Origin: Ruditapes philippinarum
Taxonomy: Eukaryota
Reading direction: 5' to 3'
DNA length: 64,000 nucleotides
Assembly (NCBI RefSeq): GCF_026571515.1
Contig: NW_026857664.1
Location: 62,001 to 126,000, forward strand
In this document: in pieces, positions 1-64,000 of the stretch
How the letters are laid out: each line of letters starts with the position of its first letter
Numbering within the stretch: position 1 is the first letter of the stretch
The notes under the pieces: generated by a model
What the model was told of the DNA's origin: nothing
Seen by the model: only the letters and a program-made list of their open reading frames with translations
Database searches by the model: none
Translations under genes and position numbers: made by a program

Positions 1-1079
1 AATTTAATGGGACTAAGGCATGATGGATCTGATTATTGACAGACATTTTGACGCCGTGAAAAACTGTTTTTGTATATAACTTGGCATATTAATCAGAAAA
101 AAAAGCTTTATAAGACATATTACATGTTAACACAGTTTCCAAAATATATACTGCACTTGATTTTAGCAAACTGTAATTTCTGTTTAATAATTGTTTCAAT
201 ACATGATTGATCAGTACATAGTTGAAATTTCTTGTTTCATTTAAAAGAGAACACTTAAACGGTGCTTTATTTTGTACGTAATATTTTCTTTAATTATTAA
301 AATAGGCTTTTGCAAGGATGGAAAAACGCAAATTAATTAATGCACTGAAATGATCCAATAAGACTTTTCATTTCAATTTCATATTTACATGTACGATCAT
401 CTATTTGGAAGAGAAAGGTAAAAGTAAGTTATTAAGAAAATTTGCGAAGAACATTAATATCGTTTGCCAAGATATTGTGATAGTAAAATGTTTTAATAAA
501 TTTTAATGTGCAAATAATTTACAAATTTCAAAGACACGTACACTGACGTAGAACATGTAGTAAATGATGTTTTAATATTGACTTATAAAAATGTTAAACA
601 ATTTTGTCAAAATGAAAAAATGCATTTTACAGTATTTTGTGTATTTTAAGCAAATCTAAATCGAAATATTACGGTGTAAAATTCAGAAATTATAGAAGAT
701 ATTTTATATTTCTTTATAATTTTGTTTTTAACATAATTTATTTGAATGATATAAGTGGTATCCAAATACCCACAAAATGTGTTCTCCAGTGACTCACCTG
801 CAAGCATCAGATTCGATGTTTTCAAAGAAAATGGTGACAGAAGACGGTTTAAACTGTTATTACAAACATATTCAGCAAACGGTTCAGTATTAACTTATTA
901 AAACTGATCACCACTGTCTTTGAAATTATGTTTTGCTAGTCATCGCCTTAATAATCATTTTCTATTTTCTTTTCCCATAATGTTTTCCTTAGACAAGTTC
1001 GTCAAATATCTATCATTAACAATTTAACACATTATTTAATAAAATACCCTTTTTTGTTTTATATTTGAACTTAACTACC

Positions 1080-1427
1080 GTTCACAAATATGTATTGCCC
1101 TCTTCCAATTTCCTGTCATACGGGCAATGCACTAGATGACATATCAATGACCTTCATGATTTATAGCTCAACAATTTATTCAATGCTACATGTCGTATAT
1201 CGTGTTACTGCATGCCTGGCTGTCATCAGCTTTCAAAAAATGTTACCGGTTTCAAAACATCATCCAGTAATTTGTCGTATGTCAAGGGAATTGTTTCCTC
1301 GTTATTAATTTAGGATCGTTGTGTTTGTCAACAGAATGTTGTGTATCTTTCAGCTCATGTGAATCGAACATTTAATTATCTCAGATCTGTCCAATGCTCT
1401 TTTTGTACTTGAGCAGCGTAGAGCCAT
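1080..1427 (-). pseudogene. Exon-like block with Sushi/CCP-like C-terminus (paralogue ~15550-15895)
   Basis: Acceptor atttcag| at ~1428 and donor-like |gtagtt at ~1078; copy B reads TQYTACN...EGHGYVT*CIARMTGNWKRAIHICK; disrupted in both copies. Confidence 0.3.
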
Positions 1428-1549
1428 CTGAAATATATGTTAACAAACAATTAAGTTTGTATAAATTTAGTATAATTCATACAAAAAAAATGTTTAAGTA
1501 TTTGAGAAATACTATATTTACATATAAATGTATTTCAAGGATAACTCTT

Positions 1550-1768
1550 ATAACATTATAGGTCATTAAAGACATTCCAGCTTTACTGGTCGAAGAAGAC
1601 CTCAAGTGCCCTTCCGTGCATTATTTCAGGCACGAACGAGCACCTGAGTAGTACCACCGGCGGATAGCTTCCTCACATGAAATAATCCAAAGTCGGGATT
1701 AGAACTGACAGCTGTAAAAAACAAATAGTTTGCAGTCAACTACCTTAACAACTCGTCCACGGAGTAGT
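1550..1768 (-). mobile_element. Diverged copy of the V-like SINE
   Basis: ttccagctttactggtcgaagaagacctcaagtgcccttccgtgcattatttcaggcacgaacg matches the 61917-62170 copy; the SINE body is not recognisable at the paralogous position in copy B (~16000-16060). Confidence 0.85.
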
Positions 1769-2729
1769 CCCAATTTTTACAGCTTTAAAATTCCTTTGTT
1801 ATTTCTTAAATATCTATTTTCAAATAATTACCATTAATCGTCAACAATCAATCTGACTAAAGTTCAGATATACTTATTTCTTAAATGTTGATCTGATATC
1901 CACCTTATTTGTTTCGCCTTCATTCAGATAAGGATTTGCCGAACTTGCTTATTTTAGCTATGTAAATCGTCCGTTACGAATAGGCATTAAAAAATTTGAA
2001 GTATGTTGTTGAAAGTGTAATGGTTAAAGATGTAGGCTCTTTCCAAAAGTCTTGCTATTAGTTTTACCCTTTAGCGAGTTGGTGGAGTGTTCACATTGTG
2101 ATCAACAGGTCTGGAGTTAAAAAACGGTCATTAGGCTTATAATAAAAAGAATGAAAATTTCATAGCCCACAAACTTTGAATGAGTTTTCACAGGTGTAAT
2201 AGTGATTCTTTCAGTCTCTTAATATTTACTTTTATCAAACTAGGGAACACATAAAGTTGTTCTATATCAAACTTAATAACAACAGATAATTATGTTCATG
2301 TTCATGATCGACGCCAAGTTTGTTCTAGCGTAAAATCTTGAAATCGTGATGATTACTTTCTCTTTATTGGTTTTCTAGAAACAGAATTGCTTTCAAATAT
2401 ATGAGAGCTCGCCGATGATTGGCTGATAAAAGACTTCGTATTTATTATGGTCAGATCTAAATGCGGGGCGTTTCTTAAAGCTGATTCAATTAGATTGCGT
2501 CAACAATATAAAAATAACTGCCTTAATAAAAGAAAATAATATAAAGAATATAAACACGCACATTTTTTTCCATTGTTACAATTGATTTGAATTAGTTCAT
2601 AAATTAATTCACATAAAGACGTACAGTCAAACATGGCCATCGAAAGACGGCCACACAAGACCTTTATAGACGAGTGGTTTTTATTCTGATATTTCTCTGT
2701 TGTATTTTATCTATGCATTTTACTTTATT

Positions 2730-3713
2730 ACAGCATAAAATCGGCTATTTTTCCCTCTTTTGTCCATGTTATAAAGGGACCCAAACCATGTGTTAACATA
2801 GTCTCGCGCTCTTGTTTTACCTATGCTAAATACATACAGGGCCCCTTAAACAAACAAAAAAATGACGATTTTGCCTGTTTGCCAAAGAGTCATGCGCTCT
2901 TAATATTTTGAAATTATTGATTCGAGGGCCTCAATCGCATGACAGCGAGCAGCTTTCAAGTAACTATGCCGGAAATACGGCGTACAGACATCGCCGCTAA
3001 TCGTGGTTGTCGCCCTTTCTAATAAACGGACAGTTGTCAATGTAAACAAATTTCTGTCATTCAGTTTTACCCTCAGATTAACTTACAAAACATGATAGCT
3101 CAAAATGAACATGAGAAAATGTTGTTTTACTGATGCTTATATTGAAAAATGCTCTTGATATTTTTTTGAGAGAATAATGTTTAGTGTCTGATTTTTTTTT
3201 ATAAACTTAAGTGCTTGAAGTTGAAACAAAAAACGATTTTGATGTCACTCACTGATCTTTTTTCTACGGTGAATTTGAAATCCATCTAGGAATTTCTGAG
3301 GGTCATGTAATGTCTTGGGTACAGTAATTTAATGTTCTTTTCTTGAAATGATAAATCTCCAATGTTAAGCTTTGTTAAATCAATAAAAATTCGATATTTC
3401 GTTCGGTTCTGAGCATTGTATTTCCCAAGTCGTTGGTCCCGGAAAAATAAAACGCATACGTTAAACATGTAGAATTGGATAAATACCGTCCAAACACAAG
3501 GATTTAATGTTTTTGTTTTGTATTTAATATACATCATGAATCTGTTTTAAAATTTTATGCTATAATAGCGTCAACACACGTTTATTTCGTGTAATAAAGT
3601 CTGCAGAGTCCCTCGGAACTGTTGGAGCCCTCGCCCTAACGGGCTAGGGCACCAACCGTTCCCAGGGACTCTGCAGACGTTATAACACAAAAAAACGTGC
3701 GTTAACCCTATAT
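2730..3713. mobile_element. Non-autonomous insertion ending in a ~150-bp hairpin, nested in the MITE of copy A
   Basis: Absent from copy B. 3562-3712 is a near-perfect palindrome (CTGCAGAGTCCCTCGGAACTGTTGGAGCCCTCGCCC-taac-GGGCTAGGGCACCAACCGTTCCCAGGGACTCTGCAG plus extended arms). Left boundary approximate. Confidence 0.65.
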
Positions 3714-5614
3714 TCACAGGGTGGTCTTTATTCTGAGGTGGTCTTTTAATCATAAATCGAAACATTCTGTCTAATCATTAGTATTGCTCACACCATGCAG
3801 ATGAACCTTATCACTGTAAGTAAAATTCTTAAGTTAATATTTTATACAGATTTGATAATTGCGACAGGTTATCTTGCATGTCACATTCCTGAACGAAGAT
3901 TCGAACAAAATGTTCAGATATCAAATAATAATATAGTAACAAATTGTTATGGATAGTTAGATGCGTAACTGCCATAAAACTTTCAAAACTATAGTCTGTT
4001 TGCAAGTACCCTCACAATTCACATTAAGATTCTATCTTTTTTAACCTAACGTTCCGAAGAGACAGCGCAAGTCATGATTAGGCAATAACTTTTATCCTGA
4101 AGAAAACAATGTTTGCGTGATGTAATAGATGTATCACATTTTAACACGATATTGTGACAATAGCATGCTTTAATGAGCTTAAACGTACAAGTGATTACCG
4201 TTGTAAAATGTCAAGATATAAATGAGATTTTAATACTGACATCTTAAAATGTTTTGTCAACAATTTCTTTAATTTGTTAAAGTGTAACTATTGTTATTTG
4301 CATTAGGTTTTTCAGTAGTTGCACTTACACTGAAAATTATGAGCAGAGTATTCAGATACAGCGGCAATATATGTACTTGTATGACATAAATGAAAGGTCC
4401 ATTATACTTCAGAATTGCTATCATTTTTTGTTTCTCAAAAACCTTTTATTTTACATTTTGGTATCATGTTTCAGTTTTCAAAAAAATACTTATTTGACTT
4501 ATACACAAATTACAGTTTGCAAAATTTGTTATTTTGGCAAATTGTATAATTAAAGTGAATTAGTATTTTGTATGAAAAACTCCTTTGTTAGTATTGCCGC
4601 ATGTTCAGTGTTATTGCTTCATTTTTTATCATCTAGTCCATTATCAAAACATTATTAAACACATGTAGGACATGTAGATTATTGAGTATTTTGGTATGCT
4701 TTTTATCTATATACAATCTAAAACAGTATGCTATCCATTTCGATTCATCAAATTCGTACAAAACGCGTATTTAAGTAGTAGTTCGCAAATACACTTAATG
4801 AATAGTTACAGTTTTCTTTTACGTGCATTCTTTTGTATAATATTCCAATGACAAACGTAAACATTTATTATCACAATAAAATACCCGTTTGCACTAATGC
4901 ATTCTTTAACTACCTGTCATGACAAGAAAACGTTATTACAAACTAAAATCTTCATGTTATTATAATAGTTATCAACTGCCGAATCAGCAATCACTTATTT
5001 ATATTGACATTTTAAAATACTTCCATTAACAGTTCATTTCTAAAGATTACTGGATTTTAATGTAAAATGCAATAAATGATAGTGTGTTTGTTTCAGCGAA
5101 ACAAACTTTACATCTATAAGTGAGAAGCTGCAGAATGCTGATATGACATCTATGACTTAAAATGGTTTAAATCATTGTCCGCCTTAATAATATATTTGCA
5201 GTGGGTATCAATCCATTTTGACATTCATAAAATCATATCCAAAAACACACTCGATTATAAATTTGACTTTTGAAAGTCAAAATCAAGATCTATAATGTTA
5301 AGAATAATAATAGAGTAAGGAACAAGTAACAACTGAAAGTAAATTTTAGAACAAAAGGTTGTGTCTTTTTTTCCTAAAATACTCTGACATTATTAAACTT
5401 AAATATTACATGAGAATTCGAAAGGAAATGTCTATTTAACACTTTTTCATTATTTCTTTAATTTTCTAAGATTTAATATACTCAGACCTACGCAATGGCT
5501 TTATATTACAAACATAATCACAGTAACCAAGTTGGATCATCTGATTTCAGGAAGTTTATGATAACGATGGTGGAGTATTATTCTTCTATGATATAATGTT
5601 TTTTTTTTTTTGTT

Positions 5615-5720
5615 CTTTCTTTTGTTGAGGTGCACGTCGCACCAACATTATAGGAGTCATATTGCGACCTTTGCAGCTTCATTTGATGAGGGAGGCCTTA
5701 TTATTTTAGACGTGATTTGG
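5615..5720 (-). mobile_element. Old SINE 3' remnant shared by paralogous copies (also ~20160-20235 and ~29345-29480)
   Basis: cgtcgcaccaacattatag..tcatattgcgac..tgcagctt resembles the SINE 3' end and sits at the equivalent position in copies A, B and C, so it predates the duplications. Confidence 0.55.
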
Positions 5721-6363
5721 GAACAAAATATAAATAAAAAATTGGCTGGATAAAATGTGTATTGGGATCCTTTACAATCGGAATTTTAATCGCTACTTGA
5801 AAGGGATTAAATGAAACAAATTATGTAGATGAATTGTAATTTATGTTTCAAATGTAAATGACCTTAACTATACAAAATATTTTAAACAATAATAATTTAG
5901 TCAATATACATAATACCATTATCATTTTAGTCATGGTACTGCAATCAATCTTTTTTTAAATTTTGTAACAGAAATATACCTTGATTTAAACTAGGCTCCT
6001 GACTATAAGTTTATTCCGCTCAGCAGCAGCTTCATCACATCATTTGTTCACCTGAATCACGAATCATCTTTTAATATCCTGTTTGATTTAGGTGTCAGTA
6101 ACAATACAATTATATTGCATGCTATCTTGAAAAAATGTATTTGGCTTCACTTCGTTCCTAGTGACTACTAGGAAATAGTTGGCTTCTTGTTAATGTTTAG
6201 GGTTTTTTTTATTTCATGATGATACACTTTGCAAAACTTATGTAAACTAATCTCATTTAATTGCAAAAACTATTGCATATTTTCATATGATGAATAAAGA
6301 TAATATGACAACTTACGCATTGTTACATGGATAAATTATTGGCCTTTTACACATTTTATTTAA

Positions 6364-6711
6364 AGTGGCATTATGCTCATATTTCCATACTCAAGTTTAG
6401 CTGAATTGATTTGATATTTCAAAAGATTAACTGTTTAAATGGTGTTTGACCAACAGTTGATATTGGAAGATATTTGGGATAAAATTATAAATATGCCTAA
6501 AATATAAAAAGACTGCCCCATTCTTTTTATAAACTGAGCGTTAGAGGTAAATTCTAATAGATATTCACAGAAATTTTATTTAGATCTGTGCACTTTTTAT
6601 TGTTTATTGGAGCTGAATTATTAAATTAAAAGGAATTATGGCAAAATGAAAACTTATTTTGATATTCATCTGTTCACTCACTATATACCCTTGGATGGGT
6701 ATAATGTCACT
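6364..6711. mobile_element. TTAA-specific MITE (Kolobok-like termini)
   Basis: TTAA|AGTGGCATTAT ... ATAATGTCACT|TTAA (10/11 TIR, RR..YY ends); the paralogous site in copy C (~30150-30175) lacks it. Confidence 0.75.
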
Positions 6712-9700
6712 TTAATATTTACATTTTGACTTTTCACACTGACATGCCAATCCGTATAAGAAAAAACGAATGGTTAAAATATAATTAATGTGTTAATTTA
6801 GCTTAAAGGAGGGATCATGCAGTTTGAGTAAAGGAATTTCAAAAAATATGAGCAGATGAATAAAGATTTATGTATTAAAATCAATAAATTACAATAAATC
6901 AATAAATTAATAAACAAGTAAGTTGTTTCCGTTCTCATCATTGCATTACTTATTTCACTTAACGTTTAACTGATCCTCCCTAAAATTCAAGGAGTCAGTC
7001 AAATATTTTACATGGGAATTCGTTCATCTTACCTAATTCTAAACAAAATATCAAGAGAACCAGTTACAATATAATACATCAGCTCGAGCAGGAAATATAT
7101 GATATTTAATAAATAAAAAGGTTTATAGACAAACAGAAATGAAACTTTTATGCAATAAGGATTTTTTAAATTATTAAAAGAGAACAATAATTCAATATAG
7201 TTTCATATTTCACATATACCGTATTTTAGTATAATATATAAGCTGATGGAAACCTTTTATCTTATTATCTAAGCACAGTAGTTGTAGCCTAATGTCCACA
7301 AAGCTGAAACTTGTTATCCTTAACGTCCGTCCATCTAAAAGCAAGTATACAGGGATTGCCTTCGGACACGTAAATGCCCATTATAACATTTCGTCTAACA
7401 TTTATCAATCTACTCATCTTAATGTAGAGTTACAAAATGAGATAAAAGCGTTATTTAAAAAAAATCCGCGTAGTCCAATAAAAATTGTGACTTTTTGTAC
7501 GAATACAAGACAATGCTCAGCAATGTTCATTGGTTTTTAAATTGATGATTTATAATTATACGGTATGCTTATTCAAAAGAACAAGTGATTTTAGTATGAA
7601 ACAGTATATGATTTGAAAAAAAAGTAATGATATTCAAAAAACAACATTTAAGTAAATGGGCAGAAAATATAGCGGAATTTAACATTATACGCATAATAAG
7701 GCATACAAGATTATTTTTTAAACATCTGAAGATCATTTCATAGGACACCCGTCAGAAAAGTTAAATGAGTTCTAGACATATTTGTATGATGCGTTGTTAT
7801 AGAGGCATATCGCGTGTGGCAGTGTTTTGCACGCATATATGAATGCTAATTGTTGCATGCTACTAGCTTGTTATACAAAGTGAGCTTATTTGTTTCAAAT
7901 TAATGAATTTGTTTTTTTTTATTTTTATAAATGCTTACAAAGTTAATTGCTACATACCATGTTGTATTGATCATTAGACTCGTGATGATAATTTAAAATA
8001 AAACATTGTTATCTATTTTATATTCCTGTGATTTTGTCCGTCCAGACTAAATGAAAACAGATAATTGTTTTTCCTAAAATGTCTCTAGAGCTGGATTTTA
8101 AAAATCCCTTAGTAATCTCAACAGAGAGAAACCTGTTCAAACTCTTGTCAAAGATGTCTAAAAATCAATTTTCATTTCAAAATTGGTAGAATCCATGATT
8201 TAGTATAGATAATATTTCAGTTTATTGAAGCTTAAAATAAATGGGATTCAAAATCGTATTACATCTGGAGACATCTATTTCTGTCGAGATATATGAAGAA
8301 TTGTAAAACAAAACGTTTACTTATCTGACAAACCATTCTTTTTTAATATATGCATACATATACTACTTTTTTCAAAAGGTTATTACTTTTGATGTCCAAT
8401 TTCATTTTCTAAAAAAGTAATGAATTCACCGTATAGACGAGTAATTTTTGGCCTTTTCTGCGTTTTGTTTTATATTAATTTTATCATAATAATAATAATA
8501 ATAATTAAAAAAGTCCATGTTTGTATGAATTTGTATCATGATCTCATCACAGAAACTCATTTAATCCATCGCGTCAAATTTTGACACTTGAACGAAACAA
8601 TATGTTTGTTCGTATAAACAATACTTTTACAAGAAACAACAACTGTTTATTTTTTAGATATTATTTTCGCATTTCAAAGCAAAAGTACGGTTATCAAATT
8701 GTCAATGAAAATATGTGTCATTTGGTTTATCAGCATTATAAATTATAATTTAATTATATTTCTCTGTGTATTTATAATCATATATACAGGTTTTATAATA
8801 AAACAATCTAAAATTGATCCATGTATATCTTTGGAAAATCGTTACTTTTCTATTTTGTAAAGGTCAAATGTCCACGACTTTGCAATACTCTACCTTCTGA
8901 GTTTTAGATACAGTCTAAATTTACCACCTTTGAAATGTAAATTAACCTCAAGATAAATATATCACCTATTGATAAATACGATCGTTATCTCTACTGACTC
9001 ACAATATCGTTATTTATCCCCCACTGTAATTTGAGAATATCAATCAAACAGTGAATTCAAATAAAATTCAAGAAGTAATGTAAATGTATGATTTATATTC
9101 CGGAAATATGGTTTTCAATATAAAATCAAAATAGTATGAACGGTGAATACAATTATAGTATTAATCAGAGCCATTAATATAAGCCTCATGTTGTAATTAA
9201 ATCATAAACTTAATTATAAAAATATAACGTTCGATAGCTATTAAAAGAAACATTTCACAGTGATTTGTGATTGCAAACTCAGTTTAGTTGAGTTGATTAA
9301 TGAGTACCAAATATGATTAATTCATGACAAACTAGGTATCACAACTCCCGCTAGGCAATAGTTACTATAATAATTCAAAACAATAGGTTATAGTATTTAT
9401 GCTATCAAACGACCAGAAAAGTGTAAGAACTAAAATACATGCACTAAATAATTGGTGTTGAAATGTTTCACAAAGATCAATGTAAAAACACGTTATTGTT
9501 ATTGTACACTTTTGGCTTCCTGAAAAGATAAACTTACTGAAAATCGTATGTTCCTAAATATCTCAGAACTGAGAAATGATATGTTAGCCATCTTGGGCAG
9601 AGACGAATATTGATATAGATGCAAAATATTATTTGTGCGAATGTTCTTTTTTGGCTTACTTCACGAATCCAAATTTGAAATATTTATGTAAAAACAGTAC

Positions 9701-10049
9701 TGTTATACATCATCGTTTTTAAGCGTATTGACTTAAATTGATAATAGTTTCATTAGAATTTCTGTGGCCAAATTCTAACTATTTCTTAATATTTGGTAGC
9801 GTGAAAATACAGATGTCTTTAGTTGATGGATTTGTGCATTGTGAGAAAGACATTAGAAAGGAAAATATGAACAGGGTCACTCAAAAAAGATATTAAGATT
9901 TTTCTAACATTAGGTTATATAGGGTATCGTCTTCACTAAAAACGTACAAAAATCGAAACATATTCTATCATATATTTATTGTTGACCTTCATAAAATTTA
10001 GTTCTCTATCTTCCACGTTATATCAGCCTTGTAGCATGTTTACTAAAAT

Positions 10050-11980
10050 GTCATAAGGCATTTTTCGAAATGACAAAATGTCAGCAACATTAGACTATAT
10101 TAAGAGATTAATTGTCGGGCCAAAGCACCATTTCCTAAAAAGACTTCCTTGTAATAAATAAAATTTATTGTTTTCAGGTAGTCTCACTTATGCCGTGCCA
10201 TCAAAAAAGACAAAAGCTTTCAAAGGATTCAGAACGATAACTTAATATAACATATATTTACGATAAATGTGTTATAATCAGTGGATAAAAAATATGTAAT
10301 ATGTAGTATGAAATAGGTGTGACTTCTACAATTATTATTATAAATATAGATAAGCAGGTTTTTTTTTTCCAGCAAAACAGCTTGTGATTTCATTGTCCTT
10401 ACTTTTCTTGCTCTTTTATTATTTGTCTGTGGTCCTGGATATAATAGTAAGCAAGCGCTGGCGTTATGCTTAAAGTGTACTGTAACCATCTGTCTTAAAC
10501 GCGTATGTTAAGGTTGATTGTGCCATCCAACTCAAAAGATGATAGAAATGACTTATGTATAACAAAGAATAAATTATCAAAATACTACTGACAAAAACCC
10601 CCAGATCTAATCAGTGAAATTGAAAGTCTAACCACTATTTGTATAACTAATATCTTTGGCAAGTAACTGTTAAAGCATCTATCTATAAGCTCAACAAAGT
10701 TATTCAAAACAATGGAACTTAACATAGTAAACAACATTAAACTAGTGACACATGAGCAAAAAGTTGTCAAAAAAACACAAATTCAAACGTATAAATGTTG
10801 AGGGTAAACTTTAAAACTAAGTGGTATTTAAAATGTTTAACCCCTCATTTCTTCAACACTATTTATGAAGATTCTATATGTTATATTTTTATATAAATAT
10901 TATGCAACATTATTAAATAATGACCTAAGCAGTCTTAATACTAGTACAACTTTACAACACTGTGAGGATATATATAACATTGCGGAAACACTTTGAACCC
11001 TGTCCAAAATCGAACAACAATAAGTCCACAATTTATCTAAATAATGATTTTGCAATACTTGTACATCTAGGTCTATTATAACTGACCACCCTCCATTTTC
11101 AATCATGATATATTGTATATAATTATTGTTAGTTTAAATACAACTACACATGATCTTAGTCACGCAAATATCTCATTTATCAAAAAAAAAATCTGATGTG
11201 AGAATGACATTAGATAGGAAATTATGAACAGACTGCGAGTGAAGAAATTTACTAAAGAAACATAATTATAATGATACCTGCAAATAATGTATGTTATTAA
11301 GTATCAAGCTTAAAATTGTATGGATATCAATGGCAAATAAATTGCATACATGACGCGGTTAACGGATAGCAAAATATAAAGAATGTTATTAAATATTAAT
11401 TACAATTAATTTACCAATTATGTCATTTAGCAAATATGATGATGCAGATAAAATCAGCATGCTAGTTTATGCAAATTTTGGAATTGAACTAATCACAAAG
11501 TGTTATTTTTAATTCGTTATTGTTTAGCCAATATATTGTAAAAAAAATCTTTCGGACTACACATAACTCATAGGTAGCCATGGTTTCAATGTGCATTTAT
11601 CTAATTTGTATATTTTTGTATTCGTATTATTCTATATTTGTATGTGTTTCAATTTTACAATACAAAAAACTCATGTTAAATACTTAGGTAATGAGTTTTT
11701 TTCCCTAAATTCAATCTTCAGCTAATGACAATGCCAGGATATTCTACTTATTAGATGAACCGAAAGTAAATAATTTTGAAAGAAGTTCAAGCGAGAATGA
11801 CTGGTCAGGAGATTATAAGATATTTGCAAGAGGTTCTCAAGTTGCAGTATCTATTGCAATATCTCATTAGACTCCTGTAACAAATACTCAATAGAAACCA
11901 GCTGCATTTAAATTAGCATGATGTTCTACCAACAACACAAGCATAAGCAAATAACGAGGAACCAGTTTAATTGGCAATGT
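10050..11980 (-). pseudogene. Decayed signal peptide + PAN-like + EGF-like + C-type-lectin-like gene (copy A)
   Basis: Manual translation: (I)KLVPRYLLMLVLLVEHHANLNAA ... PDQSFSLELLSKLFTFGS (11687-11975); ~85-bp intron; DKCTLKPWL..ELCVVRK..TLCD*..KICIN*HADFICI (11415-11601); SACLLLYPGPQT..RARK and FDGT (10060-10494). Many stops and frameshifts; domain calls are by motif recall only. Confidence 0.45.
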
Positions 11981-14900
11981 TCGTATCAGAAGGAGATGCG
12001 TTTATCCCGGAATGACGCAACTAACGTAAAAAAATAATAATGTTTTGACTGTATATGTAATATCAATTCGACAAGATTCAATCATCATGTACATGATGTA
12101 ATTTAAAAGGCTATGACGGGTGTATCTTAATGTATTACTTGTGTTTGACACTCTTGGATTTTCTTACAACGCCAACCATACAATCATACTCTAATAAAAT
12201 CAACTTCTTAATAAAGATACAGTGCTATAAAATTCATAATTACCTCATTTACATTTTTGAAATATGCAAACAAATTGCGCAACTTAAATAACATAAACAT
12301 GTATAATGCCATTCAAATTGCAAATATCAATATTATCACCATAGTTAAAATCGTATTGCCCGAGTTCTGTAATGTTTCTGTCGATATTGATTCAGACGGT
12401 ATAACATGACTCTGTTTGTTACACCGTTTTAAACTGTGTTGAGAAAAACAACATATTTTTTTTTTAATTCCTGATAATGAAATTTATAACTTAAGCTACA
12501 AACTATCAGATAACATATACCTCTGAAAGTAGTCCTTAAAAACAAATATGAATATTGACTCCGCCAACTTTCATTTTGTAATTAATAGATAGGAAATCTA
12601 TTAGTTCGATAAAGCTCCATATGTCATGAGTGCAATTAAATAAAAAAATATATCACTGATACGACTTGTAATAATGTGACACAACAATTCACTCACGAGA
12701 AGACTTGTCTAATTAGTACTGTGATTAAGTTTTATAACTATTCATCAAATGAAGTGATTAAAACCGAGTGATTAAATTGAATTAATGACATAGAGATATC
12801 TTATCATGTGCATATTTGATTTATGTTTTCAATATAAAATTCGGGGAAGTTATATATATCGCCGCGGCGGAAATAAGAATTATTACAAATTCTAGTATAT
12901 TTGAAAAATGATAAATTGTATCGGTACCAAACAATAAATTTACTCTATATCATCGGCCTTAATTTTAGTAGGAACGTGTAGGGACATATTGCCATAAGAA
13001 GAAATGGTGTTATTTGGAATGGCATGTGCCGATCAACTGATTTAAATTGAGTGTGAAACATTTCATAAATTATCTAAAAGTCACCCGAGGGATGCAATAT
13101 TTATCAATTCAATAATGTGGAGAGATGCATTTGCTAAAATGTTTAGTTCATAATTAAAAAAAAATATGAAAACAAATAAAAGTAATTCATTGTCATTCTA
13201 TATCAGTAAAATACAATAATGGTAATTGAATAACTATACCGTTACTGTGAAAAACTATTATTAATATATAAATTAATGAATGTATACTAATTTATCATGA
13301 TATGGCAGAAAAAATGAAACACAATTATATTTTATAAATATATATGAAGTGTACATGCATAATGAAGTTGATTTGGTGGAAACTAAGATCATAGTGTCTG
13401 CATATAACAGAGGGTATTTCTTATTTAATGGAAAAAGTTACGAACATTAACATTTTAAGACGGTATCAGTTAAAACTGAGTTAAAAAAATTATGCAGTAA
13501 ACAGTAAATTTGATAGTTTATGATAATGTGATTATTCTTCAGTAACATAATTCCACCTTTGCTAATTAAGTATTAATTACAAACAAGAATGACTGCTCTG
13601 AAAAATATCAGACCGTTCAGAATTTTTTGAACCGCAATAATTAATTTTTAATCATTTGATTAGTCATTGATTAGTGAAGAGCTGCAGTTGGATAAAATTA
13701 ATATTCTATCGGCAACGTAATCTTAAGTGAATAACAAATAGTTAGAATGCTACCGATTGAATACAAGATGACACTTTGAAAAAAGTAACTTTCTGTCAAC
13801 AAAGATTTAAACCAGACACAGATTACAAAACATTTGGCTTGTTAGAATTAAATTAGTTATTGACAAACAAGTCACGAAAGACCTCCGTAATTTCATTATT
13901 GTATCAGACTTTTTTTAACCGCAAACGTTTATGAAGTCTTATTATATACTTACTGAATTCTGAGTTTCAAATATTGATGATAATGATATAAAAAAGATAT
14001 ATCAAGGGATACCACATTATGGTAAATGCGTGTTATTGGCCAACCATTTGAAAAAAGATGCTGAGTAGCAAAGCATAGGTTAAATAAACACAAAAATAAC
14101 GCGCTTAATTAAATAATATACTTTGTATTACATTACATATTGACCCAAACTCGTACACAACAGTGCTATGAACACTGCTGATATCTGAATACATTGTAAT
14201 TACATAGAAGATTTCCGTAATAAGACTTTGTTTAGGATAATAAATAGGGACACGAACAATTCTCTTTATAATTACACTAATTATGTATATAAATCAAATC
14301 TGATTAAGGCCTGCATAGATGTGGTAAATTAGAAAAGGTTTTTCGTTGATTATTTGATAGAACTAAAACATGATGGATCTGATTTTCACCAGACACTTCG
14401 GCACCGTAAAAAACATTTTTGTCAAAAAGGTTTGCCAAATCGATCATTTGCATAAATATCCTTGAAATTTTGCTTAGTATATGCTTCTGTTTATGCAAAT
14501 TTGTTACCTTGTCCTGTATTAAATGCCTGGACTATAAGTGTTTAATACAGACATAACCTGGCATATAAATCAGACAAAACTAGAATCATTATATGTAAAA
14601 AATATTTTTGTTATTTATTATAACAACCATTTACTCCTAGTTTCGCTTTTTTTGTCTAAGACACATAACATGTTAAAAACAGTTTCCCATGAGAACAGTG
14701 CAATTTTTGTCTGTATTTATTTGTATTTTTTAACCAAACTTGATTTCAGAAACGTGTATTTTCTGTTTTATTATTTACTTCATTACAGGCTTGACCATTA
14801 CGTCGGTGACGTGTCATTTAAAGAAATACTTGAACAGTGCTTTAATTTTTACGTAATAAATTGTTAGTAATTAGCATTTGTTAAATGCATATTAATTCTC

Positions 14901-16890
14901 CACATAAAAATCTTAAGCATACACTGTAATGATCCGATAACACTATTTATTTAGTTTTATATTTACGATAATATATTGAGAAGATATATTGGTTATGTTA
15001 AAAAGTAACTACGCACGGTATGTTAATATTCTATTACAAGATATTATAACGAAAAAAATTTTTAATAAATTTTAATGTGTAGATAATTTACATTCAAATG
15101 ACGTAGTCAATAACGCTAAATATTGACATTTAAATTTTAAATTTTTTGTCAGTTTTGTCAGAATGGTTAAATGCACTGTACAGTATTTTAAATGTGTTTG
15201 AAGCATATCTAAATTGAAATATTGTGGTAAAAATTCAGAAATAGAAGATATTTTATATCTCATTGGAACTTTGTTTTTAACATAATTTATTTGAATGATA
15301 TAAGTAGTATTAATATACAGAAAAAATGTATCCGCATCTGCAATTATCAGATTTGATGTTTCCAAAAAAACAACTTATCAAAACTCATTACCACTGTCTT
15401 TGATTTTTTTTTGCCTTTTAATACATAATTATTTTTCTATTTTCTTTTCGCATTATTTTCTTAGAAAAAAATGTCAAATATATATCATGAACGATTTAAC
15501 ACATAATTTAATGCAATACACGTTTTGTTTTTATTTGAACTTAAATACCGTTTACAAATATGTATTGCCCTTTTCCAGTTTCCTGTCATACGGGCAATGC
15601 ACTAGGTGACATATCCATGACCTTCATGATTTATAGCTCAGTAATTAATTCAATGTTGCATGCCGTATACTGTGTTAATGCATGTCTGGCTTCCATCAGC
15701 TTTCACTAAATGTTACCGGTTTCAAAAACATCATCCAGTAATTTGTCATATGTCAAGGGAATTGTTTCCTCGTTATTAATTTAGGATCGTTTTGTTTGTC
15801 AACAGAATGTAGTGTGTCTTTCACCTCATGTAAATCGAAATTAATAATGATCTGAGATCTGTCCGATGCTTTTTTGTACTTAAGCGGAGAGTCATTTGAA
15901 ATATACATTAACAAACGAGTAAGTTTGTATACATTTAGTATTATTCATACAAAATGGATTTTAAGAAATATTATTTTATTAACATATATTTAAATGTATA
16001 TCCAGGATATTTATTTTACCACTTTTTACAGGGGTTGGAACCTACAAACTTTATTTATTCAATTTTTGAGTTTCCCTAGTTATTTCTTTAATATCTATTT
16101 TCAAATTATTACCGTTAATCGTCAACAATCAATCTGAATAAAGCTCAATCTATTTATTTCTTACATGTTGATATGCTATCCTCCTTATAATTATTTCTTT
16201 CGCCTTCATTCATATAAGGATTTGCCGAAGCTGCTTATTTTAGCCATCCAATTAAATCGTCCGTTACAAATAGGCATAAGAAAATGTGAATTTTGTTGTG
16301 GAAAGTGAAGTGGTTACAGATGTAGTCAATTTCCAACAGTCTTGCTATTAGGTTTACACTTTAGCGAGTTGGTTGAGTGTCTGCCTTGTGATCAACAGGT
16401 ATTGAGTTAAAAAACGGTCACCACCATTAGGCTTACAATCAAAATAATAAAAAATATCACAGCACGAGTTTTCACAGGTATAATGGTGATTGTTTCAGTC
16501 TCTTTATATTTACTTTTATCAAACTAGGGAACACATAAAGTTGTTCTATATCAAACGTAATAACAAGAGATAATTATGTTCATGTTCATGATCGGCGCTA
16601 AGTTTGTTCTATCGTAAAATCTTGAAATCGTGATGATTACTTTCTCGATATTGGCTTTCTAGAAACAAAATCGCTTTCAAATATATGAGAGCTCGCCGTT
16701 GATTTGCTGATAAATGAGTCCGCATTTTATTATGGTCAGATCTAAATGCCCGACGTAACTGAGACCTGATTCAATAAAAAAATAACTGCCTTTATAAAGG
16801 AATAAGTATAAAGAATATAAACACGCACAATTCTCTCCATTGTTACAATTGATTTTAAATAGTTCATAAATCAATTCAAATAAAGACGTA

Positions 16891-17063
16891 CAGTCAAACC
16901 TGGCAATCCAAAAACGACCACACAAGACCTGTATAGGCAAGAAGTCTTCATTCGGACATTACTCTGATGTACGTGTATCTATGGAAGTTTATCAAGCATT
17001 AATTAAATATTTTTTCATGTGCTAGTCTTTATTTGGAGATGGTCCTTTAATCAGGTTTGACTG
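16891..17063. mobile_element. Tc1/mariner-type MITE (173 bp)
   Basis: TA|CAGTCAAACCTG ... CAGGTTTGACTG|TA: perfect 12-bp TIR with TA TSD; the paralogous MITE in copy A (from ~2624) is interrupted by a ~1 kb insertion. Confidence 0.85.
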
Positions 17064-20000
17064 TAATCATTTGAATTGTAAGATTTTGTCTAATCATTAG
17101 AATATCTTCCACCATGCAGGTGCATCTTATTTCTGTCAGAAAAAAAACCTTAACTTTATGTCTAGTATAGTTAGGATAATTATGACATGTTGTTTTGTAT
17201 GTCTTATTCCTGAATGCACATTATCAGATATCCGATAATAATATAGTAACAAATTGTTTTGGATAGTGAGATGTGTTTACTGCCATCAAATTTCCAAAAC
17301 AATAGTCGTTTTGCAAGGACCTTCAAAATTCACATTTAGGTTCTATTTTTTTAATAAAACCTTAAAAGAAAGTAAAACATTCGAATCTTTTAAACTGCTA
17401 ATTATATGACCGCTAGTTTATCTGGAGATAAAATTGTCATGAAGGCAAGACGTAACAAAGATTTCCTCTTAAATGTAAAAATCTGATCAAGTTTTGTTTG
17501 AGTATGAAACAAAAACACCAAAATACAACAACCTTATAATTATTTGTTCGATTGAACTTGTGCCGACCGAAATGTAACAAGGCAAATTACGCATTTTTAA
17601 TTTGATTTAACAATTCTTAAAACGTTTGTTAAAAAGAACACCACTGAGTTCTTCAAAAATATCAGGAAACTTAAACAAAATTACAAGTCTTCACAAAAAA
17701 AATTAGAAAACACAACAAGGTAATCAGAAGACACTTGGCACCCTTTCAAACTATCAGGCAAATGTAACGGAAACGATATTTCTTTACAAAGAGTTTGAAA
17801 AAAGTAAGAATAGCTCTTTTTACATGATAGCAAAGTAGATTTGTTTTTGAATGTTAATTAAAAAGGAAAATCAAAACATTCGGTTTATTTTATACACTAG
17901 TCACAAGGCGGCAGTTATTAATTAATTTCATTGTTATCTGATCCTAATCAGAATACCTCTGCATTACCCTTTATTCTGACAATGTTCAATTTCCTACGTA
18001 TGAAAAGTGTTTTAGATCTGTCTATCACACTTTCCATGTTTCACTTTTTAAATTTGTTTAAACTATTCTTTTCTTGAATGCTACAATCTTCTGCTTGTTC
18101 TGATTTGACACATATATATTTACGTATATATATCGTACTATGTTGATTTTTTTAAATTGTCAGCTAGAATGTACATAAGATGAAATAAACAACAACAACA
18201 AACAAATAAACACGCAAAAAAGCAAATTTCCTGGCTACCATGATGATAATTCTTCGTAGGGAACTGAATTGAGTATAGAATGGTGTCATGAACCACGTGA
18301 CCATAGTGTTACTGTTTACATGTGTACAATTACATTAACAAAAAGAATATTTCTAATTTGACTCTGGGAAATTAACATTTCAAAAATATAGGGGCAATTA
18401 AATTAATTAATGTACATGCCATATGTAACAATGTAACTGTATTGCAAGCAAGCTCTCCATGATCTTTGAAATATAATTATTCCAAATTTATTGAAAGAAA
18501 TCTGGCTCTTCTAAAATGTCCTTTCATTTTTATTTGATCTTTACTGTTTTATTTATATTATTATTATTTAACTTTACAGATATTGATTATGGCTTTTCAA
18601 AGTTAAAATTCATAAATTAATTGAGTGTGTTTTGGATATTACCTAAAAAAAACGTCAAAATGGATTGATATCCACTGCAAATTTTCATTACGGACAACTA
18701 TTTCAAATCATGAATGTCATATCAGCTTTTTGCAGCTTGTCACTTATAGAATCAACAGGATGTAAAGTTGTTTCCCTGAACACAACACACTATCACTTAT
18801 TGCATTGTACAATTAAAATCCAGTAATCTACTCAAATAAACAATTAATAAAAGTATTCTAAGATGTCAATATAAATATGTCATTGCTACTTCTTCAGATG
18901 ATAACTAAAAATTACATGGAGATTCAAGTTTGAAATAATGTTTTTCTTGTCATATCATGTTTCTTGTCATATCAGAATGCTTTAGCGCCACGCAATTGGG
19001 AGTTTTACTGACATTATAATCATTGTTGCATCATTAAATTAGTTTAAGAAATAATTCATATGAAATAAACCGTAGCTATTCATTAAATATATTTGCAAAT
19101 TGCTACTGAAAGACGTTTTATGTACACATTCGAAGAATGCTAAATTAAAATGCATACGTTTTTAGATTAAATATACTTAGGTAAAACTCGTACAAATATA
19201 TTCATCTAGTATGATCTACTAAAACAATTGTATATTTCAAACCTGTTTTAAAACAAGTTAATCGAATGTTGGACTATTCTATATTGACGAAAACAGAATT
19301 TTTAACATATTCTAAACATAATATATCAGAAAAATTTTGCATTCGAATACAATGCAATATTGTTTCTAAATTGAAGTAGGATGAAACAGTATATAGTCAT
19401 AGTAATCAAACGAAATGCATGGACAATAAATGTCCTTTTGTACTGTTAAAGGCAATAATTGAATTAGAATAAAAAGGTTAACAAAATTAATCAAATTACA
19501 ACTCAAAGCTACTCTTTACATATTTTGTGATATCACTTTTTTGTAACAACCTATTTAGGTTGATTTATTTATTTCTTATTTATATACTTTAACCACTTTG
19601 GTGATGTTTTAAACAAACGATCACTACATAAGATTGTTACCATTTACTCGCGTTGCATTTGATGCACTGATCTAGATTATAAAATCATAATATTTAACTT
19701 TTACATGATTGTTATTCAAATTTATAAATGTATTGTCTCTGTTTCTGAATGTTGCACACATAATTTTTAGTCCCAATTCGAGTACCAAAAAAATGCAAAT
19801 AACCGTACACTTTTACAAGTTAAAGAAATTATTGACAAAACATTTTAAGATGTCAGTATTAAAATCTCATTTATATCTTGACATTTTACAACGGTAATCA
19901 CGTGTACGTTAAAGCTCATTAAACATGCAACTCTCTCAATATCGTGTTTTAATATGATACATCTATAACATCACGCAAACATTGTTTTCTTCAGCATAAA

Positions 20001-22559
20001 AGTTCTCGTCTAATCATGACTTGCGCTGTCTATTCGGAACGTTAGATTAAATATTTATTTATTTAAATAATGCTGGATTCTAGGCTTGTTTTCTCACATA
20101 GATATAAGCATACAGTACCTATGGACGTTGTTTACTTGTCTATATGACATATTTTGAACTCTTTTTTAGGTTTACGACGCACCGACATTATATGTGTCTT
20201 TTGACGACTTATGAAGCTTTGTTTGTTGAGGATAGCACTAGATATAAAAAATGGATGAAGAAATGTGTTTGCTTATAAAGTAATAAAGATCCTTTATAAT
20301 CGAAATTCTTATTGCTACTTTAGAAGGATTGTATAGACAAAATATGTTTTATGTTTCAAATATAAATGACTTTAACAGTACCAGCTATTTCATAAACTAA
20401 TAATTGAGTCAATATATATCATACAATAATCATTATCATCATTGTACTGTACTCACTTTTTTAAATTTGTAACAGAAAGATACCTTGATTTGAATCGGGC
20501 TCCTGGCTATTAGTAATTTCCTCTATGCAGCTTCATACGCAACATTTGTTCTCCTTTCCATATGTAAAGCTGAATCACGAATCAACGTTCCATACCCAGT
20601 TTGATTCCGTTGTCATTTATAATATAATGAATATTGCATGCTGTCTTTAAAAATGTGTCTGGTTTCAACCACTTCCCAATGAAATAATGATTCGTTTATC
20701 TCACCTAGTTACTCAAGCAGTTGGCTTTATCATAATGTTGCATTTGCTTGGCTGATACATTTTTATTTCATGATGACATAGCTAGAATAATATACACTTT
20801 GTAAAATAAACTAATCTAATTTTCTTTTGCGAAAATGTCATTGATAATATTTTTATTGATTTAATTTGATGACCCTAAAGTGCGGCTGTTTATCTGATGT
20901 TCCACCTGAGGCGGAAAAATATTGTTACCCACAAATATTTAAGTGTAAAGAATTGAAATAAAAGAATGAAAAATGAATTAATCTATTAGTAATAAATGAT
21001 TTTTTAAAGAAAAACTAAATAAGTTATGTAAAAAATAAGCATATAAATAAATAAGTAAATCGATAAATAGAATAATACAAAGATAAAACAATAAGTCATT
21101 TTCAGTCCTAACAATGCAGTAAGTGTTCCACTTTATATTTTATAAACTGATTCTTTCTTGCAAATAAAATGTTTAAAATACAATTAATTCCATAAGTTGC
21201 GTAGTAAAAGATGGGTTTTTTTTGTTTCTGTTTTATTGTTGTTGTTTTTTTTGCATGGAATTTAGTTCAACATTTTTTTACACCCACAGAAAAAGAAGGC
21301 ACTAAATGCTAAATACTAGATGATTTTAAGTTATTAAAAGGAACAATAACCTAATTTATTTTCATATTTCACATATATCTTAGTATAAAATGTAAGCTGA
21401 TGGAAACCTTTTATCTTATTACCTAAGCACTGTAATAATAGCTCAATGTCCGGCAATATGACACACTGTATCCTTAACGTCCGTCCATCTTAAGTAAGTA
21501 AGCAGGGATTTCTCGGTAAATTTGGTTTTCGTAGACGTAAATGTCCATTATTACATTTCGTTTTACATTTATCAATCTACTTATCTTAATGTAGAGTTAC
21601 CAAATGAGATAAAAGTGTTATTTTAAAATTATTCGCGTAGCCAAATAACAATTGTTACTTTTTGTACAAAACCAAAACAATGCTCAACACTGTTCATTGG
21701 TTTTGAATCGATAACTTGTAATAATACACGGTATGCTTATTCAAAACTGTGTTTGGTATGAGCAGTTTTCCATTATTAAAAAGGTAACGGTATTCAAATA
21801 ATTAGCTTATTAACTTTAACCATTTTAAAAAGAATATCAGGTGTTCTTGTCGGTAAAAGTTGATACAAATCTTAAATTATTACCATGTAATCCTAATCCT
21901 AACTGCAGCACTTATGACGAACAGAGACAGGACAATGGTATATAGGGATGAAAAAACAACAACAAAAAAACACGTATATATTTTAAGTTCAGGACAAAGT
22001 TATCTTACATGTTGATTTATGCAATATACTGTCAAACACCGCTTTCAAATGAAAATCATTTGTCAAAATAGATTATCCTAATTGCACAACACACAAATTA
22101 ATAAATGAAAATAAACTTAGAAATTTCAAAACAGCAAAATTGAAAATATAGCTGGTTCAGTTATATCAGTGGCTCAGTTTAAAACTTGTCAAATATGATA
22201 CGGTCAGTAGTAAACTGTAGCAATATATCACCGATGCTTCTCCTATAATAAATCAGCACTGCTGATAATTTAAGTGTTTAAGAACTTATTTCTTTCTTTT
22301 TTTAAAACACATCAACATGTGCCACTTTCAGTGAACAAATGTACATAAGATCTTTAATTCTCATTATTAAATGTATTCTACGTATTCTTTTTCAATATAA
22401 AGATCTTATTTGGAAGGGTATGCAAATATTTAATTGCAACTTAATAATAATATCAAATTAAACCATCTAGTATGACCTTTGACACCATTTTAAAAATTTA
22501 CATAATTATTGTGTGTGTTTTTTGTTGTTGTTTTTTTCCATATATTTAATTAACTTCCT

Positions 22560-23120
22560 CTTATAAATATATGCAATTGCCGATAAATCTTTCATTAAAT
22601 GTGTTTGTAGTATTCGAACACTATCGTGATCGATTGATGGACTGAGTGAAATAAAGTACATTTCTAGTATAATTACTGAATGTAAATATGAAACAAAATA
22701 TCCATTATCTCCAACATGAAATAAATGATCTTTTAACAAATCTAAATTGTAATAATAAATTACTAGACAGCACAGAAAAAACAGCCATAAAGTAAACTTC
22801 AACATTTGAAATAGGTTATCTGAATAATAACAGCAGGGGAATGAATTGCTTCCCACAAAGTAAAATCACTTACCTTGAAACGGGTGAATTAATTGTAATG
22901 TCAAGTAATGGGGCAGACTTAATTATTCCGCAATTTATTCATGTGTCGCCTTTGTTTATTTTTATAATCAATGACAGACACCATAATATTAATGATGTAA
23001 ATAATAATAATTGCGTCATAAAATACTGCAGCAGTATGCAAAGCTAATGCATTCCATTAGCAGATTATCTGCAATCTTTAGGATATCGTAAAGATGTCGC
23101 TCAGAATAACGCAACACAAG
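22560..23120 (-). pseudogene. Decayed PAN-like exon + C-type-lectin-like exon (paralogue on + strand at ~50215-50760)
   Basis: ..IIC/LMECISFAYCC/AVFYDA.. ending CAAG|gtaagt at 22874; then GDNGYFVSYLHSVIILEMYFISLS...THLMK. In copy D the donor is mutated to TTAAGT (50461). Confidence 0.4.
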
Positions 23121-23423
23121 TATCTATAACTTAACTTTTTGGCGTTAAGAATAACTCAAATTAACCCTTTTTCAACACTTATAAAATGTGTTTAGAAACT
23201 TCAGCGTAAGTCACTATTTTCATTTTAAAGTTTTTTATGACCAATAACTGAAAAAATGACGTAAATATTGCTTCTCCTTTTAAGATATTCTTCACTATTT
23301 TTCTTACAATTATATATTTTTGTGTTTTTTACTTATGACATACTTTACAAAAAAAACATTTTAACATAGTAAAGGCGTAGAAAATTGAGCCGAATTTAAC
23401 AATACACGTATAATTACGTACAC

Positions 23424-23920
23424 CAGAGACATAGATAACAAAGATAGGCAACTTCCTAGCCAGTTAAAATATCACGCGTGCCTGCTAAATTTAAAACTTA
23501 TTAACCAGATATCAGAATCATTAAAATAATACATTTTCTGAAAGCTTATGCATTTTCTACGGCTGCAGGTAAAATTATTTACAGTTCCCATTTAAAAAAA
23601 TTGTACATCAATTTTTAAAGAGAACTACATGTACTAAATAATTTTTGTTACAAAACTATTCATATGACAAAAACTGGCTCAGTGGGTATGTTCTGCCATG
23701 TTTTTCTAAGTGAAAAGCATGGAAAGTTATTAATATTTTAACATGCAGCAATAGATAAAGATTTACCTTTCAAATGGTATATAATATTTAAGGATCAAAA
23801 GTACATCCATAAAGTTTTATTTGCTACAAAATGCCTATTTTTTCACTGTTTGATAGGCATGTCGAGTGATATTTCAATGGAGTATATAGGAGCTGCTTAT
23901 CTCTGTTATCTATGTCTCTG
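23424..23920. mobile_element. P-superfamily-like MITE (497 bp, 7-bp TSD)
   Basis: TIR CAGAGACATAGATAACA(A/G)AGATA(G/A)GCA; flanks (c)gtacac / agtacac; copy D has the empty site with a single AGTACAC (reverse complement near 49797-49803). Confidence 0.8.
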
Positions 23921-25929
23921 AGTACACGTAAGAATTTAAACAACCATCAGGGAAGTTGAATGAGTTTTTGACATAGGTGCACGATGCGTTGTAATAGAGG
24001 TATATTACGTGTTTTAGTGCCTAACACGGATACATAAATGCTAACGGTTGCATGCTACTAGCTTGTACATGAAAATTAAGCTAATTTGTTAGAGAAATAT
24101 CAATGTTTTTATACGTAACAGAAGACCAAGTTAATTGCTACAGGCTATCTCGTAATAATCATTAGACTCGATAAAAAATTGATGATTTTTTTTAATAAAA
24201 CATTGTTATCTATTTTATATGTCTGTGCTTATTTTCCGTACTTAATAAGTGAAAAATTGTTTTCTCAAAATTGTCTCTAGAACTCGATTGAAAAAATATT
24301 CAACAAGAAAAAAATACAGACGTTTCTTTATAAAATCAACAACTCATTCCGTATATAATATATTTACGCGTAAGTAATTAAAGAAAGAGGGAAATCCTTA
24401 GAAATCTTAACAGAGGGAAACTTGTTAAAATTGCTGTCAAAGCTGTCTGGAAATTAATTTTTATTCTGTATCTGATTTAGAATAGACAATATTACAGTTT
24501 ACTGAAGCTTAAAATAAATGGAATGCAAAATCGTATTACAACTGAAAAAGATCTATTGCTTTTGAGATACGATTGCAAACAAAACGTTTACTTATCTGGC
24601 ATTGTCTGACAAACCACTGCGACCATTCTTCTATAAGGGCATAACATACTACTTTTTTCAAAAGGTCATTCCTTTTGATGTCAAATTTGAATTTCTAAAA
24701 AGTAAGTAATTGACTCTATCGACGGGTAATCTTCTGTTTTTTTTTTGGTTTATAGAAAATACATGGTTAATGTCGGTTTAATCCTGTGAGCGAAAAAGTG
24801 TATCTTGGCGAGCTTTAGCGAGGATAAATATTAATTTATTTATTAAATAATTTCCAGAAATAGATATACCATTTGATGTAATTGCTCCAATTGACCTATT
24901 ATAAGTAAAGGGGAAAAAAGAATCAAAAATCAAATGTTATGTTTTAGAATAATTGAACTCAGTAAAACAACTTTAAGTTATACTCAAAGTTGCATATTAA
25001 TTAACGAACACTGTATTACTTATTATAGCAAGGTCTCCCTTCAGCAAATAAACGATGGACATTTTTTCTTATTTCACATTATTATTCGTTAATTTTAATA
25101 GAATTACTCTATGTTCTGAGTTTTATATACATAACTAATATAACACTTGATGTGAATGTTAGTAAACCCCATGACAAATATATCACATATTAATATTTAT
25201 GAATCATTTTGTTAAATCTACTAACTGACACTGTCGTTATTTTATCCCAGACAGTAATTAAAAATAACTGCGTGATGCATTTTAGTTACGTTCAGAACAT
25301 AAATCTATTTTTTAAGGATATTAATCAAACAGTGAATTCAAATAAAAGTCAAGAACTAAGTTAAACGTGAATGTATGATTTATGTTCCGGAAATGAGGTT
25401 TTCAATATTAAATAAAAAAAGGATGAACGGTGATAACAAAAGTATTAATCAGAAAAATGTCTGGAATTAATTGATTCCAACTTTTGTACAAATATTATTA
25501 TAAGCCTCATGTTGTAATTTAATTCTAAACTTAAAATTATAACAATATAACGTCCAACATCAATAAAAGGATATTTTCACACTAATTTGTGATTGCAAAC
25601 TCAGTTTGGTTATTATATATAAGTCGATTAATGAGTATCAAAGATTGATTAATTTATTATAAATTTGGTATCACGAGCCCCCTCTATGCAATAATAACTA
25701 TTCAAAACAATCGGTTAAAGTATTATGCTATTAAACAATCATGAACAATGTAAGAACCTTAATTTATATACACGATAATCGTTGTTGAAATGTTTCAATG
25801 TATATAAAATTAAAAAAAAACAAGTATTTTAAACATAATTATATCTTATATTGATATGGATAAAAATGGAATTCATAAGTAGCTATTCTTTTACAATTCA
25901 CGTCATATCAGCTTTGTGCAATTTTAACT

Positions 25930-27765
25930 AAAATGTTATAAGTCACTTAAGTGACAAAATGTCGGCAAAATTAGACTTTAGGAGATAACGTCCATGATAA
26001 TCTCATTTACTGGGCATAAATACTATTTTCTAACTTAGTTTCAAACGACTTCCTTGTTATAAATAACACTTTGTTTTTTTCCGGTGGTCTCACTATTACC
26101 GTTCCATCAAAAAGATAAAAGCTTTCAAATAATTCAGACCGATAACCTAATAAGCATATATTTACGATAATAATGTTACAGGCAGTGGAAAAGCTAAGTA
26201 TGTAATAGGTGTTTGATATCACTTCTCTAAATATCATCATAAATATTTTATTAAGTTAAGCTGATTTTTCAGGAATACAGCAAGTGATTTCATGACCTGC
26301 GTTCATGACATCCTACGTTCTGTCGCTTGTTAAGTCCTAGATATAACAGTTACCAAGTGGTGGTGTTTTGCCTAGAGTGTTCTCTAACCATTTTGTCATA
26401 CACGTGTATGTTAAGGTACTGTCATTGACCAAAATATTTTTCAATGTCTGATTTATGTACATTGTATCCTGATCTCAAAAATTGATGTTAATGTTAGATA
26501 CATGTACATGTATTGTATTATTCAATACAATGCTCTAAAGGTTTCAGTAATACGGATTGATGAATCAGATATAAAACATCCAATAGAACTTCGGTCAATC
26601 AGTACAGCCCATAGTCATTTCAGTGAATGGTTTATGAACAAATATTCATTTTAACATGAAGATGATAATGATGACTAAAAGGCACATTATATTTCAGGAA
26701 AAAAAACAACAAAAGTTTACTTCTTTCGAAATGGCATTAATGCATTGTATAATGTTTAAATAATGATTTCAGAGAATGTTGGATACTTGGTACCTGAAGA
26801 ATGTAGCGATTTATATGAAATAATATGTCATAAAAGTAGACAAATGTAAAAAAGGTATCATTCCTTTACTCCCATACAAAAAGCGCAGTGCACTTAATAA
26901 CTATAACTGTACTTATGGTACCTTTAAATTAATTAATTCTTTTTTTCAAATTCTTTAAACAAGTTCACAGGTACACAATATTAATTAACACAAGACTGCG
27001 AGTGAAAATATTTACTAAAGAAATATAATTATGATACCAGCAAATAATGTATGTCATTAAATATTATATAAAATCAAGGTAAAAATTGTATGGATATCAG
27101 TGGCTACTAAATCGCATATATGACGTACTTAATGGCTAGCAAAAAAGGGAAAAAATATTGTAATATTAATGACCATTGATTCACTATTTATGTCACTTTC
27201 ATAGACTGAAAGCAAATATGATGATGCAAATAAATGCAGCATGCTAGTTTATGCTGATATTGGAGTTGGCTTAAACACAAAGTGTTGTTATTCGTTAGGT
27301 GTTTAGCCATTTCTTGTAAAAAAACCTTTTCTGACTACACATAACTCACATGTAGCCATGGTAGCAATGTGCATTCATCTAATTTATATATTTACGTACT
27401 GGTATTATTCTTATTTTGTATTTGTTTCTTCCTTTTGTGTATCAATTTTACAACACAAAAAACCCTCATGTTATATAACTAAGGTAATGAGATTTTTCCC
27501 AAATTCAATCTTCAACCAATGACAATTCCAGAATATTCTACTTATTAGATGAACCGGAAGTAAATAATTTTGAAAGAAATTCAAGTGAAAATGACTGGTC
27601 AGGAGATAATCAGATTTTTGCAAGAGGTTTTCAAATCCCAGTATTTATTGTATTATCTCTTTTCACTCCTGTTACAAATACTCAATAGAAACGAGCTGCA
27701 TTTGATTTAACATAATATTCTACCAACAACACAATCATAAGCAAATAACGAGGAACCAGTTTGAT
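25930..27765 (-). pseudogene. Paralogous decayed PAN/EGF/C-type-lectin-like gene (copy B)
   Basis: DECTLLPWLH..ELCVVRKGFFT after an ag| acceptor (~27378); NICLLGYRSELFESFYLFDGT (in ORF 26007-26240) resembles the CTL W.G....F.W.DGT motif; shares several stop codons with copy A. Confidence 0.45.
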
Positions 27766-27959
27766 TGGCAATGTGGGTATGAGAATGTGATGCTTCGAAT
27801 ACGTTTACATTTACAAAATCATAATATTTTGAATGTTATTTGAAATATTAAGTAATTCAATAAACAAATCAGACACTGTGTTTCCGAATTTATTCTTTTT
27901 TCACTTACATCAACAGAGTTTATTGTAATATAGAAATATAGAAATGTAAAAGCACTAAT

Positions 27960-28376
27960 TTATTCCGATACAATTATATCGCTAAACATGTTATTTTGTA
28001 CTGATAGTGTGTGTCTCGCATGACATAATTTTCTGTAATCGTGCACAATGTGAATGGATTTGTAAATTATGTAAATATAAAATGGCAATAAAACAACCAG
28101 ATAAAGATATGAATTGATTATAGGTGAAATACCGGGGCCTTTTGTTTGGTTTCGGAAGTTAACCTGAATGGGATTTTCCAATCAGATGAAGATAAAACAA
28201 ATGTCGTTGTGCTGATAACGCCAGCAAAGTTTAGTTGTATTGAAAACTGGAAGCATGTATTTTATGCAAGAACGAAATGTTTTGAATGAATGAGTTTGTT
28301 GCTGGTTGGTTTAATTCTTGAGTAGTTTCACATGGGCATCACAGCTTGACAATTTTGTTTATGCTAATACTTGCAT
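27960..28376 (-). pseudogene. Decayed signal peptide + PAN-like exon and EGF-like remnant
   Basis: One continuous frame from ATG 28376: MQVLA*TKLSSCDAHVKLLKN*TNQQQTHSFKTFRSCINTCFQFSIQLNFAGVISTTTFVLSSSDW...AP|gtattt (28133); then NPFTLCTITENYVMRDTHYQYKITCLAI (~27970-28065). Confidence 0.45.
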
Positions 28377-29339
28377 TCACATGTATCTTATTTTGTTATT
28401 TTATTAGAATAGTAATGATCGGTATGTATTTGTACAACGGGGACGATACCAATACATTCAATGTGCCAAATCTAGCCGTAAAGCTAGATTGTATTACGTT
28501 CATGCTTAGTATATAATTATGAAAATGGACTTATCTTATTATTTTGTAATATGTATCTCTCTTCGTATTTTTCTAATTACAATAAGTTGTTGATTTTTTT
28601 TCTATTTGACTGTTTCTGATTATTATTATGACAATACGTAAGTTTTGTAATTAGGACAAAATACTTGCATTATCCAAGCGAAGACAGACTTATCAAATTA
28701 TCAGTGTGAGAACCGGTTAGCTGAACCGGTTTATCAGCTTATCTTTTTTCAATTTTTAGATTTTGCGTTGATTCAGAATAAAAGAACAGGAAATTAAAGT
28801 TTGTACCTAAAATGTATGTTCATTTTGAACAGATAAATGACTTTAAAGTTATAATTTATTGAGTAAACATATTTCTTCCTTTACCATACAGTCAAACATC
28901 TTCCTTGAAAACTCACAGTTAATGATTATGCTGGAAAAGAGATTCGAAAAAACGAAAATGACTGTTCAAGATGTACCTGAACCTAAATTCTATTAGTGTT
29001 TTTATTGAAGTACCTAAATACTTAATTAAAAATGAGCGGTATGCATTTCACTTTAATATGTGAAATGATTATGCTTGAATGAATGATTGATAATGAAAAT
29101 TTTAGACCAACTATGTATCAATAGATAATTAAAAATGATACTGACTGCTGTGAATGAAGGAGTTAAGAGCTCATGTATTTGCAAGCATTTGTTGCAACGT
29201 TCATTGATCTTCTGTATCATATTACATTTTAATGATTGAAAATACAAAGACGACACAATAGTATTCACAAATAACCTAGCAATCATATAAAGTAGCAGTT
29301 TAAGAGATTTGTCCGTTTCATTGTTTTTAAGGTCTTAAT

Positions 29340-31003
29340 GGGGAAGGGATGTTACATCCCACCAGCATTGTATTGTCATATGGCGACCTCCAAATTATAT
29401 TGTTGAATGAACACCACTGTTGCCAATCCGCGAATTATTTAAGCAAATAACGATCACCTGAGCAGAACCACTAGTTTGTGGCACTTAACAAATAAACATT
29501 GGATGGGAAAATGTGCTTATATTGGAGAAAAAAAATGCTCTTTAATTTCGGAATTATTTTAGTTGCTATATTAGAGAAATTAAATCAAAATTTAACCATT
29601 TAAGCTAAATATACATGTATTGTATCACTGTCGTCGTTCTACTGGAATCTCTTCTATTTTGTAACTCAATGATTGATTTTCGACGGGGTCCTGACTATAT
29701 CGATGTAAATCCCGCTCAGCAACATTTGCATCAACCCAAATTTGTTGGCCTTCACTTTCGCCCTAAAAACAGCTGAATCACATAAATGTATCAGTTGTTT
29801 ATACATTGTTTTATTAAGGTGTCAGTCTTAATAAAATAAATACTGCATGCTGCTTTGCAAAATGTGTATGGTTTCAATTCGCTCCTAGTGAAATGATCCG
29901 TATTATACGGAAATGTATTATAAATATCAGCAATGGTTCGATCAAGTACTTGGAAACAGTTGGCTTGAAATCTTTAATCTTGAATTCGATTCATACTTGT
30001 TTATTTATTGGTGAAACAGCAAGAATGATATATACTTTGTTAAGATAAGCTAATGTCATTCAACGGCGACCTACTTTTGGATATTTTCATATGATTGATA
30101 ACGATAATGTGACAACTGACGCATCGCAACATGGACAAATTATTGGCCGTTTTCATATTTCATTTATATTTTGACTTTTTACGCTGACCTGCCAATCCGT
30201 GTAAGAATAAAATTAGTTTATAATGTATAACTCTATAACAAACCGGTTTGTGTGTTTATTGAACTAAAAGAAGGCATCATGCAGTTTTCGAAATTTAAAG
30301 AAATTGTGGACATTTCAAGAGAAAATTAATTATCCACGAAAATAAAAATGTAAGGAAATTAAAAAATAAATAAGGAGATGAATAAAATTTAAATATTAAT
30401 TGATTGATTGAATAATTAATAAAAATAAAATAGAACAAATAAATAAACAAGTAAGTTCTGTCCGTTCTCATAATGATACTGATCCTCCCTTTCAAATTAA
30501 TTGCCTTCAATTTAAGGAGACAGCTAAATATGTCGCATGGTAATTTCGGTCATCTTACCTTATTCTAAACTAAATATCAAGCAAAGTTCATATATAATAC
30601 ATGAGCTAGACTAGTCCGAGCAGTATTATATGTTATTCATCTAAAACAAAAAAGAAACTCTAATGCAAATAGTATTTTTATAGTTATTAGAAAGAATAAT
30701 TATTCAATACATTGACATAATTCACATATATCTTACTAGTATAAATTCAAGCTGATGGAACCTTTTATCTTAATTTTTAAGCATAGCAATAGTAGCTCAA
30801 TGTCCACAGATATAAAACACTGTATCCTTCACGTTCGTCCATCTTAAAGAAAGTAAGCAGGTATAGTGGGTAAATTTGGTTTTCTGGTTATTACATTTTG
30901 TTTAACATTTATCAATCTACTTATCTTAATGTAGACTTACCAAATGAGATAAAAGCGTCATTTTAAAATAATTCGCGTTGTCCAATAATAATTGTTACTT
31001 TTT
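29340..31003 (+). repeat. Partial segmental duplication copy C
   Basis: Direct match to A ~5620-7500 and B ~20165-21660 (e.g. gctgatgga(a)accttttatct, aacatttatcaatctacttatcttaatgtaga). Confidence 0.85.
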
Positions 31004-34000
31004 AACCGTTTAAGCCCTTCTGCAAGGATTTCTATTTATTTCCCATTTTACTTTATAACATTTAACATTATATTAAAATAAATGATGCACTAGGACAAAA
31101 TAATCGTCAGTGATTGAGCAAGGTAAATGTGAGAATGTATTATAATTATGTCATTTAACCGACTAGATAACTTATTATCGTATCTATAATATGTGAATCC
31201 TGAGATGACAACCGAATATAATTCAATTTGATATAAAACTGTTTGTATCAACAATTAGATTTTCAATTTCTCATTGAGACCTAAAAACATCCATTTTGAT
31301 TTGTAGACATTAACAGTGCTATAAATGTTATTAAAACTATGTAATATAATTTCATTGACTATAGTTTTAAAAATGTTGCCCCATACATAATTTTATAAAA
31401 AATAAATTCTAATTTACATTGACAATGCAGTTTGTTCCCCTGTCATACTTCATGGATACTTTTTAATAGTATATCATATTTAAATTGTCTGCGTTATCGT
31501 GGGGTTAATTTAATTACACAGCAATGTTAGTTAGGAAGCAAGATATCCTCGAATTAACAACAATATAAGGTGAAGAAGCACAGCATAAAGTCAATTAATT
31601 TGTGTTACCACCCATCGAGTATCTCGGTACATGAATGCATTATATTTCTTTCTTTGGTTTTTATTTGGTTTTGTTTATCATATAGAAAGCAATGCATCTT
31701 TTCCTGCAAAGGAGTGAAATAAAAAGATACTTATCATGGTTTTAAATTCTTAATAATTAGTAGAAGAAAAGCAACGATTCATAATTTAATCTATTTCATC
31801 TTACTTTATTTTACAACTTTCTTTCAGAAGTTATGAAATTTCCTTTGATAAATTGTTTCTATCGCAGAAGCAGATTATTTTGCGCTTGCGTTTTTATATT
31901 CTATTGGCAAATACTATAACTGTTATAGTCAGATTGATATATCTTATTATTATATATCTGAAATTTAATTTTATTTAGAATAATTATCAACATAGGGCAT
32001 TATATATGTTTATCTGGAAAAAATGATAATGTTATCAATCGTACATATAAATAACTAACATGTAATAAGTGTTGTTAGAAATAAAAATGATTTATATAAT
32101 TTTTTTTTAAATCGTGCTTTCAACGATAAACTGGTATGCAAGTTATGCCAATATACCAGTTATGAGCAAACACTCGACAATTTATCATACATAGGAAATA
32201 CATTTAAAGCAATTCACAAAATATAGATATTACTCTTGATTTCTTATCGCAAATATTCCACTCATATTTTTATACATTAACGTTTTAATGATTTCCTTTC
32301 AGTACACTTTGTAAATTATTTTCAAATTAATGCAAAAAAAGTTAAATGTACAAACAAACCAAAACGGTTAGTAGTTGATGACGCTTACTTTTGCAATGAT
32401 TTGCTAAAAATATTTTACACCAATGAGGATGTAATAAACAAGTAACACGCTTATTTATTGAAAACGCAACATAAAAGAGGGTGAACTTCCGGTTAGAATT
32501 TAAATTTGTTGTTTGTTTGTTTATTATCATTCATTTTTTCGACTTTCTAAATGACTTCCAAAATCAATCCATAGGATAGGAAATTCAAACAGCAATGGGA
32601 AACTTTACTTTATACATCTTTTTCTTTTATTTATTCGTGACTTCCTTTGACGCTTTATTTAAATTGTATATACTAATGATTAAATTTATATGATTGATCT
32701 GCATGTTGAATGTTTGCAACTCATAGTTTCATTGATTGTCGATAGGACAAATAAAATTTCAAAATCAATGTTAGCACATTTAAGTAACACTTTGTGCAAT
32801 TGAGACTGTTGCCTCTGTTGTTGCTGTATTATTTGTTGTACATTCTATGTCATTTGAAACACTATATAAGTTAAGATTTCACAATAAAGAGTATCAAGAT
32901 AAGTAATAAATGTTAGTCTTTAAAATATTACAATTTAGTAATCTGTCATTTAGATTTTTTTTTATTTCAGATTTGGTTCCCTCGAATATCTGATAAGAAC
33001 AAAGTAATGTGCAAAAGGTGAGATAAATGGTAAGTTATTCTCAACATTTGACTGATCGATTTCTTTTACGATCTAGAAAGAGTCTAGTATGAGTTTTGCA
33101 GAAAAAATAATAACACCCTTTTTTCGTTAGTAATGCTGTTTCCATGTCATAAATAGTCGAATATTATTTTAAAACAGACAATTTGGCGTTTTTAAACGTT
33201 TGCGAACATTTGTTTACATGCCAAATGGAACATCAGCATAAAAATCCTTCAACGTTGTATTATATATCAGTAAAAAGGTTTTATCTTTGATAATAATATA
33301 ATGTTTTGCATCAACTTATATACTTATATTGTGTTTCCTTCCAGACATAAGTCTAGTTAATAAATCAGATATTAGGTAATGTTGTACAACTGTATAATTA
33401 TGATTAACCGCCATCGTGAATTGCTATCTTTGTCTGTGCCGTATTTCGATATGCTTTTATACATCTAATTTGTATATGGCTCGTTCTCGTTTTATCCAAT
33501 TCGTTTGTTTGTTTTCGATTGCATCATAAAAGAAGGACTTCAAATATTTATAAACTGTATCATTTTATACAGAAATATATCATGTTTCGTTTGAGTTAAT
33601 ATATATATTAAAAGCTTATGCAACACGTTTATACGCACAAACGAACACATTATCACATGAATGAACTAACTAAAGAAAACACGGTGACAAACTTTCATTT
33701 TTACTTGTTATTCCAAAGAAAAACACGCAATAACTGTTCCTGAAAAGTATCATCGTTGTTTTGTAAAAACCAAATTTGAATCATATTAACATAGACTCAT
33801 TATATTCATTTCATCTTGTTGCTTAAAATAACTTGTATTTATCGAAATGTCACATTCATACAACGTGTCTAGCACTGAGGAGAATTGAATAACTCAGCAC
33901 AGATGAGAGTCACTGTACAGTGTAAATTAATCTTTATGACAGTTAATGAACCGCACATTCACGTATTTCATATTTTGCTGAGACAAATTGATATTGCTAT

Positions 34001-35141
34001 TATATTGTTGGTTTTAATATCGTTATACTTTACAAAATATTGGCAAACTATTGAAACCTTTATAGAGAAATTGATTTATTCAACGTGTGTGCTATGACCA
34101 AAACGAATAGGCATTGTCATTGAAAAATGATTAAGCAATATAATTAAGATCACATCAATAAATACATTTATATGATATATGAAAACATCCATTTTAACAA
34201 ATACTTAATGCTGAACACACACAATTTATAGTTAAAAAGTTTGCATAATTATTGAATTTAGTACCACAGTCCAGTCAAATCAGGCAGCATTGCGGATAAA
34301 AATATAATTTTAATTGACCTTTTCTCCATGAAATAAATACCCTGATATCCCTGGAATGGCCCGAAACTTAAAATATTAAGTACAAAATAATCAGTTAAGA
34401 ATCAACCGAACGTTTGTGTTATTGACGGATTTGTTTATTTTGTTTGCATTTACATGATTTTGTTTTAAATTTTTGGTGTTTTTTTATTCATTAATAAACG
34501 ACATTAAATATTCATTTAAACGCCCTTTTAATTTAACGTTCATTTATTATACATGTTATAAATACAATGCCATAATAATTCATGTTGTTTGTAAACCATA
34601 GAACATTGTTGTTTGTATGTTATCTGTTCTTGATATTATCTCATAACGTGTATGCTACTTTGAAATTAAAGAAAAAATTTCTGTTTATTTTGTCTTCATT
34701 AAAAACACATTCAAATGAATAACAATTCGTTTACAAATAGTTCCTGTTTTTTGGGGGGGGGGGGGGTAGGGGTGTGTGGGTGGTAATGGTATTATATTTA
34801 TATATATTTCAAAGATAGAAGTACAGTGTACATGTAAACCTTCCGGGAATTGTATTATATATGTATTCCAGAAAATTGTTACAGATTGATAACGTTAAAA
34901 GGTTTCCATATAAAATTATATATATCTAAATGACATTACAGTAACTGTAAAATAAGATTAGTTTTATAATATATGTCACGCAGGAAAATAGAACAAAATA
35001 TCAGTCAAATTTATATAATATTCATAATTGCGTAAATAACTTCAAGCTTTTATCTCTAAAGTATTATTTATTCATAATGTCTGTAAAAATGACAATTTTT
35101 GAGATGTTTTACATCGATTCAGTTATCTGACGAACCAGATT

Positions 35142-37986
35142 CAAGGGGGAGAATCACGCCCAAACAAACAAGATGGCGGATGCAGCCAAAATGTAGGGTT
35201 TTCCCTTTTTTCTCTGAAATTCGTGATGTTCTAATGTAAAAGTACATATAACAACCTTCTTCACAATTTTCCTGGCACACACGATTTTATTTCATGATTT
35301 TTCGTCCCGTACATCATCTGAAATGCGCGTCACCAGATTCGAAGCGAGAGAATTTTCCACCGGTTTGATCGTGGTAACGTACGGCTTTTTCTCTAAATTT
35401 CACTGTTTCTTTAACATATATGTATATTAACTGAAACCACTGACTTTAAAAAGTTGTAATATGTTGTCAAGTAAGCATTCATGTCCATTCTGGCTGATTT
35501 ACTGCTGTAAATATTGATATCGGGGCATTTTCCGGAAATGATAACGTATGGCGCATAAAATATCAATGATAACATACGGCGCATTTTACTACTTGCTGGA
35601 TTTCCATTTGTCCAATCAGCTGATAATGAATTATTTTTATGTAGGAAATATCTGACAAAAATGTTGGTCAGGTCAGAAATAATTAATTGAACAATGTGCT
35701 GTACCATCGGATATAAATATCTTTCTAGCTGGTGGCATAATAGATATCCGTTGTTAATAAACCAATTAAAACACACGTGTATAGTTTGAGAATATTTTGT
35801 ATGAAATGCAGAATGAAACGAAAAGCCTTCACTTTCAGGAAACATTTGTGTAGTGTTGTCTCCACATTACATTTCGCCAGTGTTTTGTGATAATGGTCTT
35901 ATCCCCTTATCAGAAAGAAGAAACGCATTCAGCAGAGCGAAAATGTTAAAAAGGTACGGACGGCTTGATATATTTTCTTTTCCAAAGAAAATGTCAAGAA
36001 TCGTTCCTAACAAATTCTGATAAGGAAATCTTAATAATTGAACCCGTCAAACATTTACAAAACGAAAATTGATTGCGACTAGCTTACATCCAGATGAGAT
36101 GAGCCTGTGTTTATTCAATCTGGTCGCTCGTTGAAAGAAAAATACATAAAAGGGAATAATGAATGAATGTAGGTTCTATATTTAAATTATTGAATGAGTT
36201 AGAAAATGAATGAATTAAGTAAATAAGAAATTTTTTGATTATTTGACGGGCGCTTAATATTGAAACGCTACCATTTAGCGTGACGTTGTGCCACTATGAC
36301 GTCAGATATATTTTTACAGTTTTTTTTATTACAGTAGACAGTAGACATTTTATTTTATTCCAATAGGCTTTAAAGCCGATGAGGACATAAAACATGCACA
36401 ATAACGAACAGTTCATACAAACATAATATCAAAAATCATGAAAAAGTTTGGAGAAGAGCAATTTTGATTGATAAAGTAAATACCAGCCGAAATTTTCTTA
36501 AGAAGTTACATTATGAACATTTTTACATCAAAATTGATCTTTAAACCACTAACTTATAGGTATCTTGTATATACATTATACATACACACATATACATGTA
36601 CATACATACAAAAAACATACATTACATGAACCATTAATGCAGAATTGATGTATATTAATCGATTTTTAATACATAAACGGAATTACCATATGTTTATGCA
36701 CATATCCATAAAAAATGAAGGTCCCTGAAACCCTTCGCATCAATCGCGGAGTTCATAATTGTAAATGAAAGAAACGTCAATATTTAACCAAAGCAATTAA
36801 AAGCAAGAATTTGCCTATCATATTCTGGCGTTGTTTTTCTTTCCACAAACGCCCCAACAAAAACAATAATTTCTTAAAAAAGTATTACAGGTATCATCAA
36901 TAAAAGAGTGACATTGGAATTGGCTTATTTATTTGTAGTGTTAAATATAAAGTTTCAAATCGATTTGGATTTCGATGTTTTTATCCATGCCGGAAAACCC
37001 GTCTGAAACCTTTACTGCCAGACCGCTCATGCGCTTAGATGACGTCATTAGCTTTATGAAAGAACGGTTTTAAAAATTATTACGCTACTCTTAAAGTAGT
37101 GTTTACGAAGTGTATATGTTAGTGTTACAGAAATTAGAAACTTCGACGGGAACGATAGCGACCGGAGACTATCTCTTATTTCTGTAGAACAGCTACGGAT
37201 GAATACAAACATACTTGGTGTCAAGCTTTATTTGGCTTCATTAATATTAACTTTATTTCGTCACTTTACCTGTCCATTTACACAAACGCGGTTGTATGAA
37301 GCACTATGAAAAAGAAGGCTGCTATGAACGGACTTTGATATATCATCGAATTTTGTTCTTCTATGAAAATTTACACAAGAATTTTAAAAAAATACAGCGC
37401 TTTCATTGGATGACACATAAAGCTGGACACTAATATTATTTATTTCAGTTTCTTAATATGGTTCTACACATCCTCTTATGTCTTGTAAACATAACTTTTC
37501 TATTTTAAAGAAAATCAATTAATCAGAAACAAATGCGCCGTACGTTATCAGTGATATTTTGTGCGCCATACGTTACCATTTCCGGAAAATGCCCCGATAT
37601 TAATATTTACAGCGATTATTCTAGCCAGAATGGACATGAATGCTTAGATGACGACATATTACAACTTTTTAAAGTCATTGGTTTCAGTTGATATACATAT
37701 ATGTAAACGAAACAGTGAATTTTAGAGAAAAAGCCGTACGTTACCACGATCAAACCGGTGGAAAATTCTCTCGCTTCGAATCTGGTGACATGCATTTCAG
37801 ATGAAGTACGGGACGAAACATCATGAAATAAAATCTTGTGTGCCAGGAAAATTGTGAAGATGGTTGTTATATGTACTTTTACATTAGAACATCACGAATT
37901 TTAGAGAAAATATGGAAAAACCTACTTTTTGGCTGAATCCGCCATCTTGTTTGTTTGGGTAACGAACGGCGTGATTCTCCCCCGTG
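35142..37986. mobile_element. Non-autonomous DNA transposon with ~450-bp TIRs, CA(C)..GTG termini and 5-bp TSD (Transib/RAG-like signature)
   Basis: AGATT|CAAGGGGGAGAATCACG... (35142-~35587) is the inverted match of ...CGTGATTCTCCCCCGTG|AGATT (~37531-37986); exact 5-bp TSD AGATT at 35137-35141 and 37987-37991; no transposase ORF recognised inside. Confidence 0.85.
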
Positions 37987-39439
37987 AGATTATTATGATT
38001 TTTTTTTTCGATATATTGTTGAAATTGGGCATACTTAATTTAGTATATATATTTTTTGATACATATAATACGTAAGCTAACTTTTCAAATTATATTGACG
38101 TGATTCTTGCGTTGTACACAGATATTATTTGGATTATCATTCAAATATGATATCAAAGAACCATTAATTTTGAACGATAAAATGAGTTAAAAAATCTGGA
38201 AACAAAGTGATCCCTCGGAAGCATTAATCACAACAAAATTACAAGAGAAATGCAGACTCGGTTTGATTGAATCTGTACATGAGGGATAATGAATACGTGC
38301 AACATCTCTCACGCCCCCAAGCACTGGCTTGAGCGGTACTCAATTCTCAACACTTAATTACCAACATTGGACTTCTGATGAAATACATTCGGGAGCAATA
38401 AATTCATTCATTCAAAAAAATATCGTTCTTTCAACATGCCGCGCTTTTTTATCAATAAAACATATTTCTTTTCTGGTGTTGTCAAAACAAATACAATTCC
38501 TTTTTATTTAGCTAACTGAAATATCCTAGTAAGTTTAACTTCCTGATTCATTTAAATTCCGCACTACAATGAAACCAATTCTCGAAACAAAACATACACT
38601 ATGATAACAACATGTCATATTCAGTAAAGAAATGTTAAGTATGAATAAAATTTCCTTAGGAATTATACTCTTGTCCCATTTTTTGCCATACATATGAAAA
38701 GATACTCAACATGATAGTATACAGTCAACTGCTATACTGAATGGGGTAGCAAGGAAAAAAATTAATATACAATGTATATCACTTAAACATTGTTTTGCCA
38801 TTTTGTCCAGCAAAAAATAAATAACAATGATAACATTATCAAAACATTTTATATCAAAATAAAAAGTTCTGATTCAGGAGCGTAACTTCGACATGAATGG
38901 ATAATTATAACCAACACTCTAATCTGATTTTATTTTAGAGTTCTAAAATACATATTGGGGAATACTTAAAAATAAAACAGAAAGCCTTAACTTCAATGGA
39001 ATACACAAACAAACATCAGTTTCAATCATATGTTCTGTTTTATATATATTCGTACAATTCTAAAATCTAAATGTCAAATGTTTTAATAAGCAATATTTAT
39101 TTGTTAAATATATAAACCAATTGTCAATGGTCAATATCATAATGGTCTTGACTACTTAAAGACTGTCCAACCAATAATTAGAGAATACTTTGGCTTGCAG
39201 CCACTGAAGTTTATAAGAAATGTGGGTGATTCAGATGCAATGAGCTTTTTGCGTGACCAAAGGATTGATTGTCGTATCTTAACTAGCTTAATATACAGTA
39301 ATTATCAAGCTAATAGAAATAAAGATATTCTTTTGCGAGAACAAAAATGGTACCCATGTTATAAATAGTATATGGTTAAATCGTTGACGATGTTTGTTAA
39401 TAAATGGTAGCTATGCCTTCAACAAATTTAGATGTTGCT

Positions 39440-39792
39440 TTGAAACTCACAAAACCGCGGCGCAGGAGTAAATTTAAGCCATTTAATTAAAACGATATTA
39501 CAATTTGACGTGACGTCATTTGCGCTATATATTACATAGCGTAAAAGCGCGCTAATGTTAGCGCTTCAATATAGGCGCGTCAATTAAAATGATTCTTTTT
39601 AACAGTTTACCATTCTTATTTTAGATATGTGATAAAAAGAATATTATATTCGTGTAGATTCAATACTCAATTTATTGAACTCGTTGAATATAACAATATT
39701 ATGCTCACCAGAGGCTCAAATAAAATGATTTTATTCAACTCGTTCAATAAATTTAGTATTAAACCTACACTCATTCAATATCCTCTATATAA
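39440..39792. mobile_element. Hairpin-containing non-autonomous repeat; related fragment at ~36150-36310
   Basis: Internal inverted arms aatactcaatttattgaac..gttcaataaatttagtatt (39663-39761); reverse-complement similarity to ~36150-36285 (attgacgcgcctatattgaagcgcta vs tttgacgggcgcttaatattgaaacgcta). Confidence 0.5.
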
Positions 39793-40194
39793 ACAATGTG
39801 ACAATCACTTTCTCTTGCACTCTTTAAAACCAGAGAGCATAACAAAAACTTACTTTGACAAGCTATACCTCTATTTCGGAATCTGGTCTTTCAAAATTAA
39901 TATCAGTCTGTAAGTTGTGCGTACCACAGATATTGCATTGAAGCTAATCATACTAGTGATAATAGGACAAACCAACCTGCAATAAATACTGTAATCATCT
40001 ACATAACAAAATGTTTATATATAGATTTTACTTAAGATCAAATTAGAATTAAAATTATGGTTTTAGATAAAATGTCAATTAAACTCGACTTTAAATTTAG
40101 ATAGAACAAAGATTTAGGCCTATTTATATCATACTTATTTTATATCAAATGCAAATATAGATAAAATTCAATGTAACTGATATTGTAAATTTGG

Positions 40195-41330
40195 TACAGC
40201 TTTTTACAGATGGTGAATGACTTAAATCTTATCCAACATTTACAATATGATGCCATGAAATATTTTAGCAGCTCACTTTAATTGAATATGTCTGTAATAT
40301 CTACTTTACACACTTATACCAATTTCACAATTTTACGTTTATAATGGTGTACGTGGATATTCATTTTGTTTTACATAATTTATTTTCCTCGTCAATAGGT
40401 TTATGCAGGTCGAGGACATCCTGCTCTATACCGATATTCATTTTAGCCTTTAGTCTATTTTCTCGTTTCCTGATCCGAGTATGAATAAGATATTCCTTAA
40501 GTAAATGTTATCCATTACCTGGACCAGTTACTGTTATAAATGAATTTTCACAAATTCCTAAAATTCTTAATGCTGTCATAGAGGATATGAATTGAACTTT
40601 ATTAAAATATAAAACCGTTGGAATACGAATTTTTTAATTTCAACCTGAAAAATATGAATTCATTGTTTTTTAAAGCGATTGCCCCTTTTCCCCTTTATCA
40701 ACTTTTTTGGTGCTTGTTTTTTGTTAAAAAAGCAAACAATAAAATTATGTTTTTTTAATTTAAAAAAAGTCGGACTGTTTAAAATTTTTTATAAAATTGG
40801 CGAATACTTTTAAACATTTTGGGGTTTTGAACGCTTTTCTTAATGAAAAACCCTCAACACAAAAACCAAAAAAAGCAAATAATTTAATTTAAATTTTGAT
40901 TAAAATTATTTCTTTTTTTTCATTATTTTAAAAACAGCTTTTAATTTATTTAATTCCAAACAACCTTGCATGATATAACATCATTTATTGCATGAGTTGT
41001 GTAACAATAATTATCGTGTAAATGAGCCTAATTTTCCATATAATTACAAAAGACAAATGTCAGATTAGAAATGGCTTTTTTGCATGTCTTCTTCATCCAA
41101 ACGTTAACTTGATATATGGTTGCAGTGGAGTATCATTTAAATGTCCGTTAATAGAAGAGAGATATGCGTATATATAATTTTGTGTTGCTGTTGCCTAGTA
41201 CTGGTGATAAGTCTAGTGCAATTATTCCTAAATATATTACTATCGCATATTTGGGCCTAAATAATGTTCTGTTCTATTTTTGTCTGCGTCATTTGAAGTA
41301 AATAGCGCAATACGAATAATAAGAACATGT
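40195..41330 (-). pseudogene. Decayed signal peptide/PAN-like + C-type-lectin gene
   Basis: MFLLFVLRYLLQMTQT at ~41328; acceptor ttttcag| at ~40644, then in order across frameshifts LGIC, VT/WS, LFILGS..EKID, VL(D/G)LHK, NW, SWH(H/D), FTICKK, which is the motif order of a CTL domain. Confidence 0.5.
40660..40960. other. Second homopolymer-inflated stretch
   Basis: Same texture (gccccttttcccctttatc, ttttggggttttg). Confidence 0.55.
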
Positions 41331-43899
41331 GTCAAACTTGCAAAATTTTATTCAGTTTTTCTTAAGATAAATTAAAAGTAGCCCCATGGAGTATTAATAT
41401 AATTTGACGGTTAATTAAATGTTCCAAAACATAACATTTATTCAAATCGACTGATAGCAGACTAAAATAATTGCGAAATAACAAATTGCTTTTCTCTGAG
41501 CCTTCTTGTTTCAAACACTTTCAAAGTCATGTCTGTTTCTTTATGTAGATATTAGCCGGTATAAGACAGATAAAACTTCACACTTTACAATCAACAGTCG
41601 ACAACTATGATTTAACTAAACGCTTCTCAATTCTTTTGACAAAAATGAATACAAGAACTCAAAAACGCATAAGCCTTATATCCCTTATAAAGAACTTAAC
41701 AGACAAATAATGTGCTATCTTTATCAAATTAAAGTTTCAGTAAACAGTTCTAAATAACGAAAACAGCAACAGTAAAAAGGTGTGCAGCATTCTTTTTTTT
41801 TTATGTTTAAAGTAGAATAATGATAAAAACTTTTAAAATGAAAATTATTTTTTAATTATAGAAATTAAAATAAACAGGTTAAGAAATTTAATTTGAGAAT
41901 TGCCAAAACTGTTGCACTTAAAGAATTACGTCCATAAATGGCCAAACAAATGAAGAAACCAGAAGTTTGGGGCAGAGGGTCAATAACTGGGATATGGAGC
42001 AAAATTGTCATGTATTAATAATTCGCTGATGTTTGCATATTATACTGATGCTTTGTTTGATTACCATGTGTATGCTTGTATATTTGTTTGTATTACTATT
42101 TTCAGTTTAACTCGGATACTGTTGTTATCATAGGGTGTAATAATTCTTAATATTATATTCAATTGTTTAAAACATTGCCCGAACGTACGTTTTTTTTTTT
42201 AAATATTTTCAATACGTCTTTAATTTACCTTCAAACTAATAGTAAATATGTTTATACACGTGGTATACTCAGCGAATCGCATCTAACGTTATATGCTTTT
42301 TGAAATACTTCAGGCTAATTAGATGTTTTTCGTTTTTGGTTTTTTGTTTGTTGTTTTTTTCAGCATTCACATTTCTTATTAAATCCGCAAGTTTCAACAT
42401 ATTTTTACCCGAATATATGCCTCTAAATATATACACAATAAAAAACAAACAAAAAAAAAAAAAACAGTGAAAAAAAATAAACAAATACAAAAACAAATCA
42501 AACATTTTTATATTCAAGAAAATGATAAGAACGGAAAACTAACTCTTAAAGAATTATTTCCTTTTTTAGTGTATTTTTATAATGAGTGGAGTTTTGTATT
42601 AAATCAAGCTGTATGAAAAATCGGGAATATAAATAGTTTGGAAAACTATAAAAGATGCAAAAATGTTCAAGAAGTAAGAAACTGTATAGCAATCAAAAAT
42701 GACTAAAAGGTACTGTTTAAAAGTCTTTTTCAGTATCTCTTCTGGCAGCAAACTAAAGAAGAGTGGCATTTCAAAGGATATTTAAACGTTTATATTCCGA
42801 AAGGCATTAGTTTAAAGTATAGATATAAAAATACTAAACACACATTGACCAATACATGCAATAAGACCGGTGTCTTTATAGTAACACAAGTGATGTTTCT
42901 AGGTACATGTATCTGAAAATAGATTGCTGCGTGCGTTTGTTTCATTTAAGAAGCTAGTTAGATTAGTAATTATAAAACGCATCATTTGTAAGAACGTTCA
43001 GATACAAGCACAATGGCTGTTTGTTCAATTCTAATACATTTTTTAAATTCAATTTGTCCTAAGCTCCAGTAAACCGAAACATTATCTTCTCTGGATGATT
43101 GATATTACTAGAATAAGACAAGTTTCCAGACAACATTGACAGATATTTACTACTAGGATAAACATCGGATTACTTCTCTTTTTATGTCTTTCTATAGATA
43201 ACCGATATAGATCTAGAATTCCAAAGTGAAAAAGGTTTGTAACATTTCCTTGTTATAAAGTACATACTTTTAGCAAAATATGATGAAAAATGTCAGAAAC
43301 CATAAATTCTATCTGCTCTTAAAAAATGAAATAAAGTGTACATTAAACATCATAAAACAGGAATGGCACAAATTTAATCGTTTTAGGGTTATGTGAATAA
43401 AATACAAGAAAAACAATTACTTGAGAAAACCTGTGTCGTGATACAACGCTTTTTTGCTGTTTGACTTAACAACTTTTATGTCTTCTGTTGGTGATTCTAA
43501 ATTAAAAAAATATCTTTTAAATTAATTTCAACATGTTCATGTTTAAATGTTAAATTCTGCTTAAGTCGGTTGGACGATAGCTTGCAAGTACCATCACCGT
43601 ACATGAACGGATTCAATCAAACCATGTTATTTTCGATTTTGTCGTGTTGGATTTTTCATGGCTTCTCTTTTATTCTATACAATTTTGATTTATGTACGGC
43701 ATGCAGATATGTTTTAAGAGTATAATATTTTATTCGTTAATGTTAGATGATCATATGGAACTGTAACTGACATTATTTTATTTTATTTAACCATAAATGA
43801 AGAAATAAGAATTAAATAGTTGTTTTTATACCTTAAATTGTTTGAGCGTTAATGTAATTTATTAGACAGTTTTAAAATCTGTTAAAAGTATAAATAAAA

Positions 43900-45000
43900 A
43901 AAATGTCATTAAAAATTTATTGCTTTTCATTATATTTTTAATTTGTATGTACTGGTATTACAAACCCTTTTTCTTTTAATAATTTTAACCAAACACTTTC
44001 TTTTATCCCATTTTTTGGGAAGTTAAACTATTTGAAAGTTTTTAACAAAAACGGGTTTTTAATCCGAGTTGTAAAAATTTTTCCCGTTTAATGTTTTCTT
44101 GGGGGAAAATTGTCGTTTTTTTAGTAAAAACATTTATTTCAGGGGGTTTTATAAAAGTTTTTAGGTTTTTTTGGAAGGGTCAAGGACAAAAAAGAACATA
44201 AAAAAAATGTTTTTTAGAAATGAATTTAAAAAACTTTTTTATGTGCTCCCGAATTTGAAAAGACTACCAAAAGGCAATTTTATAATTTAATTTTGGGTTT
44301 ATTTTAAAAATTCCTAAAAATTTCATCCCAATAAAATTTTTAACCTTCAACTATTAAGAGAAAACCCCTTTTAATTTTTTGGGACCGTCCAAATGATTTT
44401 CAAAATTTTGCTTGCTTTAAAAAAAATACAATTAGCCCCTTTTCAAATTCCCAAATTTTGGTTTTTTAAAATCTGGGGGTTTTTTAATTTAAAAGACTTT
44501 TAACTTTTTTTAATTTTGATTTTTCCCAAGGGATTTGCATGTAAAAAGATTTTTTTGGGATTTAAGTTAATACTAAACCCCGGGGAATTTTTTTCCGGGT
44601 TTCTAATCTGATATTTGGGCCAAAAAACTAAATTTTAAATTTTTTAAAAAAAGACCCCAAAGTATTTTTTGATTTTAAGTTTAAAAAAGGGAAAAATTAA
44701 AAAAGGGTTTTTCAAAACATTAATTTCGAAAATTTTTTTTGATACCCCAAAGGGTAATTTTAAAAAACAACCCTTTTTGCTTTTAAATAAAGGGAAAAAT
44801 TGTATGACATTTTCCGGTAATTTAAAATTATTTTTATTTTTTTAAGTTTTCATTAAAATGTTTTATATTTTAAAGTCAAACATAAATTTTCTTAAGGGAG
44901 CGTCAAAGACTGGGTTTTCCTCCCTTTTTTCTTCCCCCTTTTTGGTTTTGAAAATTCCCAAAACCCTTTTGATTCTATCAATTTTTTATTTTCTATTAGA
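43900..45000. other. Homopolymer-inflated low-complexity stretch, probable low-quality long-read consensus
   Basis: Dense runs of all four bases (ggggg, cccc, ttttttt, aaaaaaa), unlike the flanking DNA. Confidence 0.7.
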
Positions 45001-45520
45001 CAGTGGAACGGAAACGTTCCGTGCGTTCTACTGAGGTGATCTGCCCGTACCTGGGCTAATGCACCCAACAATTGGGTAGGTAAATTCTCGGAAACATCAG
45101 TGTTGTAAATTACAGACAATTGCGTATGCGATTTTTCATTTATTAGTTTTAAGTAATTATGTTTTACAGAATATCAGATTTCTATCTAAAAAATTATGTC
45201 TAGTTTCAGAGAGGATTGATAAAGTAATACAGTCGGGAATCATTGCACTGGATGAATTAATCTTTGTGACAGTTAATATGATGCACTTCCACAAACGATA
45301 TGTGTAACTAAAGCTGTAATACCGGGACAGTTTAACATCATTGTCATCAATTTTGATTAATTATCGAAATCCTCGGAAAACCATGGACACAAATAACCAT
45401 CTCTGAAGAGTGCAGCTCTGAACAATGTTGTGCTTACTTGAGAGATCAATATTTGAACAGAGAATAATAATCACAATAGACATCTAGTAAGTCTTAACTT
45501 TTGATTTAGTAAAACGCATT
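44999..45520 (+). pseudogene. C-type-lectin-like remnant
   Basis: After tattag|: ..ETFRAFY / SARTWANA.KQ (CTL F..CY....TW..A...C pattern) and later PWTQ...SSEQCCAYL; interrupted by stops and frameshifts. Confidence 0.35.
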
Positions 45521-47924
45521 GCAAAGCTAAACACAAAAGCACTTTTTTATGAAGGCAGCGTTTAAAACATATTGCATGGTGTAATGTAGATAAAGCGAAA
45601 AGTTGGGGCTTTCATTTAATCATACAACTAGTAGAATTATTTTCATTTTAATTTATATTTGTATTTTTCAACATGCATTCAATAAAATTGATTAAATTAC
45701 AAATAGTATTAAATGAGTAATACAATATATTTCAAAAGACTGTTTTATCCCATGATATATCTTATATTTTATCTTTATCAATATTTGATTACTTTCAGAA
45801 TTCAGTTGATATATTGAGACATCAGAAATATTTGTTTCAAACATTTAAGATTATTTGTATTCACAAAAAATGAAAAAGAAGCCTAATAATATAATAAAGG
45901 TACGAAGGACCTTCGTGACTTGTTTGTCAATAACTAATTTATTTTAACATGCCAAATCTTTTGTAATCTGTGTCTGGTTTAAATCGTTGTTGTCAGAAAG
46001 TGACTTTATTCAATGTGTCATCTTGTATTCAATCAATAGCATTCTAACTTTTCTTTATTCACTTAAGATTATGTTGCTGGTAGCATATTATTTTAATCCA
46101 ACTGCAGCTCTTCCCATTTGAATATTATTCAATCAAAGACTGCAAATAATAAAACAATAATTCTTGCTGTTCAAACAAATTCTGAACTGATATTTTTTCA
46201 GACCAGTCATTCTTGTTTGTAATAATGCAAAGTGAGTACAGGTGGGATGATACTTCTGAGGAGTAATCACACAAATAAAAAAATACTATCAAATCAACTG
46301 TTTGCTGCATAATTTGTTTAACTATTTGTAACTATTTCCAATTATGGTGCATTTTAAAAAAGAAATACCAGAAGATTTTTGTTTGGTTACTCTGAGAATA
46401 TTTTGCCTAATACTTAAATAAGCCGTCTGTGATCTAAGTTAACCACCTCATCTTCATTATACGCTTCATATCCATTTATGTACTATAATTATGTTTCATT
46501 TTTCAGCAATTTCATGATATATTAGTATACATGTATCTGGTATTTATTAACTAATATAATTATTATAATAGTTTTGCACAGTAACGGTACAGTTATTTTA
46601 TTACCATCATTGTATTTTACTGATATAAAATAACAATAAATAACTTTTATTTGTCATTTTCATCAGTATTTACGACCGAAACATATAAAGCAAATCCATC
46701 GTTCCACATTATTGAATTGATTTATATTGCATACCCAGGGTGACTTCTAGATAATTTAAAACGTTAATGACATGTTTTCACACTTAATCTAAATCAGTTG
46801 TTCGCCAAATGTCATCCCAAATAACACACATTCTTTCTTATGTCAGTATGTCCTTAAACGTTCTTGTCAACATAAGGCCGATGCAAAGCTTTCATGGATT
46901 ATATTTTGCATACATGTTGAAACTTTATAATCATTCTTAACTAATCTGAATTTATTAATCAATATTTTTCTAGCACATTATTTCTATTTTGAAAAGCATA
47001 CCATCTAACATAGATTGATTTGAATAGTTATTTATATGTGGTGTTTACAACGAAACGTTATAAGATTTATAACTTCATGTTCAGTCTTACTGTATTGGTA
47101 ATGATTCGATTCTTTACTGGTCTTTGTTTCCACTAACACCAATATTTGTGGTGGGAAACATTGACCAATGCCTAAGCAGGCACTTTAAACATAAATATGC
47201 TGCACTAATAAACAGAAGTTATTTGGTACATATAAAATTTATTATTGTCAAAGATATTTGGAAGTTATCTTATTTCTTCCGTGTCGATACATATAACTAC
47301 CCCGCTGTCCAAATTTAATATTGAAAACAAATGTGCGACACATAAATCAAATATGCACATGTTTACATAAGCTTACTTCATTTATTTAATTGAATCGGGT
47401 CGTTTTTAATCACTTCATCTGATGAATAGTCTTGAAACTTAATGGAAGAACCAGTTAGATATATCACTACATGAGTGAGTTGTTTTGTCATAACATTACC
47501 ACTCAGCGATAGATCTATTAATTATATTTTAATATGTCTAACAAACCAACGGGTCGTGTTATACTGTTTAAATCGACGTCGACAAACTAGAAACATTGCT
47601 GAACATTGTGAATTAGATTGCTGTTATGATGAAAATATTGATATTATAAAAAAAAACAATATACGTTGTTTTGTTATTACAATTGTTCAATGTATATGCA
47701 TATTTCAAAAATGAAATAAACTAAGGTTATTATCATGAAGGTTTTTCTTAAAATGGCAGCGTATATTATAAGGTTATGATCGCGAACGGCATGGTAGATG
47801 TTGTAGGAAAATCCAAGAGAGCTGAAGTTACTATAAAAGATCAAGATATGCCCGTAATAACCTTTTAATAATAAACCTTGCCGAAACAATACAACACATA
47901 AAACCTAAAACATGTTTTACTTCA

Positions 47925-48175
47925 GGTACGTCGTTCAGGGTCACACTTGAGTGTAATACAGATTATTTTCTGTTGAGCAATTGTAATTTTCGAATACCTA
48001 TTTCAGCCCAATCATTAGCAGTGTAAACACTTGCCTAAATAGAATCGAGATTCAATTGCAGAGTATAATAAAAATTAGCTAATGCAGGAAAATCCGCTAA
48101 GTCCATAAATTCAGTATATGAACTCATTAATTTGCTCAAAGTGTGCACTTAGCATATACTTCCTGATTAAAACGT
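47925..48175 (-). pseudogene. PAN/Apple-like exon remnant
   Basis: Single frame after aaatag|: ..IYGLSGFSCIS*FLLYSAIESRFYLGKC; single-base reversions (TAA->GAA, TTT->TGT) give SCISECLLY, the PAN C-x3-C core. Confidence 0.4.
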
Positions 48176-51100
48176 CTATTTCCTTTCTTTTGTTCAAAAT
48201 AAAGACTAGAAAATTGAAATATATACGCATATAAAATTGCTGAACACACAAGTTCTCGCACAAATAAGTTGATTAGTCTGCACTCGCTTGGATAATGCAA
48301 GCATTTTTTATCTTATAACACGAACTTATGACTTTGAAGGTAGTCTTGTCTTTGACAATTGAATAATTAAAATCAACAGGAGACTGTTATACGAAAATTT
48401 TCTTAGGCGAAACATGTAATTTTATAATAAATTATTTGGCAGCAAACAAATTTATTAACTAAGAATAAAATGCATAGACATATGTATCATCAAACATGCT
48501 TCTTAAGCAGAAACTCACAAGTCATTCCCTGTTTGCAAAAAAACGGGGAAAAAAAACAAAACTAATATATGTAACTTGTTAAAATTAAGGGGGAAAAAGA
48601 GAATCATTATTACATGTACATGTTAACAATTTATTAGATTTTGTTTAATGAACATATTTTCACATATATTGTTATAATTTCATAATTCATTTCATAGATA
48701 ATTTTAGAGAACTGCACTGGTGTTTTATTTGTCTTTAATGCACAAATAGAAGAAATGCTTTTAATTGTGATACACAATATCGATAACATTTTTCAACAAA
48801 TGCTTGAAGATTTCTGAAAACATTAATTCACAGCTGTCAGTAGAATTTTATCTATATAAGAATATTATCTATACATCTTTGGTCAAAAATTTCATTATCA
48901 TTCATTCAAGAATAAACATTTGACATAAAATGAAATATATATCAGTCATTTTTAATTTTAGAATTTAGGTTTATAGGTACTACCATTGTTTTGAATTATT
49001 ATAGCGATTATTGCATAGCGGTGATCGTGATACAAAATTTATCATAAATTAATCAAACTTGATACTCATTAATTGCCTAAACAAAACTGAGTTTGCAATC
49101 ACACATCACTGTGAAATTGTTCGTTTAATTGCTATCGGATATTATATATTCATAATTTAGTTTAGAATTAATTAAATTTCAACATGAGGCTTATATTAAT
49201 TTCTGTACAAAAGCTGAAATCAATTAATTTTTCTGATTAACACTATTGTTATCAGCGTTCATCGTATTTTAATTTTATATTGAAAACCAAATTTCCGGAA
49301 CATAAATCATGCATTTACGTTACTTCTTGACTTTTATTTGAATTCACTGTTTGATTGATATCCTTAAAAATTAGAATCATGTTCCAAAGGTAACTAAAAT
49401 GCATCACGCAGTCTTTTTAATTACAGTGTGGGATAAAATAACGACATTGTGAGTCAGTAGAGTTAACAATCATAATTATTAAAATGTGATATATTTTTCT
49501 TGGGGTTTATTTACGTTTTCGAAAGTGGTACATTAATTATGTATATAAAACACAGAAGGTAGAGTATTGCAAAGTCGTTGGGTTTTAACCTTTACAAACT
49601 AGAAAAGTAACGATTTCCCAAAATCTTTCTCTTAACAAATTAGCGACATTTTCATGTACAAGCTAGTAGCATGCAACCGTTAGCATTTATATATCCGTGT
49701 AAAGCACTACAACATGCAATATATCTCTATAACAGCGCATCGTTCACGCATTTCAAAAACTCATTCAACTTCCCAGATGCTTGCCCTTATTCTTACGTGT
49801 ACTTTATTATACGTGTATTGTTAAATTCGGCTCAAATTTCTACGCATTTACTATGTTAAAATGTTGTTGTTTTGTGAATTATGTCATAAGTAAAAAGCAC
49901 AACAATATATAATTGCAAAAAAAGATTAAAGAATATTTAAAAAAGGAAAAGCAATATTTACGTCACTTTTTCAGTTATTGGTCATCAAAAACTTTAATAT
50001 GAAAATAGTGACTAACGCTTTTAAGCACATTTGATTAGTGTTGAAAAAGGATAAAATTGAGTTATTCGTAACGCCAAAAATTAAGTAACTATACTTTAAA
50101 TATATATTGGGTATTCAATGTCACCATGATATATAAGTCCCCCATATATTCCAGGTAAAATGAAACCACATTCCGTATGCTCAAGATACCCATTGATCAC
50201 CAATAAAATAATATTTGTGTTGCGTTATTCTGAGCGACATCTTTATGATATCCAAAAGATTGCAGATAATCTGCTAATGGAATGCATTAGCTTTGCATAC
50301 TGCTGCAGTATTTTATGACGCAATAATTATTATTTACATCATTAATATTGTGGTGTCTGTCATTGATTATAAAAATAAACAAAGGAAAAAAATGAATAAA
50401 TTGCGGAATAATTAAGTCTGCCCCATTAATTGACATTACAATTAATTCACCCGTTTCAAGTTAAGTGATTTTACTTTGTGGGAAGCAATTCATTACCCTG
50501 CCTTTATTATCCAGATAACCTATTTAAAATGTTGGAGTTTACTTTATGGCTGATTTGTCTAATGCTGTCTAGTAAATTATTATTACAATTTAGATTTTTT
50601 AAAAGATCATTTATTCATGTTGGAGATAATGGATAGTTTGTTTCATATTTTCATATTTACATCAGTAATTATACTAGAAATGTACTTTAAATCAATCAGT
50701 CCATCAATCGACCACGATAGTGTTCAAATACTACAAACACATTTAATGAAAGATTAATTGGCAATCGCATATATTTATAAGAATAAGTTGATTAAATATT
50801 ATAAAAAACAACAAAACAAAACAAAAACAATAAATTGTGTGTATTTTTTAAATGGAGTCAAAAGTCATACTAGAAGGTTTATTTTGATATTCTTATTAAG
50901 ATGCAATTAAATATTTGCATACCCTTCCAAATTAAATCTTTCTATTGTATAAAGAATACAAAGAATACATAGAATAATGGGAATTAAATATCCAATATCT
51001 TATGTACATTTGTTCACCTGTAGTGGTACATGTTTTTTTTTTCTTTAAACAAAGAAATAAGTCCTCAAACACTTAAATTGTCAGCAGTGCTAAATAATTA

Positions 51101-52103
51101 TAGGAGAAGCATCGGTGATATATTGCTACAGTTTTCTACTGACCGTCTCCTATTTGACAAGTTTTAAAATTAGCCACTAATTCAAGCGAACCTGCTATAT
51201 TTTCCTTTTAACTGTTTTGACATTTCCAAGTTTATGTTGTGTGTTGTGCAACTAGGATAATAAATTCCATTTGAAAGCGGTATCTGACAATATATTGCAT
51301 AAATCAATATGTAAGATTACTTTGTCCTGAACTTAAAATGTATACGTGTTTTTTGTTGTTGTTTTTTATCGCTATATACCGTTGTTGTGCCTCTGTCTGT
51401 CATGAGATCAGCAGTGATGATTAGGATTACATTGTAATAATTTCAGATTTGCATCAACATTTACTGACAAGAAAACCTGATATTCTTTTCCAAATATTTA
51501 TAGGTAATAAGCTGATTCTTTGAATACCGTTACCTTTTTTAAATGGAATACTGATTCATACCAAACACACTTTTGAGTAAGCATACCTTGAATAATTACA
51601 AATCATCGATTTAATAATTTGAACCTATGAACACTGTTGAGCACTGTATTCGTACAAAAAGTAACAGTTTTATTGGACTACGCGGAATACTTTTAAGTAA
51701 CGTTTTATCTCATTTGGTAACTCTTCATTAAGATAAGTAGATTGATAAATGTTAGACAAAATGTAATAATCAGCCTTTACGTCTCCGAAAACCAAATTTA
51801 CCGGCGATCCTTGCTTACTTGCTTTTAGATGGACGGACGTTAAGGATACAGTGTGTCATATTTGTGGACATTGAGCTACTATTATTGTGCTTAGACAATG
51901 AGATAAAAGGTTTCCATCAGCTTACATTTTATACTAAGATATATGTGAAATATGAAAATATATTAAATTATAGTCTGTCCCATTAAAAATGGAAATGAAC
52001 TTTTGCCTGGTATGAATTAACAAAACGACGTTGAATAAAAAATAAAACTTTTTTGTAAACTACAAGAAAGTCACCCTCGAGATTTTTCAGGATTTTACCC
52101 TTA

Positions 52104-55100
52104 CTGGTATCGAAGCAGTATCCGTCGGCTAGTAGTATCCGACAATACGGTTATTTTCGTTTACTGAAACTCTTCAAAATTGAAAGTGAGTTTTTTTCAG
52201 AACAATATTATTCAAGGAAACGTTCGACAGAATTTCTTCAGTCTAAAATAAACATTAAACATAATCGTTCTCACCTTTATATTTTACAAGCAGGTGTGTT
52301 TACATTTTTCGCATGAGGGATTTCACGTGCTACTGTTGCGCATGCGCAAAGGATAACTCCATTAGGCACAAATTAAGACAAGTTTGCCCCCTTTGCCAGC
52401 GAATACAGACGACATTTCAAAAGTCGCTAATAATCATTCAAATTTCATAATAGTCAATAAATATAAGCTAGAGCTATGTGTTGTTGACATTTTTAATCAA
52501 CAAATTTTGAAATAAAAGCAAAAATGACAGAAATGGGAAACCCGCGGCAATTTTCTTCTAACCAAGGGAGGCAACACTGTTCTAGTCTATATTCTAACAG
52601 TAGGTTGTTTCCCGTATAGAAGGCTATTTTTATTATGGGGCACCTTATGGGGTGTTTAGAGAATTTCTTTTATATATTTTCGTACTTGAAATTAATTCGT
52701 ACTTGAAATTAATGTGTTATGGATTCATGAATGCAATAAAACTCGTGGTACAAGCATACGATATGTCCGTGAAATGTAAGAAGTCTAGTTTTGATCAATG
52801 GCCGTGATAACAAATTTAATGATTAACAAGTTTTCTTTTTTTCTTCTTTTTCTTTTCTTTTGTTTTATATTTATTTGTACAAATGTTCACATCAAAAATG
52901 TCTGTATTCAAATAGACATTAAAATACGTACAGTTGTTTGACCGGTTCCGACACAGGTTTTCAACTTTCGCTGTCTGCATACAAATTAACAAATTGTTTC
53001 AAGACCAAATGTACTTGCTATTAGATATTTGATTCCACTTCAAACCTTTTTTTCTAATAAGAACACCGTTTCATTTAATCTGATTGTTTTCACCAGTTCC
53101 GGTGCACATAACAAACCATTTGTAATATTACCAACAAACCATTAATTTTGTAATATTACCTACGAAGAGTACAAGAATAAGTACAGACCTGCATTTGAAC
53201 AATCTTATCATTAAATTGCGTATACACGGCAGTTTTACTAAACTTACATGGTTCAGTTATGGCCGAGGTGAGTTCAAATCTACCAGAAAACGACGGCGAC
53301 GTGTTTTGAAAAAAATAACATGAACTCAGACTCTGCGCTGTGTAAGATAAACTCTTGCGAACAAAATACAAGAACATTGCTGTAAATAAATTAGTTTGAA
53401 CAAAATAAACGAAAGTGATTGACTTGTAATGTACTGTTTGAACCACATATGATCGACCATTGATTAGCTTTAACCATCGTGTGAACATAATCTTCGTACT
53501 TCTGTTCTTGCACGTAATATATGACAACTGTCCTTACGATATGCGATCTTTAAAAGTCAACCTTTTACCCTTACTTAAGTTTATGATGCACGATCGTTGT
53601 AAAAACTTGTAAAAACAATTTACATATGCCAAAATAATATTCACTAGTTGCAGATTTTAAACGGTGCGAAATACACCGGAAAACGCATCTTGGACTATCG
53701 CTGAACGAAAATTTGTTCTTCGTAGTATCCCCCCTCAAGCCCTATAAAGACCTGCTTAGTTGGCCGTACGTATCACAAAATCGTGACATGGTCAAGATAA
53801 AAAAATAAGTTTTTGTTTTGCGATTGTGCTCAAACAATATTTATTCCAATATAATATTTATTATTTATAGATAATCTTATTATTTACTGTTTCTTTTATC
53901 TGGGACAGAACGATCTTCTGTCCCAGATTTTATCCATAAAACAGATATATTAACAACAATTTTTAGATCAAGTAATAACTGTTAACTGACATAGAAATCG
54001 ATATTTATTCGTTCTTTCTTCTGCATGTTATATTATCATTTAGCTTTCAGAGGTTAAATTAATTACACTACACGTAGATGTGCTTTTCATAAATTTATAA
54101 GAGCATAGCGTATCTTAAATTAAGACTCGATCCTACTATTTTAAACAGTTAGCGCTTTTTAAATAAATGATTATGCTTTTACTTCAAAATATGTTTATCT
54201 CAACAAAGTTGTTGGCACACTTTTTTACACACTCTTTCATAAATTCCATTATCAAATAACATTTTATTTCTGATGAGAACACATGGAAAAGTGTTCATTG
54301 ACAGAAATCCTGTCATTAAAAATACATGCTTCGGAACTACATGTAGTTAAATAGGGTCTCCTAGTTTAAACAGGTATGAATATCTAAGTTATGTTATATT
54401 TTTGCAAATATTTCTGGATGAAGTTGTAAGGCAGATAACAACTTTTCCTTCAATATATAAACTGTGTCCCTTTCTTTCAGTTTACATATAATTAATATGT
54501 ACTGCAGTACCGGTATACCAATACCAATAAGATTGGCGAGATGAAATTTAGCATTTATGCCTAAATCAGACGAAAATTATAAATAAGAAGCCGAAATAGA
54601 ATGATGATTTAATTATTTATTTGTTAATGTCAATAACCTACAAAACCAGTGAATATTTTCTATATTTATTGTCGGTTACGTGAATGGCTCGCTTGATTGT
54701 TCGGAACTGGTCAGTGCGCCGGAACCGGTCTGATAATAATCTCGGTAAAAATCACTGCAGATGTCATATTAAGTCGACCAGGATTTCTGAATTATTACGA
54801 TTAAAACCCTAAATAAAGCAATATTATTTGTCTAAAGAGGCCTTCAAAAAGTCTTATTATAACAAAAACATCGATACCGATTTATAAACCCGCAAAATCA
54901 ATGATTAAAAAAAAGTGTCGGAAACTGCTTCTGTAGCGAGGCAATTACGGCTAATTTACACCTCCCGTTGGAGCCCCATTTTTGATGCGCATGTCTTATT
55001 CAGGAATCCGGTTTTTATTTACAATAACAATGCATGACCTGTATTTAGTCATATCAAAAGTTTATTTAAATTGGAGACGTTGTTATTGAGAAATTTTTCA

Positions 55101-55139
55101 ATAACCTCATATTTTTATCGGAAACTGCTTCGATACCAG
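52104..55139. mobile_element. Nested ~3.0 kb TA-flanked (Tc1/mariner-type) non-autonomous element
   Basis: TA|CTGGTATCGAAGCAGTATCCG ... CGGAAACTGCTTCGATACCAG|TA (20/21 TIR); subterminal repeat CGGAAACTGCTTC at ~54918. Confidence 0.8.
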
Positions 55140-57094
55140 TAAATGTCTACTTTTGTTGTGAAAGCAAATTTTGATTTCTCTATGGCAAATCTCTGTTGTT
55201 TATTTTCCGTAGCCATTGTAGAAGTACTCTTCATTTGAAGATAAACGGGAGAAAGCACGTGTCATGTTTCTAAAATATACATGAGGTTCTCGGGGTCGTT
55301 TCATGGTTATTTTACATACAAGATCTACAAGATGTAACAGTTTAGTTGCAATGCATGATGGAAAACTTTCAAAAATGAAAAATAAGCAACAAGAACACCG
55401 AGTCACATGGAGTAGATGTAGAAATTACACTTACTTTTAAGCTGAATAGAATCCCTATGAACTTTATAAACGTCATATTCGCATTCTGAAGATTTCTTCA
55501 TTGCCAGTTTCTATCCAGTTTCGTAGATCCCACTTTTTTACTTCAAAAATCCTGTATGGCATGACCCCTTGTATTACACTTTTGATGAACTAATAATCCG
55601 TCTCATTATTAAAACATTGTTCAATTTGTGGAGTTATCTGGGTTAGCAAATGAAATATGTAAATGAAACACATCATAATTCAGCATGTTCCAAATCCATA
55701 ATTCAAGAACGGCCCATTAATTTTAGTTGTCAACATCACAATGCTTATGGATTTCTGACGAAAAAAACTTTATTACGTCATGTTATTACGATATATATGA
55801 CGTAACAAAAATGCCTCGCGCTTTTTATGGATGATTTCAGTTGCGGCATTGACAGAGGGCGGTTAGGCATATGTAACCTCAAACAGATAATTTTAAGCGT
55901 TGAGATAAATTTGTCTTGATGGCATTTAAAATAATTTTTGTATACCCAGATTTTGCAACTTTACTGTAAAATTACACCTTCAATACATATATATTAATAA
56001 TATAAAACTTTTGATAGATCTTCTAACATTTAAAAATAATTTTAAACACACTTAATGACATGAATCTACAACAGTACAATACTTCTTTCATCAATTACAT
56101 ATAACATTCGTTTTGATTTTATGTTTTTAAACTATTCTATATATTTCTCAGAAATAATTTCCCTACAAAGTATCTCGTTATTCAAGACTTCTGTAAATCC
56201 TACTCTTTAAGCTACAAAATATACAATAGACTACGCGGTCTTTTTCCCTCGCGAAAAATATGCTAGATCTATTGTTGTTGTTTTTTTTTAACTGAATATT
56301 TTCAAATTTTAGGAAGGCTAAAAATATTGAGAACGTCACTCGGTGTTTCTTTTTGACTCGATTTACCCTTCATATTAAAAAAAAAATTATATGTAACACT
56401 TTGAGTCTACAAAAAAACCACTTACTATCGCTTATTGAACACTCCAATTCAAACCTCTTAATAACACAAATCACTGCCGGTATTTCTGGACATTTTGTTG
56501 CATTGTGAGACGGAAAGTTAAATCTGTATTTTCAAGCTTAAAGTGTATAGGCCTACGTTTGATTGCTCAAACTAGAAAGCATGATATTATATTCTTATAT
56601 TTTACATTTTCCTCGAACGCGAGTCTGTGTTCTCTGTTAGCGAGGGAGTTAGTTAAAGTAGACACTGTGGTAACAAGCAAACCAATGCTGAACGTAAAGT
56701 GAATCAGTGTTCCTTTCTTTATATTTTTGATTTGCATGATAATGTAGTATTTGTTGGCGATTTCTTGTACCGAAAGTTTTAGCGCACGAACATCGCACCC
56801 GAAATTAGAAGGGTAACATATTTTTGTATCCTATCGAACCTGGTCAATTTATTTATTTTTGAATAGACGTGATACACACTTATGGACAGAATTCAGACAA
56901 CTACAGAATCATGTAAACTAAACATTAATTAGCGAAGAACGTTTTTTTTTGTTTTCTAGCTAGTGTTCCCACTCCCCTACGACGCGTTGCGGTATTCAAG
57001 ATACGCGCTTGATTGAAAAGCTATCTAATCAAATCACTTCATTGTTCTTTTTCTCTTATAAAATATATAATTACTACAATATATCATGGTAATT

Positions 57095-57223
57095 GTGCCC
57101 GTTCGTGCCTGAAATAATGCACGGAAGGGCACCTGAGGTCTTCCTCCACCAGTAAAGCTGGAACGTCGCGATATGACCTATACTGTGTCGATGTGACGTA
57201 AAACCCAAACAAACAAACAAACA
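57095..57223 (+). mobile_element. 5'-truncated V-like SINE with 12-bp target-site duplication
   Basis: 3' half of the SINE plus (AAAC)n tail, flanked by exact ATCATGGTAATT at 57083-57094 and 57224-57235. Confidence 0.9.
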
Positions 57224-60200
57224 ATCATGGTAATTAATTAAATCTTTGTGTGTTAGAATTTACAAAGCTTACTGATATTTTCACTTCAAATGATTAGAAT
57301 TGATTATTTTAAATAATGGTTTAATAGTAAAATTGCCTTTTTGACACCAACTTTGCTGTCATTTTTCATTTTAATGATAACATTCACCTATTGATCAGTA
57401 AGTAAATAAGAAGAAGATTTTTTTTTATAATTACCGAGTACATTTCATGCTAATTGTGAGACGAACCCTAAATGACGTCTATATGGGCGCCGCCATTTTG
57501 AAATGGACGTCACGTCAGGTTACAACGTAAGTCAACGGGAAAAAATATAATTTTAACATTTTGACCATATTACTGAATTTATGAAAAAAAATGAAAAACA
57601 TGCCTAGAGATATTGACGTCAGGGTTAACATGACATTAATTTAAATGAGTTAACTATTATATTAAATAAAAAATGGACAGACTATAGTGTTTTTTTTAAT
57701 AACTTAAAATCATCTTTTTAACATTTATTTCCTTCTTTTCTGCGGATTTTTTTATTCTTTTTTTAAATCATAAATATCCTACTCGGACTAGTTGAACTGA
57801 TGTTTTTGTTGGAACTATGCTGTTGTTTAGAATAAGATAATAGAACAAATGTTAAACTAAATTCCATGAAAAAAAAATCAACAATCATTCAATCGTATTT
57901 AAAGCATTTAATTGGAAAGAAAGAATCAGTTAATATAATATAAAGTGAAGTTGGGACTGAAAACGACTTTCTTTTTACCATGGACAGCATTCTTCTAACA
58001 GGAGAGTTAAATTGTCATGAAGGCAAAACGTAACAAAGATTTTCTCACAAATGTAAATGATGTGATCAAGTTTTGTTTGAGTATGAAACAAAAACACCAA
58101 AATACAACAACATAATTATTATTTGTACGAATAATATGCCGACAGAAAGCGCATGTGACAAGGCAAATAACGTGTATTTTGTTTTTATTTAACAATTCTT
58201 AAAACGTGCGTTAAAAGAACACCACGGAGTGCTTCAAAAATATCTAAAGTATCAGGAAACTTAAACAAAATTACAAATCCCCGCTAAAGTTAGAACAAGG
58301 TAAATCAGAAGACACTTGGCACCATTTCAAACTACCAGGCAAACGTAACGGAAACGATGTTTCTTTAAAAAATGTTTGAAAAAAAGATTATTTTCTTTTT
58401 AGACATTATAGCAAAGTAGAAATAAGTATTGATTTTTTTTATAAAAAAAGAAATCAAAACATTTGGTGACTTTTATACACTAGTGTAAAGTCCTACATCT
58501 GAATATTTTTAGGGTTGTCTACCACACATTTCATGGTTAATTTACTGATTAAATAAGTTTAAAATATTCCTTACTTTCCTAAATCTAATGCTATGACCAA
58601 TGTCAAACAGATAAGACAAATTCATTACTATAGAATAATAACATTAAAATTAAAGTTATAACTGCACATAAAAATAATATTTCCAGTACTATTGGAATAA
58701 TAATGGGAACGAAATATTATAAGTAAGTAATTTTGTTATGGCTCAGTATGTCAGACATGCTATAATGTTCATTCAACAAAACTAAGTTTTAATGTCTTGA
58801 AAAGTGCTCGTTGAACAATATATTGCATCGTCTGTAGTTTGAGAATAATAACAGTTATTTTATTTGGTGTTTACCACTATCATTTTCATGACAAAGGAAT
58901 CCTATAAACGTGCAATTTTAGACCAAAATCTGTCGTTTACGATAATTTGCTTGGTATTTATATTACTAGATATAATAAGTGCAAATATCACATAATTGAA
59001 TATTTTCCGGAATTTGCTTCGCCTAGTCAATAATTTATTTTTGTAAGATATAAGTGCAAGTATCACACACATATGCACTGCTATTTACATCGAACAGAAT
59101 GAATTCTTAGCAGATTGGATGAGGCAATAATACATATTGAGAAAATATTATCCATTCACCAAGGCATCTTAATATGCCTGTCATAAAGATGAGCAAATTA
59201 TATAATATAATGTATATGGAGAAAGCCTCCGTTAACAGTAATATATGATTTTATTTCGATATGGTAAGGAATATACATTATTATAATGAGGATGTTTGCC
59301 TTCCGGACAAATCAGATACAAAATCTAATTTTATAGATTTCTGATATTACGCGTAACAATAAGATTTTATTGCATAGAATTTGTACGTTAAAATTAAAAC
59401 GAATTTCCTTTTGTATACTTATACAATGTATAATCTTAAAAAATAATTATTTCAGATTTTCTTTATTTTAGATAAAATCTTGTTGTTTTAACATTTACTA
59501 TCAAATTTCTACTTGTTCCTTACTCTGTCATTATTCTTAACTTATCTAGATTAAGACTTTTTAAAATTCATAATCGAGTGTGCTTTTGGATATTATTTTA
59601 TGAATGTAAAAATGTATTGATACCCACTACAAATATATTATTAAGACGGACACTGATTTACACCATTTTAAGTCATAAATGTCATATCAGCTTTCTGCAG
59701 CTTCTCACTTATAGATGTAAAATTTGTTTCGCTGAAACAAACACACTATCATTTATTGCATGTTTAATTCAAATCCAGTAATCTTTTAAAAATGAACTGT
59801 AATGGAATTATTTTAAAATGTCAAAATAGATAAATTATTGCTGATTCGGCAGTTGATAACTATCATAATAACATGAAGATTTTAGTTTGTAATAACGTTT
59901 TCTTGTCATGGCATGTAGTTAAAGAATGCATTAGTGCAAACGGGCATTTTACTATGATAATCAGTGTTTACGTTTGTCATTGAAATATTATGCAAAAGAA
60001 TTCACGTAAAAGAAAACTGTAACTATTCATTAAATGTGTTTGCGAAATACTACTTAAAGATGCTTTTGTACGAATTTGATGAATCGAAAAGGACATGCAA
60101 ACTGTGTTAGATTGTATATAGATAATAAAGCATACCAAATATATTCAATAATTTACATGTCCTACATGTGTTTAATGTTTGATAATGGATAAAAAGCATG

Positions 60201-60784
60201 CTATATTGGTTTTTATCTTTAACAACTTAAGAAATAGTACTGAACATGCGGTAATACAAACAAAGCAGTTCTTCCATACATAATACCAATTCACTATAAT
60301 AATAGTTTCACAATTTTCATTTCACGTATTTTTTGGAAAATTTAACCCTGATCCTGTTTTATAATATTAATTATATAAAAAATTGTTGACAGGTTATATG
60401 GCCCTATATATTTTTGTTGTTTTGAAATATAACCCAAGCAGCTAGGTCAGGGCTATATTGCAATCAACCATTTATATACAGTCCTATAACCTAATAAGGA
60501 ATATTTATAATGGATTTACATGTATAATACTGCATACATTCTTTTTTTAGAGAAAAAAAGTGAGATTTCATCGTAAATTGACAGCAGCCATGTACCTATT
60601 ACTATATAAACGCCAGGATTATCCGATGAAAAGCGACATTACAAACATGCAGTATTATAAAGAAAATGATAAGTCTCTTTGCCACCAGTATAAAGTAAGG
60701 CAAGCCTGCACATACGTGAACAAAAACATATCAAACCTCTCTTTACAAATGACTTAAGATATGCAAGTTTAAAATATTGAATCC

Positions 60785-61045
60785 TTTTGGTTTTTGTTTG
60801 CTTTTATGGCACACCAACCCAATTTAGGTCATATGGCACCAAAACAGGAAAGATGATTTTGACTATCCTCGGATGTTACAAACTTCACCTCACCTGCTAA
60901 AGCTAAGAATTGCAGTAATTCCCAGTAATTCAAAGCCAATTGGTCGACTCTTACAATCGCGCAGGGATAAACGGTGGTTGCAATTATTATGCATCCACCC
61001 TTAAAGGAAACCTATCAGCCACAAGGGGCTTGAATCCTTTAACAG
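60785..61045 (-). mobile_element. Meta-type SINE remnant
   Basis: Minus strand: degenerate B-box GGATTCAAGCCCC, then CCCTGCGCGATTGTAAGAGTCGACC resembling the Meta domain (CCCTGC.TGTCGTAAGAGGCGAC), and a 3' tail like the other SINE (CCATATGACCTA...TGTGCCATAAAA-AAAC-like repeats). Confidence 0.6.
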
Positions 61046-61097
61046 GAAATAATGAATGGGATGTCTATATACAAACTACACTACTTACCACATGTAC

Positions 61098-61301
61098 CAT
61101 TAATTCTTCATTGATGATCATTTTACTAATGATAGAGTGCACTTTATAAACGTCTAGCTCGAACATATCAGCTAGAGTGACCAGACTGAGGGTATCATAT
61201 ACACTGCTGTACGTGAACAAGTACGTCCGCAAACTCTCCTCCTGTATCTTACATACAATCATGTCCCGCACCTCATCATTGTTTTGAAACAAATCCCACA
61301 C
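61098..61301 (-). CDS. EIF3C: eIF3 subunit C PCI-domain exon (VWDLF...[19 protein letters not shown]...[13 protein letters not shown])
   Basis: 204-bp exon, tatgtag| ... |gtacat, phase 0-0; [19 protein letters not shown] and [13 protein letters not shown] are eIF3c PCI-domain motifs. Confidence 0.96.
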
Positions 61302-61916
61302 CTACATAGACACACACAATTGAATAAACAAGTAAGTAAATTATGAAACACAAGCAATTTTTTTCAACTGTAATCAATGTTCATATATTTTCACAAATTC
61401 ACATCACTTGATTAAAGATGTCAAGTATGGGACTATTGACCCTTTACATTGATCTTTGACCTTAGACTACGAATACAAATAAATTTGGCATCATAAATAA
61501 ATTGTACTTTTTTTTTATTCATGTATTATTCCTTATCAATAAAGATTTTTTAAATTAAATCTACTTAGCCATGGAATGAACAAATATGTTTACCCCTGAT
61601 TTGTTTGTCAACAAAAACATATAAATACTCTTACAATTTTTTTTAGATTTTGTTAAGAGTTGTAGCACAAATAATACAATGTGACTTTTCAACTTGAGAA
61701 CATGCATTTTTATTTGAAATATTCCTTTTCAAACCTTTAATATATCTTTTCCATACATCTGATCATTTAACATATAAAGGTTTTTTTATGTTATATAACC
61801 CAAGCCATTAGACAAGGGTTATATTGCATATTGACAAATTTATGACACACCTTTAGTTACCTTTATTTGACAAAAAATGAAAATTGATTTACAAATTGAT
61901 AGCAGCAGTGCATAAT

Positions 61917-62170
61917 TTTTGTTTGTTTGATTGGGTTTTACGTCACATGGACACAGTATAGGTCATATGGCGGCCTTCCAGCTTTACTGGTGGAGGAAGA
62001 CCTCAGATCCCCTGCCGTGCATTATTTCAGGCACGAACGGGCACCTGAGTAGAATTACTAACATTCCGTATTCTAGCTGGATAGCTTCCTCACATGAAAG
62101 AATCCGAAATCCCTGTCGGGATTCGAACCCACAGCGGTGAGGGGCAAGTGGTTTGAAGTGATTAATACAT
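61917..62170 (-). mobile_element. tRNA-derived SINE (V-domain-like bivalve family), near full length, in eIF3c intron
   Basis: Minus strand: B-box-like GGGTTCGAATCCC, body ...TGCCCGTTCGTGCCTGAAATAATGCACGG...GAGGTCTTCCTCCACCAG..., (AAAC)n tail; the same body recurs at ~1550-1768 and 57095-57223. Superfamily label is from recall. Confidence 0.85.
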
Positions 62171-62202
62171 AAAACGTAAATGATAAGTGAAACTATGGTT
62201 AC

Positions 62203-62396
62203 CTTAGAATTCATTTTATCATTGATGATAAAGTTTTTACAAGCTTTCCAGTCGCCAGTCTTCATGGCTTTAGACGCGGCTACAATATGTTCTCTCATGC
62301 TCTCCGGTGGTCCGGTCAGTGTCTGACGCTCGCTCATACGTAACACATGATGGAAATTCTTACTTATCATTCTACGTCTAGCATCCATCTCATAGG
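62203..62396 (-). CDS. EIF3C: eIF3 subunit C internal exon ([65 protein letters not shown])
   Basis: 194-bp exon, attgcag| ... |gtaacc, phase 1-0, joins in frame with both neighbours; [19 protein letters not shown] motif. Confidence 0.96.
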
Positions 62397-62604
62397 CTGC
62401 AATAGGAGAACATTTTATATGATTAATGACACTTGGAAGTATGGTTAACCAATAAATTACTGAATTTCTGAAATGTACTTGCCAACTTCTGTTTCTCGAA
62501 CAGTCTTATATCATCAAGGTGAAAATTTAATGTGAATCAGCCAACAGCAAAGGCCATGGTCATACTGCACAGTATCAGTTTATTGTTTATACAAATTTAT
62601 TTTA

Positions 62605-62812
62605 TTTTGATTGTGTTGGAACCTATAAGCTTATTGAAACACTCTCGAATCTGTTCCTCGAACTAACCAGTACTTAAGCAATGAGTGTAAAGTTTCTTTT
62701 TCTTGCTTAAGGAAACAACGGCTTGTCTGAGAAGGGGTTTGAACCCATTGGTCCAGCAATCCTTAGATTACTAACTTATGACTGGTGAACCATTCGGCCA
62801 CACCGCCACAGT
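62605..62812 (-). mobile_element. CORE-type tRNA-derived SINE in eIF3c intron
   Basis: Minus strand: A-box-like GTGGCCGAATGG, B-box GGGTTCAAACCCC, followed by GTTGTTTCCTTAAGCAAG..AAACTTTACACTCATTGCT resembling the CORE domain. Confidence 0.7.
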
Positions 62813-62921
62813 ATTGCCAGGCTTCATACAGATGGCTAAGGTTAATCAATTACTAATGCAGAAGGTCAAGCATTTAGATATTCAGCTCGTTATCTTATAA
62901 CTAGTGTATAAAATCACTGAC

Positions 62922-63075
62922 CTGCCATATAAGGTATTTCCATCAACATGGCTGACACAAGATACACACATTCTAGAAGTTCTAGATTAATGTGCATATG
63001 GTACGGTAGTAAACGTCTTTTCTCTATCTTTTCCTGTTCGGGGATACGCTCGTGCTGGCGCTGTAGTAGCAGACC
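62922..63075 (-). CDS. EIF3C: eIF3 subunit C internal exon ([51 protein letters not shown])
   Basis: 154-bp exon, tttgtag| ... |gtcagt, phase 0-1; contains the eIF3c hallmark [23 protein letters not shown]; missed by the ORF track. Confidence 0.96.
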
Positions 63076-63622
63076 CTACAAACATATATAAAGTTCTCAG
63101 GGGCACAACTCCAAAAATATTGCTTTCAGCATTATGTCCCTTGTCTGACAACTGCACTTGATGTGATGATAAGCAAGTATACCACGTTTCATGTTGGTAG
63201 CTTTTGAAATTTCTGAATAATGGGCAATATTAAAGTTTTTGCTTTTGCACAACAACGAGGACAATGCAGCTATCATAATAGCTTGAGTAACCCAAACCCT
63301 ATTTGGTGATGATATATACATAATTTCTGTACTAGGTTCATTAAAATACTTCCGTATCTTAACACTGATTGCAGAGAATATTTCATTTCATTTCATTATT
63401 CTATCTAACAGTTCAAGCGATGGATAATAAGAATCATCAAAATTAGCCAATAACCCTTTCGGGGGAGACTTCCTTAACAGGTTATTTTTTCTTTTAGCTC
63501 TGGTTGCTTTCTTTTTCCGCCTGCTTTAAAAATGATCTAGAGCCAAGTTTATTTCTATTTTAAGGGAAATTTTATGTTCTTTAGTATGTTATTTAATTTC
63601 CCTGATTTTTTGTGTCATTTAC

Positions 63623-63748
63623 CTGTGCGAGTAGTTCCTTAGCTCGACCTCCACTTTGGATATCTACCAGTGCATTGTGAGCATCCTTGGTCATCCCTTG
63701 TCTGAATGAACACAGACATAACTGTACCATTGTACGATTATATAGGAT
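63623..63748 (-). CDS. EIF3C: eIF3 subunit C internal exon ([42 protein letters not shown])
   Basis: 126-bp exon bounded by ttttcag| and |gtaaat, phase 0-0; translation matches the conserved eIF3c segment [36 protein letters not shown]. Upstream exons lie beyond the window end. Confidence 0.96.
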
Positions 63749-64000
63749 CTGAAAATATAAATGGTTATCTGAAATCAAATACTGACAAAACTAATGTAAG
63801 GATTTCGTAAATGATTTCATCACATAAATCATGGTGCAGTAGTGTAATAAAGGCATTTATAACATGCTTTTCGGTGGTTTATAGAAATATAACAGTGAAA
63901 TATAAAAATGACTCAATTTGATATTTTCACTGTTTTGAATTTAAGCCCGTTATGTTGTTTCAGTGATATACCAGCATGCACAGTACTGGGAACAAACTTA

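Follow-up and report, generated by a model that had tools for sequence, protein, structure and literature searches.

Bivalves possess about 200, and up to 300-500, C-type lectins (CTLs) as well as lineage-specific multidomain CTL proteins, some of which contain sushi domains, as the main text of PMC10140915 describes. Category C of the CTLDcps defined there is bivalve-specific and combines a CTL with extra domains, sushi being named among them; PAN domains, apple, EGF and pseudogenes are unmentioned in that main text, and one of its supplements contains no PAN, Sushi or EGF term. For Mytilus, the passages of PMC12294457 on the myticalin families report highly degenerated paralogous pseudogenes as frequent. 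A literature search for work joining Mytilus or mussel, PAN/apple domain and lectin returned none. The locus analysed here, positions 1,080-50,760 of a 64,000-nucleotide stretch of Ruditapes philippinarum DNA (the window), resembles the category C CTLDcps, as described in the main text of PMC10140915, in that a CTL remnant is preceded by other Cys-rich modules, and differs from them in that all copies in the window are broken and no protein match was found. It shares with the myticalins, as those passages of PMC12294457 present them, clustered paralogues arising from tandem duplication and degenerated pseudogenes, but the myticalins are antimicrobial peptides of a different gene family, and unlike them the window contains no living member and its latest duplications post-date inactivation. 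Among PDB proteins, the C...W...C...[FY]VC portion at the C-terminal side of the remnant aligns with CTL domains from LY75 (DEC-205) and from botrocetin beta (8hbc, 8k8h, 7jpt, 7jpu, 1fvu) at E-values of 0.59-4.2 over about 30 residues, a resemblance of fold family only and not orthology.

We consider it likely that the locus is a pseudogene field in an AT-rich genome (GC of the stretch 29.5%), composed of one or several decayed genes for secreted CTL-domain proteins that were duplicated after death and encoding no functional lectin. According to this model, inactivation would have struck at least one multi-exon gene that encoded a secreted protein with a C-type lectin domain and comprised a Cys-rich first exon, an EGF-like module and a CTL split over two exons; a tandem duplication of 14-16 kb, together with inverted and partial ones, would then have multiplied the dead DNA, and the copies would have drifted neutrally since, with no functional lectin being made.

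The duplication array claimed in the earlier note is confirmed. Self-homology, in the form of a direct repeat of 14-16 kb, a partial copy in inverted orientation and further fragments, extends over 59% of 1,080-50,760 and only 10% of 31,100-45,700. In self-alignment, 1-12.07 kb is collinear with 14.35-27.85 kb, the blocks of both units being 69-84% identical with gaps and about 78-87% when aligned bases alone are counted. Parts of the 7-14 and 21-29 kb segments match 45.7-52 kb in inverted orientation.

2..12066, plus strand: duplication unit A, direct copy of unit B (self-alignment)
14352..27851, plus strand: duplication unit B (self-alignment)
29470..31010, plus strand: additional incomplete copy of the blocks at 5.9-7.5 / 20.3-21.7 kb
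45741..52006, minus strand: inverted, rearranged partial copy of the 7-14 kb and 21-29 kb segments, identity up to about 95% at 22.6-23.1 kb

At the self-homology threshold used for coverage, six of the ten blocks cited in the earlier note are fully duplicated, 28,133-28,376 and 47,925-48,175 are duplicated to 71% and 34%, and the duplicated share is 0% for 40,195-40,644 and 45,000-45,520. The GC content of the cited blocks is 0.29-0.36 against a background of 0.29. Older homology islands of 150-400 bp with 60-70% identity, set in unalignable flanks, look like exon remnants and would be exons of further paralogues; an Rfam scan gave 0 matches.

The segment resembling a lectin gene most clearly lies at 24.5-27.9 kb and has a twin in unit A.

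24566..24735, minus strand: C-terminal remnant of a CTL domain (C...W...C...FVC), from Pfam and PDB
26010..26408, minus strand: probable N-terminal half of the CTL with FDGT at its end, labelled by eye and position; no CTL match in Pfam or PDB
27063..27379, minus strand: EGF-like start (DEC...PWLH), preceded by a phase-1 TTAG acceptor and followed by a stretch that may be Sushi-like; no Pfam match
27478..27899, minus strand: upstream block rich in Cys, belonging to a DNA family of six copies; PAN label putative
8280..12102, minus strand: twin of the 24.5-27.9 kb remnant, with CTL C-part at about 8,280-8,450 (internal deletion), CTL N-part at about 10,170-10,494, EGF-like start at 11,601 and Cys-rich block at 11,682-12,102

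Among 597 Pfam-scanned window translations, one matched Lectin_C (PF00059), at 24,539-24,694 minus with E=0.062 and 14.5 bits. The match covers profile positions 73-106 of 107, i.e. the C-terminal third only, and stays below the gathering score of 22.6 bits, a low score being expected for a frameshifted fragment. By a hand estimate that leaves out Cys-composition bias, ~0.02 matches to ~15 pre-named PAN/EGF/Sushi/Lectin_C models would be expected by chance from 597 queries at E<=0.062. A Cys...W-x-x-x-C...[FY][IV]C skeleton is the C-terminal signature of CTL domains, and it is present at 24,566-24,655 minus, aligned to LY75 CTL domains. All five PDB matches of the 24.5-kb remnant at E<=10 are to LY75 or botrocetin beta, both CTL-domain proteins; they rest on the same residues as the Pfam match. 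A frameshift may join the C-terminal remnant to an upstream piece. The N-terminal CTL pattern (W..A...C, WIG and DG[TS] in order) was sought and yielded FDGT at about 26,085 and 10,205; EPN/QPD and WND, the Ca2+/sugar-binding motifs of C-type lectins, are not recognisable in the decayed CTL frames. EGF-like domains are marked by a D-E-C...P-C start on a phase-1 exon, and such a start, with W replacing the second C, is found at 27,379 and 11,601 minus. The order Cys-rich block, DEC..P behind the phase-1 acceptor, FDGT block and C-terminal CTL piece is kept on the same strand in both twins. Because the Lectin_C match lies downstream, on the same strand, of the cited CTL-like block, the cited EGF-like start and the Cys-rich block, there is fairly good support for a single gene remnant at 24.5-27.8 kb, with its twin at 8.3-12.0 kb; we infer that the C-terminal remnant and the blocks upstream of it come from one gene. 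The Lectin_C match is situated outside the blocks cited in the earlier note.

Further blocks are spread over the array and the unique DNA.

1130..1471, plus strand: member of the six-copy Cys-rich family (DNA homology)
15600..15939, plus strand: member of the same family, twin of 1,130-1,471
13539..13900, minus strand: member of the same family
45891..46259, plus strand: member of the same family, twin of 13,539-13,900
7160..7640, minus strand: four-copy block (also 21,320-21,800, 30,676-31,003 and 51,516-51,974), its by-eye reading, CTL-like or Sushi-like, varies with the frame
7740..7872, minus strand: three-copy block (also 23,930-24,070 minus and 49,640-49,790 plus), weak synonymous excess in its most open frame
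22874..23125, minus strand: exon-like block with intact AAG/GTAAGT donor, cited as PAN, putative; no Pfam PAN match; twin at 50,210-50,465 (plus) with mutated donor
28133..28376, plus strand: exon-like island, cited as PAN, putative; 68-70% identical to 38,371-38,543 (inverted)
47925..48175, plus strand: exon-like block with a TTACTTCAG acceptor in front, cited as PAN, putative, and open to a Sushi-like reading too
40195..40644, minus strand: unique block after a TTTTTCAG acceptor, cited as CTL, putative
45000..45520, plus strand: block cited as CTL, putative; weak 63% partner at 33,809-34,055

The blocks cited as PAN fall into at least four DNA families without detectable link, and no cross-family protein match among the cited blocks rose above controls. 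That every block would be a paralogue sharing a single architecture is supported by no test. A CTL reading of 1,080-1,430 minus was dropped; DNA homology ties this block to the six-copy family.

The motif letters quoted in the earlier note are readable where it placed them, with stops and frame changes, and for several blocks another frame or strand yields a reading that looks just as much like a domain. We compared motif counts with 60 local dinucleotide shuffles, the patterns having been picked after reading the claim. Two patterns exceeded all 60 shuffles: [DN][EK]C-x3-4-P[CW] (2 vs 0.0, both being copies of one ancestral event) and the loose C-x3-C-x4-7-C (33 vs 17.9+-4.2). F/W..DG[TS] (4 vs 1.3) was reached by 5% of shuffles and TW..A (6 vs 3.6) by 18%, while the strict PAN pattern C-x3-C...[SN][FY]x[FY]...C-x-L (1 vs 0.2; 17%) and W[HDN]..IC[EKQ] (1 vs 0.7; 57%) each had their single match outside the cited blocks. 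Measured against chance the picture is mixed; strict PAN, TW..A and W..IC.K show no enrichment. The splice-like bounds hold for one end of seven of the ten cited blocks, with signals at or within about 10 bases, namely acceptors at 47,925+, 45,000+, about 28,124+, 27,378-, 11,601- and 40,644-, the AAG/GTAAGT donor at 22,874- and a donor-like site at 11,415-; block ends were probably chosen at such signals, making this count partly circular. Across 1,080-50,760, TTTCAG is enriched (61 vs 37.2+-5.1, 0/100 shuffles) and GTAAGT donors are not (23 vs 25.3).

Protein-level searches were nearly all blank. None of the 597 window translations matched Pfam PAN, EGF or Sushi, sensitivity being low on frameshifted pieces; the queries included 92 tiles and 427 stop-free ORFs (208/212 and 219/220 picked by Cys/Trp filters), and no intact lectin exon was detected among these ORFs by Pfam, in line with the claim that the window contains no intact member. 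The cited blocks gave no PAN, EGF, Sushi or Lectin_C match in 48 six-frame translations with stops as X, nor in further frames and tiles; this stops-as-X scan also missed three eIF3c control frames, other eIF3c exons matching strongly. Nine of ten PDB query translations, one off the intended frame, returned no CTL, PAN, EGF or Sushi protein. The cited blocks show neither an EGF-like six-Cys pattern nor a Pfam EGF match, and no Pfam Sushi or PDB complement-control match supports Sushi/CCP. Unrelated families match other ORFs as well or better (zf-MYND E=0.0005, DUF1106 E=0.0014). Word-based homolog searches, which are weak for such fragments, gave 50, 228 and 6 candidates with none at E<=10 and found no functional parent or intact paralogue; among 1.84 billion representative proteins, nothing matched a two-row profile made from the Cys-rich/EGF/Sushi read-through of the twins at E<=0.001. 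Within the window, a four-way alignment of the cited CTL frames did not converge (16-24% identity), the all-against-all translated comparison (best 30 bits vs 28 in the reversed control) revealed the six-copy family only, and frameshift-tolerant scans with 10 window-derived queries recovered known DNA twins only, scores slightly above controls falling outside the cited blocks, one of them antisense to an eIF3c exon. No test backs the PAN and Sushi labels or the CTL readings at 40,195-40,644 and 45,000-45,520. The EGF label keeps its DEC..P start behind a phase-1 acceptor in both twins and has no Pfam match, and of the CTL remnants the Lectin_C match and its twin remain, the other cited CTL and PAN readings not exceeding controls.

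The duplicated blocks carry disabling lesions and neutral divergence, as unprocessed pseudogenes do. Copies share stops in 30/30 frame pairs of five long ungapped blocks, codon periodicity reaches p<0.05 in 0/27 ungapped blocks (22 array, 5 repeat controls), and paired copies differ by 5-20% substitutions without such periodicity. No codon signal is seen in the differences fixed between two clades within the six-copy family (7/12/8, p=0.46). A purifying-selection signal at p<0.05 appeared in 2/23 distant, non-independent blocks; the three-copy block, one picked from 18, gave p=0.007, or 0.026 over six frames. Long ORFs did not reappear when a majority consensus was built from the multi-copy blocks. 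Because paired copies share stops in all six frames and lack codon periodicity, what the recent duplications copied was dead beforehand, and the lesions of these copies do not stem from sequencing error. Segmental duplication of such dead sequence raised the copy number, so independent gene deaths are fewer than copies. The proposed lectin pseudogene cluster is partly confirmed; the '6-9 PAN-EGF-Sushi-CTL paralogues' are unverified.

It is very improbable that the animal carries intact genes and that the stops and frameshifts arose as errors in an unpolished long-read assembly. Homopolymer runs are inflated at 40,501-41,000 and 44,001-45,000 (robust z 10.5 and about 21), segments that each adjoin one of the two unpaired cited CTL blocks (40.2-40.6 and 45.0-45.5 kb), where such errors may contribute, but run lengths in paired blocks are normal, the stops and substitutions of separate copies argue against such errors, and the eIF3c exons of this window have open frames and high scores. 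It is rather unlikely that we are dealing mostly with pattern-reading, i.e. duplicated non-coding DNA and old repeat relics in which TGT-rich AT DNA gives chance Cys motifs, with at most one stray genuine CTL fragment. Frame-dependent readings, the unenriched patterns and donors and the blank searches favour it; the CTL match in a pre-named family, in the expected order and strand relative to the cited blocks, the EGF-like start directly behind an acceptor in both twins and the enriched loose Cys spacing oppose it.

Real genes whose Cys-rich first exons are an EB/EGF-like or other bivalve-specific module, instead of signal peptide plus PAN/Apple, with several unrelated families possibly sharing the cluster, appear less likely than mere pattern-reading. 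The ORF at 1,271-1,372 matches the Pfam EB module below threshold (E=0.002, 18.6 bits against a cutoff of 24.3; E=0.028 and 0.07 in longer reads around it) in a frame that aligns without shift across all six copies, and the unlinked families of cited PAN blocks fit such a mixture, but by hand calculation about one match at E<=0.002 is expected by chance from about 430 ORFs, and neither the twin ORF 15,742-15,852 nor other copies match EB. Returning to a decayed CTL gene duplicated after death, a full PAN-EGF-Sushi-CTL architecture is plausible, if tentative. With low probability, the locus could be the fossil of an undescribed bivalve-specific multidomain lectin family (PAN-/EB-like module, EGF, Sushi, CTL), extinct in this haplotype and perhaps intact in other individuals through presence/absence variation, its dead copies still being amplified by segmental duplication.

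Broken lectin genes are an ordinary by-product of fast-evolving immune gene families, and the decayed, duplicated CTL gene, if true, would reflect routine turnover in an expanded invertebrate lectin family; its importance would be greater should other individuals carry intact alleles or should the domain architecture turn out not to have been described before. It would also carry a caution, namely that counting pseudogenes in clusters of this kind overestimates gene births, since copies already dead were duplicated, and it would mark about 50 kb that annotation would leave blank. Outside the cluster, a living neighbour gene served as positive control.

61068..63790, minus strand: eIF3c exons with open frames (Pfam PCI E=9.5e-08; eIF-3c_N E=1.5e-25 and, in another scan, 5.6e-21)

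A short dispersed repeat, presumably mussel-like, is located near 62.0 kb.

The window is a duplicated pseudogene field, and the presence within it of the remnant of one C-type lectin (CTL)-domain gene, in two copies, is fairly well supported. The remnant, at 24.5-27.9 kb on the minus strand, would comprise the following pieces:

27,899-27,478, minus: Cys-rich block, first in the sequence order
27,379, minus: TTAG acceptor with phase-1 DEC...PWLH, i.e. an EGF-like start (motif and splice signal)
26,408-26,085, minus: block ending in FDGT (motif)
24,735-24,566, minus: CTL C-terminal piece (region of the Pfam and PDB matches)

This order is compatible with a modular secreted CTL-domain gene, given the exon logic of such genes. 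The twin, i.e. the counterpart copy in the other duplication unit, spans 12,102-8,280 with part of the last exon being lost, and its version of the CTL C-terminal piece carries NW slightly upstream, in a neighbouring frame.

The Pfam search covered 597 translations, i.e. 48 + 30 + 92 frames or tiles plus 427 Cys/Trp-selected stop-free ORFs (208/212 and 219/220). One of the 597, at 24,539-24,694 on the minus strand, matched Lectin_C with 14.5 bits (E=0.062), under the cutoff of 22.6 bits, ORF residues 8-41 aligning to profile positions 73-106 of 107. Taken alone, this score is at noise level because unrelated Pfam families score as well or better on other ORFs; it carries weight because the family had been named beforehand, about 0.02 matches to such pre-named families being expected by chance in an estimate made by hand that assumes 15 relevant models and ignores composition bias. 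All five PDB matches of the same ORF are CTL-domain proteins (LY75 and botrocetin beta; E 0.59-4.2) and fall on the same residues as the Lectin_C match, the other nine PDB searches being uninformative. PAN, EGF and Sushi were matched by none of the 597 translations. What the earlier note observed is partly confirmed, and the dead cluster of PAN-EGF-Sushi-CTL lectin genes that it proposed is partly supported, by the CTL-domain remnant in its two copies but not by any match to the other three domains. Word-based homologue searches and an exhaustive profile search, all weak on frameshifted fragments, gave no relative. Queries derived from the window, with frameshifts allowed, recovered only their own DNA twins, and none of the ten blocks in which PAN, EGF-like or CTL motifs had been read found a block of another family above controls, so that the CTL readings at 40,195-40,644 and 45,000-45,520 and all Sushi readings stay impressions.

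The letters quoted for these ten blocks are present in the sequence, several blocks being readable in two or three plausible ways, by frame or strand. Compared to 60 local dinucleotide shuffles, with patterns picked after reading the earlier finding, the EGF-like start (2 observed vs 0.0, the pair deriving from a single event) and a loose spacing of Cys residues (33 vs 17.9±4.2) are clearly above chance, F/W..DG[TS] is borderline with 5% of shuffles reaching the observed count, and the strict PAN, TW..A and W..IC.K patterns are not enriched. As to the proposed splice-like bounds, 7/10 blocks have such a signal at or near one end and acceptor-like TTTCAG is enriched region-wide (61 vs 37.2), but donors show no enrichment region-wide. 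Antisense to the block at 22,874-23,100 lies a near-open frame (22,796-23,123, plus; twin 50,211-50,460, minus) that is interrupted by just 1-2 stops in 85 codons; no sense frame is as open, and Pfam gave no match.

In self-alignment, 1-12.07 kb recurs in direct orientation at 14.35-27.85 kb, 45.7-52 kb holds a copy that is both inverted and rearranged, and 29.5-31 kb a partial one. Self-homology amounts to 59% of 1,080-50,760 and 10% of 31,100-45,700, and short islands of 60-70% identity connect further places. A DNA profile, whose reversed control gave one match (E=4.9), unites six Cys-rich blocks, which form three pairs:

1,130 and 15,600, plus: first pair
11,682 and 27,478, minus: second pair
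13,539, minus, and 45,891, plus: third pair

The other blocks read as PAN (22,874, 28,133, 47,925) have no detectable DNA link to this family or to one another. At 1,271-1,372 the EB module is matched below threshold (E=0.002, one such match being expected by chance), in the frame that can be aligned through all six blocks, which makes EB a rival label to PAN. Neither the PAN and Sushi labels nor the number of paralogues (6-9) is verified.

The latest duplications are later than gene death. Among five long blocks of exon-like appearance, every one of the 30 frame pairs has at least one stop common to both copies. Ungapped blocks aligned between close copies, 27 in total, show no codon periodicity (p=0.12 at the lowest), and the frames stay closed in a majority consensus. 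Any coding function had thus been lost before the tandem and inverted duplications took place. Sequencing error as the source of the lesions is argued against because independent copies share them. Homopolymer runs are strongly inflated at 40,501-41,000 (robust z 10.5) and 44,001-45,000 (robust z about 21, with G/C runs of at least 3 at 19-27% against 2%), which suggests an unpolished long-read consensus in these segments, and the two unpaired CTL candidates (40,195-40,644; 45,000-45,520) adjoin them and may carry such errors. The signal for older paralogues having diverged while alive is weak: 2/23 distant blocks reach p<0.05, the pooled clade test gives p=0.46, and one three-copy block, singled out of 18, has a synonymous excess (20 vs 12.0±3.0, p=0.007, 0.026 over six frames).

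PMC10140915 describes about 200 and up to 300-500 CTLs in bivalves, as well as multidomain forms specific to bivalves, of which some include sushi domains; one of its supplements contains no PAN, Sushi or EGF term, and its figures may bear on the architecture. Mytilus immune families of tandem origin include degenerated pseudogenes (PMC12294457). Mussel PAN/apple and lectin were not found together in the literature searched, which mostly excluded subscription journals, and the architecture may be described elsewhere.

GC content of the whole window is 29.5%, just 17 stop-to-stop frames reach at least 90 aa, and an Rfam search gave 0 matches. The eIF3c exons at the right end identify the window as spliced eukaryotic DNA, the gene running on past the window edge. 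The host may be a mussel-like bivalve, judging by base composition and by the short dispersed repeat listed below, which may itself be of mussel type. The further elements are:

61,068-63,790, minus: eIF3c exons, open frames (Pfam PCI, E=9.5e-08; eIF-3c_N, E=1.5e-25 and 5.6e-21)
1,553-1,736; 5,612-5,737; 29,290-29,476; 57,095-57,229; 61,900-62,160: short dispersed SINE-like repeat family, 62-93% identity
4,545-5,439; 18,459-19,204; 59,394-60,304: three-copy dispersed element, about 0.8 kb, both orientations, 69-85% identity
4,040-4,405 and 19,690-20,051: dispersed pair, inverted, 82% identity
17,419-17,901 and 57,996-58,484: dispersed pair, direct, 80% identity

The three-copy element has no coding signal and served as neutral control, and the two dispersed pairs are probably mobile-element relics. 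At 35,141-37,987, inverted repeats of 460 bp (91-94% identity) enclose ~1.9 kb; ORFs scanned within gave no Pfam match, and this is a probable non-autonomous DNA transposon or foldback element. A stop-free frame of 86 aa in unique DNA (39,108-39,365, plus) is protein-like in reading and has no Pfam match. One copy of the SINE-like repeat sits within an eIF3c intron, and 39,632-39,790 holds an inverted repeat of 71 bp, 77% complementary, with a 17-nt spacer.
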